Translations under genes and position numbers: made by a program
NCBI RefSeq assembly: GCF_004010195.1
Contig: NC_057717.1
Coordinates: forward strand, 103,320,522 to 103,384,291
Source: Chiloscyllium plagiosum
Taxonomy: Eukaryota
Direction: 5' to 3'
DNA: 63,770 nt
The notes under the pieces: model-generated
Told to the model about the DNA's origin: nothing
The model's database searches: none
What the model saw: the letters and a program-made list of their open reading frames with translations, nothing else
Part shown: positions 1-63,770 of the stretch, piece after piece
Position numbering within the stretch: position 1 is the stretch's first letter
Layout of the letters: each line of letters opens with the position of its first letter

Positions 1-226
1 CCGCCTCCATTTACTTATCACACTCTCAGCTATCTTCCCCTCCCAGCCCCACCCCCTCTCCCATTTATCTCTCCACCCCCTCAGCTCACAGCCTCATTCC
101 TGATGAAGGACTTTTGCCCAAAATGTTGATTCTCCTGCTCCTCGGATGCTGCCTGACCCTGCTGTGCTTTCCCAGCACCACACCCTCGACTCTAATCTCC
201 AGCATCTGCAGTCCTCACTTTCGCCT
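1..226 (+). mobile_element. Penelope-like element family A, 3' UTR and terminal repeat with degenerate hammerhead
   Basis: C-rich UTR followed by cattcCTGATGAaggacttttgcccAAAAtgttgatt and the family-A tail ...ctccagcatctgcagtcctcactttc. The same architecture follows the GIY-YIG remnant at 12830-13565. Confidence 0.7.
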
Positions 227-229
227 GTC

Positions 230-955
230 CTCATAAGACTACCCGTTCATTCTAGGTATCAATGTAAACCTACTCTGAACCATTTCCAATCCACTTATAC
301 CCTTGCTTGAACCAGGGGACCAAAACTGCACCTCGTAATTGAGATGCAGTCTCAGTACTGTAATATATAACTGAAGTGTAACATACTTACCTTTTATGTT
401 CAATTCCTCTCATGATAAAGAAGAGCGTTCCATTAGCCTTCTTACTTGCTTGCTATACTTGTGTACTCACTTTTTGTGATGCATATGCTAGAACACCTAG
501 ATCCCTCTGCACCATAGAATTCTGCAATTGCTTTTCTGTTTAAATAAAGCTCTTTTTATTTTATTCTGCATGCAAAAATGAACAACTTCACATTTTCCCA
601 CATTCCATTCCATCAGCCAAGTTTTTGCCACTCAGATCTATCTTTATCCAACTGCAAATTCCTTATGTCTTCTTCGCAATATAGTTTCTTGCTTACTTTT
701 GTGTAATCTGCAAACCTGGCTAACATGCTGCTACTCCCCTCATCTAAGTCATCATTATAAATTGTAAAAAGCCGAGGACCCTTCAGGACTTCACTCATCA
801 CATCCTGCAAATCTGGAAAAGAAAACTGCATACTCTCTGTTTTCTGCTACTCAGCCAATCCACTATCCATATGAATGTGTTACCACATTCACCATGAGCT
901 CCTCCTTTGTATTATGATGTGGCACATTGTCAAACGCCTTCTGGAAATTCAAGTG
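230..955 (-). mobile_element. Degenerate CR1-clade LINE ORF2 fragment
   Basis: Minus-strand translations include RLFTIYNDDLDEG..ARFADYTKV and LNFQKAFDNVPH, which are CR1 reverse-transcriptase motifs. Confidence 0.75.
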
Positions 956-957
956 CT

Positions 958-1266
958 TTAGCACTGCTGCCTCACAGCGCCGGAGACCCAGGTTCGATTC
1001 CAGCCTCAGGCAACCGTCTGTGTGGAGTTTGCACATTCTCCCCGTGTCTGCGTGGGTTTCCTCCGGGTGCTCCGGTTTCCTCCCACAGTCCAAAGTTGTG
1101 CAGATTAGGTGAATTGGCCATGCTTCATTGCCCATAGCGTTAGGTGAAGGGGTAAATGTAGGGGAATGGGTCTGGGGAGTTGCTCTTCGGATGGTCGGTG
1201 TGGACTTGTTGGGCCAAAGGGCCTGTTTCCACACTGTAAGTAATCTAATCTAATCTAATCTAATCT
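958..1266 (+). mobile_element. HE1-type V-SINE (tRNA-derived), 5'-truncated
   Basis: B-box GGTTCGATTCC, V-domain core gtgtggagtttgcacattctccccgtgtctgcgtgggtttcctccgggtgctccggtttcctcccaca, and a (TAATC)n tail. Confidence 0.85.
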
Positions 1267-1658
1267 GCAGGTTCCCCTTTATCCACTGCATATGTCCTTC
1301 TATCAAACAACTCTAGTAAATTGGTTAAATATAATTTCTTTAACATAAAACCAAGCTGAATCTTCTCAGTTTTTCTATAACTTCTCATATGTTTGATTCT
1401 AGCACCTTGCATTTTGTTGAGTCATTTGGGTAACATGTAACATTTTCTCAGATAGAATGAAATAAAAAAAGTCTTGAGAGTGGGAGAGCTGGATTGGATG
1501 TTGGAATGGACTTGGCTGGAGATTTGTGTGGTATATCTGAACAGTAAATATCGGACATTATTGGCAGAAGATAACAGTAGACGAGGTGGCAGCTCTTGAC
1601 ATAGATTTGGTGAAACTATGGATAGGAAGGGATTAAAAATATCATTTTTGACACTTGT

Positions 1659-1753
1659 CACTCCTCATGACCATTTACATATCGCTGTTCGTGACCGTTT
1701 ATATATCACTTCTCATGACCATTTATACATCACTGTTCATGATCAGTATACAT
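1659..1753. repeat. 24-bp minisatellite, about 4 copies
   Basis: cactcctcatgaccatttacatat / cgctgttcgtgaccgtttatatat / cacttctcatgaccatttatacat / cactgttcatgatcagtatacat. Confidence 0.8.
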
Positions 1754-2443
1754 CTTAAAGCAGTCAGTGAAGGACTTCTGAGGAGTGATTGCTTTGTAAT
1801 GTAGGAGACGTAGCATTCAATTTGTAGACAGTAAACTCCCCCCACAAACACCATGATATTAGCCAGGGCTTTGTGTGATGTTAATGGAGGGGGTTGATAT
1901 TAACCAGCATGAATCCCTGCTCTTGCTTTCAACAATTGTAGTGGGATCTTTGACATCCACCTGGGCTGGAAAATGCAGTCTCTCGCCTATCAGACATCTG
2001 GGTGCACTATAAGGAAAGTACAGATCCAACAGACACCAATCCCTGAGTAGATCAGGGAAATTGAAGGGTTCTAATAGAAGAGGAGATGTGGCACAGGGAG
2101 AGACGTCAATATTAATTGACACCTTCTGAGAGCAAGTCAATAAAGTCATGTTTAACTGTTTGTTTACAGTGAGTTTATCGGTATATCTTATCGACAGAAC
2201 ACTGAATTGTTCACTGTCAGCCTCTGTTGGCTTCTTAGACTTGGAGGGGAACAGGAATTAGTTAAGATTGTGAAAGCAAGTATCATCCCATTGTTTGAAG
2301 CTGAGAAAATGAGCTTGACATGTGCTTCTCACTATTTAACATGAAGTCCACTTCATTTTAAATTTTGCTTCTTCCAGCCCTCTCCTTTGCTACGTCCTGA
2401 ACATTGTCCCCTGCTCCTTGAGCATAGTAGTGGTTTCATTCAG

Positions 2444-2762
2444 GTGGCATGGTGGTTCAGTGGCTAACTCTGCTGCCTCACAGCACCAGGGAGCCAGGTT
2501 CAATTCCACTGTCAAATGACTGTCTGTGTGGTGTTTGCACATTCTCCCCATGTCTGCATGAGTTTCCTTCGGTTTCCTCCCACAGACCAAAGATGTGCAG
2601 GTTAGCTCCACTGACCATGCTAAACTGCCCATAGTATCCAGGGATGTGCTGGCTAGGTGGATTAGCCATGGGAGGTACAGGGTTACAGGGATAGGGTGGG
2701 ATGTTCTTTGGATGGTCAGTGTAGTCTTGATGGGCTAAATGACCCGCCTTTAGGAATTCTGT
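2444..2762 (+). mobile_element. HE1-type V-SINE
   Basis: tRNA-like head (TGGTTCAGTGG...GGTTCAATTCC) followed by the V-domain; homologous to 958-1266. Confidence 0.8.
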
Positions 2763-3324
2763 GAGATCTGTGTGATGTCATTGCATTGGAGAAGATATCG
2801 ATGTGATTTAGCATAAAGGAGGATTGACGAAATGCTAGAATCACAACGATGGTTGAAGCTTATAAAGAGGCCATTTGGCCCTTCCTGTCAATGCCAGTCC
2901 TCTGAAGGAGCAAAACATGCAATGCTGTGGGGGGAAGGGGGACAGAAATGGTTCAGACACTTATGCCCATTAATGCATAAATATCTCCTTTTTTTATATT
3001 CACTCATGAGACATGGATCTCATTGGCTGGGCCAGAATTTATTGCCTGTCCCTCGTTGCCCTTGAGAAGGTGGTGGTGAGCTGCCTTCTTGAACTGCTGC
3101 AGTCCAATTGCCATGAGGGATTTTTGCGCATGGAAGTCTCACATTTTGCTTAATGCAGGGAATTTGTGACTTTATATTTGGGATCTTGCAATAATGCATT
3201 ATTATTTTCATTTGTTAGTTTTGGTATCTAGAGCTGGTTGCCAGACCAAATGGGTGGACATCTAGGGTCTTGCCAATTGGTGTGGTATCATTGACGCTGA
3301 ATCCCAACAGTAAAAGAGCCAAAT

Positions 3325-3520
3325 AAAAGAACAAAATCTCAGCAGGTCTGGCAGCATCTACGGAGACTGCAGAAGAAAGTTAATGTTTCGAGTCTCATTT
3401 GAGTCTTTTTCTGACTCAAAACATTAACTCTGCTTTTCTTGCTCCACAAACACTGCCAGACCTGCTGAGTTTCTATAGCACTTCCTCCTTCCAGCATCCG
3501 CAGTACTTTGATTTTTGTAA
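3325..3520. mobile_element. PLE family C fold-back (inverted terminal-repeat) unit, degenerate
   Basis: ctcagcaggtctggcagcat...gttaatgtttcgagtc is followed by its inverted counterpart gactcaaaacattaactctg...ctgccagacctgctgagtt. Confidence 0.65.
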
Positions 3521-3825
3521 AACTAAAGATTTGTACGATGCATCGAATTATATAACTCCGAGAACCTCTGGGTCAGGAGACCCGGATTCAAGTCCCACCT
3601 GCTCCAGAGGTGTGTACTGACACCCCTGAACCAGTAGGTTGGAAATATCCACAGCTCTGAGTTTGCAATTTCAGATTGCAGTGTCACGTTGACACCTTGA
3701 AGCTATTCCTCAATTACCTTCAGGTTAGGGAGTGATTTACAAAGAAGCACAAATAAGTGAAAAAAGTTCATGAATGCAAATAGTGACAAGACCCAATTAT
3801 TTAACTGCTTCCATAATTCTATACG

Positions 3826-6200
3826 GTATAGGAGCAACATTAGGCCATTCAGCCCATCAAGTCTGCTTCACCATTTGATCATGACTGATATGTTTCTCAA
3901 CCCCATTCTCCTGCCTTCTCCCTGTAACCCTTCATCTCCGTACTAATTAAGAACCTATCTATCTCTGTCTTAAAGACACTCAATAATTTGGCCTCTACAG
4001 CCTTCTGCAGCAATGAGTTCCACACATCAGCCACCCTCTGGCTAAAGAAATTCCTCCTCGTTTCAGTTCTAAAGGGTTGTCTGTTCACTCTGAGGCTGTG
4101 CCCTCACGTCCTAGTCTCTCCCACTAATAGAGACATCTTCTCCACATCCAGGTCTCTTAGTATTCTGTAAGTTTCAATCAGATTCTCCCTCACCCTTCTA
4201 AACTCTATTGAGTATAGACTCAGAGTCCTCAAACTCTCCTCATATGGCAAGCCCTTTATCCCCAGGATCATTCTTGTAAACTTCCTGTGGACCTTCTCCA
4301 ATGCCAGCGCATCATTCGTTCAATACAGAGCCCAAAGCCGCTCACAATATTTCAAATGTGGTCTGACCAGAGCCTTATACAGCCTCAGCAGTACATCACT
4401 GGTCTTGTATTCTAGGTCTCTTGAAATGAATGCCAACATTGCATTTGCCTTCCCAACTGCCAACTGAACCTGCATATAAAGAATCATGAACAAGAACTCC
4501 CAAGTCCCTTTGAACATCAGATTTCTGAGACCTTTCCCCGTTTAGAAAATTGTCAGCACCTCTGTTCGTCCTGCCAGAATGTATAATCCCACACTTGCCC
4601 ATATTGTGCTCCATCTCTCACGTTTTTGCCTACTCTCTCGGCCTGTCTAAGTCCTTCTACAGCCTCCCCACTTCCTCCACCAGTCTGTCCCTCCACCTTT
4701 TTTGTGTCATCTGAAAACTTAGCAACAATGCCTCAGTCCCTTTATACAGATCGCTAGCGTGAATAGTTGTGGTCCCAATACTGACGCCTGCAAAACTCCA
4801 CTAGCCACTGGCTGCCATCTTGAAAAAGACCCTTTTATCTCCACTCTCTGCCTACTGCCAGTCAGCCATCTGCTATCCATGTTAGTACCTTTCCATTAAC
4901 ATCATGGGCTCTTACTCTATCAACAGCCTCCTGTGCCGCACCTTTACAAAGACCTTATCCAAATAAATCATGTTCACAGGCTCACCTTTGTCTAACTTGA
5001 TCATTGCCTTCTGAAAGAATTCCAGCAGATTTGTCAGGCATGACCTCTCCTTGACAAAGCTGTGTTGAGTCAGCCCTACTTCACCACGCATTTCCAAGTA
5101 CTCTGCAATCCCATCCTTAATAATGAACTCTAAAATCTTACCAACGAGTGAGGTCAGCCTAGGCGAAAGTGAGGACTGCAGATGCTGGAAACTAGAGTTT
5201 AGATCAGAGTAATGCTAGAAAAGCACAGCAGGTCAGGCAGCATCCGAGGAGCAGGAAAATCAATATTTCAGGCAAAAGCCCTTCACCAGGAATAGAGGCC
5301 TAACCAGCCTATAGTTTCCAGTCTTCCAGCCTCCCTCCCATCTTAAACAGGGTGTTACATTAGCCATTTTCCAGTCCTCTGGGGCCCTCCCCAACTCCAC
5401 TGATTCCTGAAAGATCACCACCAATTCCTCTACAATCTCCTCAGTTATCTCCTTCAGAACCCTGGGGCATAGTCCTTCTGATCTGGGTGATTTATCCACC
5501 TTCAGACTTTTCAGCTTCCCCGGCACCTCCTCCTTAGTGATGGCCGTCACACTCACCTCCTCCCCTTAATACGTTTCCCCTTCCTTGGGATGAATTGCTG
5601 CTGTGCTTCTGAATTGCCCCTAGAAACTCCTGCCATAGCTGCTCCATTGTCTTGCCTGTTCGGGCCCCCTTCCAGTCAACTCTGGTCAGCTCCTTCCTCA
5701 CATCTTTGTAGCTCCCTTTACTCAATTGCAATACCACTACATCTGATTCCAACTTCTCCCTCTCAGGCCGTAGGGTGAAGTCTATCATATTATGGTCACT
5801 GCTCCCTAGGGGTTCCTTCACCTTCAGCTCCCCATCATTACGCATCACTAATCCAGATTTGCCTGTTCCCTAGTGGGCTCTATCATAATCTGCTCCAATA
5901 ATAACCTTCTCCTATACATTTCACAAATTCATTTTCTTGAGATCCACACCAACCTGGTTCTCCCAGTCCATCTGCATATTGACGTCCCCACGATTAATGT
6001 AACGCTGCCTTTCTTACTTGTTTTCCTGCCTCCTGAACTATTTTCTCCCCCATGTCCTGACTATAGCTAAGAGGCCTGTACACAACTCCCATTCGGTTTC
6101 CTTTATCCCCTTGCAGTTTCTCAACTCCACCCACACAGATTTTGACCCTCCATCGCTTCTTGCTCTTGATTTAATTTCATTTCTTGCTAACGAGACAAGG
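3826..6200 (-). mobile_element. CR1-clade LINE, about 2.3 kb fragment of ORF2 and 3' end
   Basis: Successive minus-strand ORF pieces: LGSSDHNMIDF, LKVDKSP..PRVLKE, QHSFVKERSCLTNLLEFF, LYKALVRPHLKYC, RRNFFSQRVADVWNSL. Interrupted at 5161-5293. Confidence 0.9.
5161..5293 (-). mobile_element. PLE family A solo terminal repeat nested in CR1
   Basis: aaagtgaggactgcagatgctgg...caatatttcaggcaaaagcccttcaccaggaat, the reverse complement of the hammerhead-bearing repeat. Confidence 0.75.
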
Positions 6201-6556
6201 CCTCTTTTAATTTGGATTGGTTTGTCCCGCAATGCATCTTATGCAGCAAAAGCAAAGGAAAAATATGGATTTTCCCTGGATCAATTGTTGACCTTTAGCA
6301 TTTTTCCTGCTTGAAATGTTGCCTGAGGAAAATAAAATGGCATAATGTGTTTCAGTGCAGCTGGAATTAGCAAATCTTCATGCTGTTTGATTTAAATCAA
6401 TACCAGAGGGCTGATTTCAGCTATGAAGTTAATTTTAATTCTAAACCGACTGAAGGAAGCCACAACAGTTGCACAAACCTGCCAAGCAAGCCTTACCTTG
6501 GCAAGTGATCCAATTGTCACTGCAGCACTCCCTGCATCTTCCAGTCCTACACACCT

Positions 6557-6912
6557 CATAGAGTCATAGAGATGTACAGCATGGAAACAGACCCTTCGGT
6601 GCAACCCGTCCATGCTGAACCAGATATCCCAACCCAATCTAGTCCCACCTGCTAGCACCCAGCCCATATCCCTCCAAACCCTTCCTATTCATATACCCAT
6701 CCAGATGCCTTTTAAATGTTGCAATTGTACCAGCCTCCACCACTTCCTCTGGCAGCTCATTCCATACACGCACCACCCTCTGTGTGAAAAAGTTGCCCCT
6801 TTGATCTCTTTTATATCTTTCCCCTCTCACCTTAAACCTATGCCCTCTAGTTCTGGAGTCCCCATCCCAGGGAAAAGACTTTGTCCATTTACCCTATCCA
6901 TGCCCCTCATAC
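6557..6912 (-). mobile_element. HER1/CR1 LINE 3' end
   Basis: RGERYKRDQRGNFFTQRVVRVWNELPEEVVEAGTIATFKRHLDGYM plus the catagagtcatagag tail. Confidence 0.85.
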
Positions 6913-7949
6913 TTTTGTGGTCTCCCTGGGCTACCTCCTTACGTCTGGTCTCTGATTCCCATGAACCCCGCCAGTTGTTGTGGTCTCAACCAAGACCCTG
7001 AGCTTTGAGGTTCCTTTGGTCAACCCCTCTGCCCTCTCTGACTTATCCTCGTTTAAGATGAGCTAGGTGCTGAAAGTCTCCCTTCTCCCTTGTGAACACA
7101 GGACACATCTAGCACAGAGATGTGGAGAAATTTCCTCACTCAGACAGTTGTAAATCTTTGGAATTCTCAAATGGAAAGGACTGTGAGCGCCTCACCATTG
7201 AGTACGTTCAAAACTCGGACAGATTGTTGGGGTTCCAGTGCTACGAGGGCTATATGGGAGTTGACAGGAAAGTTGCATCCAGTTCAAAGGTCAGCTGTGG
7301 AGGAGCAGATTTGATGTGTTCTGTGCTCCCTCTTCGATTTCTTTCGTTCTTTCACCAGGCTGCTGACTAATTTCATAGTTCGAAACAAGTGTCAATACAA
7401 TCAGGATTAAGGCACTTCAGTCTCATGATGTTGTCTAAGGTAATGATTCTGAAAGGTTCATGTTTGAGCTCTGCCATACTCTGCCCGTTCCAATGGTGCC
7501 ACCCTGCCTCTGGATGTTGAATGAGCTGGAGTCTGTCACAGTCTCTTAATGGAGGTGTGTATATAGAATATAGAACATAGAACATAGAAGAATACATCGC
7601 AGTACAGGCCCTTTGGCCCTCGATGTTGCGCCGATCCAAGCCCACCTAACCTACACTAGCCCACTTTCCTCCATATGCCTATCCATATGTGCCCTCTCTA
7701 CTTCTGGTTAGAGATAGCAAAAATGTCAAAGAGTTTGTATATTGATATTTTCTAAGCAGCCTGTTCAGAGGTGGTATTACGCAGTCCTGGAGCAGGTGGA
7801 AATTGAACCTGGCCCTCCTGGCTCAGAGGGAGGGACTGTACCATTGCAACACAGGAGCCCCTTTAAAGTGTTCATGTATACAATTGCTGATAAACCACAT
7901 CCTGTCAGCAAGGTCAAAAGCCTCTCTGTATAGACTTGCTGTTTCTTAA

Positions 7950-8262
7950 GTCATTCATGGGATGAGGGCATCACTGGCTGAGCCCAGTATTTATTGCCCA
8001 TCCCAGAGGGCAGTTCAAAGTCAACCACCTTGCTGTGGGTCTGGAGTCACATGGAGGCCAGACCAGGTAAGGATGGCCGTTTCCTTCCTTGAAGTACATT
8101 AGTGAACCGGATGGGCTTTTCCAAAAATTGACAATGGATTCATGGTCATCATTAGACCTTACTTCCAGATTGTTAGTGAATTCAAATTCCACCATCTGAC
8201 CTGACAGGATCCAAATCTGAGTCCCCAGAACATTAAGTTGGTGTCTGGTTTAAAATGCCACT
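7950..8262 (-). mobile_element. Second tRNA-derived SINE family (CR1-like tail)
   Basis: Homologous copies at 34445-34770 (+), 59000-59310 (-), 60200-60670 (+) and 62810-62945 (-), all sharing the core ggtctggagtcacatgtaggccagacca. Confidence 0.7.
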
Positions 8263-8650
8263 GAAAATAAGATTGGGTCCATCCTCCACCACATCATTGA
8301 TTGGCATTAGAGAGGGGAGTGGTGGCAGCTCTCTCCCCAGCCTCAGTACTGCAGTAGTTGGCACCCAGGCATCACATCCTTCAGGACATGGTGCATGGAA
8401 GTGTAGATTAGCAGACTCACATAACCCAATCAGAGAAGCTGCATTCAGTTTCCTCAAAGTAGAGAAGGTGAGGAGGGGTGGGTGGGGGAGCTGTTCAAAA
8501 ATTAAGAAAGGTTTTGAAAAAGTAATTTTGCAAGTGGATTGCTCACCAGTGGGCACAGCTTTGACTGTCAAAGAACCACAGTGAAGGCACAGCGACAGAA
8601 ATCGCTGGAAAAGCTCAGCAGATCTGGCAGCACCTGTGAAGAGAAATCAG

Positions 8651-8686
8651 AGTTAACGTTTCGGTTCCAGTGACCCTTCCTCAGAA
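8651..8686 (-). ncRNA. Minimal type-I hammerhead ribozyme motif, family C
   Basis: Reverse complement is ttCTGAGGAagggtcactggaaccGAAAcgTTaact: core boxes intact, one mismatch in stem II. Confidence 0.6.
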
Positions 8687-8974
8687 TGGATGGGAGCTGG
8701 GAAACAGTTGTCTTTTTTAATGCAGAAGATAGGCTGGGGGAGAGGGGCTAGGAGTAAACGATAGGTGGCAATAGAGCCCAAGAGAGAGAAGAACAGATTG
8801 ACCCACAAAGTAGTGGAAAACTATCAGCCTGGGAGAATGAGTAGCTGCTAATGGGGACTATTTGTGGTTAACAATGTGGTGGAGGTGGGTACTGCAGGTG
8901 CTGGAGATTAGAGTCAAGATCAGAGTGATGCTGGAAAAGCACAACAGGTCAGGCAGCATCCAAGAAGCAGGAAA

Positions 8975-9009
8975 ATCAACGTTTCGGGCAAAAGCCCTTC
9001 ATCAGGAAT
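8975..9009 (-). ncRNA. Minimal type-I hammerhead ribozyme motif, family A
   Basis: Reverse complement is attcCTGATGAa-gggc-tttt-gccc-GAAA-cg-TT-gat: intact core, 4-bp stem II, ACGT palindromic stem III. Confidence 0.7.
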
Positions 9010-10184
9010 GTGTTGCATATAATAACAGACCATGTGATAATATGCCTGGTGTGTGGGGTTTGGGGTAAGGACAAGGGAGAAGGCGCCTCAAACCCTACAA
9101 TTATTGAACTCGATATTGAGTCCAGAAGGCTATAGAGTTCCCAAGTTGAAAATGAGGTGCTGTTCTTCCAACTTACGCTGAGCTGCGATGGAGCGTTGCA
9201 GTAAGCCTGAGACAGAGATGTTGGCCAGGGAACAGGGTGGGGAGGACTGCAGATGCTGGAGATCAGAGTCCAGAGTGTGGTGCTGGAAAAGCACAGCAGG
9301 TCAGGCAGCATCCCAGGTGAAAGTGAGGTCTGCAGTCCTCCCAACATGACCACTGTGAAGGTGTGGTATTGTTTTCAAACACTAGAATGGAAGCTGAGTC
9401 AGTCGTTACCTTCGAAAGGCAACTGGGTTAAGTAACAGGAAAAGGGCCAGGTCACGTGGGACTAATTGGATAGCTCTTTCACAGTCACGATGGGGTGAAT
9501 GGCCTCATCCACCTCCCCCCACACCCCTGGTGCTGTCAGACTCTCTGCTTTGAGGAGAAACCAGCAATCAGCATATCGAAGGTTGCTGCTTTTAGCAGGC
9601 TCTGTTCAGTTCCCAAACTGCGATGTAGATCTCCTCGAGGGAGAAGAATAATCTCAGCTTTTTCAAGAAAACAAGACTGTGAAACCCTGGAAGATAAACA
9701 AGCCCACGCTTCAGGACATTAAACTAATATTATTCAAACTTGACCTATTGTGTTCCACAGATGGCAGCCTCAGAGGCTCAGTCAAACGTGGTTGAAGTCG
9801 GCTGAATACATGATCACTAATATGAATCATTATCCTTCAAACTTTTCATCGTTGCCATAACCAAACAATCTAATGCGATTTTACCGAGAGCTTATTGACA
9901 TTGCACTGAGTTTGATTAGTGACATCTCTACATATTTGGTAGAGCAGAAATTTCTCTAATCCTGTAATCCTAAATTTAATTTAGCTAAACATTATTCAAC
10001 TTAAATAGTGATTGCATTTTAAACTAAATAACCTTTATCTAAATTAAACTGGAATTACTGGATGCAAACATATCACAGGTGATACTGGATATTTGAAGAA
10101 CGTTGCTCTATCGCACAGCAGATGGGTCCTGCCAAGAGGACAGACATACCTATCCCTCCTCTCTCTCACTGTCGTTGACTGCTT

Positions 10185-10385
10185 GGTGTGTCGGTTAGCT
10201 CAGTTGGCTTGATGGCTGCTTTGTAATTATAGTATGAGGCCAAAGCAAGGGTTCAATCCCTGCATCAGTTGAGGTTAACAAGAAGGGCTTTACTTCTCAA
10301 CTGCTCCCCTCCCCTGAGGCATGGTCACTCTCCCTCAAATGAGAGGTCAGCCCTACACTTCATTAGGACTATGGCAACTTTATCT
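10185..10385 (+). mobile_element. tRNA-derived SINE (third family)
   Basis: A-box TAGCTCAGTTGG and B-box GGTTCAATCC followed by a non-tRNA body; no full cloverleaf. Confidence 0.55.
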
Positions 10386-10429
10386 ATTCGGTGAGCCTTG
10401 GTTTAGCCTCTTCGAGTTCAATCCACAAA

Positions 10430-10955
10430 CTCTAGCACATAGTCAAGGCTGGCATGTCACTGGGGGAGAGCTGCCAAAGGTGCTGTATTTCAAGTTGAGA
10501 CATTAAACTGAGGCTCTGAAAAGATCCCATGATGCTCTATTCACTGAGCAGAAAGGGCGAGTTCTGATATTTACCCCTCAATCAATATTACTTCTAATTC
10601 CAGTATCATCACATACCTTTGCTGTCCCTTTGGGGGAACAGTTGAGACGTTATGGAAGGGTTCACAGTCCAATTGAGCCATTTATATGAATGCTTCCTCT
10701 CCAGCCAACAAGCCCTGGTGGAGACTTGAACCTGGAGCTTTCACGCTGCCACACAACTTCCACTTCTTGGTCTTGTTGAAGCAAACAGATAATCTGGTTG
10801 TTAGCACATAGCTGTTTGTGGGAGCATAAACGGGCTGCTGCATTTCCTACCTTACAACAGTGCCTACACTTCTAAATGTCTTCACCGGCAGGAAAACGAT
10901 TCGGGAATTGCTGAGGTTGCAAAAGGTGCTACATGAATGTAAATGCAGACTTTTC
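10430..10955 (+). mobile_element. Old DeuSINE-like (SacSINE1/AmnSINE1-like) remnant
   Basis: Recognisable segments tgagacattaaactgagg...aaagatcccatg...atatttacccctcaatcaa...gctgtttgtgggag...tttcctaccttacaacagtgcctacacttc...aaaggtgcta..aaatgca. Similar remnants lie near 1760-1990, 21170-21340 and 33150-33540. Confidence 0.55.
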
Positions 10956-11035
10956 CTTCAATACCTGCCACCGCCGATGATCTCTAGGAGCTCCCGCTGA
11001 GATGCTTTGCTTTAAAACTGGCACGGCCTGGGAGA

Positions 11036-11293
11036 GGAGGAAGCGAGGGCTGCAGTTGCTGGAGATCAGAGTCGAGATGTTCCTCTTACAGACCGTGTGG
11101 TGCTGGGAAAGCACAGCAGGTCAGGCAGCATCCGAGGAGCAGGAGAATCGACGTTTCAGGCATAAGCCTTTCATCAGGAATCGATGGCCTACTGATGAAG
11201 CGCTTATTCCCGAAACGTCGATTCTCCTGCTCCTCGGATGCTGCCTGACCTGCTGTGCTTTCCCAGCACCACACGGTCTGTAAGAGGAACATC
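11036..11293. mobile_element. PLE family A fold-back unit with perfect 82-bp arms
   Basis: 11076-11157 is the exact reverse complement of 11212-11293, and the ORF track shows the same peptide on both strands. Hammerhead boxes face each other in the loop. Confidence 0.85.
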
Positions 11294-11802
11294 AGTGCCA
11301 GCTCAATCAGATGCCAATTTTCCAAATATCCCTCCCTGTATGGGGCCTTCCTCAAATTGGCCTCTCCCTGGCCAAAATTGGTGAGTCTCCCTTTGGAGGA
11401 ATAGCCAGATTTATCTTCTCACTCCATGGCACAGCTCAGAGGAATTCCAGTACAGCAGGAGGGGGTTAAACCTTTTGGGGGCTGTCTCAATGCCAACTGT
11501 CTCAGTTGAGCTGTTGATCCTCATCTGCCTTTTGCTTTCTTTACAAATTCACTTTCATCAACCTATTCCCAGGTGGTTCAGGTAATGCATTAATAAACAT
11601 TCCAATGAAAAAGGAATCCACTCCTCTTCCCCACTACATCTGTCGAAGTAACGTAGGGAATTGGCTGTGTCCATTTCTTTCTCCATCGGACAGAAGGAGA
11701 CCCTCAGACTTGGTTCCTAGTACAATGAGTCAACCCAGTGCCTCAGACAATTTGTCCATTGATATGGGGTAAACCTATTCCTGTCACAACTCCCTGCGTG
11801 TT

Positions 11803-12595
11803 ATAGAATCATTGAGTCATTGAGCAAGGAAACAGACCCTTCGATTCAACTCATCCATGCTGACCAGATATCCCAAATTAATCTAGTCCCATTTGCCAGC
11901 ATTTAGCCCATGTCTCTCTAAACACTTCCTATCCATATACCCATCCAGATGCCTTTTAAATGTTGTAATTGTACCAACTTCCACCATTTCCTCTGGCAGC
12001 TCATACACGCACCACCCTCTGCGTGAAAAAGTCCCTTTTAAACTTTACCCCTCTCACCCTAAACATATGCCCTCTAGCTTTGGATACCCCTACACTGAGA
12101 AAAAGACTTTGCCTATTTACCCTGTCCATGCCCCTCATGATTTTGTAAACCTCTATAAGAGGTTTACACTCCAGGGAAAACAGCCCCAGCCTCTCTATAG
12201 CTCAAACCCTCCAATCCTGGCAATATCCTTGTAAATCTTTTCTGAACCCTTTCAAGTTTCACAACATCCTTCCTATATCAGGGAGACCAGAATTGCACAC
12301 GTATTCCAAAAGTAGTCTAACCAACGTCCTGTATAGCCACAACATGATCTCCCAACTCCTATACTTGATGCTTTGACTAATAAAGGTAAATATAGCAAAC
12401 GCCTTCTTCACCATCCTATCTACTGCGACTCCACCATCGGGGAACTATGAACTTGCATTGGAAGGTCTCTTTGTATTGCAACACTCCCCAGGACCTTACC
12501 ATTAACTGTGTATGTCAGTGCCCCGATTTGGCTTTCCAAAATACAGTACCTCACATTTATCTAAATTAACCTCCATCTGCCACTCCACAGCCCAT
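11803..12595 (-). mobile_element. HER1/CR1 LINE 3' fragment
   Basis: Homologous to 6557-6912 and 23090-24150. Confidence 0.85.
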
Positions 12596-12829
12596 ATACC
12601 CTTTCTATATTTTTGCAATCTCCTTTTTTTAAAATACAGAACAAACTTCCTTTCAATGGGATCTTATAGTTTCTGCCTCCATCATTACCTCTGTGGGACA
12701 AAACAAGTTCTCCCTTTGAGAAAGAGTGTTAAAACAAAGCTCAGGGGTGCAGAATGCCCTGGCCTCATCCCAACAAAGTCGGAGGCAAATATTAAACCCT
12801 TAAACCTCAACAATCCAACTGCAACAAGG

Positions 12830-13565
12830 ATAGAAACCACCCCCTCCCCCCACCAGTCCTCACCTTCCACCCCACTAGTCTCTGGATACAGTGCGTTATC
12901 CTCTGCCATTTCCACACCAGAGATATATTTCCCTTCCCAACCCTATTGACATTCCGCAGAGAATATTACCTCTGCAACGCCCTCGTTAGATCCACACGTC
13001 CCACCTTCCCTTGCCACCACAAGAGGTGTAAAACCTGCATCCACACCTCCCCCCACACCTTATCCAAGGCCCCAGAGGATCCCTCCACATCTGGCAGAGA
13101 TTTTCCTGCACGTTTCACTTACCTCGTGTACTGTGTCCGTTGGTCTCAATGTGCTCTCCTCTATATCAGGGAGCCAGAACGCCAACTCACAGAACATTTC
13201 AGGGAACATCTCTGGGAAATACGCACCAAACAACCCCATCGCCTTGTGGCCAATCACTTCAACTCCCCCTCCCACTCCACCAAGGACATGCAAGTCCTGC
13301 GCCTCCTCCACTACCAAATCCAAGCAACCCATCTCTTGGAAGAAGAACACCATATCCTCTCCCTTGGGACTCTTTAACCACATGGCATTAACATCGATTT
13401 CACCAGTTTCCTCATCTCCCCTCCCTCAACCTTTCTCTCAACCCCCTTCCCCCACCTCCTCCCTACATTCCTGATGAAGTGCTTATGCTTGAAATGTCGA
13501 TTCTCCGGCTCCTCGGATGCTTCCTGACCTGCTGTGCTTTTCCAGCACCACACTCTCGACTGCTG
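12830..13565 (+). mobile_element. PLE family A 3' fragment: GIY-YIG endonuclease remnant plus hammerhead terminal repeat
   Basis: ORF 12946-13377 contains FPCHHKRCKTC..LVYCVRWSQCALLYIRE..RQLTEHFREH..VANHFNSPSHS..LGTL (Cys linker plus GIY-YIG with CCHH-type residues, as in Penelope/Neptune elements). It is followed by cattcCTGATGAagtgcttatgcttGAAAtgTCgatt at about 13466-13503. Confidence 0.85.
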
Positions 13566-14359
13566 CATTCCCTCTAACAGTGAGGATACATCAACAGTAT
13601 TTGACATGTCTGTGAAGTGCTGAGCTCTGGCATAAATGTGAGTCCTACTTTCTCGTTAATCTGAGCCACACCTATCTTCTTCCTGTTTGTATTAACCACG
13701 TTCCAGTCCAGTGCCTTTTTCCTTGACCCCTAACAATTAGCTGGTTAATTGCCTTGAAAGGCTCACTCTCTCATTCCCCTTATGAAAGGTTCAAGGCAAT
13801 ACTTCTCTCACTGCCTCAAGATTTTAGCAAACATTTCTGGGTCACAAAGATTATTTATGTAACTTGTTTTAAAAAAAATACTCTAGTGGCAACGGAGGAA
13901 AGCAAGATACTTGTGGGACATTTATCGCAGGCTTCATTACATATTAATCAGGCAGATGGCTGTACAACAACTTCTGCAAATGTTCATAATGTAGGACAAT
14001 TCAATAATGCAAGCAGATGGCCTCTGATTATTCGCAATCTCCTTTTTCAAGGGGAACTCATTTTTACTCATTTATATTCCTGCCTGTGAATGTTTCCACT
14101 TTCTCAGGAGATAAGCATTTTGGATATCTGGGAGATCAGATCCAAGGGAAGTTGTGGGTGGCTCCTGTTCCTTTTCCAACGGGAATCAGTGGCACTCCAA
14201 CTCTTTGCTGGATGCTCTTCAGGATCAGAGGCTCTGTCTGCCTCTTAAGTGGGGCAAAGGGGGGGGAGGTCTCACTCTGTTTTGGAGGGTCCTACCTCGC
14301 TGGTCTGTCTGGGTAGCGGCATTTGTCAATGCAAGTCAACTGGACATCCCTCACTAAGG

Positions 14360-14550
14360 AGAAAGTGAGGACTGCAGATGCTGGAGATCAGAGCTGAAAA
14401 ATGTGTTGCTGGAAAAGCGCAGCAGGTCAGGCAGCATCCGAGGAACAGGAGATTAAGGGCTGAAGAAGGGCTTATGCCCGAAACATCGATTCTCCTGCTC
14501 CTTTGATGCTGCCTGACCTGCTGCGCTTTTCCAGCAACACATTTTTCATC
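14360..14550. mobile_element. PLE family A fold-back unit with 8-bp TSD
   Basis: Inverted arms; TSD cactaagg at 14352-14359 and 14551-14558; loop contains CTGAAGAagggcttatgcccGAAAcaTC. Confidence 0.8.
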
Positions 14551-16309
14551 CACTAAGGGCATTGTGGGTCTACCTACAGCACTTGGACTGCAGTGGATCA
14601 AGAAGGCAGCTCACCCCCATCTTCTCAAGGGGCAACTAGGGATGGGTAATAAATGCTGGTCCACATTCCATGTGAATAAAACAAAAGACTCAGGCACACT
14701 GGCTTCCCAAACGACTGGTGTGGGTCACCCTAGCTTTAGTGGTGGGATAGGACATGAGGGTGACTGTCACCCCAATCACCACATTGGCTCCCCTCACAAC
14801 CAACGCACAGTAGCAGCAGTGTGTACCATCTCCAAGATGCACTGCAGAAATTCACCAAATCTCATCCAACAGCACCTTCTGAATCTACTCCCTGGGCAGC
14901 GGATGTATGGGAACACCATCCCGTGTAAATTCCCCTCCAAGCCACTCACCATCCCGACTTGGAAATATACCAGCCCGTTCCTTCTGTGTCGCTGGATCAA
15001 AATCCTGGAACTCCCTCAGAAAAGATTTCCAAGGATGTTGCCAGGGTTGGAGGGTTTGAGCTATAGGGAGAGGCTGAATATGCTGGGGCTGTTTTCCCAG
15101 GAGTGTTTGAGGCTGAGGGGTGGACTGACACCGTGGAAGCAGAGTCACTGTTGTAATGTGGGAAGCCTTCCACTCGATTTATGCACAGCAAGATCTCACA
15201 AACAGCAACATGCTTACAACCAGATGGTCTGTTTTTAGTGAAGTTGGTTCTGCCCTCCTGCGGTCTGACAATCAGCCAAATTCTCCCAGCTCTGGCCCCA
15301 TGAGCATTTCTGATGTTAATCACTGTACTGTTATTCATGGCCGTGTTTTCAGACACCAGGCTTTCTGGAACTAAGTCCCTCCACCTCTCTCTCTCTCTCC
15401 TCCTCTAAGGCCCGTCTTAGAACTTACCCCTCTCACCTAGCTTCTGGTCACCTATTCTAACCCCCTCCCGAACAGCACTGCAGGTACCCCTTCATCTGAT
15501 GGACTTTAGTTATTCGAGAAGATGGCTCAGCACCACCTTCACAAGGACAATTAGAAACAGGCAATAAACACTGGGCCAGCCAATGACATCCAGGTCCCAT
15601 CAATAAATAAACAAAATCTCCTGAGTGTATATTCTGAAAATGATGGATTGCTTCCCCACTGACCACCTAGAAAGTGATACATAGCCAGTTTCAGTGTTGC
15701 TTCCACAACTTGCTGTAATCTGAAACTGTCATATTATCATTTCCACTGCCTTTTCTAAAATGGCACTGGTCTGTCCCACAGTCATCCACGAAAAATAAAA
15801 TAATCTCATCTCCTACTTATTGCAACACAAACAGAAACGAAAGAGAAAAAGATTAGAAAGCGCTGCCTGATGATAACTTTGTAAAGTGACCCACAAGCCA
15901 CCTCATGGAGAAATATATGTGAAAAACATACAGGGCTAATGGGAAAGGTTTTTATGTCATAATGAACAAATTATTGCATAAAAGTTAAATATCATAGAAT
16001 ATTAGAGAGGGAGTTCGGATCGCTCAAAAAGACCCAGCGCAGTCATGATTGGTTGAATCCGTACAGGTCAGTAATTTCAGCAAGCACAGTTCCCAAACTA
16101 AGCAGCTGCACGCTCAGCAACCACTCCAATCCCGCTGGATGTTCACGACTCACAAAGTCTTCAGCAGTCAACCCCTGCAGGCCTGGACCAGCCTTGTCTC
16201 AGACCACATGGGAAATGGTAAGTCTGTCATCATCATGGGCTCTTTGGCAGGCTTTTCAGATCAATAGGCCTCTCAGATTCCATTTTGTGGATGGCGACTC
16301 AGAGGCAAG

Positions 16310-16885
16310 CACACCCACACACTCACCCACACGCACACCCACACACACACACCCTCTCACACACACATACATACACTCACACACACACACACTCGCATAT
16401 ACACCCACACGCNNNNNNNNNNNNNNNNNNNNNNNNNNNNNNNNNNNNNNNNNNNNNNNNNNNNNNNNNNNNNNNNNNNNNNNNNNNNNNNNNNNNNNNN
16501 NNNNNNNNNNNNNNNNNNNNNNNNNNNNNNNNNNNNNNNNNNNNNNNNNNNNNNNNNNNNNNNNNNNNNNNNNNNNNNNNNNNNNNNNNNNNNNNNNNNN
16601 NNNNNNNNNNNNNNNNNNNNNNNNNNNNNNNNNNNNNNNNNNNNNNNNNNNNNNNNNNNNNNNNNNNNNNNNNNNNNNNNNNNNNNNNNNNNNNNNNNNN
16701 NNNNNNNNNNNNNNNNNNNNNNNNNNNNNNNNNNNNNNNNNNNNNNNNNNNNNTACAGTCACACACATACCCACATATACACACACACATTCACATACAC
16801 ACACACACACACACTCACATACACATACACAGCCACACACACACTCACGCACTCATCCCACACGCACACAAATATACAAACACAC
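16310..16885. repeat. Imperfect (CA)n-rich microsatellite spanning an assembly gap
   Basis: CA-rich sequence on both sides of 341 N (16413-16753). Confidence 0.9.
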
Positions 16886-17352
16886 ATGTCCAGGTTGATG
16901 CACATTTGTAGACACCTGTTGTTATGAACCCTGAATTGTAATTCTGCGCACACACCTTTGTGGAACAGAGTGATAACAGGTCACATCATGAGCTCAAGAA
17001 ACCAGAGGGAGGAAAGAGAATAGTGATGTGGATATTAAAGGGAGATTGGACAGCAGTTTTCAAAGCTATGAGAAGTGTGGACAGAATAAATGGAGAGAAA
17101 CTAGTTTTCCTTGACAGAAGGATGAGGAATCAGGGGATGGCAGACAATGACAATTAGGAAATCCCACCCGAGAGTGCAGGGGGAGACAAATTCAATCCTG
17201 GCTTTCACAGGAGAATTGGGTAATTATTCAAAGAGATTCGGTTTGTCAGCCCATGCTAAAAGGTGGGACAATGACACTACGTAAGTTATTCTTACAGAGG
17301 GCCAGCATGGATCCACAGGCCTAATGGCCTCCTTTTGTACTGTAATCATTCT

Positions 17353-17505
17353 TAGCGTGTTTTGAAAAGATTTATAGCTCAGGTTGAGGTTCTGGATGTA
17401 GGTTTGCTCGCTGAGCTGGAAGGTTCATTTCCAGACATTTCGTCACCCTACTAGTAATATCTTCATTGAGCCTCTGGGCAAAGCACTTCTGACGATTCCT
17501 GCTTT
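17353..17505 (-). mobile_element. PLE-type terminal repeat family E with degenerate hammerhead and 13-bp TSD
   Basis: TSD ctgtaatcattct at 17340-17352 and 17506-17518. Reverse complement of 17431-17470 is ctca-ATGAAGA-tattactagtagggtgac-GAAA-tg-TC-tgg. Confidence 0.6.
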
Positions 17506-18744
17506 CTGTAATCATTCTGCTAAATTTCTATAACGTTTTTACAGCACTGCTACAGCGCAAAAGGAGGCCATTCGGCCCATTGTGCCTGCACCAATCCTAT
17601 GATCTAATGCCAATCTGCCTTTTCCCTAAAGGCTTGCACATTATTTCTAACCAAACAGTCATCCAGTGCCCTCTCGAATGACTCAGTTGAACCTGCCTCC
17701 ACCACACTGCCAGGAAGGGCATTCCATGCCATCCCATTACCATTCCTTCAGTGTCACAGCAGCCGAGTCCTCGAACCCCATTCCCTAACCACACTCTAGA
17801 GGCATCTATGTCACTACGTCCGCACCATCTGCTACCATTTAAGTCAATCCAGAATGTATCTGCCCCTTGGTCAGTTAATGTGCTGTGGTTTAATGTATGA
17901 TAGCAACCACACTGTTGATACTTTAACCTTGCTTTTAGAAGATACTAAAGAATTGGAGAGACATTGTCAATCTAAGTCAGAACCAAGTCAGCTCTGGTTG
18001 TGGTTGTGGTGGTGGTTGTGATTCTCAGATCTCCAGCATCTGCAGTCCTCACTTTCTCCTGGTTGAGATTCTTAAGACATGCTGAGATTCAGACACAAGA
18101 TCTCACAACCCCGCTGCAGGGGATTGTCATTTGTCCAGTGGTCCATATGCCAACAAAATATCAACAAAGAATCTCGATAATTGGCATTCCAGGGGTGGAA
18201 CACAGAATATGAACGACAAGCACCTTTCTGTCGGTATTTGAATGTGTGTTCACGATCAACGGTGTGATTTAATTCCGGCAGCTTTACTCTAATCTTCCAT
18301 GACTCTGAGCAGGCACGCAGCTGATCAACGTTAAAAGGATAGCTTTGCTTCTGTGACCTTACAATTCCCTCAGGTTATTCTTGCTGCAGCTGTGCTGGGA
18401 TTAACCTTGCTAGTTACTTCCAATTCCGACCTCGCCCACGTTTGCAGGGTCACTGAGAGGATATTTAATTTGCGCAACACAAGCACAAATCCACATCGCA
18501 GCAGAAACTTGACAGATCCAGCCACTCAGGTCAGCTGCTGCGAATTCTGTGACACGTAACTCCCTTCCTGAGCCCCCACCCAAAGCCTCTCCACCATCTG
18601 CAAGACACGGGTCTAGAGTGTGATGGAATACTCCCCACTTGCCTGGATGAAAGCAGCTCCAGCAACACTCAAGAGCTGCCTACCATCCATTTGATTGGCA
18701 CTACCTTCAACATCCATTCCCTTTGCTCAGAATGGCAGCAGTGG

Positions 18745-19215
18745 ATACAGAAAAGGGTTACCAGGATGTTGCCTGGTATGGGGGATTTTAGCTCTGAAGG
18801 AAGGTTGGATAGACTGGGTTTGTTTTCACTGGAACGCAGGAGGTTGAGCGGGTGAACCGATAGAAGTCTATAAGATTGTGAATGGCATGGACAGAGTGGG
18901 AAGTATGAGGTGTTTTCCCAGGGTGGGCGGGTCACTACTCAGGGACACAGGTTAAAGGTACAGGATGGGGGGATGTTTCAAAGAGATGAGGCAGGTTTTT
19001 CACACAAAGGGGGGTGAGTGCCTGGAACACACTGCCAGAGGAGGTGGTGGAAGCAGATACAACAGCAGCTTTCAAGAAGCACCTGGACAGATACATGAAT
19101 TGGAAGGGGATAGAGGGATACGGATCCTGTAAGTGAAGACAGTTTCAGTATGGAAGGGAAAAATGTATCAGCGCAGGCTTGGAGGGCCAAAGGGCCATTT
19201 CCAGCATTGTCTTGT
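18745..19215 (+). mobile_element. CR1 LINE 3' fragment
   Basis: accaggatgttgcctggtatgg...actgccagaggaggtggtggaagcag, the CR1 ORF2 C-terminus. Confidence 0.75.
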
Positions 19216-19569
19216 TTTTTATTCAGTGTGAAACGTCTATAAGATACACGTCAGAAAGCTCCTCTAACAGCACCATTCAAACCCACAACCTCTACCAACA
19301 GGATTCTTGGAGCACCATCTCTTACACGTTCCCTTCCAAACCACTCACCATCCTGATTTGGAAAAATATCATCATTCCTTCACTGTTATGGAGTCAATAT
19401 CCTGGAATCCCCTCCCTGACAGCACTGTCAGTGGACGATACCATGTAGATTGCAGTGGCTCAAGAAGGTTGCTCATCTCCATGTTCTGATGGGACATTCG
19501 ACCTGAGCAATAAATACTGACTGTGCCAATAACACTCACATCCCTTAAAAAGGAGGGGAGACAACATCT

Positions 19570-20030
19570 CCATGCTTAACTGAGATGGAAGGTTTGACAT
19601 ATGAAGACAGGTTGCTTCAGTTAGGACTATATTCACCTGAGCTTAGAGGAATGAGGAGGGAATTTCATAGAAACTGATTAAATTTTAACAGGACAGAACA
19701 GTGTAAATGCAGGAAGGGTGCACCCAATGACGAAGGTTTTCGGAACCAGTGGTTATATTCTAAGGAAATGGGGTAAGCCATTTCAGACTGAAATGAGGAG
19801 GAATGTCTTCGCCCAGAGAGTTGGGGGGTTCTGTGGAATTCTGTGCCACAGAAAGTGGTTGACGCCAAAACATTGAATGTTTTCAAGAAGGAATTAGATA
19901 CAGTTCTTAGGGCTAAAGGGATCAAGGGAGAAAGCAGGAACAGGGGACTGAGTTGGATGGTTAGCCATGATCTAATTGAATAGTGGAGCAGACTCAAAGG
20001 GCCGAGTGGCCTACCCCTACTCTTATTTTC
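19570..20030 (+). mobile_element. CR1 LINE 3' fragment
   Basis: Degenerate CR1 C-terminus and tail, related to 62150-62440. Confidence 0.7.
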
Positions 20031-20309
20031 AGTTGAAGCAACTTGTAATTACTTACCATAGTGAATGACCTCTTCCTGTGCCACAGATACAGTGTAACCA
20101 TCTACTGTAGCTCTGGAAAGCCTCTGATTGGCTGCCCCACTCAGAGACCCCACCTACCAACATGCCAATTACTGGAAGGCTCCTCAGTCAAAAACCCAAT
20201 GAGTGATGGTTTCCTCATGGGAAAGGGGTGAGAGAGGGTCTGTGAGCCAGAAACAGTCCCTATTCCTGTTTCCTAATCTAAAGAACCTTAACCCTGAGAA
20301 TAAGGGGCT

Positions 20310-20830
20310 ACATAGAGTCATAGAGATGTACAGCACGGAAACAGACCTCTTGGTCCCAACCCGTCCATGCTGACCAGATATCCCAACCCAATCTAGTCCC
20401 ACCTGCCAGCACTTGGCCCATATCCCTCCATAACCATCCTATTCATGTACCCATCCAAATGCCTTTTAAATGTTGCAATGATACTAGCCTCCACCACTTC
20501 CTCTGGCAGCTTATTCCATACACATACCACCCTCTGCATGAAAAAGTTGCCCCTTAGGTCTCTTTTGTATCTTTCCCCTCTTACCCTAATCCTATGCCCT
20601 CTAGTTCTGGACTCCCCCACCCCAAGGAAGAGACTTTGTCTATTTATCCTATCCATGCCCCTCGTGATTTTTTAGACCTCTATAAGGTCACCCCTCAGCC
20701 TCCGACGCTCCAGCGAAAACAACCCCAGCCTACCCAACCTCTCTCTATAGCTCAAATCCTCCAACCCTGGCAACATCCTTGTAAATCTTTTCTGAACCCT
20801 TTCAAGTTTCACAACGTCCTTCTGATAGGA
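20310..20830 (-). mobile_element. HER1/CR1 LINE 3' end
   Basis: ORF 20393-20656: ESRTRGHRIRVRGERYKRDLRGNFFMQRVVCVWNKLPEEVVEA. Confidence 0.85.
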
Positions 20831-21349
20831 TGAGCAAGTTTCAGCTGCCTACCCAACACTCGCATCACTATTCTCAGTTGTATATGGGCAGAGTATTATT
20901 TGTCCAATGTAACAAACAGACGTACTAACAGTCCTTAGTGGGAGACTGAGCTAAACGTGCCAGAATGTCCCAGGCTTTATGACTGCACTGAATTAGCTGA
21001 TTTCAGCTAATGTGAAGGGAGAAATGTTACCATCACCAGTGAGCATATGGAGCTCCAGTCAAGATGGTCTCGGTTGTGATGCTCTCAAAGAAAATAAGGA
21101 AAATATTTTCATTTTTATAGAACCTTGGTATGTTCCCCAAAGTGCTTTTACACCCTTTACGCTTACTATTGTAGTAATTTCTTATAATGTCGGAGATACA
21201 GCAGGCAATCTGTGCACAGCAAGCCCCCATGAAGCTCCCAGTACCATTGAGATGAGCTAATCTGTTTCACTGGTTTGATTGATGGATAGATACCAGGCAG
21301 GAGCCCAGGGCAAATGTTTCGGCTTCTCTTCCAGATAGTGCCCTGGGAA

Positions 21350-21585
21350 AGCAAAAGCTCAATCACGTGTACCAACAGATTCAAGAACAACTTCTTCCCA
21401 CTGTTACTTGACTCTTGAAAGAACCTCTCAAATTTTAAATTTAATGTTGATCTCGCTCTTCTGTGCAGCCATAACATTGTATTCCTCACACTGTTCCATT
21501 ACCCTAATGCACTTTGTGTGCTATGGTCTGCCTGTCCTGCAAGACAGAACTTTTCACTGTGCCTAGGTACATGTTACAATAATGG
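21350..21585 (+). mobile_element. REX1/Babar-like LINE 3' end
   Basis: accaacagattcaagaacaacttcttccca encodes TNRFKNNFFP, a REX1-type C-terminal motif. Related tails lie at 41605-41800 (+) and 44385-44790 (-). Confidence 0.55.
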
Positions 21586-22764
21586 ACCAACTCAAAATAT
21601 TTTTCAAGGATTTCAGTGTCATGACTCATCCATGCACCTGTGACAGTGCACCTCTCCCTCACTCAATACTACACTGGGTGTGTCAGTCTCAATCCTTGTG
21701 CATAGGTTTCTTGAGCGAGAGACTCAAAAGCACAAAAACTGAGCTGACACCCTATCAGCGGAGAGTCGGTGTAAACCGTGGACCGAGTAATCAGACATAG
21801 CTTCCAGCTTCATACATGGATCCCTCTCTGGACTGTGTGGGTTGCTGAATATATTCGTCATTCTCTGGGGGTGGCGAGAATGCTTGATCACATTCCCTTA
21901 GCAGGTGAAACTCTAACACCAGAGAGAGTCAGGGCTGGCTAGATGGGGCTAGGGGATCAAGAGCATCTTGGAGGGGAACCCATCTGTAAGAGACATAAAG
22001 TCTGTGTTTAAACTAAACTGCTGAAAGCTGGTGGAAGGGTGCGTGATGGAGATGTTCAGCATCAAAGTAATTGAGGTGAAAGCTGCTGTTCAAGGGCATG
22101 ATTTGGAAAGAGCTGGGATTTCATTCGATGGTCATTTCCCATGATTGATAGGACTGAGTCCCTGTCTGTTTGCACAGGGCTGCAGACTGGTGATACAGCA
22201 GAATGCAAATCAGAAAATATTCAACTTGACCAATGCTTCTGGTGGTGAGATTATCTGTCCCTGCAGGACTCTATGTTATTGACAATTGGATTGATTAGCA
22301 AGATGTATAGATATGTCCAGAAGTAGATTACAAGGTTATGGCACTAACTAATAGAAAACTTCCCAAACTGAAAACATCAAATCAAAGTGCTTCCCAGAGC
22401 TTTAACAAATAATCATTTTCATTTGTCACTTCTTGAATTCATTGCCTCTTATCTTCTTAGCTGTTCACTGTTCAAGATGTCCTGGTAGTTTAATTTCTTC
22501 AAAGCTCTTCATTGGCTGTATAGCGTTTAGTATCTGAATGCAAGCCCTCTCTTTCTTTGACAGAGAAGTTATAAAGTCATTGAGTTTTCTTTTAAGGCAC
22601 AGTAGGAAGCCCTTTGGCTATTCCAGTTTGTATCAATCATCAAGCACCTTTGTATTCTAATCCTATTTTCCAGCGCTTTGCCTGCAGTTTTATATGCGTT
22701 TCAAGTGCTAATCTAAATACATCTTAAATGTCTTGAGTGTTTCTGCCTCGACCAATCTTTCAAG

Positions 22765-24340
22765 ATCATAAAACCATTAGACTTAGGAGGAGAAATAGGC
22801 CATTCAGTCCCTTGTGCCTGCTCTGCTATTCAATGAGATCATGGCAAGGTCTGATAATCCTCAACTCCACGTTCCTGTCTTTTTCCCATTACCCTCGATT
22901 CCCCTTCTGATGAAAAACCTGCTGATCTCAGATTTGAAAGTACTTAATGGCCAAGTTTCAACAGCCCTCCGTGGTAAAGAATTCCCCAAATTCACTCCTC
23001 TCTGAGCAAGAAATTCTTCCCCATCTCCATCTTAAATGTATGACCCCTTACTCTGAAATAATGCCCTCTGGTTCTAGACTCTCCCACAATAGAGTTATAG
23101 AGTCATAGAGATGCACAACATGGAAACAGAACTCTTTGTCCAACTCGTCCATGCCGACCAGATATCCTAACCTAAACTAGTCCCATTTGCCAGCATTTGG
23201 TCCATATGCCTCTAAAGCCATCTTATTCATGTACCCATTCAGATGCCTTTTAAATGCTGTGCTTGTACATGTCTCCACCACTTTCTCTGGCAGCTCGTTC
23301 CGTACATGCACCACCCTCTGCATAAAAAAGTTGCACCTTAAATCCTTTATAAATCTTTCACCTCTCACCCTAACCCTATGCCCTCTAGTTCTGGACTCCC
23401 CCCACTCCAGGGAAAAGACCTTGTCTATTCATCCTATCCATGCCCCTCATGATTTTATAAACCTCTGTAAGGTCACCCCTCAACCTCCAATGCTCCAGAG
23501 AAAACAGCCCCAGCCTATTTAGCCTCTCTCTTTAGCTCAGGCCCTCCAACCCTGGCAATATCCTTGTAAATATTTTCTGAATCCTTTCAAGTTTCATAAC
23601 ATCCTTTAGGGAAACCAGAATTGCACACAATATTTCAAAGGTGGCCTAACCAATGTCCTGTACAGCCACAACATGACCTCCCAACTCCTATACTCAGTGC
23701 ACTGACCAATACAGGCAAGCGTACTAAATGCCTTCTTCACTATCCTACATGCAACAACACTTTCAAGAAACTATGAACCTGCACTCCAAGGTCCCTTTGT
23801 TTAGTAGCACTCCCCAGGACCTTACCATTAAGTGTATAAGTCCTGCCCTAGTTTGTCTTCCCAAAATGCAGCACCTCACATTTATCTAAATTTTACTCCA
23901 TCTGCCACTCCTGGCCCATTGGCCCATCTGATCAAGGTCCCATTGTACTCTGAGATAACCCGCTTCACTGTCCACTACACCTCCAATTTTGCTGTTATCT
24001 GCACACCTCCTATGTTCATGTCCAAATCATTTATATAAATGACGAAAAGCAGTGGACCCAGCACCGATCCTTGTGGCACTCTGCTGAAAGACTGAAAAGC
24101 AACCCTCTTTCTCCTAACTTCAAGCTAGTTCTGTATCCAAATTGCTAAGGGGAAACAACCTATGGACATTGACTCCATCAAGCCCCCTTAGAATCTTGTA
24201 GGTCTCAAAAAAGTCACCCCTGATTCTTCCAAATTCCTACAAGTACAGGCCCAATCTATTACTTCCCTCATGAGACTGCTCTTCCATACCTGAGCTCAGC
24301 TGAGCGAACCTTCTCTGGACTGTCTTGGATGCCAATGTAT
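22765..24340 (-). mobile_element. Nested CR1 LINEs (HER1 fragment 23090-24148 inside an older CR1)
   Basis: The outer CR1 breaks at ...ctcccaca (about 23088) and resumes at aggggaaacaacc (about 24148). The inner copy encodes RGERFIKDLRCNFFMQRVVHVRNELPE and a [14 protein letters not shown] motif. Confidence 0.8.
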
Positions 24341-26602
24341 GTTCAGGCAATGAGTTTCAGATACCCACAAAATCTTTCCTCAAATCTCTCTAAACCACCT
24401 TCCATTTACCTTAAAACGAGATATTTCATCCCTCCACTAAAGGGAAATGTTTCTCGCTAACAGCTCTATGAATGCCCCTCATGCTTTGCACCTCAATCAG
24501 ATCAGTCTTCTCTGCGCTAAGGAAAATAATGCCCCGCCTCTCTGCTTGGCTGAATCACTCCAGTCTAGGCAGTCTCCTCTGCACCCTCTCCAATGTAATC
24601 ACATCCTTCCTACAGTGTGGCCCAACAAGACTGCGCAGAGTACTCCAGCTGTGACTTGACTAACGCTATATACAGCTCCATTGTAACCTCTTGTATTCAA
24701 TGCCTGAACCAGTAAAGAATTGGTATGAGCGTGGTTAATTTCTCACAAGGTGAGGAGACACAGATCTGGGTTTGCAGACTCCTCACACCATGCTGAGAAC
24801 TTCACTCGTACAGCGCACTCCCAATCTTATCCGTCCGATTCGATAACTTGAGTTTAAAAGGTCTCTTTTTATTGAACTTTGGAAGGTCTCCGTCTCCCCA
24901 TAGAACCTTAAGTTTGCTCCAGCCAGCATCCTCACCCCTACCTCCAACACCAATTCCCACCCTACATGCCTCAACCACAATTTGTTCAGTTTTTCAGAGG
25001 AAGGGAGGGAGAGAGAAAAGTAGCTACATTGAGTCCCGAGTTGATCCAAGTCCTCCAGGCAGTGAGACATTGAGTTGATCTGCATGAAAGGTGACAGTGA
25101 AAGGGAACACGGGGAGAAGAGGTCCCTTCAGTCTGGCGGGACAGTGGTAGTCTCACACCTTTTGAGATTCCGCAGGGCTGAGAGAGAGACCGCCCCAGCT
25201 GCTCTCTCCAGTTTTGCGGAGCAGTGTGAACGCTGATCCCTGCAGAACGTCGATACATAATCAATGCAATATGCAAACACCGAAATGTCATGGTTTGTTA
25301 GGGTATGGAGAATCTAAATTTCCGGGGCTTAAGGATGGACAGGGAGGCAAGCAATTCAACAAGGGTGGGAAGGAAAATCTGTGTGAGTTCCATTTATGAC
25401 ATCCAACAGAATACGGTACAGCGAGACAGAAAATTTATTGATTGAGGGGCACTGTAATGAGAAATCTGCTGCAGCTACATTTGCCCAGCTCAAGCCGGGA
25501 GGTTCACTGTAATTCTAAAGCAGAGGGTATAAATCTTCGAATTCTAACTCATGACCGGGAGTTGAGATCAAGGTAATTGGTGTTTTGCAGCTAGCTAAAG
25601 GGTTTCTAACATTTCAAAGCTCCAACATTCGGAAGTTTTAACCTTTTCTTTGCCAGTATAAAGCCTGAGAAAGCTGAACTGAGATTCATAGCCCACTGCT
25701 GCCTGAACTGGAGTCCACATCTCATTATATCACACACAATCTGTGGCCATTCGACCCAACTCTTCCATACTGGTGTCTTTGCCCCGCTGGCAGCCACTTC
25801 CCATTCCTACTGTATCTTTAGTTGTGCATCATCACGACAACCATTGCTCTTTGGACTCAATCTGCTGCATACATCACACAAACAATCTGATTTGATGAAG
25901 GAACAGCTGTCGTTTGGTTGTATTTCTTCATTCCAAAAGCGAGAAAGAACAAACGTTCACCACGTCGCCGTGTGTGGGATCTTGCTGTGCAGCAGTCAGC
26001 AGCCTTCTGTCCAGGCGTCTTCCAGACGTGTAATCACTGGCACCTGGGGACATCCTGAAGAAGTGAGAGGTGCTACATAAATGCGTTGCTTCTGTCCTGG
26101 AGCCATCACTGATAGCATTGTCCAGCTAAAGGAAGCCATTTGACGTGTCTTTCCTGTGATGCCTCAATGACAGGGCAATGTCAATTCCCATTTTCAAGCA
26201 TTTAGCCAGTTCCCATTGGAAAGTTACAGTTCAGTTTGCTCCCATCACCGATCCAGGCTGTCAACTTCAAATCATACCATATCGTTGAGTTTGAATATGT
26301 TCTCCTCACGTCGAATCTGTTTGGCCAAATTATTTTGACTCTGGAGATGTTGAAATTCCCAAAAACATGTTTTTCACTTATTTGCATAATCAACGGCTCT
26401 GTTAAATCTACCCTTAGCCTGCTCTGTGTAAGGAAAACAATTCCATCTTCTCTAGTCTCTCGATCAGTCTGATGTCCCACGTCGCTGAGTGTCCTTGCGT
26501 GTGATTTTGGATATTGATTCAGTGGAAGGGTCCCAGTGTGATGTGTCCTTAACCGTAAAGCTCTGAGACCCATTCAGGCATTGCCATCGCCATTCATGAG
26601 AC

Positions 26603-26902
26603 CATAGAATCCCTACAGTGTGAAAGCAGGCCATTCAGCCCGTCGAGTCCACAGCAACCCTCTGACCAGCAAACCACCTGGGCGCACCTCCTACCCTATC
26701 CCTGTAACCCTGCGTATCCCATGGCTAACCTACAGACCCCTGGACACTGTGGGTAACTTAGCATGGCCAAACCACCTAACCTGCACATCTTTGGACTGTG
26801 CATGCATGGGGCGAGCGTGCAAACTCCACACGGTTACCTGAGGCTGGAATCGAACGCAAGTCCCTGGCGCTGTGAGGCAGTAGTGCTAACCACTGTGCCA
26901 CC
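26603..26902 (-). mobile_element. HE1-type V-SINE
   Basis: Reverse complement of the SINE head (ggcgctgtgaggcagtagtgctaaccactgtgccacc) and the tail catagaatccctacagtgtg. Confidence 0.8.
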
Positions 26903-28235
26903 CCTGAGCATGATTGTGGCTTCATGAAGCTTTGGGGCTCCTTGACCATCCTAACGTAGACCCAAATGGGACTATGCACCTATGCTCTGGATGACCACTC
27001 CAACCAGGTGATGAAACCTGTGGCAGCAACAAGATGTACAAACGCTGTGATTTTCCACCCAGCAACAGCTGAGGCTGTCTTAGCCAGATAGTCGAATTGA
27101 AATAAATTATTACAGAAAATATAGAGAGGAGTTGCAGCATTACCTTGATCTCTAATACTTGAAGCTTCATTGGAAACTGTGCAATGAGTCCCACCGCACA
27201 TTTGACTCTATGAGAATTTGACTCAATATTATTCTTTAACAATACATGATAATTAAAATCTTTATTACTTTGCTTTCAGTGATTCTTTGAATTATTTTCA
27301 CTGAGAGAATTGTGACGGAGGAGGCTGTGCTTTGAGGAGTCTCTGAGCACAAAGGCGCAGCTGCTGAGTTCCTCATAACAACACTCTGGGAGAATTCTCA
27401 GCCAGCCTTGTCAGTATGTAGCTCAGATCCTTTTACCATGTTGATTGGGTCCCGGGGAGAGAGGCTTGAATGACCCACAGCGCTTGCTTGCTGGATTGTC
27501 GGATTGGGAAATCGAGATAGTGCCATTTGTAATTCCTTCAGTTTGAGGTGAGGCCTCTCCAAGTGATTTGGTCACTTAGTGCACTCATTGGACTCAGAAG
27601 TAAGCCATTCAGCCCTTCAACATGCTCACTGTACAGATGCCAATTAGGGGCATAGGAAATCTGAGAGTTACATCATTTAAAAATGATGGCGTTATAGAAC
27701 CGTAGAACACAGGAGGAAGCCTTGCGATCCATCTTGCTTGTTCCAGCTCACTGTCCGGGCTGTGAAACTACCCCGACCCTCACCCATAGCCTTGCAATTC
27801 TGATGTTAACTGTGGGATTTATATTTTTAATGAAGTATTATTTATCGTAAGTTTGAGTTTCTGGTTTTTCAGTTAGTAACTGGTGGGCTTTTTGTCTATC
27901 TGAAGTTAATAATTAATTCATGAATATTTCTGTAGCTATGGTGATATCTTTTATAGTGACTTTGAGATCTGGTCTTTGAGTTCTGTGCATCACTAAATAA
28001 CTTTTCAACATTTCAGACTGTATTGCGACCCAGCTAGGAAAATAATTAGACCTTGTGATTTTTTAGAGATTTTTGGAACTTTTTTTAATAAGATTAATAG
28101 AAAACTTAGAGTTATAACTTTCCTACAGCTTAGAGAAAGAGACCTTTTGTACTTGGAGTGGAGCAGTTCTATGAAACCCTTGGAACAGGTTGGTTGTTGA
28201 AAGCAGTGGGCCTAAGAAGGGGATGAAACATATTC

Positions 28236-28440
28236 ATGATTTGGAGGTGCCGGTGTTGGACTGGGGTATACAAAGTTAAAATTCGCACAACACCAGGTTA
28301 TAGTCCAACAGGTTTAATTGGAAGCACTAGCTTTCGGAGCGCTGCTCAGACAACCACCTGATGAAGGAGCAGCGCTCCGAAAGCTAGTGCTTCCAAATAA
28401 ATCGGTTGGACTATAACCTGGTGTTGTATGATTTTTAACA
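28236..28440. mobile_element. PLE family B fold-back unit
   Basis: Arms at about 28276-28347 and 28367-28438 are near-perfect inverted repeats of the same terminal repeat seen at 29665-29793. Confidence 0.85.
28355..28389 (+). ncRNA. Minimal type-I hammerhead ribozyme motif, family B (intact)
   Basis: cac-CTGATGA-a-ggagc-agc-gctcc-GAAA-gc-TA-gtg: stem I cac/gtg, 5-bp stem II, AGCT palindromic stem III, CUA cleavage triplet. Confidence 0.75.
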
Positions 28441-28603
28441 AAGAAAATATATTGAACTAAATACACTCAGAGTGAAGAGTTAATGTTAGTTCCAGACCAG
28501 AGTGTTGGAATACAACCCTGAAGTGGTTACCTAAAGCTGAATGTGTTGAAGCTCAAATGTATGATAGCTCTGGAAAGAAGCCATATCCAAATTCAATCTA
28601 AAA

Positions 28604-29793
28604 CACCATACAACCTTGCCATGGTAGATGCTGCAAGACATGACACAGTGTCGACACGGATACCACCATTACACGGATACCACCCACCAAGTATGCAGCA
28701 AGTATTCATGTGACTCGGCCAACAATGTCTATCTGATACGCTGCGGGCAAGGATGCCCTAAGGCATGGTACATTGGCAAGACTGAGCAGAGGCTATGGCA
28801 ACGGATGAATGGATTCCGCACAACAATCAACAGACAGGACTGTTCCCTCCCAGTCAGGGAACACTTCAGTGGTCTGGGACATTCGGCCTCGGACCTTCGG
28901 GTGACCGTCCTCCAAGGCGGACTTCAGGACAAGCAACACTGCAAAGTGGCCGAGCAGAGGCTGATAGTCAAGTTCGCTACCCATGGGGATGGCTTCAACC
29001 GGGACCTTGGGTTCATGTCACAGTACAGGTGACCCCACTGCAATACACACACACACACACTCCTACAGACACACACTTCTCAGACCTATACACTCACGCA
29101 GACCCTCTGTCATACACAAGCTCTCTCTCACATGGTCACACATATACTCCCACACTCCCACCCACCCACACACCCTCTCACAGACTTATACCCCTTCACA
29201 CTCACACTCATACACGTACACACACTCTCTCACACTCATACCCCCGCCCCCCGCACAAACACACCCACATGCACACACACACACATATAAGTTTGTAGGG
29301 TGAATTTGTACTTGCAGAATTACATTTTATTTTGCTCAAAAACTGCATGAATCCATGTGAGATTCTGTAAATCTCTTTTTTAGATTAGAATCAGTCTGAA
29401 CATTGGGGCACGGGCAGTCTCACACAAGGCACCTCACACCTTCAATGCATTATCTGGGCCGACATGGCACCAATTGTTAAAATTCAGTTGAGAATGTAAC
29501 TTTAAACAAGTTCTAGGATTTACAAATGAAAGAACTGAAACCAACAGGGTCATTCTAAAAGATGAGAGACTTAACAAACAATCCAGGTCTTTTTCAGTAT
29601 ATCATTTCAGTTACGTCACTATGCAAACTTTTGCTGTAAATTCTGTGTCTTATGATCTTATACTCCACAACCACCTGATGAAGGAGCAGTGTTCCAAAAA
29701 CTAGTGCTTCCAAATAAACCTGTTGGACTATAACCTGTTGTTGTGTGATTTTTAACTTTGTAGACCCCAGTCCAACATCAACATCTCCAAATC
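28604..29793 (+). mobile_element. 5'-truncated PLE family B insertion: GIY-YIG domain, CA-rich UTR, hammerhead terminal repeat
   Basis: ORF 28628-29032 contains YSCDSANNVYLIRCGQGCPKAWYIGKTEQRLWQRMNG..LPVREHFSGLGHS..AEQRLIVKF..GFNRD (GIY-YIG). A degenerate hammerhead lies at about 29672-29706. TSD tcaatctaaaa at 28593-28603 and 29792-29802. Confidence 0.9.
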
Positions 29794-31544
29794 AATCTAA
29801 AATGTGCAATCATAAGTGATTTGAACCTATCAAGAGGTAAGATTTAAGGATCCTGGTGTGAGTACTGTATGGACAGTGTTTTTGGTATTACACCAGGAGT
29901 GTGTTTTACCTACTATACAAAAGTTGCTTTGTTTATTTTCAATTTATAAAGAAGTGTATTGGGATTAATGAGATTATTACTTTATTCTGTGTTTACAAAA
30001 ATCTTTAAATTGATATTATAAGTAGAGAGTGGGGATTGTTCCGTTTTATCTTAATTTCTTTTGTTGTTAAATTTCTGTTTTATTGTTAAAGAAAAATCTG
30101 CAGCACTGCATGCTTATGGTTCAGTGAGAGATCGCTTTGTTAAAATCAAAATATGATCTATCAAGCCTGGTTTCAGTCTGGGATCTGACTTGTCTGGTAA
30201 TAACATCAGCTGGGATCTTTTTTTCTTCTTTCAAATATATCTTGAATTCCCTCTTAAATAGGCAGTGTATCGCAGAACCAGTTAGAAAGTGATATCTCAT
30301 CGTAAGGAGAATTTCTGACAACAAAAGCAGACTTCACTGTTGATGTCCATAACCCTACAGGCAACGTGACTATTCAAGACCAGCGTCAACTCCAGTACAG
30401 GCTTCCAAGTTGTGGTCAAGTCCTCATCTGAGCTTTTCGAAAATGTCTTCTTTGACATTTGCTTTCAGCTGCATATGTCAGTTGCTTCCCTGTTGGATTA
30501 CTGGCCAACCACGTCTGTCACTTATCGTTATACTCAACAAAACCATCACTTAACAATCTTGTCACATTGCTGAAGACTACCTGCCTCACTCTCTCTCTTT
30601 GCAAGTGTTTAACATCAGCTGGGAAACTCACTGAATTAATCATCCCAAAATCTGCCCTTGCTCTAAAGCAGCCTCTACAGAATCAGAAGCGTCACTTACA
30701 ATTCCAACACCAAGATTTGAAGCTTAGCTACTCACACTGATGTTGTCCCATCATTCAGGATTAAGACATAAACGCACAAAAAGAACCATTTTCGCTTATC
30801 CATTCAGAAAAGGAACAAAGTCCCTTACCCTATTTCGGATTATCTAGTTGATGCTTCAATAATTCGAGGATTTTCAGTCTGCTACCCAAAAAAATAACTC
30901 CCAAGTGCTCTTAACACAAAAAATAATTCTTCCCAACATCGAAGTCAATGTCAAGCTTTGCTGGACTTCCTTGGGTTTATGTTTATCTCCTCACTCCAGG
31001 GATTTACACACAATCCCATGTTGATTTGCCGTGTTGTTTCCCCATACCATTCTACATCTCTTTGACGTCTGTAACCCCTCCACCCAATTCCAACCATCCA
31101 CTCCTGTCACTTTCTTTAAGTTGGTTCAACCCCTTATTGTTCTTTAATGGGTTCCATGATGTCATGGCCATGAGCAAAGACCTGGACTACTGTCTGTGTT
31201 TCCCACCTAGCTATCCAATGGGACTTTCATTGCCAACTCCTTTACCCCTTCAGCTCAATGTCTCTGTTCAGGCTCCACAGCCACTAACGCACCATCCTCT
31301 TTTCTTTCAATTTCTTCAGCTCGCAATGGCCTCTTCATCAAACTATTTCTCTGACCTCTCTCCCCCTCTCATTCTGATCCTTTCTGTTCCACTTAACCTA
31401 ACTCCACAATTTAGCACAAATTCCCTCATATGCCCTCCAGATCATGCTGATTCATTAATATGCATGCAGCCATATGTGCTTACATGTGCTCACATGCACC
31501 AATGTATGCTCACACTATGAACCTACAATGTACGAACACATAGA

Positions 31545-31912
31545 ATAATAGAATCCAAACAGTGCAGAAAGAGGCCATTCAGCCCATCAAGTCTGCATCG
31601 GTCTTCCAGAGAGTGTCCCACCCAGACCCTGACCTGGAGCCATCCCCTGCACAATATCCCTGTAACCCTGCATTTATCCTGGCTAACCCACCTAGCTTGC
31701 AGATCCCTGGACACTATGCACCATTTCCTATGGCCAATCTACCTAACCTGCACATCTTTGGACTGTGTGAAACTGGGGCACCCAGAGGAAGCCCACACAG
31801 ACATGGAGAGAATGTGCAAACTTCACACAGGTAGTCACCCGAAGCTGGGATCCAACCCTGGGTTCCTGGCGCTGTGAGGCAGCAGTGCTAACCACTGAGC
31901 TATGTGCCATCC
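31545..31912 (-). mobile_element. HE1-type V-SINE
   Basis: Full-length reverse copy including the tRNA-like head and V-domain. Confidence 0.8.
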
Positions 31913-32829
31913 CATGTACCAAATGTGCCCACTGTATGTGACCACATCTACCCATCACATTCCTACATATACCTTCTAGTACCCACCCAATGTACTGCCA
32001 CGCATACCCTCATATGTACCCATACATGTACAACGTACAATGTACCCATATGTATCCACCATGTACCTACTGTTAACTCACCAAACCTTGCTGATTCATG
32101 GTGCTTTGTTATCTCCAATATGTCCATCATGGACAATGTTATTTTTAACCATATCTGGATTTTACATCTTACATTTATGACTCAATTCACCTCCTTGCCA
32201 CTATTCCCTTGCCTCGAGAGACAACAGCACAGACTTCTCTCCACTGCACCTTTCCAACTCTCAACTCTTTTATGTCTGTTCAGTGACCTTCTCAGCATCT
32301 CTTGTGGTTTTGATTAAAAGCCAGATTCCTCTCGATCTTCCACCTTCTCTCTTAGTCCCTCTGAAAGACAGCCTGCTTTTGCAGCCTGGATGTAGACTCA
32401 AGAATAAGTACTGTCGGAAATAGAAATTGCTGGAGAAACTCAGCAGGTCTGGCAGCATCTGTGGAGAGAGAAACAGAGTTGACGATTTGGGTTCAATGAC
32501 CCTTCCGCAGAACTGTTTGTTTGGTACTGGCAGAATGTCCGCTGCCATATTCAGCATGGAAACAATGGGCCAAATGGCATCCATCTGTGTTATTACGACT
32601 CTATGACTGGAGCATTTCAATGCAAACAGCCTGTCTTGACTACATCCCAAATTATCTTCTTATTCCTGGAGGTGAAGGGAATTCTCTACTCTACTGCAAC
32701 CCAGCTGGTTTGAATCCCAATACTTTGTCGTTGTGCTCACCCCTTCACCGTGCCGGTCAGGGGTCAGTAGGTAGCAGCTTACCCACAAGTCACAAGGTTC
32801 AGGATCTAAATTCCATTTCAGGAGCCAAG

Positions 32830-33122
32830 CAGCAGTGGCTAGCACTGCTGCCTCACAGTGCCTGGGATCTGGATTCAATTCAACCCTCAGGCAGTTGTCT
32901 GTGTGGAGTTTGCACGTTGTGTGTGCTTGTGTGGGTTTCCTCTGGTTTTTTCCCACAGTCTGAAGACGTGTAGACCAGCTGATCACCCACTGCTTAGCAA
33001 GACCAGCTGATCAGCCATAGGACATGCATGGTTATAGGGATAGGGTCTGGGTGGGATGCTGTCCGGAGGGTTGGTCCGGAGGGATGAATGGCCTACTCCC
33101 ACATTGTAGGGATTTTATGAAT
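32830..33122 (+). mobile_element. HE1-type V-SINE
   Basis: ctagcactgctgcctcacagtgcc...tgtgtggagtttgcac... Confidence 0.75.
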
Positions 33123-34444
33123 CAATGCTCACACTGTGAGGTTAATGACATACCATAACAATATGGTACAGAGGGAGTACTGCATTGTCAGCAGTGCCTG
33201 TATTACATGCAATATGTTTAAGCAGAGGGCCTATTTGTGTGGGTGTAATTAAAGAATCACCACTCTGAGTAACAGTGTGTCTGTCCTGACCAATTCCAGT
33301 ATCTGGTAAGATCACTGTTGCTTGAGGGGAGCTTTCTGGGAGCAAATTGGCTCCTGTGTTTCCTACATTACAATGAGAACGATGCGTGGGTACTTGGTAT
33401 ATTCATGTGTGCACGCACAGTGAGTCTCTGTGGGTACAGGTTTCCTCCCAAGGCAACATGATCCACACTGCAAACAATTAGCTGCCCATCTATGTGAGGT
33501 TCCTATTGGTCATGATAGGCGCTATGTGAATGCGACCCTTTCTCCTTCCCTGTGACTCCCACTGTTTAGCAATACTCCTCTTCATCTTGAAAGTCTACAA
33601 GATCTCTGACCCTTAGTTGGCTTCACTGATGTCGCTTGCATTCTTGACAGATACAGTCTGTGAGCCACTTCGGGATGTGTTAAATGTCCTGGACAAGCAG
33701 AAGATGTTGCTGTAGAGAGAGGGGAATGAAGGGCAGCTGATGATCATTAACTAAACATCAATGGCAGGAGACAACAGCCAGAGCTCCTCATCTTAGCTCA
33801 GCAGGTTTCCAAGGGAGGTCAGAATTTCTCATGCTTTCCGTAATTGGCACTCGCAATCTCATCGAAGAGGATTGGATTAAAAATACCTGATTGATAGCTT
33901 TGCCCAAGATGTGACATTGCTCGGTCAATGTGAATTCGAGGAGAGTGTGCAGCCACCTGGTCTATTTCCATGTCCATTAGTAAATAACTGGGATAATTTG
34001 TGAACAAAAGGGATCACATTTGGTGCAGCTGTCTCTCTGCGTGTTTTATTTAGATTCTGTAGAGAAATGCCAAGTGTTTTTGTCCTCTTTTCGGTAGGCT
34101 TGGACAGGATATATGGCACGTAATAGGCCATTCAGCCCAACAAGTCCTTTACAGAGTTTATACTACACTCAGGCCTCCTCATATTCTGCCTTCTCCACCT
34201 TCATCAGCAGAACCCTCTGAGATGCGCTCCCCTCAAATGCATCTGCACCACTCTCCTCAGGCCCACTCCTTGTGGGTTTTGCATTCTCATCACTCCCTTT
34301 ACGTAGATGTTTCCACTGAATCCCTGATTACATTTCTTCACGACTGTTCTCCCATGACAGCTACTAGTTATTTTTCTTTCCCCGTCATGCAGAAACATTA
34401 CATCTTTATCGCCGTCAAAACCTTTAACCATTTTTAAAACGGCC

Positions 34445-34770
34445 TAACAGTATCATTGCTGGGCTGTTAATCCTGTCGACCCAGGTAATGATCTGGAGAC
34501 CTGTGTTTGAACCCCAGGCAGAGGGTGGAACTTGAATTCAATAAAAAGCTGGAATTAAGAGTCTAATGATGACCCAATGTTGATTGTCAGAAAAACCCAT
34601 CTGGTTCATGAATGCCCTTCAGGGAAGGAAACTGCCATCCTTACCAGGTCTGGTCTACACGTGACTCCAAACCCACAGCTAATGTGGTTAACCCTTAACT
34701 GCGCTCTGGGCAATCAAGGATGGACAATAAGTTCTGGCAGAGCCAGTGATACCCTCATCCTGTGAATGAA
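34445..34770 (+). mobile_element. Second tRNA-SINE family copy
   Basis: Homologous to 7950-8262 and 60200-60670. Confidence 0.7.
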
Positions 34771-35046
34771 TTTTTAAAAAAACGTCTCTGAGGTCACCCC
34801 TCAACCTTTTTTTTCACGAATCTATCTCGGATAGATTCTGGCATTGCCCCGTAAATCTTTATGGCATTCTCTGCATCCTTTTTTTTTCTCATAATGAGAC
34901 AACCAGTTCTGTACGCAGAACTGCAACAGTGCTGTCATCAAGGCAAAATACTGCAGATACTGAAAATCTGACACAAGCACAGAGAATGCTGGAGAAACTC
35001 AGCAGGTCAGGCAGCTTCTGTGGCGAGAGAAACCGAGTTAATGTTT

Positions 35047-37478
35047 CATAGAACATGGAGCATAGAACAGTACAGCATAGTACAGGGCCTTCGGCCCTTG
35101 ATGTTGTTTGACCTTCTGTCTGACTCTAAGATCAGACTAACCTACATAACCTACATTACACTATCATCCATGTGCCTATCCAGGAGTTGCTTAAATGTCC
35201 CTAATGTATTTGACCCTTCTACCACTGCTGGCAGTGCATTCCACACACCCACCACTCTCTGTGTAAAGAACCTACCTCTGACATCTCTCCTAAACCTTCC
35301 TCCAATCACCTTAAGTTTACACCTCCTTGTGACAGACATTTCTGTCATGGGAAAACACCTCTGTCTATCCACTCTATCTATGCCTCTCAACATCTCGTAC
35401 ACGTCTATCAAGTCACCTCTCATCCTTCTTGGCTCCAATGAGAAAAGTCCTAACTCCCTCAACCTTTCTTCATAAGACATACCTTCCAGTCCAGGCAGCA
35501 TCCTGGGAAATCTCCTCTGGACTCTCTCTAAAACTTCTAAAACCTTCCTATAATGAGGCGACCAGAACAGAACACAATATTCCAAGTGGGGTCTAACCAG
35601 GGCGTTATAGAGCTGCAGCTTAACCTCGTGGCTCTGCTAATGAAAGCCAACACACCATACGCCTTCTTAATAACCCAATCAACTTGGGTGGAACTTTGAG
35701 GGATCTATGCATGTGGACCCCAAGATCCCACTGTGCCTCCACACTGTAGAGAATCCTGACTTTAACCCTATATACTGCATTCAAATTCGACCTTCCAAAA
35801 TGAATCACTTCACACTTTTCCAGGTTGAACTCCATCTGCATGAATCACTTCACACTTTTCCAGGTTGAACTCCATCTGCCACTCCTCAGCCCAGTTCTGC
35901 ATCCTATCAATATCCTGTTGCAACCTACAACAGCCCTCCACACTATCCACAACTCCACCAACCTTCATGTCATCAGCAAACTTACTAACCCGCCCTTCCA
36001 CTTCCTCACCTTAGTCATTGATAAAAATCATAAAGAGCAGAGGTCCCAGAACAGATCCCTGTAGGACACCACTGGTCACTGAGCTCCAGGCTGAACACTT
36101 TCCATCTACTACCACCCTCTGTCTTCTATGAACCAGCCAATTCTGTATCCAGACAGGCAAAGTTCCCTGTATCCCATGCCTCCTTACTTTCTGAATGAGC
36201 CTATCATGGGGAGCCTGATCAAACACCCTGCTAAAATCCACATACACCACATCCACTGCTCTACCTTCATCAATGTGTTTTATCACATCTTCAAAGACTT
36301 CAATAAGGCTTGTGAGGCATAACCCGCCCCTCACAAAGCCATGCTGACTATCTCTAATCAAACTATGCTTTTCCGAATTATCATAAATCCTGTCTCTCCG
36401 AATCCTCTCCAATAATTTGCCCACCACAGCCAATAAGACTGACTGTGTTCCCAGGGTTATCCCTATTCCCTTTCTTGAACAAGGGAATAACATTTGCCAC
36501 CCTCCAATCATCTGGTACTACTCCAGTGGACAATGAGGATGCAAAGATCATCACCAAAGGTGCAGCAATCTCTTCTCTTGCTTCCCGTTAGGTATATCCT
36601 GTCTGGTCCAGGGGACTTATCTATCCTCATGTTTTTCAAAATTTCTAACACATCCTCCTTCTTAACATCAGCCTGTTCGAGTGTATCCACCTGTTTCATG
36701 CTGTCCTCACAAACAACAACGTCCCTCTCACTAGTGAATACTGAAGCAAAGTATTCATTAAGGACCTCCCCTACCTCCCCTGACTCCAGGCACAAGTTCC
36801 CTCCACTCTCCCTGATCAGCCCCACCCTCACTCTGGCCATCCTCTTGTTCCTCACATAAGTGTAGAATGCCTTGGGGTTTTCCTTAATCCTCCTCGCTAA
36901 AGCTTTTTCATGCCTCCTTCTAGCTCTAGGTCCATTCTTCAGTCCCTTCCTGGCTATTTTGTAACCCTCTAGAGCCCGGTCTGATCCTTGCCTCCTCAAC
37001 CTTAAGTAAGCTACCTTCTTGCTCTTGATGAGATGTTCCACATCTCTCGCCACCCAAGATTCTTACAACCTAATATCCCTTCCTTGCCTCAGGGGGACAA
37101 ACCTGTCCAGCTCTATCAGCAAGTGCTCCCTAAACAACCTTCACATTTCTGTCATGAATTTTCCTGAGAATATCTGTTCCCAATTTATGCTCCACAGTTC
37201 CTGCCTAATAGCATTGCAATTCACACTCCCCCAATTAAATACTTTCCCATGCTGTCTGCTCCTATCCCTCTCCATGACTATAGTAAAGGTCAGGGAGTTG
37301 TGGTCACTATCAATGAAATGCTGTCCCATCAAGAGATCTGACACCTGGCCTGGTTCGTTGCCAAGCACCAAATCCAATATGGTCTCCCCTCTAGTCAGCC
37401 TATCTACATATTGAGTCAGGAATCCTTCTTGGATGCCCCTGACAAAATCTTGTCATTCAAAATTATATGCACTAAGGT
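35047..37478 (-). mobile_element. CR1 LINE, about 2.4 kb ORF2 fragment with 3' tail
   Basis: ORF pieces [89 protein letters not shown]; (atagaac)-type tail. Confidence 0.92.
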
Positions 37479-37744
37479 ATGAATAGAGTCCAATATGAAT
37501 CTTCTTCTGAGAACTGAGTCTATGCCAGATCTACTAAGATTCTCCAGCATTTTCAATGTTCTCTCTATGATTCAATAGAAGTTTGGCATGTGTCTTACAC
37601 TTTTAGGTTATGCTAAAGCTATACAGGGCATTATTGAGATCACATAGAGTCATAGAGATGTACAGCATGGAAACAGACCCTTCCATCCAACTCATCCATG
37701 CTGACCAGATATCCTAGATTAATCGAGTCCCATTTGCCAGCATT

Positions 37745-38718
37745 TAGAACATAGAACATAGAACAATACAGCACAGAACAGGCCCTTCGGCCCACGATGT
37801 TGTGCCGAACATTTGTCCTAGCTTAAGCACCCATCCATGTACCTATCCAATTGCCGCTTAAAGGTCACCAATGATTCTGACTCTACCACTCCCACAGGCA
37901 GAGCATTCCATGCCCCCACCACTCTCTGGGTAAAGAACCCACCCCTGACATCTCCCCTATACCTTCCACCCTTCACCTTAAATTTATGTCCCCTTGTAAC
38001 ACTCTGTTGTACCCAGGGAAAAAGTTTCTGACTGTCTACTCTATCTATTCCTCTGATCATCTTATAAACCTCGATCAAGTCACCCCTCATCCTTCGCCGT
38101 TCCAACGAGAAAAGGCCGAGAACTCTCAACCTAGCCTCGTACGACTTCCTCTCCATTCCAGGCAACATCCTGGTAAATCTTCTCTGCACCCCCTCCAAAG
38201 CTTCCACATCTTTCCTAAAGTGAGGCGACCAGAACTCCACACAGTACTCCAAATGTGGCCTAACCAAAGTCCTGTACAGCTGCAACATCACTTCACGACT
38301 CTTGAATTCAATCCCTCTGCTAATGAACGATAATACTCCATAGGCCTTCTTACAAACTCTATCCACCTGAGTGGCAACCTTCAAAGATCTATGTACATAG
38401 ACCCCAAGATCCCTCTGTTCCACCACCTGACTAAGAACCCTACCATTAACCCTCTATTCCGCATTCTTATTTGTTCTTCAAAAATGGACAACCTCACACT
38501 TGGCAGGGTTGAACTCCATCTGCCACTCCTCAACCCAGCTCTGCATCATATCTAAGTCCCTCTGCAGCCGACAACAGCCCTCCTCACTGTCCACAACTCC
38601 ACCTATCTTCGTATCATCTGCAAATTTACTGACCCACCCTTCGACTCCCTCATCTAAGTCATGAACAAAAATTACAAACAGCAGAGGACCCAGAACTGAT
38701 CCCTGCGGAACTCCACTT
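37745..38718 (-). mobile_element. Relatively young CR1 LINE 3' fragment
   Basis: Uninterrupted 202-aa ORF2 C-terminus (37818-38426), VPQGSVLGP motif at the 5' truncation, and (tagaaca)n tail; abuts a short HER1 tail at 37645-37745. Confidence 0.92.
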
Positions 38719-39069
38719 CACTGACGTCCTTTCACCTTCAACAGCTTCCCCCAATCATCTTTTGAAAGTTTTTGCCCATTTCCATCATAATTGGTCTTGC
38801 CACAAGTTATAACGTAAACTTGTGGAGTAGGCATATTCTTTTGCAGGATTATTATCAAACTAACAGCATTATATTCACAGCTCCCAAAATGCCCTCATTC
38901 TCACATTAAAGCCACTTCCCCTGCCTTATTTCCCAGGAGGAAATAAAGGAGAGGCCATGATAAGATCAGCCACGGAATGTCAAGACAGGCATGAAGGGCT
39001 GAATATCTCAATGGATCTGCTCGAATATGGTTTGTGTGTGTGCGCGCACGCACGTGCATATGTGCTTCA

Positions 39070-39770
39070 GTGTGGACTTGTCTATCCTCAAGTTTTTCAA
39101 AATGCCCAACACATCTTCCTTCCTAACAAGTATCTCCTCTAGCTTACCAGTCCGTTTCATATTCTCCTCTTCAACAATACGGTCCCTCTCATTTAAATAC
39201 TGAAGAAAAGTACTCATTCAAGACCTCTCCTATCTCTTCCAACTCAATACACTCATTTGACCAATATCCCTTTAAATCCTTTCTATTCATGTACCCATCC
39301 AGATGCCTTTTAAATGTTGTAATTGTACCAGCCTCCACCACTTCCTCTGGCAGTTCATTCCAAATACGCACCACCCTCTGTGTGAAAATGTTGCACCTCA
39401 TATACTTTTTAAATCTTTCCCCTCTCACCTTAAACCTATACCATCTAGTTTACAACTCCCCCATCCCTGGGGGAAAAGACCTTGCCTATTCACCTTATCC
39501 ATGTCCCTCATGATTTTATAAATCTCTATAAGGTCACCCCTCAGCCTCTGACGCTCCAGAGAAAACAGCCCCAGTCTGTTAAGCCTCTCCTTATAGCTCA
39601 AACCCTCCAACCCTGGCAACATCCTTGTAAATCTTTTCTGAACCTAAGTTTCACAACATCCTTCCTGTAGCAGGGAGACCAGAATTGAACACAGTATTCC
39701 AAAAGTGGCCTTACCAATGTCCTGTATGGCTGCAACATGACCTCCCAACTCCTACTCAATGCACTGACCA
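39070..39770 (-). mobile_element. CR1/HER1 fragments
   Basis: KEDVLGILKNLRIDKS, RGERFKK..FTQRVVRIWNELPEEVVEAG and [23 protein letters not shown] motifs. Confidence 0.85.
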
Positions 39771-40321
39771 TCCGGAGTAAAGTGCACAGTTTTGGTTTCC
39801 AAATTTGAAAACAAATTGAATTGCTTTAGAAACAGTTTGGAGAAGATTTGCTTGAATGATTCCTTGGATGAAGGGATTATCTTCTGAAGAAAGTTCCTCA
39901 GACTGTGCAATACTCACTGGAGTTTAGCAGAATGAGAGATGACCTCATTGAAACATGTAAGACCTTGAGGGATGTGGATAGTATTGGATTCTGGGATAAT
40001 GTTTCCTCTTCTGTGGGGAGAGTAAAATTCGTTGACATGATTTAAGAATCAGAGGTGACAGAGATGAGCTACAATCCCCTGAGGCTGCTCCAAGACTCTG
40101 TGCATGCCGTTGTGTTGATCTATTGATGTTCAGCTTTTGGAGTTCATTGCTATGCACAGACCTCCAAAGCCCACACAGAAGGGATAGAAATTAACAGAGG
40201 ACTTGAGAAGAAATTATTTCTCTCAGCTAGTCATTTGAGCGTGGAGCTTTCTTCCCCAGAAGGTCATGGAGGTTGGGTCTTTAACATTTATTCAAGGCTA
40301 AGTTGGACAGATTTTTGACAG

Positions 40322-40400
40322 GAGAAAGTGAGGTCTGCAGATGCTGGAGATCAGAGATGGAAATGTGTTGCTGGAAAAGCGCAGCAGGTCAGGCAGCATC
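40322..40400 (-). mobile_element. PLE family A 79-bp terminal fragment with 45-bp target duplication
   Basis: gtctttaacatttattcaaggctaagttggacagatttttgacag is repeated exactly at 40277-40321 and 40401-40445. Confidence 0.85.
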
Positions 40401-40549
40401 GTCTTTAACATTTATTCAAGGCTAAGTTGGACAGATTTTTGACAGTCAAGGGGGTCAAGGGATATCTGAGGTCAACAGGAAAGAAGGACTGAGGCCACAA
40501 TCAGATCAACCACAATTTTATTGAATGGTGAAGCAGACACAAAAGATCT

Positions 40550-41205
40550 TTTAGAGTGTCATCGAGTCATGCAGCATGGAAACAGACTCTTTGGTCCAAT
40601 CAGTCCGTGCTCACCCTAATCCCAAAGTAAATTTAGCCCCACCTGCCTTCTCCTGGTCCACATCCCTCCAACCTTCCCTATTCATGCACACATCTAAGTG
40701 TCTTTTAAATGTTGTAACTGTTCCCGTATCCACCACTTACACTGGCAGTTCATTCCATACACAAACCACTCTCTGTGTAAAAAGGATTGTCCCCATGACT
40801 TTTTAAAATCTTTCTCCTCTCACCTTAAGAATGTGCACCCTAGTCTTGAAATCTCTCATCCTAGGGAATAGATTCCTGCCATTCACCTTATCTCTGCCCC
40901 TCATGATCTTATAAACCTTTATAAGGTCAACCCTCAACCTCCTGCATTCCAGTGAAAAGTCTCCTAACCTGTCCAGCCTCTCCTTGTAACTCAAACCCTC
41001 CATTCCCAGTAACATCCTGGTAAATCTCTTCCGAACCCTCTCCAGTTTAATAAAATCCTTCCTATAACAGAGTGACCAGAACTGGACACAGTATTCCGGA
41101 AGAGGCCTCACCAATGTCCTGTACATTGCCTCAACATGTCGTCCCGACTTTGATACTCAAAGGTCTGAGCAACGAAGGCAAGCATGCTAAACATCTTCTT
41201 AACCA
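40550..41205 (-). mobile_element. CR1 LINE 3' fragment
   Basis: ORF 40803-41126: MYRTLVRPLPEYCVQFWS...ERLDRLG. Confidence 0.85.
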
Positions 41206-43315
41206 CTCTATTTAATGCCCACTCCTGCTAAGTCTGGTATTCCTACACCCTATCCCACAATTGTTGGGCTTGTTTGGGAAGACACGTCGAGCCGTGAGTC
41301 ATTGTGGGTCGCACAGTTGAGATTGCCTTCAGGAATCACAGCTTTCCACCAATTCACACATATTGCAGTTTGCTGATCCTAATAGATTGTCGCATTCCGA
41401 TTAATACAAGGTGCTAAAATATCCGAATCCAAATGCCCAGACACAGAAAGAGAAGCCAGAAAACCAATTCAAGTATGGATAGAACTAACTTGCTAAGGAA
41501 TCGAGGGAGCACACACCATGGTTTGAGGGCCACATAAGAGCGAGGGAGTGTAGTTTTGGCTAACTTTCCCTTGTTGATAGATGACAGTGGGCTCTCTGGC
41601 CTCAAATAGTGCTGATCTCACTAACATTGATCTCACCCAGTGCACAACCTGTGCAATGTAACGTTATGCCTCTGTCTAAGTCTTCTTACAACCTCTGATC
41701 AGTACATCCTTGCTTATTATGATCTGCCTGTATTGCTCATAAACAAAACGTTTCATTGTACTCCGGTACACACGACAATAAATCAAACAATCGATCAATC
41801 AACATAGCTGTGAAACATGGATCCTTTGCTAACTCTTCTTAACTCCCTCTGCTGGTACGTGAATTTCACAAATGGCCAAAAGAAGGGTTACGCAGAATTC
41901 TATTTTTAATTCCCCTGTACTTTTTCTCCTGTCACTGCTCAGACTGGTGACCAGGTCATTCCTGAAGGGTTGGCAACCCTGGCAGGAGCAGTGAGACTGA
42001 CTGTATTTTCTGACGCTGTAAGGGTTTAATTTCCCTAATAGAGATTCATTTCAAAGCATTTAAATTAAAGTCTATCTTCCGCTGCCATTTCAAAAAAGGG
42101 TTCCCAATCCATTTGGAGTCATCTGGTCATAGAGAACTTAAGTCTTGCTGATAAAAGACACACTTTATTGAAGCTTTTCATCTTACACAGATCAGAACAA
42201 TTTGCAAGATGTAACAAAAAACAGGTATTCTTGCAAACTGTCCTGATTCATGCATTTTGACAAAATGCATCACTTTTCAGCAATAAAATGAGCATGCTCA
42301 AACACTGTTGTTACACTATCAGGCAAAGAAAGGCTGGCATTTTAGATCAAAGTACAGCAGATAATTTGTACACAGCAAGCTCCCAGGGACCAAAACAAAA
42401 ATTGCTGGAGAATCTCAGCAGGTCTGTGGAAGGAATGCAGAGCTAACGATTCAAGTCCAGTGACCCTCTTTCCAGAATTGTTTGTCGGTGATGATCATAA
42501 ACATTGGACAAGGGCATTGGAGAGGATTTCCCTACTCTCCCTTTAAAATCCAGGCGAAAACTGTTACATCCACTCCATGCAGGAACACAGCGAAACTGTT
42601 CCGTGTCACGTCATGTGATTCAACGTCAGCTCGGTTGTAAAAATTAGAAATCTTGCTTTTCTGAACTTTCTCAACTTAAAAAGTACGGTGAACAGAAGAC
42701 TTGACAGAAAGTGACATCTGATTTACCACAGAATCCCATTGAATTTGTCGAAAGAAAAGATGAGAACATTTTGGGTACTTTAAAATTCTCAACTTTGTTC
42801 TTAAACCTCTCCATGGCCTCACCCCTCCCTATTCCTCTGACCCTACAAGCTTCCAGGCTCTCAATACTCCTCTAGTCTCTTACGCATCCTAAATTTACTT
42901 TGTTGCATCGTTGATGGGTGTACCTTCAGCAACTTTAACCCCTCAGCTACGGAATTCCATCACTTAGCTCCTCTGTCTCTCTCTACCCCTCTCTCCTCAA
43001 GCTCTCGTTCTTTGAGCTGGAGTGACCCACTGTCAAACATTGCCTGGTAAGTCCTCTTCTGCCAGCCTCTTTGGAATAGCCCACCAAATTGAGGGTGCTA
43101 TACAAATGCAAGATGAGGCCCAAAACAGTCTCTGCCAGATATTTTCCCGTGTTTGTCTCAGGAAGGTTCACAACAAGAAGCAAAGAGCTATTTCCTGAAG
43201 CTTTATATCATCTGTAAAGGTCTATTCCCTCAAGTAATATCTAATAATAAATAATTCAACTGAACTTGGAAGTCATTACATGGTTTGAAAAGGATCACCT
43301 AGCATTAATAATCAA

Positions 43316-44672
43316 TGTGACTCTCCTTTAGTCTCTTGGACTCAAGACTGAACTCAACTCAAAAGCATGACATTAAATTTGTCCCTTTCTGCTGACTGGA
43401 AAGAGTCTTAGTGTAACATTTGTGTAACACAACCATCCTCAGATCTTAGCACCAATTTATCTGCAATTGCTTGCTCAGAATCAGGGCTAATTTCTTAAGC
43501 TGGCAAAGCTTTTCAGTTCTGAAGAAGGTCATGTTGGGCTCAAAACATGAACTCTGTTCCTCTCTCAGCATTTGCTGCCAGATCTGCTGAGTTTTGGATT
43601 TTATTGTAGATACCAAGAATCTGCAATATTACAATTTATGACATTAGTAACAACATTATCCATTTTTGTTAAGTACAGAAGAAGGAGACATTCATTTAAA
43701 ATCATAGATTCATAGAATCCCCAAAGTGTGGAAGCAGGCCATTCAGCCCATTGAGTATACACCAACCCTCCAAAGGGCATCCCACCCAGATCTGCCCCAT
43801 CCCTGCATTTCCCATGCTAGTCCACACATCCCTGGGCACTATGGGCAATGTAGCACAGTCAATCCACCTAAACTGTACATCTTGGGACTGTGGGAGGAAA
43901 CCTGTACAGACACAGGGAGATTGCACAAACTCCACACAGACAGTCGCCCGAGGCTGGAATCGAACCCAGATCGCTGGTGCTGTGAGGCAGCAGGGCTAAC
44001 CACTGAGCCTCCATGCTGCCCCAAGTGTGGTGGAGGCTGGATCTTTAAAAACGAGGTGAATAGTTGGTTGGATGATGAAGCAGCCTTGATGGGCTGAATG
44101 GCCAACTCTTGCTCTAACATCTCATGTTCTCATTTTTGGGATGTGAAGGTCGATGGCTGTGCTGATACTTGTGGCCCATCCCTAATTGCCCTCGAGAACA
44201 TGGTGTTGACTTGCCTGCTTGAACCACTGCAGTCTACCTGTTGCAAGGATCTGCACAGTGCTTATTTCTGTAACAGTTTAATACAAAGGAATGCCTTGCT
44301 CAGTCACTTCAGAATACTTAAAAGTCAACCATGTGACAATCAAAAGTAGGCCAGACCAAGTAAGGATAGCAGATTTGAATGGAACTGAATTGAATTTATT
44401 GTCACGTGTACCGAGGCACAGTGAAAAGCTTTGTCTTGCGAGCGATACAGGCAGGTCACAGAGTTAAGTAGCATAGGTAAGTAAATAATAGGTAAACAGC
44501 GGCAAAAACAAAACACAGGTACAGGTGAATGTTAAACACAGGTACAGGAGGATGGTTGTGTTACACAAATGTTACACTAAGACTCTTTCCAGTCAGCAGA
44601 AAGGGACAAATTTAATGTCATGCTTTTGAGTTGAGTTCAGTCTTGAGTCCAAGAGACTAAAGGAGAGTCACA
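43316..44672. repeat. Perfect 125-bp inverted duplication (43316-43440 / 44548-44672)
   Basis: Base-by-base reverse-complement identity, read directly from the sequence. Confidence 0.9.
43710..44022 (-). mobile_element. HE1-type V-SINE
   Basis: Reverse copy with B-box (ggaatcgaacc) and V-domain. Confidence 0.8.
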
Positions 44673-45226
44673 GGAGTATTCTAACAACAGTAAGGTAGAA
44701 ACTGTTTCAAAACCGGCTGGTGCGTGTGTTCAGGCTTCTGTACCTTCTCCTTGATGGTAGAGGTTGTAGAAAAACATTGCCAGGGTGGGATGGATAAGGT
44801 GTGGTTTTATGACAATAATACAGTACGAGACATCTACAGTAGGACATTGTTCATCCTAATAACCAATAGCCCATCCATTAGCTATGTATGCCATTCAGCC
44901 CATCAGTCCACTCCACCATTCAATGAGATCATAGCTGATCTCATAGCCCTAAACTCCACTTTGCTGTCTTTATGTAACAGGAAGGTACAGAAATAGCTTT
45001 AGAGATGATGACCAAGGATAGAGGCACCATGTTGGCCTTTTCAAAGCCCTGTGAAAGACAAGGGTCATGTCCTCGTAATTTGATAGTTGATTTTAAAGAA
45101 GATATCAAGGTGTTGGCGGAGAAAGGGTTGATCTTTCAGAAAGCCTTCCATGAAGTACCTGACTAGAGACCTTTCCATTGAATATGTTTTTTTACGAAAT
45201 TAGCCGCAATCTGCTGGGAAATTGAG

Positions 45227-45440
45227 GAGAAAGTGGGGACTGCAGATGTTGGAGATCAGAGTCGAGAGTGTGGTGCCAGAAAAGCACAGCAGGTCAGGCA
45301 GCATCCGAGGAGCAGGAAAATCGGCATTTCAGGAATAAGCCTTTCCTTTCCTGATGAAGAGCTTATGCCCGAAATGTTGATTCTCCTGCTCCTCGGATGC
45401 TGCCTGACTTCCTGTGCTTTCCCAGCACTATGTTCTCAAC
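45227..45440. mobile_element. PLE family A fold-back unit
   Basis: Inverted arms around ttcCTGATGAagagcttatgcccGAAAtgTT. Degenerate 16-bp TSD: ctgctgggaaattgag (45211-45226) / ctgctaggggattgag (45440-45455). Confidence 0.8.
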
Positions 45441-45984
45441 TGCTAGGGGATTGAGACTTGGCTAAAAGTCCATTGTCCAGAAGTTGCCAATGAATGCATA
45501 TCTACATGGAGTTTGCTCCTGTTTCTCCCCAAAGTCCAAAGATGTGCAAGTTAGGTGGATTGGCCATGGGAAATGCAGGGTAACAGGGAAATGGAAAAGG
45601 GGGTGGATCTGGGTGGGATGCTCTTTGGAGTTTTGGTGTGGACATGATGGGCTGAATGGCCTGCTTCCACATTGTAGGGATTCTATGAAATGGGACAGGC
45701 TAGAGCATTGTCTTTCTCCAGAGTTCCTGGAACGCTAGGGGCCTAAGGGGTTTCCTGCAATTTTCCAGACATTTAAAAACTGGACCGCCTTTTTCAGTTT
45801 TACAAGTTACATTTAATGGAAGACAATCATTCCACAAAACCACAATAAAACCATTATAGATAGGAGCAAACATAGGTCATTGAGCCCATCAAATCTGCTT
45901 CCCCATTCAATGGCTGACCTGATAATCTTCAACTACACTCTCCTGCCTTTTTCCTTCATTTCCTTAATAATTAAAAGGTCATTT

Positions 45985-46608
45985 TTGGAATACTTCAGTC
46001 AATTCTGGTCTTTCTGCTAAAGGAAAGATGCTGTTGAACTTGAAAAGGTTCAGAATATGATATGGAGGTGCCAGTGGTGGACTGAGGTGGACAATGTTAA
46101 AAATCACATAACAACAAGTTCAGAAAAGATTTACAAGGATGTTGCCAGGGTTGGAGGGTTTGAACTATGGGGAGAGGCTGAAGAGGCTGGGGCTGTTTTC
46201 CCTGGAGCATCGGAGGCTGTGGGGTGACCTCATTGAGGTTTATAAGATCATGAGGGACATGGGTAGGTTGAATAGACAAAGTCTTTTCCCCAGAGTAAGG
46301 GGAGTCCAAAACTAGAGGGCATAGGTTTAATGTGAGAGGGTTAAGATTTAGAAAGGACCCACGGGGCAATGCTTTCACACAGAGGTTGATGCGTGTTTGG
46401 AATGAGCTGCCAGAGGAAGTGGTGGAGTCTGGTACAATTGCAACATTTAAAAGGTACCTGGATGGGTATATGAGTAGGAAAGGTTTGGAGGGATATGGGC
46501 CAGGTGCTGGCAAATGAGTCTATATTAATTTAGGATATCTGGTCAGCATGGACGAGTTGGACCTAAAGGTCTGATTCCGTGCTGTACATCTCTATGACTC
46601 CATGACTC
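45985..46608 (+). mobile_element. HER1/CR1 LINE 3' fragment containing a family-B PLE tail insertion (about 46056-46117)
   Basis: RGNAFTQRLMRVWNELPEEVVESG; the insert is flanked by gttcagaa repeats. Confidence 0.8.
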
Positions 46609-48534
46609 TAAATGTGTCTGTCTCGGCCTTGAATATCCTTAATAACCTGACCTCTATAGTTCTCTGTGGTCAAGAATTCCACAGATTCACCACCCCCTGA
46701 AAAGAAATTCCTCCTCACCTCTCTCTTAACCATGCATCCGTCCACACAATTGCATTTCACTTCATTTTCGGATATAAGCATAACAGGAGGAAAGGTGACG
46801 CTGTTGGGGTTCCACAGACTTTTGCAATACATTATGAGTTTCCTTCAACAAATATCTGTTGTAAAGCTCCGAGCTAAAGAAAGTAGTTTGAAAGTAGTTT
46901 TACGTGCTGTTTTCATACATGCCTGCTTCCTCAAAGCACAGGTATTAGGAGACAGAGTCCAGGTACGTATCAGTGGTAGAAATTAGCAATTCTAGAGCAG
47001 AAGGAGATCAATGATTCTCTCCAGCGAAGGTAAACAATCCAGTGGCGCAGGCAAAGAAGCTCACATGGAATGAGCTGCCAGAGGAAGTGGTTGAGGCAGG
47101 TACGTCAACAACATTTAAAAGGCATTTGGACAAATACATGGAGAGGAAAGGATTATAAGGATATGGGCCAAGTGCAGGGAAATGGGGTTAGCGTGGATGG
47201 ACATTTTGGTCGGCATGGACCAGTTTGGGCTGTGGGACTCTATGACTCCATGACTCTCTATGAAGCAATGAGGTTTTGTCTCTGTATCCTACCCAATATC
47301 TAGCCTCAAAAAACGTCATGAGAAATGAGTATCCTGTCAGTATTACATTCATATATCAGGGAGTTTGCTGCATACAAATTGGCTCCTGCCTTCCTCCAAT
47401 GACGACTATCCATTAAATGTACCTCATTGACCATAAAATATTTTGAGATGTCCTGTGATGGAAGGTGCTAAATCAACTCATTTTTGTTACTATAAAAACA
47501 TTTGTGTTCCTAGCCGATGGTGGGACAGGTACCAGAATTGCAGAGTTGGTCATTAATTTGGGATCAACTGACTTTTAAAAAGTGGAACTGATTGTTAGCT
47601 TTAAGAGTTGCTTAAAGACACTACCAAATGCACTGGAATGAGACAATCTTGAAAAGGATGAGAAGTAAGGGCATTTCATATTAACTTGCGGATCATGGAT
47701 GGAGAGGGTGTGATGGCCTGAATGGCTGTTTGTTTTTTGGTTGTTTATGCTGTGGTGGTTGAGGTGGATCCATTTAAAAAGGATCTAGATTTGCCTCTAA
47801 AGTGCTGGACTCTGCTGGAAATTGGGATTAGAATGTGCGCCTGGTTTAGTCAGCCACACAGCCAAAATGGGCTGAATGGCCTCTTTCTGTGTCATGACCC
47901 TTGTATGGTTCAATGGTTTCCTGGGGGATGGTTGGACAGATAAGATTCCAAAAGCATGGACAGGGAACTGAGCTGGATGGTCAGCCATGATCGTACTAAA
48001 TAGCAGATCAGACTCGAAGGGCCGTGTGGTTGAGTCCAGCTCCTATTTTCTATGCTTTTAATACGACTATAAACAAGGAATAGTTTATTCCGTTGACAAA
48101 TGATTATATTTATTTCTCCTTTGGAAAAATTCAACTGCAGTCTTAGGGAAATAGGGCAAGTCTGGTTCCCCTCAGCACCCGTTTCTCTGAGTTACAGAAG
48201 CTTGAATTATTGATCATGTCTTTAATTATTTAGCCTCCCATAAAACCAAACAACATTAATATCACTTGGAATTGTTTCAGCTTATAAACACTGGCTCTGT
48301 GAAGCTAAATCACTGCACGCCTTGAACAGTTTTCTGTGTTAATGCCCACAAGTGCAAAGTATTCTTTTTAATATAAATAACAGCTCAAAGGTGAGCTTGC
48401 TAAGCAGTTACATTGAGTAACTTGCAGGGCTGTACTTTACTTCTCTCAGACTTTTCTGAAAGGATTGTGGTCCCTCTGCAGCAATGTTGGCAATCCCAAA
48501 GTAATTACATTACTCAAAATACTAGATATTAGAG

Positions 48535-49230
48535 GTAGAACATAGAACATAGGACAATACAGCGCAGAACAGGCCCTTCGGCCCTCGATGTTGCGCCGAC
48601 CTGTGAACAAATCTAAGTCCATCCCCCTATACTATCCCATCATCATCCATGTGCTTATCCAAGGATTGTTTAAATCTCCTTAATGTGGCTGTGTTAACTA
48701 CATTAGCAGGTAGGGCATTCCACACCCTTACCACTCTCTGAGTAAAGAACCTGCCTCTGATATCTGTCTTAAATCTATCACCCCTCAATGTGTAGTTATG
48801 CCCCTTCGTACAAGCTGATGTCAACATCCTAGGAAAAAGACTTTCACTGTCTAGCCTATCTAATCCTCTGATCATCTTGTATGTCTCTATCAAATCCCCC
48901 CTTAGCCTTCTTCTTTCCAATGAGAACAGACCCAAGTCTCTCAGCCTTTCCTCATAAGACCCTCCCTCCAGACCAGGCAGCATCCTGGTAAATCTCCTCT
49001 GCACCTTTTCCAATGCTTCCACATCCTTCCCGAAAAATGGCGACCAGAACTGCACACATTTTCCCAAGTGTGGCCGCACTAGCATTTTGTATAGTTGCAG
49101 CATGATATTGTGGCTCCGGAACTCAATCTCTCTACGAGTGAAACCTAACACACCGTATGCCTTCTGAACAGCACTATCCACCTGGGTGGCAACAGTCAGG
49201 GATCTATGCACATGGACTCCAAGATCCCTC
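48535..49230 (-). mobile_element. CR1 LINE 3' fragment
   Basis: ORF 48627-49289: RDLGVHVHRSL..LYKMLVRPHL..GRFFTQRVVRVWNALP; (atagaac) tail. Confidence 0.9.
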
Positions 49231-50049
49231 ATCCAGACATTGCAAGACTGAGAGGAAAGTCCAGAACCCCTTACTCTAGAGAGGGGCAAGATTGAGGGGT
49301 GGGCTGATCAGGTTTTCTGAAATTATCAATAGGGTATGTCCACACCTCAACCATCTCCAGCCACTGCCCCAAAGGGAGCCTAGATCTCGATGCCATAACC
49401 ACAAGACTGTCACTGATAAATCCAATCAGGAATTTGACATCTTTACTCAGGGAGTGGGGAGAACATTCCGACAGGAAGCGATGAGTGACAAATATTAATG
49501 GAAATTGAATCCAGCCAAACAGGATGGCAAGAAGTGCAATACAAGGTTGAGAGGGAGCTAAGCAGGGAGACAGGACCAACACGCCCCCTGAAATGTCCCC
49601 TGAAATCCATACCTGGCAACAGGTCCCCGGGCTGGAAGTCAATGCTCTAGACGATCATTGTGTGTGAACCTCTGGACCCACCTCATTGCATGAAGAGAAC
49701 GTTGAAGAGGGAACGCATAGAAGGTAGATAGGCTGAATGGCCTGTTCCTGCACTGTTGTTCTGAGCCATCTTTGTAAAGCTGTTGCTATCATGCTGGAGA
49801 CTCCCTGCCTTTGAAGTTGGAAGGGGGATCATTTCCTGGTCCACTCGGTGCATGACAAGTCACGGAGATTACAGTCTATTACATTTCTGGTGTCACCCAG
49901 TCACAGGCTGTGCATTGTCCCGTCATGCCCCAGCAATAACAGATGATCATCTCAAATCTAACCCATTTTAAAGAAAGAATTTAAAGAGCTCACATTGGTG
50001 TCACCATATGCCATTTTGCGAATGAAGATCCTTTCCATAAAGTTTCTCA

Positions 50050-50508
50050 GGTTGGGTTGGAGGGTTTGAGCTATAGGGAGAGGCTGAACAGGTTAGGGCT
50101 ATTTTCCCTGGAGCATCAGAGGCTGAGGGGTGACCTCATAGAGGTTTATAAAATCCTGAGAGGCATGGATAGGGTAAATAGACAAAGTCTTTTCCCTGGT
50201 TCGGAGAGTCCAGAACTAGAGGGCATAGGTTTAGGGTGAGAGGGGCAAGATATAAAAGAGACCTAAGGGGCAACCTTTTTATGCAGAGGGTGGTACGTGT
50301 ATGGAATGAACTGCCAGAGGAAGTGGAGGAGGCTGGTACAATTGCAAGATGTAAAAGGCATCTGGATGGGTATATGAATAGGAAGGGTTTGGAGGGATAT
50401 GGGCCGGGTGCTGGCAGGTGGGACTAGATTGGGTTGGGATATCTGGTTGGCATGGACGGGTTGGAATCGAAGGGTCTGTTTCCATGCTGTACATCTCTAT
50501 GACTCTAT
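50050..50508 (+). mobile_element. HER1/CR1 LINE 3' end
   Basis: [18 protein letters not shown]...QRVVRVWNELPEEV; ctctatgactctat tail. Confidence 0.85.
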
Positions 50509-51071
50509 AACTCGGTAAAAACCCTCATTGAGTGGTCAGTTTGAGATGTCAGTGTATTTGATAAGTACAAGTCTAAACAGTTTTGTCAGCTCTATTATAA
50601 AGGCACTTCATTTGAATCTTTTTTGTGCACAACAAGAGGAGATATCAATAACAAAGAATATTTTTCAAATCAAGTGCAGGTGTCAGATATTCCCAAGTCA
50701 TGTAGGTAACTTTCTGCATTCCCTGCACTGTGCTTTAAACTTAGTCTCATAAAAACATCTTCATCCATCATGCCAGACTTCTCTCAGAGGGATCCCCAGT
50801 TAGTGGCATTTCCTCTGCATTTGCTGCTTTGATTCCCACCCACAAGACTAACTCTCAAGGCAATCCAAAATTCTTGTCACGCAGAACCCCCATTGGTTTC
50901 AGACTGAAAATCCTTTCATCTAATCAGCGTGCGTTGCATTTCAATGAACCCTGTGCCTACTGCTGAACAGTTTTGATAAAAGACAATAGGAGGTGTTGTG
51001 TCCAAGCATAAAATACATACAATCTGTTTCAGGCACGTTTCTCGACTGGTCTCTGGCAAATAACTTTTTGG

Positions 51072-51200
51072 TGGATGAAGGGCTTTTGCCCGAAATGTCG
51101 ATTTTCCTGCTCCTCGGATGCTGCTTGACCTGCTGTCCTTTTCCAGCACCACTCTGATCTGGACTCTGGTTTCCAGCATCTGCAGTCCTCACTTTTACCT
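51072..51200 (+). mobile_element. PLE family A solo terminal repeat with 10-bp TSD
   Basis: TSD ctggcaaata at 51053-51062 and 51199-51208; gatgaagggcttttgcccGAAAtgTC. Confidence 0.8.
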
Positions 51201-51503
51201 GGCAAATATTTGCTGAGCCAATCAGCTTGGTTAACCTGTCCTCGGCTTTCTTTGACGTGGTGTCTCCATGCATCTCATTCGGTGACAACTGTCACCTCCT
51301 GCAGGCTTTCAAACAGAGAGGTTGAGCCTTCCCACCCTGTCTCCTGTCTCCTACAGAATGCAGCAAGTTGCCAGAGTTTCTTCTCCAGCCAAGTCGAGAC
51401 GCGTTTGAGAGCTCATGCAGGAGTCCATCCGAGATGTTAAAGCCGTCAAAGGCCAGCGTGGAGAAATGTTGTTGAGGGACCAGATCAGGCATATCCTGGT
51501 TGA

Positions 51504-51694
51504 CAAGCAGGAGGCTGGAAGAACACAGCAAGTCAGGCAGCGTCAGGAGGTGGAGAAGCTAACCCTTCTTCAGGACTGTAGCATTACACTCGAAACGTTG
51601 ACTTCTTCACCTCCTGATGCTGCCTGGCTTGGTGTGTTCTTCCAGCCTCCTGCTTGTCTACCTTGGATTCCAGCATCTGCAGGTTTTTTTGTCT
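51504..51694. mobile_element. PLE-type family D fold-back unit
   Basis: Arms gacaagcaggaggctggaagaacac... / ...gtgttcttccagcctcctgcttgtc. Hammerhead halves are cttcttcaggact (reverse complement agtcCTGAAGAag) and cGAAAcgTTgact. TSD atatcctggttga / ataccctggttga at 51491-51503 and 51695-51707. Confidence 0.7.
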
Positions 51695-52789
51695 ATACCC
51701 TGGTTGAAGCAGTGTCAATGGGCCGAATGGCCTTTACCCATTTCAAAGGCATTTGGCCAGGTACATGAGTAGGAAAGGTTTAGAGGGATATGGGGCAAAC
51801 ACTGGTAAGTGGAACTAGTTTAGTTTGGGAGACTTGGTTGGCACAGTCAAGTTGGTGTGAAGTTTCCATTATGTATGACTCCATGCTAAAAGGCATTGGT
51901 GAAACAATGCTGTATGTTAACTGATAGCACTCTGGAATCGCACACATTAAACCACACTGACCACCCCTCTCCCCTCCAACTGGGTAACCATTGACACTCT
52001 GACTTACAGCTCAGCGCCAAAATCCGAGCGGATTAATTTACTTAACCCGAGGAGGTCAGTCTTGTCAATGAGGTTGGGGAGGGGACTATACAGATGCTCC
52101 AACTGTTGGTTAATTCTGTGGGGTTTCTCTGTTGCTTGGGCCGGTTTCTCTAACGAGTGCTTTCCACCAGACTACTGAAGAAGGTCTATTCTCCACTCCC
52201 CTTTCTCTCCAAATACCCAAACCTCCCACACAGATATCTGTGTTTTTTGCTTTGTCCATCGGCTGTCTTATCATCTCCAGCCTTTTATCTGATCGTTGAT
52301 TCAATCCTTGATCCTATTCGCGATATGAAACATAACAAGGCATGTGGGAACATGGTGTTGAGATGGAATAGAATAGGTAGAGCCCTAATTTGGCATGTTG
52401 TGGTGCAGACCCGATGGGCTGAAAGGCGTAATTCTGTGAGGAATTGGAACCTCATTGTTACTGTTGGCTTTTGCTTGACCTTGTGGTTGAGCCAATAAGA
52501 GATGGGGCTAACTTTTGTTCCATCCACAACTCCAACTCGGTGCATTTGTTACTGACCATCATCTTCCACTATCAGTCCCAGGAGCACGTAGACACGTTAA
52601 GGTGGGTGCATCCTGCAGATGGTAAGCTCACCTCTCTACCTGCCCAGTCAGTCTCTCTCCTCCTCCTCTCTCTGCCTATTCCCTTCTCATTTCTGTCTCA
52701 CCATTTTCTCTCTGCTCCACCCCTCCACGTCTCCCCGTCTCTCTCTTTGAATGCGAAGTGCAGACTTTGCAAAACACTTACTTTCTGAC

Positions 52790-53372
52790 TGCAAATATGA
52801 CCCTGAGCTTCCAGTTGCCTACCACTTCAACACCCTACCCTGTTCCCTGGCCAACATCTCTGTCTCAGGCTTGCTGCAGTGCTCAAGTGCAGCTTAGCAC
52901 AAGCTGGAAGAACAGCATCTCATTTTCAACTTGGAGACCCTGTGGCCTTCACGAGTTAAAATCGAGTTCAATAATTTGAGGGCATGAGCAACTTCTCCAA
53001 TGTCCTTAACCCAACCCCCCACACACCAGACCCCTGTCATGACAACCATCCCATTGTCAGCCACTAATGGTGTCCATTAGCTATTCATTTTCCCAGGCTG
53101 ACCTTTACCCAGGTCCTCTGTCTGCCCAGTTGTTGTTCTCTGTTTGGGTTCCATATCCGCCTGTCGTTTACTCCACCCTCCATCCCACACCCCGACTTCA
53201 ACATATGCACCAACCTTTCCCTAGCTGCAATCAGTTCCGGAAAAGGGTCACTGGACCAGAAATGTTAACTTTGCTTTTGCTTTCCACAGATGCTGCGAGA
53301 CCTGCTGAGCTTTCCCAGCAATTTCTGTTTTTGTTACTGATTCCCAGCATCTGCAGTTCTTTCGGGTTTTTT
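52790..53372 (+). mobile_element. PLE family C 3' fragment (GIY-YIG C-terminus, UTR, terminal repeat)
   Basis: Translates DPELPVAYHFNTLPCSLANISVSGLLQCSSAA*HKLEEQHLIFNLETL; degenerate hammerhead agttCCGGAAAagggtcactggaccaGAAAtgTTaact at about 53233-53270; homologous to 8586-9240. Confidence 0.8.
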
Positions 53373-53384
53373 TTCTCTTTCTTA

Positions 53385-53770
53385 TCCCCTCCTTGTCAAT
53401 TCCTCTCTCTCTCTCTCTCTCTCCCTCTCTGTCTCTACTCACTCCTTTCTCTCTGTCTCTCGCTCTCACTCTCCCCATCTCTCTTTTCCCCTCTGTCCAC
53501 TGCTCTCTTTCTTCTCCATCCCCCTTTGTCTTCTCTCTCTTTCTTAGCCCACCTAGTGCCTCTGTCTTTCCACACCCTCTCTGTCTCTCCTGCTCTTTCT
53601 TTTTTGTCCCTCTTCTCCCTCCCTTCCCAGCATCTCTTTCTGTCACCTTCTCTCTCTCTCTGCCCCCTGCCCAACCTTTTCCCTGCTCTCTCTCTCTCTC
53701 TCTCTTCACCATCTTTCTCTCTCCCCCTTCCACTATCTCTGCTTCGATCTCTGTTCCATCATCTCTCTCC
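53385..53770. repeat. CT-rich low-complexity / (CT)n tract
   Basis: About 385 bp almost purely pyrimidine on the + strand. Confidence 0.9.
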
Positions 53771-53889
53771 GGAAACAAAGTTGGGGACATTGTGATATTA
53801 ATGTAGAAAGCTTGCCAAAGTTTGTCTGCAACTTTGAATCTCATCGGCACCATCTCCGTTTTCCTTAAAAACAGCAGACCGAAGTCTCG

Positions 53890-54102
53890 AAACAAAAACA
53901 GAAAATGCTGGAGAAACTCATCAGGTCTCGCAGCATCTATGGGAAGAAAGCAGAGTTAACATTTCAAGTCCAGTGTCCCTGCTCCAGAACAAGACATAAA
54001 ACATTGATTCTTTCTCTCTCTCTACAGATGCTACCAGACCTGCTGAGTTTTGCCTGCATTCTGTTTGCTTCAGATTCCCAGCATCTGCTGTTCTTTGTTT
54101 TA
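53890..54102. mobile_element. PLE family C fold-back unit, degenerate
   Basis: aaaaacagaaaatgctggagaaactc...gttaacatttc followed by the inverted ...acattgattct...cagatgctaccagacctgctgagtt. Confidence 0.65.
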
Positions 54103-54148
54103 TAGATGAAATATCGCGCCCATCATGAGCTAAGTGAGTCTTTTTGGT

Positions 54149-54832
54149 TGCGACGATGGCTTTGTACTGGATTTTTTTTCAGAGAGGTTGTAAGGCAGAG
54201 GTGCTGAGCAGTCTGGGAGAAGGTAAACATTTCTGGAGGCTTGGCTTTTCTTAAATGCAGCCTGAATGGGTGTGGCCAGCTCTCGCAGATCAGGATTTCT
54301 GGCTTTTGTTTGTTTTTCAGTAACACCCAAAGCTATTGGGGTCTCAACAGAGTTGGGAGCTTCAGTGAATGTCTCCTGGCTACTAGTCTCTCTGAATTCT
54401 CGCTTGATGTATTTTTTTCCTCCTAAGTTGGAGAACTGCATGTCAGAATTTGCCTTTTCACCAAAGCGTGTGTTTATGGATAAGACTATAAGACATTGGA
54501 GCAGAAATTAGGCCATTCAACCCATTGAGTCTGCTCCGTCATTCAACCATGGCTGACAATCATGGATGTTACTAAATTGGAACAGTTAATTAGGAATAGT
54601 TACTGCATCTGTTATTCTGTTAAATTTTCCAATAGAGTTAAGTTATTCTTTAATCCCTCTTTCTTTGGTTGTATTTTAACTATAATATCTAAATAAAATG
54701 TGTTTTGTTTATCAGCGAGTAATTTGAGCAGTTGCATTGCATCAGGAACAAACACTTCCTGTCTGCCTTTTCAAATAAGAAAAAGTTAAGGTCTAGTTAC
54801 CTTCTTAAAATATCTTGAGGGGGTCCATAACA
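54149..54832 (+). mobile_element. Putative solo LTR (Gypsy-like termini) with a small CR1-tail insertion
   Basis: Ends in ...ccataaCA, may start at TGcgacga, and has AATAAA near 54691. No TSD was found, so the call is tentative. Confidence 0.35.
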
Positions 54833-54879
54833 AAATTATGGGTGTCTTGAGCATCAGACTCTTTGTATTTTTACAAATT

Positions 54880-55130
54880 GAGGAGTGATAGATTTAGGAC
54901 AAATATTAGAGGTAGTTTCTTTACTCAGAGAGTAGTAGAACATGGAACAGCCTGCCTGCAATAATAGTAAACTCGCCAACGTTAAGGGCATTTAAACGGG
55001 AATTCGACATACAAATGGATAATAATGGAACAATGTAGGTTAGATGGGCATCAGATTAATTTCGCAGGTCAGCGCAACATCGAGGGGCGAAGGGCCTGTA
55101 CTGCACTGTAACGTTCCACGTTCTATGTAC
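54880..55130 (+). mobile_element. CR1 LINE 3' end
   Basis: gatagatttaggacaaatattagaggtagtttctttactcagagagtagt; homologous to the reverse complement of 48540-48790. Confidence 0.75.
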
Positions 55131-55489
55131 TAAATGTCTGAAAATGGTCCTGTCAAAATTTCTAACTCCAAGATTACAGCCATGTGGGCAAGCTGTTCCT
55201 TTGTTTGTGCCAACATCCTAAACTTTAAAAATCCTTTTCTGAAGGCCCCAAACCTCACGCTTCCTTTTAGAAACTCATTGAAACTATTTCTCCTCCCAAG
55301 CCTGTGACCAATTGCTCCAAGTTTCCCTCTGTAGCTCTCTGTCCAATATTATTTGTTACTTACCTTCCATCAAGCGCCTTTGGGGAGGTGTTAGTGTGCT
55401 AAAGTTTGTACAGAAATGTACGTTGTTGTTCTAACATGTATGTGGGAGGGACTGGATCTGTCTGATCAATGCAACACTTCATGTTCCAG

Positions 55490-55645
55490 GTTCAGAACAT
55501 CTCACAGTCTATAGAGGTCCTGGATCTGCGCACTTACCGTGATCTCCAGTATGTACAGAACACAGAATCATTGATGAAGGTTCTCAACGCCAGGTTGAAA
55601 GTCGCATCAGAGAGCCAAACCAACCTGTTGAACAGAAATTTCCAG
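55490..55645 (+). CDS. OLFM2: Olfactomedin-2 (noelin-2)-like internal coding exon, N-terminal coiled-coil region
   Basis: Acceptor ...atgttccAG ends at 55489 and donor GTatag starts at 55646. The exon is 156 bp, phase 0/0, and translates VQNISQSIEVLDLRTYRDLQYVQNTESLMKVLNARLKVASESQTNLLNRNFQ. This matches the noelin VQNxSQSxEVL..RT.RD.QYV exon; RTYRDLQYV is the OLFM2-type variant (recalled OLFM1/3 have RTQRD). Confidence 0.9.
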
Positions 55646-55755
55646 GTATAGTGCAGCCCCCCCAAGGGGGAAATCTCTTTTCATCACCACTTTCCCTCCC
55701 GACCATTGCACAAATGAATCTCCAGTTGGATAGGACTGTCTGACCAAGTAGCCAT

Positions 55756-56255
55756 NNNNNNNNNNNNNNNNNNNNNNNNNNNNNNNNNNNNNNNNNNNNN
55801 NNNNNNNNNNNNNNNNNNNNNNNNNNNNNNNNNNNNNNNNNNNNNNNNNNNNNNNNNNNNNNNNNNNNNNNNNNNNNNNNNNNNNNNNNNNNNNNNNNNN
55901 NNNNNNNNNNNNNNNNNNNNNNNNNNNNNNNNNNNNNNNNNNNNNNNNNNNNNNNNNNNNNNNNNNNNNNNNNNNNNNNNNNNNNNNNNNNNNNNNNNNN
56001 NNNNNNNNNNNNNNNNNNNNNNNNNNNNNNNNNNNNNNNNNNNNNNNNNNNNNNNNNNNNNNNNNNNNNNNNNNNNNNNNNNNNNNNNNNNNNNNNNNNN
56101 NNNNNNNNNNNNNNNNNNNNNNNNNNNNNNNNNNNNNNNNNNNNNNNNNNNNNNNNNNNNNNNNNNNNNNNNNNNNNNNNNNNNNNNNNNNNNNNNNNNN
56201 NNNNNNNNNNNNNNNNNNNNNNNNNNNNNNNNNNNNNNNNNNNNNNNNNNNNNNN
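55756..56255. other. Assembly gap (500 N)
   Basis: Run of N; the round length suggests a placeholder gap of unknown true size. Confidence 0.95.
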
Positions 56256-57064
56256 AAAGCCCAGGACCCTGAAAGGTGTTGAACTTCACTCCCTACCTTG
56301 TAGGTCGGCAATCCTTCCTCACAGCAAATTCAAAAACCAGCTTCTTAACCCACCTCAGATCACACAATATTCTTCTTTCCTCTTCCTTTCTTTCAAGGGC
56401 CGTGGGCATCAATCCAGCATTGGTCGCCCATCCCTAATTGCCCTGGAGCTGAGCGATTGGGAGACTTTAACTGATGGCCTGTCTGGAGGAAAGTCTTAAT
56501 TGGACCTTTAACCAAATCAAATATTTACAATTCAGAGCAAAGGGAATTCATTTTGTTTATAACGAGGAGTGCTGTTTAAAATGAGGGATAACCTGGATAT
56601 AGAAAATGAGTATATACAGAGACCTCACAGAGTGCCTTTCAGAGCAGGTACTTGCTTGTGATTAATTGAATTGAATTGATGAACACACATATGAGTTAAT
56701 AGATACATTTTCCCATTAATTCTGAGAATTAACTCCTTCATAAGTGGTAAATTATCAGGCAGTTCAGGGAAGTTTGTGGGAGAGAGTTCCACCTGTTTAT
56801 AACCCATTGTGAGATGGAATGTCTCCCGGTTTCTCTCCTTTTGATTCTGTCATACAGTCCCCATGAGCCCGTCTAGATCCTTTCAACACCTTAAATGCTC
56901 CAATTGAATAACCAACTTTTAACACATGGAATTGTGAAAAGTGCAAGAGGTAGAATGGAAAAATTATTTTTCAGCTCCAGTTAAATCTTCACTGCTAATT
57001 TATATAACTGATCTTCACATTTTAATTCTTGGAGATCTGTTGTACGTGTACCTTGCCTTTAAGA

Positions 57065-57197
57065 CAAACACCTGATGAAGGAGCAGAGCTCTGAAAGGTA
57101 GTGCTTCCAAATAAACCTGTTGGACCATAACCTGGTGTTTTGTGATTTTTTTTTAAACTGTGTACACCCCAGTCCAACACCGGCATCTCCAAATCAT
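57065..57197 (+). mobile_element. PLE family B solo terminal repeat with 9-bp TSD
   Basis: cacCTGATGAaggagcagagctctGAAAggTAgtg; TSD tgcctttaa at 57054-57062 and 57197-57205. Confidence 0.8.
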
Positions 57198-57334
57198 GCC
57201 TTTAACAGAGCTCACCTTTAAGAGCACCATGTGCTGTGTGTATACAGTATTGTGACTCTGTCTGTCTGTTGACCTGCTGTGGGTTTGCAAGCTGCACATA
57301 TACAAATGAAAATTGAAAGAACTGCTGTAAGTCA

Positions 57335-57510
57335 GAAACAAAAATAGAGAGTGTTGGAAAAGCCCAACAAGTCGGGCAACATCTGTGGAGAGAAAGCAGA
57401 GTTAACATTTCGGTTCAAGTTCTGAGGAAGGGTCACTTGACCCGAAACATTAACTCTGATTTCTCTCTCCATGGGCCTGCTGAGCTTTTCCAACAATTTC
57501 TTTTTGTTTC
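57335..57510. mobile_element. PLE family C fold-back unit
   Basis: Termini gaaacaaaaa / tttttgtttc with inverted arms around a hammerhead. Confidence 0.75.
57418..57455 (+). ncRNA. Minimal type-I hammerhead ribozyme motif, family C
   Basis: agtt-CTGAGGA-a-gggtc-actt-gaccc-GAAA-ca-TT-aact: perfect stem I (agtt/aact) and stem II; stem III CG has decayed to CA. Confidence 0.65.
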
Positions 57511-58159
57511 CCAGAGAAATGAGTTGGTTTGCGGAAATGTCTGCTTCACAATTTATTATGTGTTTTACTGTTTTAAATAAACTAACCCACAGGGTTAAAC
57601 AATTTCCGACATGATTGATCATTAGACAGCGGCTGATGTTTCTGGCGAGACTACCCCATGCTCTTTCTAAAGTCTGTTGCCCAGAACAATGCAGAGTGAC
57701 TCCAGGCATATTTAATCAGAGATTTACATAGCTGTTGCAAAACCACTTCCCCCATTTAATCTAGCTTTCTGGGTATGAAGGCTAATTTTCCATTAACCAT
57801 TGCAATTCATTTCTGCTCCTGACAGCTACCTTTGAGTGAAATGTGCAAATGCACTTTATCAATACTTTCCAACACCTCCCTATTCATAGCTTGTCACCAC
57901 TTCGTTTTTCTCAGACTTAAGTCTATCAAAGTTAGACAGCCCCACACTTACCTATGATGAGGTCTATCTGCCACAGTCGTGTGATCTTGAAATATCTTTT
58001 TATCATTGATGCGTCCATTCATATCCCTTACATCACCAATCATTGTGTAATTGATGAGCTTGGCTCTGCGGATTTCTATTGTGTTATCACTATCATTAAT
58101 AAATGTCATCAATAATTATATGTCTGTGTCCCAGCATAGATCCTTATGAGACTCAGAAA

Positions 58160-58460
58160 ATCACAGAGACATACAACATGGATACAGACCCTTTGATCCA
58201 ACCAGTTTGTGCCGAACATAATCCCAAACTAAACTAGTCCCATCTGCCTGCTCCTGGCCCACATCCCTCCAATCTTTTCCTATTCATGTCCTTATCCAAA
58301 TATCTTTTAAATGTTGTAACTGTACCCTCATCCACCACTTCCTCAGCAAGTTAATTCCACACAGGGACCACCCTCTGTGTAAAATATTTGCCACCATATC
58401 TTTTTCAAGTTTTTCTCCTGTCATCTTAAAAATGTGCCCTCTAGTCTTGAAATCCCACAT
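58160..58460 (-). mobile_element. CR1 LINE 3' end
   Basis: Homologous to 40560-40860. Confidence 0.75.
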
Positions 58461-60266
58461 ACCCCTCTCATCAGCTGCTTCCAGGTCAAATACTCACTCA
58501 CTACTAATCTCCTAACCAAGATCGTTGTCAATTCTCCCCCTTCCAATTCTATTTTACTTAAGCCCTCTCCCCCTCTCCCTACCTCTCCCTCACCTAAATC
58601 AATCTGATTATTCTTATCAGGCTTTATACATAAATTATTCAATTGGAAAATGCGGATGATTCATTGGTGTTAGTTAATAAATGTTAAAAACAAAATGGGT
58701 AATCTGTTGATGGGGAAAAAGAACATTCAGTTTTGTGTAAGAGCATTTCTAGATATAGACAAAACTGAAGAAAACAAATATCATTTGTCTTCAATTCCTA
58801 GGGATATAGATTTAGCAAGTGATCCCTAAAATGGAATGCTATTGGAGGTGAACATCATCAGCTACAAATGCCCCTCTAAATGATACATCACCCTGACTTG
58901 GAAATACATCACTGTTCCTTCATCACCGCTGGGTCACAATTCTATCACTGCCTTGCACACAACATTATGGGAATGCAATTTTTAAAATTTATTTATTCAT
59001 TAGGGTGTCGCTGACTAGACCAGCATTTATTGCCCATCCCTAATTGTCCAGAGGGCAGTTAAGAGTCAACCGCAAAGCTATAGGTCTGGAGTCACACGTA
59101 GGCCATACCAGATCAGGATGGCAGTGTCCTTCCCTAAAGGATATTTATGAACCAGATGGGTTTTCCAACAATTGACAGTGGACTCTTAACTCAAGATTTT
59201 TTCTTGAAAAAAATGAATTCAAACTCTACCATGATGGGATTTGAATCCAGGTCCCCAGAACATTAACGTGGTCTCTGGGTGAAGAGTGCAGCTATAACAC
59301 CACTAGCCCATCACGTTTCCTTTGATGCACCCAGCATCACCCAGGGATGGACAACAAACGTTACTTTGTCTTTGTATCTCAAGCATCTTTTTTATTTAAA
59401 ATTGGTAATGGAATTGCTGACGTCTGGAACTAAAGGATTCAGATGGGAGATGGCAAGTGGAGAATTATAGGGCTTCCTCACGTTTGCAGCAAAATACGCA
59501 GTTTTTTAAAAAAAAAATCAGCTTTGTAGGTGCTCATAAATCATCTGTTGCTTTTCCCAGCCCCTGCACTGTGAGAAGCAGCTGTAGATTAATGTAAGAC
59601 TTTGAGGCACGTTGTTTATTAACACATTCTTCCCAGCTTCCTTGTCTTTTTCAGCTAATGCATTCTGTTTGTTAAAATGAAAAAAGCCATCTGATTAAAA
59701 TTTGTAAACAATATTTAGTGTCATTCAGGGGTCTAGGGGGATGTAGGTGTATTTTAAGACAAGGATTTTGAATTTCATAAGCAAAACAAGTGTCAAGGAG
59801 ATTGATGTTACATTCGCTGATTCATAAATTAGATGCCAAACCAAGCAAAACGTTTCAATTTAGCTATGGATAAACTGTCAGATTAAATTACTGGACACAA
59901 ATTACATCTACTTTCTTTAAAGATGCATGTGCAGGTATAATGATATCCTGTTCCCACATGGCTGTTTGCATTGTTACTGAGGAAAGGCATGGTTTCAGCT
60001 GAATTCCTTTCAGTATCTCTCTCTGCAAAGCGCCACCTGTAACAGGCAGTTAACAAGGCAGGATTTGAGGACACTTTTGTGTTCATTCATTGATGGGATC
60101 AACCCCATTCATAATTGTCTTTGCACTGACTAGCTTCCTCAGCTAGCTCCACATTCTAGCTGAGAGTCAATCACATCGCCGTGGGTCTGAAGTCATAGGG
60201 AGGTGACAGCCATAGTGGTAATATCGCAGGACTGTTAATCCAGAGACCCAGACGCTGTTCTGGGGA

Positions 60267-60392
60267 AGAGTGAGGACTGCAGATGCTGGAAACCAGAGTT
60301 TAGATTAGAGTGGTACTGGAAAAGCACAGCAGGCCAAGCAGCATCCGAGGAGCAGGGAAATCGACGTTTCGGGCAAAAGCCCTTCATCAGGA
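60267..60392 (-). mobile_element. PLE family A solo terminal repeat inserted in a SINE (60200-60670), 11-bp TSD
   Basis: TSD tgttctgggga at 60256-60266 and 60393-60403. Confidence 0.85.
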
Positions 60393-60393
60393 T
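60360..60393 (-). ncRNA. Minimal type-I hammerhead ribozyme motif, family A (intact)
   Basis: Reverse complement is atc-CTGATGA-a-gggc-tttt-gccc-GAAA-cg-TC-gat: stem I atc/gat, stem II, ACGT palindrome, GUC triplet. Confidence 0.75.
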
Positions 60394-61689
60394 GTTCTGG
60401 GGACCCAGGTTCAAATCCTGCTATGGCAGAAGGTGGAATTTGAATTCAGTCAAAATCAGAATTAGGGACCTAATGATGACCACAAATCCATTTCTGATTG
60501 TGGGGGAGGAAAACCCATCTGGTTCACTAATGTCCTTTAGGGAAGGAAACTGCCATCTTTACCCAGTCTGGCCTACACGTGACTTCAAATCCACAGCAAC
60601 ATGGTTGACTCTTAACCACCTTCTGGGATGAGCAATGAAGACTGGCTCAGCCAGCAACACCCTCATGAATTAAAAAAAGGTAATGATAACAAATTTCCCT
60701 TACTAAACAAATGTCACCATTTCTAATGTCAAGTCTTGAATTTAGGATTTATTAACTAAAGTTAAATTCCAGAAACTGCCATGGGCTGGATTTGAACCCA
60801 TAACCTCCAACCACTAGGCTAGTCCTGTAGTGTACTGGTTAACAGACAATACCAGTATCCCACCATGTCTGTGCTAGCCTGTCTACGAGATGCATTAGCT
60901 TATGTGGTCATTGGGGAGGAAGATTCTGGGCATCAGTTTCCTCAAGGCAAATGTTATGAGTCTTGGAGGCATCACTGAATTCCCTACATCATTCCCCCGC
61001 ACCCCCCCCCCCCCCGGCAACAACAATTTATAGTGCACGTTCTGTATATTAACATGACCTGGCAATCGAGGACCAGAACAATTATCAAATTAAATTCAAC
61101 CCTGGGCGACTTAAGGCCACATTCAGCTGACCAAAGGCTTAGCCAAGGCAGCAGGTCTTAGAAGATTCTGAGAGAAAGAAGGCAAGGGAGAGATGGAGAG
61201 ATGGGAGTCCAGAGCTTGGAGTCCAGGCACCTGAGGTACGGCCAATAATGATGAAGGGACTGTGACCAGGGGTATAGAGGTTGGTAGGTATCTCAGAGGA
61301 TTTTGGGTTGGAGGGGTTTCAGAGATAAGGACCTCATTGGTCCCTGGGGCTTGTACCCAGACTGCCATGCTGCCTACGAGGTTATCACTTAATGAGATCT
61401 AAGCCCCTTTGCTCAAGAGTAGTCCTCTGCAGTTTCCCCGAGCTGTGTGTCCTACAACCTCTCAAACCAGTTCTGCTCTTCAGTTACAGAGTGGGTGATC
61501 AGATATCATCACACTGTGGGTTCTATGCAACTTCGGCATCTGAATTGACCAGGAATTGCTGACCCCTCACTGACCCCCTCCAGCTCATCACCCAGGGCAA
61601 AGGGATAGGAAGGCAAGTGAGAGGGACCAGGATTGCAAATGAGGCAATGAGAGGGCAGTGAGTGGGGGTGGTGGAAGGGGAGAGAATAA

Positions 61690-61978
61690 GTGAGAGGAGG
61701 GAGCAAGGGAGGTAGTGAGTGAAATGAGGCAATGAGGAAGGTGAGGATAGTGAGTTAAATGGGGCAATGAGTGAAATGAGGGAGGGAGTGTGGTAGGTGA
61801 GGATAGTGAGTGAAATAAGGGAGTGAAATGAGGCTGGGCAATGAGTGAAATGAGAGAGTGAGGGAGGTGAGGATAGTGAGTGAAATAAGGCAGCAAGGGA
61901 GGCAGTGAGTGAAATGAGGGAGGGAGGTGAGGATAGTGAGTGAAGTGAGACAGCAAGGGAGGTAGGGATAGTGAGTGA
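61690..61978. repeat. Purine-rich degenerate minisatellite (gaggtgaggatagtgagtgaaat motifs)
   Basis: Recurring subunits; 61861 and 61921 both begin agggaggtgaggatagtgagtgaa (60-bp period). Confidence 0.8.
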
Positions 61979-62442
61979 CTTCCTTTTCCAGTGTGGTGAC
62001 CAGAGCTACGATGATTTATCCTCCATATCAGCTTCCTCACACCTTTATCATCTCACCAAATCACCATAACTCTGTATACTTGTCTCCATCAGGCATATAC
62101 CCATCTTACCCTCAAATATACTTGTGTCATCTGTCTGACAGGGCTACACAGGGGAAACATAGGAAGGTTATTCCCGATGACCGCGGAGTTCAGAACCAGG
62201 GTCACACTCTAAAGATACATGGTCGGCCATTTGGAACTGAGCGGAGGAGAAATGTCTTCACCGAGAGAGTAGGGGGGGGCGGGGTTCTGTAGAACTCTCT
62301 GCCACAGAAAGCAGTTGAAACCAAAGCATTGAATATTTGCAAGAAGGAGATAGATATAGTTCCTGGGGTGAAAGCGATCACAGGGAGAAAGTGGGACCAG
62401 GGGACTGAGTTGGATGGCCAGCCATGACCATATTAATGGTGG

Positions 62443-62752
62443 TGAAAATGTGTTGCTGGAAAAGCGCAGCAGGTCAGGCAGCATCCAGGGAACAGGAGAA
62501 TCGACGTTTCGGCCATAAGATGATAAAGGTGTGAGGAAGCTCATAGGGAGGCCAGCATTTATTGTCCACCCCTAATTGCCCAGTTAAGAGTCAGTCACAT
62601 TACTGTGGGTCTGGAGTCAAGTGTAGGCTAAATCAGGCTTATGCCCGAAACGTCGATTCTCCTGTTCCCTGGATGCTGCCTGACCTGCTGCGCTTTTCCA
62701 GCAACACATTTTCAGCTCTGATCTCCAGCATCTGCAGACCTCACTTTCTCCT
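62443..62752. mobile_element. PLE family A fold-back unit with 14-bp TSD and captured flanking DNA
   Basis: TSD catattaatggtgg at 62429-62442 and 62753-62766; inverted arms; loop 62546-62637 duplicates 62817-62908. Confidence 0.88.
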
Positions 62753-63254
62753 CATATTAATGGTGGAGCAGGCTCAAAGGGCTGGATTATTTTTTAACTC
62801 ATTCACAGGTTGGCTGGGGAGGCCAGCATTTATTGTCCACCCCTAATTGCCCAGTTAAGAGTCAGTCACATTACTGTGAGTCTGGAGTCACGTGTAGGCT
62901 AAATCAGGTAAGGACAGCAGCTCCCTTCCCTACAGGACATTAACATTTCATGGCCTATTCCTGCTCCTATTGTCTATGTTTCCATCTAACTAGAGCTGCT
63001 TATCCCGGTACAATATCCTGTTAACTCTGTGTGATGTCTGGTTACCTCGTATGGTAATGCCTTAGCAATCTGCTTGAACCTGGTCATGGCCTCAGTGGTA
63101 ATTGATGTCTGGATCTCAGTGTTTCTAAATGAAACTGATTTGAGTGAGCAACGATTGAAGTAACAGAGCGATAGGGAAGGGTGAGCTATTACTCTGATGG
63201 ATTAGGTATTTATTGTGAAAAGACTCTGATTCAGCAAACTGCCTTGACATTTGA

Positions 63255-63488
<234 letters not shown>

Positions 63489-63770
63489 TGACATCCTCCC
63501 TTTCTGGGACACTTTCATTACTCCGTGATTGTGACTGCTGCAGTGATGAGCTAACACAGGCACAAGGGCCCAGTGCTTATTCTCAGGATGATGGCAGCTC
63601 AGCACTGGTTTACCTCTTGCCCCTTCCCACATTGAAAATTATCAGTCATCTGGATAACCATGTACCCCACTCCCTGCACTCCCCTTACCATCACTTACCC
63701 CTCCCCTCAGACCACTCCCCCCCCCCTGCTTATATACCATTGAACCTCCACTGACCATCACCCCCACACC

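Follow-up and report, generated by a model that had tools for sequence, protein, structure and literature searches.

Minimal hammerhead motifs in 3'-terminal parts of truncated Penelope-like elements in a region of the Chiloscyllium plagiosum genome

The analyzed window (the whole stretch of 63,770 nucleotides of Chiloscyllium plagiosum DNA) contains dispersed repeats that carry a hammerhead ribozyme (HHR) motif or a part of it, and the part of this shark-type genome in which these units sit is rich in introns. The repeats are assigned below mainly to three families, A, B, and C. The layout of the unit comprises the end of an open reading frame (ORF; RT-GIY-YIG), a 3'UTR of ~90–650 nt, a minimal HHR, and a terminal part of either 80–90 nt or ~125–135 nt, the longer end being that of copies with an optional tail of ~45 nt. 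The following copies were found (plus and minus strands are indicated; head-to-head pairs have no single strand):

1–225 (+): A1, family A; C/T-rich 3'UTR of a Penelope-like element (PLE), incomplete because the window begins here; HHR region 100–127 (+), in which AAAA stands in place of GAAA; long tail reaching ~225
3335–3472 (pair): I7, diverged C-like head-to-head pair (family D of the original prediction); both arms carry the 3' half of the motif only
5162–5291 (−): A2, family A solo unit of ~130 nt; HHR 5262–5289, core CTGGTGA; long tail; 5' end 5 nt before the core; interrupts a LINE RT ORF, which resumes at 5157
8597–8686 (−): C2, family C; HHR 8655–8684 with both cores preserved and a single mismatch in stem II; tail present
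8885–9317 (−): A3, family A, partial tandem; minus-strand order: tail-only fragment 9317–9242, endonuclease (EN) C-terminus 9258–9121, 3'UTR, intact HHR 9005–8978, long tail to 8885
11045–11293 (pair): I1, family A; arms 11076–11177 (−) and 11192–11293 (+), 96% complementary, 14-nt spacer; HHR 11150–11177 (−) intact, 11192–11219 (+) decayed; tail extension 11045–11076 on the minus arm only
12796–13553 (+): A6, family A; RT-linker/CCHH/GIY-YIG remnant 12796–13482, reading extends to the HHR; HHR 13471–13498 decayed; short tail to ~13553
14358–14548 (pair): I6, family A; minus arm 14452–14358, beginning ~2 nt past the predicted cut site, long tail; plus arm 14460–14541, HHR 14460–14487, short tail
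28235–28436 (pair): I4, family B; minus arm 28347–28235, beginning within stem II, long tail; plus arm 28348–28436, intact HHR 28358–28386, short tail
28590–29794 (+): B2, family B; EN remnant 28590–29035 (ORF end), ~630 nt of 3'UTR with a GT-rich simple repeat, decayed HHR region 29675–29703; tail to 29794
32422–32514 (−): C3, family C; decayed cores CTGCGGA and AAAT; with tail
40321–40400 (−): tail-only fragment of family A; 5' end ~50 nt past the core start; long tail
42391–42467 (−): C5, family C; decayed, core indel
45226–45441 (pair): I3, family A; minus arm 45345–45226, beginning inside CUGAUGA, long tail; plus arm 45349–45428, HHR 45351–45378, short tail
51074–51195 (+): A9, family A solo unit; begins 2 nt inside CUGAUGA; long tail; GGCAAATA repeated in the flanks
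51498–51682 (pair): I5, diverged head-to-head pair (family E of the original prediction); 5' half of the motif on one arm and 3' half on the other, no complete HHR
52766–53357 (+): C4, family C; EN C-terminus 52766–52948, 3'UTR, decayed HHR 53237–53266; tail to ~53357
53895–54080 (pair): diverged C-like head-to-head pair; tails and 3' part of the motif only
57062–57198 (+): B3, family B solo unit; HHR 57072–57100, cores intact, helix III GG, non-palindromic; AATAAA at 57110–57115; element end 57197/8
57355–57560 (pair): family C; minus arm 57420–57355, beginning inside stem II; plus arm with HHR 57422–57451, cores intact, helix III CpG decayed
60270–60392 (−): A10, family A solo unit of 123 nt; intact HHR 60363–60390; long tail; inside a tRNA-like SINE, with a 10-bp flanking duplication; both borders marked by loose ends of reads, at 60269 and 60392
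62443–62752 (pair): I2, family A; 118-nt unrelated spacer; both arms truncated inside stem II; tail extension (62716–62748) on the plus arm only

A pattern search of the window for CTGANGA-N(8-24)-GAAA returned 14 matches against 4.82 expected (best of 100 shuffles, 10). Eleven of them belong to family A, B, or C, and those at 22907, 31301, and 35857 look like chance. A strict minimal-HHR descriptor (perfect cores, perfect stem II, palindromic 15.2/16.2, and UH) identified four intact motifs, at 8978–9005 (−), 11150–11177 (−), 28358–28386 (+), and 60363–60390 (−), against a mean of 0.05 and a maximum of 1 in 200 first-order Markov randomisations. The hammerhead models of Rfam gave no match in the window, even at E ≤ 10, as is expected from the near-absent helix III. 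BLAST and alignment yielded 17 near-complete copies (10 of family A, three of B, and four of C), with C5 and its indel in addition, and about a dozen more copies end inside or beyond the motif. CUGANGA is unbroken in 13 of the 17 near-complete copies and GAAA in 14, while UH and the unpaired A following A9 were found in all. The G10.1-C11.1 pair is present in 12 copies and replaced by G.U in three more; positions 15.2/16.2 are palindromic in eight, and the others mostly read TG/CA, the decayed form of the helix III CpG. The unpaired nucleotide after A9, G10.1-C11.1, the 15.2/16.2 palindrome of the undecayed copies, and the short helix I are among the features that Cervera & de la Pena (PMC4209133) give as independent of the descriptor they used. 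Together with the enrichment, these hallmarks support the identification of the A, B, and C motifs, on sequence grounds, as real minimal type-I hammerheads of the PLE kind.

Comparison of the stems revealed compensatory changes between families A, B, and C: the pair 10.3/11.3 is G-C, A-U, and G-C, respectively, and the pair 10.4/11.4 is C-G, G-C, and U-A. In helix I, the corresponding states are G-C, G-C, and A-U at 1.1/2.1 and U.U, G-C, and C-G at 1.3/2.3. The earlier claim that the stems differ between families and still pair was thus upheld, except that the atc/gat pairing of family A occurs in only one of its 10 copies; stem I of this family usually consists of 2 bp, a U.U, and 1 bp. No covariation was detected inside family A, where 203 of 500 shuffles reached the observed score; this, like the CpG loss in helix III, shows the copies decaying neutrally. 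At least five families with one architecture had been proposed. The architecture is complete in A, B, and C, and families D (3335–3472) and E (51498–51682) have only motif halves on their arms, which leaves three full-architecture families, not five. Families D and E appear to be relatives of A and C.

Searching the window with shark PLE proteins (tblastn) located coding remnants upstream of the hammerheads of family B at 28590–29035 (+; E 5e-52, 70–76% identity), family A at 12796–13482 (+; E 2e-47, 44–49% identity), family C at 52766–52948 (+; E 1e-8), and again family A at 9121–9258 (−; E 3e-6). All four of the GIY-YIG remnants originally placed 5' of A, B, and C motifs were therefore borne out, with coordinates corrected to those given here, and the ORF end is still attached in four copies. 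The shark relative P0009 (643 aa) contains RVT_1 (E 5e-9) and the C-terminal domain shared with the remnants. Close shark relatives of the remnants thus have the reverse transcriptase joined to the endonuclease within a single polypeptide. No PLE-type RT remnant was found in the window, for which tblastn with P0009 returned EN parts only. A PDB profile search of the remnant domains had phage T4 endonuclease II (2wsh) as its sole match, which covers the GIY..YIG stretch and gives weak support for GIY-YIG (E 0.04). The Pfam GIY-YIG family matched none of the 436 ORFs of at least 55 aa at E ≤ 0.01 and none of the four remnant ORFs at E ≤ 10.

The majority of copies are dead, heavy 5' truncation having left the hammerhead with its tail, or less. 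At the 3' side, the units end at either of two positions separated by ~45 nt. Seven short-spacer inverted pairs carrying hammerhead units lie in the window, and the ~45-nt tail extension was found on exactly one arm in all five A/B pairs. The insertion signature of PLEs, as given in the accessible part of PMC8557442, consists of frequent 5' truncation, a neighboring copy that is inverted and likewise 5'-truncated, and a tail of 30–40 bp confined to one end. The window shares the frequent 5' truncation, partial tandems (9317–8885), inverted adjoining copies, and the one-sided tail, which here measures ~45 nt; neither a full-length copy nor a pLTR-ORF-pLTR unit was found in it. Target-site duplications are a further published hallmark of PLE insertions that the units show, and the LINE RT ORF split by A2 and the 10-bp duplication and read-defined borders of A10 mark these two as insertions. 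Eight of the 13 truncated family A copies, a small sample found partly by motif search, have 5' ends within −6..+4 of CUGAUGA, a clustering not expected from simple random truncation; other truncation points lie at +9..+12, +30, and +48..+50. Truncated family B copies begin 8–10 nt upstream of the core.

A close parallel is offered by PAc, a Poseidon-clade PLE of Anolis carolinensis, as far as the accessible text of PMC11167929 describes it. Its hammerhead is located ~100–130 nt upstream of the 3' end of the insertion (~88/135 nt here), and PAc has, like the present units, a choice of two 3' ends (~30–45 nt apart, the tail); those of the present units match its two RT start sites. In vitro, cutting and extension take place on both strands of the DNA, and head-to-head copies would result. 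The ORF of PAc starts in the ribozyme, whereas the family A frame from the AUG of CUGAUGA, read in the copy sequences, stops after 18 codons.

A 2014 study (PMC4209133) already described multi-family, covarying dimer-type minimal hammerheads in PLE terminal repeats, present in genomes by the thousands. The metazoan representatives agree with the present units in type-I topology, CUGANGA/GAAA/UH cores, the additional unpaired nucleotide that precedes stem II, G10.1-C11.1, a short helix I, and a helix III of which no more than a palindromic tetranucleotide is left, which implies dimers. A single genome likewise contains several of their consensus families, between which changes are compensatory, and their motifs are mostly solitary, from truncated PLEs, with some opposite-strand pairs. 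Stem II has 4–5 bp here versus 7–8 bp in the Schistosoma families, and helix I of family A (~2 bp) is as in a reported Drosophila virilis variant. The host is of elasmobranch type, whereas the accessible part of that paper names bony fishes, coelacanth, Xenopus, and reptiles, and no shark. The finding is real but ordinary, because the hammerhead motif was already known for the PLE class.

The repeats are very probably 3'-terminal parts of canonical endonuclease-encoding PLE retrotransposons, and A, B, and C represent three lineages at the minimum. Their anatomy is that of ordinary PLE insertions, in four cases with the ORF end, and does not establish the proposed distinct class of non-autonomous miniature elements. 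On the model of published PLE work, reverse transcription may start at two internal sites, which the two 3' ends would mark, and priming at both cut DNA strands would produce inverted pairs at integration. In master copies, a hammerhead lacking helix III would pair with a second copy through the palindromic ACGU/AGCU, and the paired hammerheads may cleave multimeric element RNA, in vivo cleavage being putative for vertebrate PLEs in general.

It is conceivable, as a tentative alternative, that PLE masters retain the motif for some function besides self-cleavage, for example as part of an RNA structure that RT binds or that is placed at the end of the transcript, and that it rarely or never cuts in vivo. 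Metazoan PLE minimal hammerheads are weakly active in vitro, whereas fungal ones cleave well (PMC4209133), and helix I of family A is very weak. According to the accessible part of PMC11167929, the PAc hammerhead is dispensable for insertion in vitro, where its mutants insert normally, and RNA-seq yielded no reads terminating at the position of the cut. In our case, raw poly(A) single-cell RNA reads revealed no place at which many molecules start or end, in a library type that is ill-suited and sees cleaved fragments poorly. The family B poly(A) site lies ~28 nt past the predicted cut, with poly(A) after 57125/57130, and the reads there have a median of 69–71 unmatched letters of 150. This leaves ~80 nt per read on the element, from which we infer that the reads span the cut site. 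However, lineages that differ in stems and tails have retained the catalytic nucleotides, G10.1-C11.1, and the palindromic helix III, which would be difficult to account for unless the catalytic fold were under selection.

It is unlikely that the hammerhead with its tail (~125–135 nt) is a discrete non-autonomous unit (the original view), such as a mini-PLE or a solo pLTR-like retrocopy. Its RNA would start, by transcription or by processing, at a site immediately 5' of the ribozyme, and PLE RT-EN would copy it in trans. The solo units A2, A10, and A9 are 120–130 nt long, have target duplications, and begin at −5, −2, and +2 of CUGAUGA; for A2, tblastn with the RVT_1 ORF of the window itself matched the resumed part of the split LINE ORF (5157–4921, E 6e-19). 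These ~125–130-nt units and the clustering of 5' ends at the edge of the ribozyme give a discrete short unit some residual plausibility. However, the truncation points form a series in a small sample, four copies keep the ORF end, and no internal sequence is specific to the short units. In addition, read-derived sequence before 62636 runs on upstream of the ribozyme with an agreement of 0.6, which suggests that many other copies extend further 5'. Known non-autonomous PLE derivatives, as far as the accessible texts go, are retrozymes (10.64898/2026.07.22.740005) and Chlamys (PMC8557442). Animal non-LTR retrozymes have type-I hammerhead units akin to PLE terminal repeats and common solitary "monomer" copies, and by the definition in the available portions of their sources (PMC7229834; 2026 preprint) form head-to-tail tandem arrays; they have been reported in one chondrichthyan (Li, Clavereau & Pollet, 2026 preprint 10.64898/2026.07.22.740005). 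In contrast, none of the 11 tandem arrays of the window holds the motif and no two units stand in direct tandem, and therefore these are not retrozyme arrays.

That the head-to-head pairs are hairpin-RNA genes (miRNA- or siRNA-like sources) with an incidental hammerhead likeness is highly improbable, since their weak miRNA precursor matches (mir-1791 at 41.4 bits, mir-680, mir-335, and MIR528) fall far under gathering scores of 62–104 bits, the same units are also found alone and next to the ends of PLE ORFs, to which they are joined, and arm junctions differ from pair to pair, although such a pair does fold into a near-perfect hairpin of ~100 bp (−202.6 kcal/mol), in which the ribozyme would be buried. 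Monomer folding was hammerhead-like in one of the four tested copies (z-scores −0.5 to −1.8); the family C plus arm with the HHR at 57422–57451 is the sole copy with a hammerhead-shaped monomer MFE.

The short repeats of this stretch are very probably dead, mostly 5'-truncated 3' ends of Penelope-like elements (PLEs) that encode an endonuclease (EN+), derived from several lineages, each with a minimal hammerhead; the window, public proteins, one set of public reads and published papers were the material for this reading. The loose pattern CTGANGA-N(8-24)-GAAA matched the window 14 times versus 4.82 expected matches (maximum of 100 shuffles, 10), and 11 of the 14 matches belonged to three repeat families, A, B and C. 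A strict descriptor of the published minimal hammerhead, which demanded cores free of mismatches, full pairing of stem II, a spacer of 0-1, palindromic positions 15.2/16.2 and UH, recovered 4 motifs versus 0.05 on average across 200 randomisations. The enrichment obtained with both the loose pattern and the strict descriptor ruled out a chance origin of the motif. BLAST searches with the units, each composed of the hammerhead and a tail, revealed 14 family A, 4 family B and 7 C-like loci covering the ribozyme region, as well as tail-only fragments. Seventeen copies were near-complete (10 of A, 3 of B and 4 of C); 13 of them retained CUGANGA unaltered, 14 retained GAAA, and all had UH. The original prediction counted five families; the full motif was present in A, B and C, whereas D (3335-3472) and E (51498-51682) proved to be inverted pairs whose arms keep only half of the motif each.

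The suggested comparison with hammerhead covariance models, run with Rfam, was negative: no hammerhead model matched the window at the gathering score, at which there were 0 matches overall, or at E<=10, at which 18 weak matches appeared, none of them a hammerhead. The Rfam hammerhead models contain a helix III hairpin; the lack of a match is expected, because this hairpin is missing from the motifs.

The near-complete copies shared further details of the hammerhead. An unpaired A between A9 and 10.1 was present in 17 of 17, and the 10.1/11.1 pair was G-C in 12 copies, G.U in 3, A-U in 1 and mismatched in 1. Helix III is formed by A15.1-U16.1 plus a palindromic 15.2/16.2, which permits a dimeric helix III; the palindrome was found in 8 of the 17 copies, as ACGU in families A and C or AGCU in family B. 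In the non-palindromic copies, CG was mostly replaced by TG or CA, the decay expected from methylated CpG in dead copies. Helix I comprised 4 bp in family C, 3 bp, a mismatch and 1-2 bp in family B, and 2 bp, a U.U and 1 bp in family A, where 8 of 10 copies had the U.U at the third pair. A helix I of 2 bp has been reported for the D. virilis hammerhead (PMC4209133). In family A, 87.5% of cells were paired in helix II, 57.5% in helix I, which is weak, and 72.5% overall; the atc/gat form of stem I listed in the original prediction was found in one family A copy only.

No covariation was detected within family A (203 of 500 shuffles reached the observed score), and the genomic copies are decaying neutrally. 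Between families, the covariation-like stems noticed at the outset were recovered as compensatory changes: 10.3/11.3 is G-C, A-U and G-C and 10.4/11.4 is C-G, G-C and U-A in A, B and C, respectively, and in helix I the nucleotides change at three positions with the pairing kept. As only three lineages are compared, the pattern is covariation-like and does not amount to statistical proof. These pairs were counted by a script from anchor positions, because MAFFT shifted family B one column out of register. A covariance model of family A, which in an unfiltered search scored A copies at 60-72 bits, was not used for the cross-family alignment, because it recovered C and B weakly (22.8, 15.8 and 10.6 bits). 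In monomer folding, the hammerhead shape was obtained for the family C copy at 57412-57461 alone, and all z-scores were unremarkable; these predicted folds fit a motif that would require a partner.

The palindromic helix III would, judging from the literature, allow two hammerheads to dimerize and cleave multimeric element RNA; this is a putative function of the ribozyme, proposed by analogy. The in vitro cleavage of metazoan PLE hammerheads is poor (PMC4209133), and, according to the accessible part of PMC11167929, mutating the hammerhead of the Anolis element PAc does not prevent insertion in vitro, and reads that terminate at its cut site were not found. Poly(A) single-cell reads showed no spot where many molecules begin or end, in a type of library that is unsuited to the cleavage question.

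The link to PLEs was provided by coding remnants. The original prediction had placed families A, B and C 3' of GIY-YIG remnants, and this arrangement was confirmed by tblastn at four EN sites located upstream of hammerheads. The queries were shark proteins related to the ORF at 28628-29029, among them P0009 (643 aa), and the family-A-type relatives P0026 and P0027.

EN remnants detected by tblastn and the hammerheads downstream of them
28590-29035, plus strand, EN remnant (E 5e-52); family B hammerhead ~640 nt downstream
12796-13482, plus strand, EN remnant (E 2e-47); family A hammerhead ~0-100 nt downstream
52766-52948, plus strand, EN remnant (E 1e-8); family C hammerhead ~290 nt downstream
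9121-9258, minus strand, EN remnant (E 3e-6); family A hammerhead ~115 nt downstream

The ORF at 28628-29029 showed 73-76% identity to the C-termini of shark proteins, and the proteins most closely related to the coding remnants were annotated in the shark genomes of Chiloscyllium, Scyliorhinus, Heptranchias and Mustelus, which makes the elasmobranch assignment of the original prediction reasonable. P0009 carries RVT_1 (E 5e-9) together with the same C-terminal domain as the remnants. The assignment of this EN domain to the GIY-YIG type is weak. Pfam GIY-YIG matched neither the 436 stop-to-stop ORFs of at least 55 aa nor, at E<=10, the four remnant ORFs, and the labels PF26215 and PF28514, annotated on the shark relatives, were not reproduced by the Pfam scan. 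The sole PDB match of the EN-domain profile was phage T4 endonuclease II, a GIY-YIG enzyme, over the GIY..YIG stretch (E 0.04). A PDB sequence search with P0009 returned nothing meaningful (best E 0.49). No PLE-type reverse transcriptase (RT) was found within the window, and the RVT_1 remnants in it (35813-38717 and 4749-5157, minus strand) are LINE copies unrelated to the PLE proteins. The LINE RT remnants, all on the minus strand, occupy 35813-38717, 4749-5565, 24026-24151 and 39071-39257 (RVT_1 E 1.5e-14 and 3.8e-14), and a perfect twofold duplication of 40 nt lies at 35800-35879.

A unit runs ~60 nt past the predicted cut to a short end or ~45 nt further to a long end; among the solitary family A copies, 7 had the long end and 1 the short end. 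A series of 5' truncations was present, and seven short-spacer inverted pairs carried units, with the tail extension on exactly one arm in 5 of 5 family A and B pairs. The solo family A unit A2 (5162-5291, minus strand) interrupts the LINE RT frame at 4749-5565, which resumes 5 nt later. Another, A10 (60270-60392, minus strand), lies within a tRNA-like SINE between 10-bp duplications, and its borders are the positions at which reads from other copies stop matching. An origin of the module from a tRNA-derived SINE was rejected, since the tRNA-like sequence beside A10 is the insertion target and its flanks are duplicated. Family B hammerhead modules flank an EN remnant on both sides within 28235-29794, and 9317-8885 represents a partial tandem; a full-length unit of two PLE terminal repeats (pLTRs) enclosing an ORF was not found in the window. 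Non-LTR retrozymes form head-to-tail tandem arrays, whereas the units here are solitary or inverted, none in direct tandem, and the motif was present in 0 of the 11 TRF arrays of the window; retrozyme arrays were therefore ruled out.

A tail block of ~35 nt was conserved across A, C, D and E, although their hammerhead stems differ, and family B was distinct.

Examples of tails with the conserved block
60288-60362, minus strand, tail
8580-8654, minus strand, tail
51600-51674, plus strand, tail
3426-3500, plus strand, tail

The block contains a conserved 5-bp hairpin, UGCUG/CAGCA, immediately ahead of the short 3' end, which is AC-rich; no compensatory changes were found at any pair of this hairpin across the A, C, D and E tails. 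By analogy, the hairpin may correspond to the RT-initiation stem-loop of PAc.

In I1, a head-to-head inverted pair of family A, a stretch of ~20 nt (11076-11096 and 11273-11293) occupies the outer end of both arms at the boundary between short and long ends, and the extension of the minus arm (11045-11076) follows it. The stretch was not seen in other family A copies; it may be filler, target sequence or a product of fold-back synthesis. An orphan family A tail extension of ~45 nt, without a remaining unit, was observed at 18029-18056 (plus strand). The RNA of a head-to-head pair is predicted to fold into a hairpin of ~100 bp (-202.6 kcal/mol, z -26) instead of the ribozyme. Weak matches to miRNA precursor models were obtained for the inverted pairs at 51523-51637, 11126-11244, 14404-14529 and 45292-45410, the best being mir-1791 with 41.4 bits versus a gathering score of 75. 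These matches lie far under the threshold and reflect the long hairpin shape, and they do not speak for miRNA genes.

Similar features are known from other PLEs. Minimal dimer-type hammerheads were described in 2014 in PLE terminal repeats, with several covarying families per genome and thousands of copies, the motifs being mostly solitary and some on opposite strands (PMC4209133). In the accessible part of PMC8557442, PLE insertions are characterized by heavy 5' truncation, an adjoining inverted 5'-truncated copy and a tail of 30-40 bp, often at one end only; the units of the window are alike in truncation, inverted pairs and the one-sided tail. The available text of PMC11167929 reports for PAc two adjacent internal RT start sites, whose spacing equals the tail length, and finds that the element cuts and extends the two strands of its target; the window units resemble it in their two alternative 3' ends and inverted pairs. 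A 2026 preprint, as far as its accessible portion goes, connects the retrozymes of animals with PLE repeats; one chondrichthyan is among the animals covered. No description of the present families was found in the shark Penelope literature, while the supplements of PMC4209133 and of the preprint may include cartilaginous fishes; judging by title and abstract, none of the elasmobranch papers found on Penelope or transposable elements concerned hammerheads. With the present families, elasmobranch lineages join those in which PLEs are known to be associated with minimal hammerheads, and the understanding of PLEs is left unchanged. A single 64-kb stretch offers clean examples of the PLE signatures, namely two 3' ends, one-sided tails, a truncation series and target duplications.

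Two results, the position of the 5' ends and a poly(A) site in family B, bear on what the PLE hammerhead does. Among 13 truncated family A copies, the 5' end lay within -6 to +4 of the first core nucleotide in 8, at +9 to +12 in 2, at +30 in 1 and at +48 to +50 in 2. The clustering greatly exceeds that of random truncation, in a small sample that was partly found via the motif search; reads from other copies do extend upstream of the ribozyme. The family B tail contains AATAAA at 57110-57115 (plus strand), and in single-cell poly(A) RNA reads labelled with the same species name, poly(A) followed position 57125 in 236 reads and position 57130 in 174, 10-15 nt past AATAAA. The segment 57101-57130 holds a poly(A) site that is in use, ~28 nt downstream of where the family B hammerhead is predicted to cut. 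Read depth over it was greater when first mates mapped to the minus strand (194 vs 55).

It is conceivable, if improbable, that the 5' edge of the hammerhead is an RNA end, produced by a start or by processing, that RNAs of ~125-135 nt are retrocopied and that cleavage in family B sorts poly(A) transcripts. Under such a scheme, hammerhead-plus-tail RNAs of this size would serve as templates of reverse transcription, either alone or from the two strands of the target, yielding self-sustaining ribozyme-carrying mini-retrocopies, and cleavage near the family B poly(A) site would decide between a polyadenylated mRNA and loss of the tail. If true, the PLE hammerhead, long unexplained, would gain a concrete job in transcript sorting. 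The target of A10 is the tRNA-like SINE at 60393-60520 (minus strand), and the 118-nt spacer (62520-62635) of the inverted family A pair I2 is another, unrelated repeat. Both were very abundant in public contig runs of uncertain kind, in which the summed word depth on repeats, very high, is not a copy number.

The window, 63,770 bases long, contains two runs of N, at 16413-16753 and 55756-56255. The first is bordered by (CA)n microsatellites (16310-16410 and 16760-16886), so this assembly gap is probably within a simple repeat. The second is preceded by an exon of the Noelin-1 domain, the N-terminal domain of the olfactomedin family (55466-55648, plus strand; Pfam PF12308, E 1.5e-17), which suggests that a noelin/olfactomedin-like gene probably harbours the repeats in its introns or flanks.

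Follow-up and report, generated by a model that had tools for sequence, protein, structure and literature searches.

Does this stretch of the Chiloscyllium plagiosum genome harbour a system of ribozyme-bearing mobile elements in their own right, or the debris of something larger? A sequence-only reading of the 63,770-nucleotide stretch (hereafter the window) proposed more than 20 short repeats that share a CTGANGA/hairpin/GAAA architecture, and interpreted them as non-autonomous miniature elements mobilised as units by the machinery of Penelope-like elements (PLEs). Our analysis favours another, very probable explanation: what had been read as whole repeats would be the last 85-130 nt at the 3' end of endonuclease-bearing PLEs, carrying a known minimal hammerhead motif and often arranged as fold-back pairs.

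A minimal hammerhead motif

We scanned the whole window on both strands with a regular expression for CTGANGA...GAAA. Eleven of the 15 matches belong to the repeat families and four are unrelated (22907, 31301, 35857 and 36906). A strict descriptor (exact boxes, 0-1 bulged nucleotide, a stem II no shorter than 4 bp, complementary 15.2/16.2, U16.1 and H17) retrieved four copies, those with an intact hammerhead in Table 1, against a mean of 0.01 and a maximum of 1 in 300 dinucleotide shuffles. The shared architecture is thus present where it had been read. A profile search with nhmmer raised the number of repeat arms in the window to 35 (31 of types A and C, 4 of type B), well in line with the initial estimate.

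The ribozyme region is present in 19 of these arms, only four of which retain an intact motif. Ten of the 19 have exact copies of both catalytic boxes, CUGANGA and GAAA, and all 19 have a bulged A after CUGANGA, the unpaired nucleotide between A9 and 10.1. The intact copies of A and B, like the best one of C, have helix II closed by the G10.1-C11.1 pair. Of 22 sequences with letters at the outermost stem II pair, 14 have GC, 4 GU and 2 AU. Helix III is a four-nucleotide, loop-less palindrome followed by U16.1 and H17, spelled ACGU plus C or U in A and C, and AGCU plus A in B, as expected from the proposal of a minimal type-I hammerhead. Six of the 19 arms retain the palindrome; losses are mostly CG>TG or CG>CA. 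Position 17 is C, U or A across the ribozyme-bearing arms, and N7 (U, G or A) is the sole core position that varies by lineage. Helix I is 2-3 bp long in A, 3 bp in B and 4 bp in C, and its outermost pair is split between CG and UA (10 sequences each). The stems had been said to differ between families yet still pair, and their comparison supports this: 80.1% of cells pair versus 73.5% in shuffles (0 of 500 as high), pairing drops to 12-52% when the partner is slid, and five of eight stem pairs show two-sided changes. With its bulged nucleotide after A9, G10.1-C11.1 pair and palindromic, loop-less helix III, the motif displays the published hallmarks of PLE minimal hammerheads (PMC4209133).

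Covariance models, suggested as a check, did not recover the motif: no Rfam hammerhead family matched the window at the gathering threshold or at E<=10, or the 81-91 nt around the intact A and B copies, even at E<=10. Minimum-free-energy folds of monomers and dimers favoured other pairings in two of the three copies tried, and an intermolecular AACGUU helix was predicted only for the copy at 9005. In the inverted pairs, a predicted hairpin of -117 to -180 kcal/mol encloses the motif. Poly(A) single-cell RNA, a poor test of cleavage, yielded 1,194 reads on both strands with no pile-up of starts or ends on a unit, including at the predicted cut site.

Families and their link to Penelope-like elements

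At least five distinct families had been suggested. Profile iteration brings A and C together in a single homologous superfamily, and single linkage at 80% places 26 of the 31 A/C arms in one cluster. The repeats therefore appear to form not five families but two, A/C and B, which are unrelated and comprise several subfamilies. At least three PLE lineages (A, C and B) are represented. The family strings quoted for A and B occur exactly in the window; the one quoted for C is absent, the two best window copies each being one letter off, although it has 108 genome occurrences.

The repeats had been placed 3' of GIY-YIG remnants, and this arrangement is recurrent. Units lie 97-646 nt downstream of endonuclease remnants at four sites in the window, and genome-wide a same-strand unit follows within 350 nt of the frame's end in 9 of 10 N-free endonuclease loci. 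The remnants, which correspond to the endonuclease part only, gave no Pfam match. A 400-aa frame has 20 protein matches of 749-1010 aa, down to E=3e-94, and all three homologues scanned with Pfam contain RVT_1 and GIY-YIG, which supports the proposed linkage to RT plus GIY-YIG elements. An uninterrupted 674-aa frame in the C. plagiosum genome scores 31 bits for RVT_1 (cut-off 29.6) and, just under its cut-off of 22.6, 21.4 bits for GIY-YIG. Stretches beside several endonuclease matches and long copies read N, so that no full-length element was legible and no single copy showed all three of reverse transcriptase, endonuclease and ribozyme.

As anticipated, the genome holds a very large population. 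Genome-wide there are 18,175 exact cores of A, 2,601 of B and 108 of C, with none for reversed-pattern controls, and six arbitrary 10-kb loci contain 21 arms in 54,903 readable bases; a rough extrapolation from these loci puts the units in the genome at the order of 10^6. In the window the motif is defective in 15 of the 19 ribozyme-bearing arms, often at CpG sites. Genome-wide, beside the 18,175 exact copies, a search that leaves GAAA free recovers a further 3,513 variants, and one that leaves loop II free a further 3,005. The GAAA box is as variable as loop II among genomic copies. The copies were 5'-truncated at insertion and have decayed neutrally since. They are dead 3' ends, not ribozyme genes in their own right.

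Table 1. Units, head-to-head pairs and endonuclease remnants located in the window
Feature	Position	Strand	Details
A unit, solo	100..213	+	GAAA decayed to CAAA
Head-to-head pair, C-like	3333..3505		Both arms from unit position 16-17; without CUGANGA
A unit, solo	5173..5289	-	Core is CTGGTGA
C unit	8596..8684	-	Boxes intact, stem II decayed
A unit	8890..9005	-	Intact minimal hammerhead 8978-9005, GUU site; 128 nt past remnant 9246-9133
C-lineage endonuclease C-terminal remnant	9133..9246	-	tblastn with A-lineage remnant, E=0.004
A unit, 5'-truncated (unit positions 33-116)	9245..9325	-	Abuts remnant 9246-9133, giving a partial tandem
Head-to-head pair	11049..11279		14-nt filler; arms 95% alike; (-) arm 11177->11049 long form, intact hammerhead 11150-11177; (+) arm 11192->11279 short form, stem II decayed
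PLE endonuclease-region remnant	12796..13374	+	Open frame of 193 aa; C-x4-C-x2-C before GIY-YIG-like block
A unit	13471..13561	+	97 nt past remnant 12796-13374; CG>TG; stem II decayed
Head-to-head pair	14370..14546		(-) arm 14454->14370 from about unit position 30; (+) arm 14460->14546 with CUGAAGA, CG>CA in helix III
Tail-only fragment (unit positions 92-117)	18023..18048	+	Found by nhmmer
B-family head-to-head pair	28274..28439		(+) arm with intact minimal hammerhead 28358-28386: AGCU helix III, CUA site, helix I cac/gtg
B-lineage PLE endonuclease remnant	28628..29029	+	134 aa; blastp against A-lineage remnant, E=0.002
B unit	29667..29757	+	646 nt past remnant 28628-29029; GAAA decayed to CAAA
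C-like unit	32414..32510	-	Core decayed
C-like unit	34950..35048	-	5'-truncated at unit position 20
A unit	40333..40400	-	5'-truncated at unit position 46
C-like unit	42383..42469	-	Decayed
C-like unit	43519..43595	+	CUGAAGA present; GAAA decayed
Head-to-head pair	45238..45439		(-) arm 45347->45238 long; (+) arm 45351->45439 short; hammerhead decayed
A unit	51074..51187	+	First box decayed (TGGATGA)
Head-to-head pair, divergent subfamily	51502..51683		Arms mutually 87% alike; at most 71% to other copies
C-lineage endonuclease C-terminal remnant	52757..52942	+	tblastn with A-lineage remnant, E=5e-4
C unit	53239..53358	+	295 nt past remnant 52757-52942; core decayed
Head-to-head pair, C-like	53881..54092		(-) arm 53987->53881; (+) arm 53992->54092; cores decayed
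B unit	57063..57151	+	Boxes intact; helix III decayed (GGTA)
Head-to-head pair, C type	57323..57506		(-) arm 57417->57323 starts in loop II; (+) arm 57422->57506 with 5-bp stem II, 4-bp helix I, CG>CA
A unit, solo	60275..60390	-	Intact minimal hammerhead 60363-60390; helix I atc/gat (3 bp)
Looser inverted pair	62447..62739		Arm starts 118 nt apart; arms 99% alike; (-) arm 62518->62447 short form; (+) arm 62636->62739 long form

Truncation, tails and fold-back junctions

Among young copies, five of eight A and three of four B reach into the element's spacer, continuing upstream for 70 nt or more, and the rest are cut variably, at about -39, -19, -7 and -8. The units share no head sequence. Tandem Repeats Finder reported 11 rows in the window, none on a unit; same-strand neighbouring units in the window have endonuclease remnants in between, and partial tandems occur there and in other loci. 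The 3' ends come in short and long forms (3 and 5 of the eight young A copies, 2 and 2 of the four young B copies), and six of eight A/C pairs have asymmetric tails, in which one arm stops at unit position 71-92 while its partner runs to 115-116. Endonuclease-bearing PLEs are described with a one-sided 30-40-bp tail and an inverted 5'-truncated copy (PMC8557442), and two reverse-transcription start sites have been reported (PMC11167929). The short and long ends and the tail asymmetry match these features.

Tight head-to-head pairs account for 16 of 35 arms in the window and 8 of 21 in the arbitrary loci (~40%). Genome-wide, 7,228 tight junctions have spacers of 0-30 nt, 1,145 of 31-60 nt and 771 of 61-90 nt, with none in the controls; 79% of the 9,144 thus fall at 30 nt or less. 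The pairs have their tails outward, and most are symmetric around a very small centre (by eye, about 38 of the first 50 listed junctions). As the spacer bins show, the arms turn round preferentially at points just 5' of the ribozyme. Junction fillers vary from copy to copy, so the junctions were made at insertion, and the pairs do not descend from a single master hairpin. The apparent discrete size of the repeats reflects mainly this turn-round hot spot and spacer divergence between subfamilies.

The motif begins ~100-650 nt past the GIY-YIG reading frame, and its distance to the insertion end is ~85 nt in the short form and 115-130 nt in the long form. We infer the following sequence of events. 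In the RNA of an active source element, the motif may pair with a second copy through the palindromic ACGU or AGCU helix III, with predicted cleavage after GUC, GUU or CUA that, judging from the literature on other PLEs, is probably weak and protein-aided, and that could serve to process longer-than-unit transcripts. During insertion, reverse transcription would stop, and the nascent cDNA would fold back and copy itself to yield the pairs, a step read from the symmetry of the junctions alone. A stop preferentially within ~15 nt 5' of the ribozyme would give the look of discrete miniature elements.

Alternatives and known systems

So, could the short units, whether solitary or joined in hairpin pairs, nonetheless be discrete non-autonomous elements, each with its own ~130-nt template RNA copied in trans by PLE machinery in a SINE- or retrozyme-like manner? 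Most arms do reach the ribozyme and then stop (17 of 31 A/C arms begin at unit position 1-6), the tight and closely spaced pairs are abundant, the units (by the rough extrapolation above) outnumber the 109,717 first-look endonuclease candidates in the genome, and a 2026 preprint argues for a descent of animal retrozymes from PLE terminal repeats (10.64898/2026.07.22.740005). However, the sequence is the same as that of endonuclease-bearing 3' ends, one tight-pair arm being 97.7% identical to the 3' end of such a copy elsewhere, and the varying 5' cuts, lack of a common head, lack of tandem arrays and copy-specific junctions all speak against a system of miniature units. We consider this origin very improbable. 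That the inverted pairs are host hairpin-RNA genes, akin to microRNAs, is scarcely credible. The predicted hairpins are very stable and five pairs gave Rfam microRNA matches, but at 21-41 bits against gathering thresholds of 62-104 every score is far too low, and hairpin shape alone explains them; the thousands of junctions have different centres, and the arms decay like other copies.

A different question is whether the module cleaves at all. It may have been kept for protein binding or positioning near the start of reverse transcription, or as a roadblock that causes the turn-round, its likeness to a hammerhead having no catalytic consequence. The weak helix I and absence of Rfam matches fit such a role, as do the turn-round hot spot adjoining the module and a neighbouring downstream box whose A-C conservation equals that of the core. 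Published minimal hammerheads are poor cleavers in vitro (PMC4209133), and cleavage of the anole element is described as protein-dependent and dispensable for in vitro insertion (PMC11167929). Yet three lineages keep all catalytic-core letters while both stems have changed compensatorily, variation is confined to N7 and H17, which the ribozyme tolerates, and the helix III palindrome is kept in two spellings. A role without cleavage therefore seems rather unlikely, and a motif of PLE 3' ends with predicted, if weak, ribozyme activity remains our preferred reading.

Non-LTR retrozymes of animals also have type-I hammerheads related to PLE terminal repeats, and one chondrichthyan is among the 31 vertebrate genomes sampled (PMC7229834; 10.64898/2026.07.22.740005, in the passages cited). 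These retrozymes are head-to-tail tandem arrays that give rise to circular RNAs, whereas the units here are dispersed or inverted. We rejected this identity, Tandem Repeats Finder having placed no head-to-tail array on the units in the window. The Poseidon element PAc of Anolis carolinensis, as presented in the cited parts of PMC11167929, is closer: it combines RT and GIY-YIG with a hammerhead in the terminal repeat, starts reverse transcription at two adjacent internal sites, which accounts for the genomic 'tail', and has both target strands cut and extended. Its ribozyme spans the start codon at the junction of repeat and ORF, whereas here the motif is read 3' of the endonuclease frame. Four structural habits of endonuclease-bearing PLEs (PMC8557442), namely 5' truncation, partial tandems (pseudo-LTRs), the adjacent inverted 5'-truncated copy and the one-sided tail, are all present in the window and other loci. 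The cited passages of that paper do not mention the strong preference seen here for inversion just 5' of the ribozyme, nor the symmetry of most junctions.

The closest parallel is with the minimal hammerheads of metazoan PLEs (Cervera and De la Pena 2014, PMC4209133). Here stem II measures 4-5 bp versus 7-8 bp in the Schistosoma families, and opposite-strand pairs are 0-30 nt apart versus about 100-700 bp; the lineages of this host genome are absent from those named in the main text of that study. The same boxes, bulge between A9 and 10.1 and G10.1-C11.1 pair recur in both, as does the palindromic, loop-less helix III that implies dimers; helix I is short in both, 2-4 bp here beside ~4-5 bp there. 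Both have many consensus families per genome with compensatory changes, mostly single copies ascribed to truncated PLEs, and pairs on opposite strands. The finding is thus real but of a known kind, and adds new members to an architecture published as a whole in 2014.

Hammerhead motifs of the window and their families

Scanning both strands of the window for CTGANGA, 6-26 nt and then GAAA yields 15 sites, 11 inside repeats and 4 unrelated. A strict descriptor demands exact boxes with no more than 1 unpaired letter following the first, a stem II of 4 bp or longer and, directly behind GAAA, a complementary pair with T and then a non-G; it finds 4 sites, compared with a mean of 0.01 and a maximum of 1 in 300 dinucleotide-preserving shuffles. 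Repeat arms were collected by iterated nhmmer on the window from one seed copy of each of the families A, B and C. The A seed returns 31 arms and the C seed recovers identical places, so A and C are one homologous superfamily, and 26 of the 31 fall in one cluster at 80% single linkage. Family B has 4 arms, separate from A/C. The sequence-only reading had proposed at least five distinct families, a division that is not confirmed. The string it quoted for C is absent from the window, where the two best copies are each 1 letter off, but it occurs 108 times in the genome. The ribozyme region is covered in 19 of the 35 arms and intact in only 4 of those 19; defects in the others often fall at CpG, as CG>TG or CG>CA in helix III and CCCG>CCCA at G12.

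Cervera and De la Pena (PMC4209133) listed the features of minimal type-I hammerheads in metazoan Penelope-like elements (PLEs), and the motif here shows those of the core and of helices II and III. The unpaired nucleotide between A9 and 10.1 is A in all 19 ribozyme-region arms, and the G10.1-C11.1 pair is found. Helix III is a palindrome without a loop (ACGU in A/C, AGCU in B), followed by U16.1 and H17, for a predicted cleavage-site triplet of GUC, GUU or CUA. Helix I is short, at 2-4 bp against about 4-5 bp in that paper, and N7 is the only core letter differing between lineages, being U in A and G in C, with A in a third subfamily. The earlier observation that the stems differ between families yet still pair is confirmed by compensatory changes in stem II (GGGC/GCCC, GGGTC/GACCC, GGAGC/GCTCC) and helix I ((a)ttc/gat(t), agtt/aact, cac/gtg). 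In a model-fitted alignment of 24 A/C sites with 500 shuffles, pairing cells make up 80.1% versus 73.5% in shuffles, a value reached by none of the 500, and sliding the partner drops pairing to 12-52% of cells. Both-sided changes occur in 5 of 8 pairs, equalled by 32 of the 500 shuffles. The alignment leans towards structure, with the changes being few events common to many copies.

Rfam hammerhead models gave no match at gathering score, nor at E≤10 over the window, nor on the 81-91 nt around intact A and B copies; what Rfam did return on the window and on small stretches was set aside as sub-threshold microRNA-like and tmRNA-like chance matches. A covariance model of our own, built from 12 A/C copies, recovers the 24 A/C sites and no family B site, and is therefore not a general detector of minimal hammerheads. 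Predicted folds of dimers and monomers are ambiguous, with other pairings favoured in 2 of 3 copies.

Features of the window, with the basis of each assignment
Feature	Position	Strand	Basis	Detail
Strict minimal hammerhead site	8978-9005	-	strict descriptor	
Strict minimal hammerhead site	11150-11177	-	strict descriptor	
Strict minimal hammerhead site	28358-28386	+	strict descriptor	
Strict minimal hammerhead site	60363-60390	-	strict descriptor	
Endonuclease remnant	12796-13374	+	translation	C-x4-C-x2-C motif and GIY-YIG-like block; unit 97 nt downstream
Endonuclease block, second and divergent	28628-29029	+	translation	unit 646 nt downstream
Endonuclease C-terminal piece	52757-52942	+	translation	unit 295 nt downstream
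Endonuclease C-terminal piece	9246-9133	-	translation	unit 128 nt downstream
RVT_1 match	36011-36517	-	Pfam	E=1.5e-14; frame unrelated to Penelope remnants
Inverted pair	11126-11244		Rfam	sub-threshold microRNA match
Inverted pair	14404-14529		Rfam	sub-threshold microRNA match
Inverted pair	45292-45410		Rfam	sub-threshold microRNA match
Inverted pair	51523-51637		Rfam	sub-threshold microRNA match
Inverted pair	53895-54069		Rfam	sub-threshold microRNA match

Units as the 3' ends of Penelope-like elements

The placement of units 3' of GIY-YIG remnants, noted from sequence alone, is borne out at four remnants (table). A CA-rich microsatellite-like stretch at ~29040-29300 lies between the B-lineage remnant and its ribozyme unit and lengthens that spacer. 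Pfam on 86 window frames gave no GIY-YIG match and a single RVT_1 match, on another retroelement; this frame is probably a LINE fragment, and a perfect 40-nt x2 tandem repeat (35800-35879) adjoins it.

Across the 3.56-Gb genome, the 193-aa remnant at 12796-13374 has 109,717 first-look candidates. A same-strand unit lies within 350 nt of the frame end in 9 of 10 N-free endonuclease loci, a set that excludes the window itself and one locus with an N run. A 400-aa frame from one such locus matches 20 longer proteins (706-1010 aa) down to E=3e-94, and all 3 of the homologues scanned with Pfam carry both RVT_1 and GIY-YIG. An uninterrupted 674-aa frame in the genome scores 31 bits for RVT_1 (cut-off 29.6) and 21.4 bits for GIY-YIG (cut-off 22.6). 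Reverse transcriptase, endonuclease and ribozyme were not found in one copy among the readable copies, and the stretches beside several long copies are N. Open frames of 964, 1071 and 764 aa were rejected as artefacts of N-masked stretches. N runs occur in the window at 16413-16753, which lies between (CA)n arrays at 16310-16410 and at 16760-16886, and at 55756-56255, as well as at many other genome loci, several directly adjoining endonuclease matches.

So, are the units miniature elements? The proposal of a non-autonomous system is not supported: most young copies extend upstream, the units have no common head sequence, and the window has no tandem array of them. Among exact-core copies, at least 70 nt of upstream sequence is common to 5 of 8 in A, the other 3 being cut at about -39, -19 and -7, and 3 of 4 in B extend upstream, with 1 cut at about -8. 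Their 3' ends form two classes ~40 nt apart (3 short and 5 long in A, 2 and 2 in B), and identity between arms of tight pairs and the 3' end of an endonuclease-bearing copy at another place reaches 97.7%. From these observations together we conclude that the units are the 3' ends of truncated autonomous copies, with no separate element family. A sharp 5' boundary at the ribozyme in solo copies was considered and rejected, since young copies run further upstream; the impression is mostly an artefact, because the spacer is too diverged between subfamilies for BLAST to follow.

On the minus strand at 8596-9325 lie three units in the same orientation, at distances of 320 and 321 nt. First comes the tail of a unit, then a C-lineage copy that is 5'-truncated and begins within the endonuclease; an A unit seems to be nested in the spacer of this copy. 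The arrangement is a partial tandem and does not amount to a repeat array. Downstream of the ribozyme in A and C arms, at unit positions ~45-80 (e.g. 60311-60346), is a box whose run starts GATGCTGCC, followed by a TCCAGCA-like run. Between A and C the GATGCTGCC box equals the catalytic core in conservation, B lacks it, and the element's reverse transcriptase may recognise it. A tRNA T-arm-like stretch at 60400-60450, just upstream of an intact A copy, recurs at 8177-8233, 34517-34540 and 59237-59263 and looks like a tRNA-derived SINE fragment; ARAGORN finds no tRNA gene in the window. Minisatellites at 61701-61944 (periods 17/35 nt) and 1658-1754 (24 nt) are unrelated to the ribozyme units.

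Copy number, decay and transcripts

The very large population supposed earlier is real: the exact A core has 18,175 occurrences in the genome and the B core 2,601, while the reversed patterns used as controls have 0. With the four letters of loop II left free the A count becomes 21,180, and with GAAA left free it becomes 21,688, mostly via CpG change at G12. As either adds similar numbers, the catalytic box is no better kept than the loop among copies; only a comparison between lineages shows selection on the motif. At six arbitrary 10-kb loci there are 21 arms in 54,903 readable bases (3.7% of bases), which extrapolates to the order of a million arms in the genome, a rough figure from a small sample. 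The copies are shown to be fossils and not functional ribozyme genes. In this single vertebrate genome, exact minimal hammerhead motifs run to tens of thousands and decayed ones probably to around a million, with an origin in three Penelope lineages or more.

No RNA record was found carrying the stretch. Raw reads of one poly(A) single-cell run include 1,194 on the unit, from both strands and with depth near zero at the unit edges, showing that copies are present in transcripts; this run has no shared read starts or ends at any place on the unit, and nothing firm on cleavage. A second run (X23) has 0 reads on the unit. At window position 60350, 64 reads of run X22 cross over into the unit's own tail in reverse complement (agreement 0.99), probably from one transcribed inverted pair elsewhere with its junction at about unit position 41.

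Fold-back pairs and their place among known elements

Of the 35 window arms, 16 lie in eight tight head-to-head pairs, and 4 such pairs hold 8 of the 21 arms at the arbitrary loci. In 5 of the 8 A/C pairs of the window, each arm resembles its partner no less than it resembles any other copy (in one example, 0.87 between arms versus ≤0.71 to other copies). Counted genome-wide as the first ten ribozyme letters facing their reverse complement, junctions number 9,144, of which 7,228 (79%) have spacers of 0-30 nt, 1,145 of 31-60 nt and 771 of 61-90 nt; controls gave 0. By eye, 4 of the first 50 junctions of one genome listing are exact palindromes and ~7 more differ at only 1-2 central letters, while ~38 of the first 50 of another are symmetric over at least 20 nt. 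Junction centres vary from copy to copy, and in window pairs arm starts form a second cluster at unit positions 12-17, within loop II. In genome listings, longer junctions of the young A subfamily often have their centre close to a TTATCTCTCC-like site that lies ~38-45 nt 5' of the ribozyme (~39 nt at locus L001), which hints at a second turn-round hot spot.

How might such pairs arise? Nascent cDNA would fold back and copy itself once synthesis stops, a stop that would fall preferentially just 5' of the ribozyme. The reason may be that the template RNA ends at that point, or that the ribozyme, folded or bound by protein, blocks the way. A fuller version, which we consider unlikely, is that Penelope reverse transcription preferentially ends at the ribozyme, either with a ~130-nt RNA of ribozyme and tail as the dominant template or with the folded, protein-bound ribozyme as the roadblock, the cDNA stopping within ~15 nt 5' before it folds back and self-copies. 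If true, the hammerhead shapes insertion products, and the process made a few per cent of a 3.6-Gb genome as ~200-bp hairpin units. Should the clustering hold, it ties the ribozyme in a testable way to the mechanism of Penelope insertion, which is poorly understood. The pairs also matter for annotation because they mimic microRNA hairpins: they are predicted to fold as near-perfect hairpins at -117 to -180 kcal/mol, the Rfam microRNA precursor matches on them reach 21-41 bits against gathering scores of 62-104, and they could be mis-annotated as microRNA genes.

Passages in two whale-shark papers mention PLEs, bioRxiv 10.1101/443036 with PLE expansion in a shark genome among them, one of the two reports expansion in introns, and a 2026 preprint (10.64898/2026.07.22.740005) speaks of animal retrozymes derived from PLE repeats, with one chondrichthyan genome sampled. 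Our literature search found no paper that treats these lineages or the hammerhead ribozymes of cartilaginous fish. Among the best matches on fold-back and inverted duplication there was no mention of Penelope-like elements, which does not establish the point as unpublished. The window units are new members of the known PLE minimal hammerhead system, to which everything noticed in the sequence-only reading belongs. The only addition to print, and a modestly new one, is that symmetric fold-back pairs make up a large share of insertions, with their turn-round clustered just 5' of the ribozyme. Six of the 8 A/C inverted pairs in the window join one short arm (ending at unit position 71-92) to one long arm (115-116), matching the one-sided tail and inverted 5'-truncated copy that passages of PMC8557442 describe for PLEs, and the short and long 3' ends fit the two adjacent reverse-transcription start sites given for an anole element in a passage of PMC11167929.
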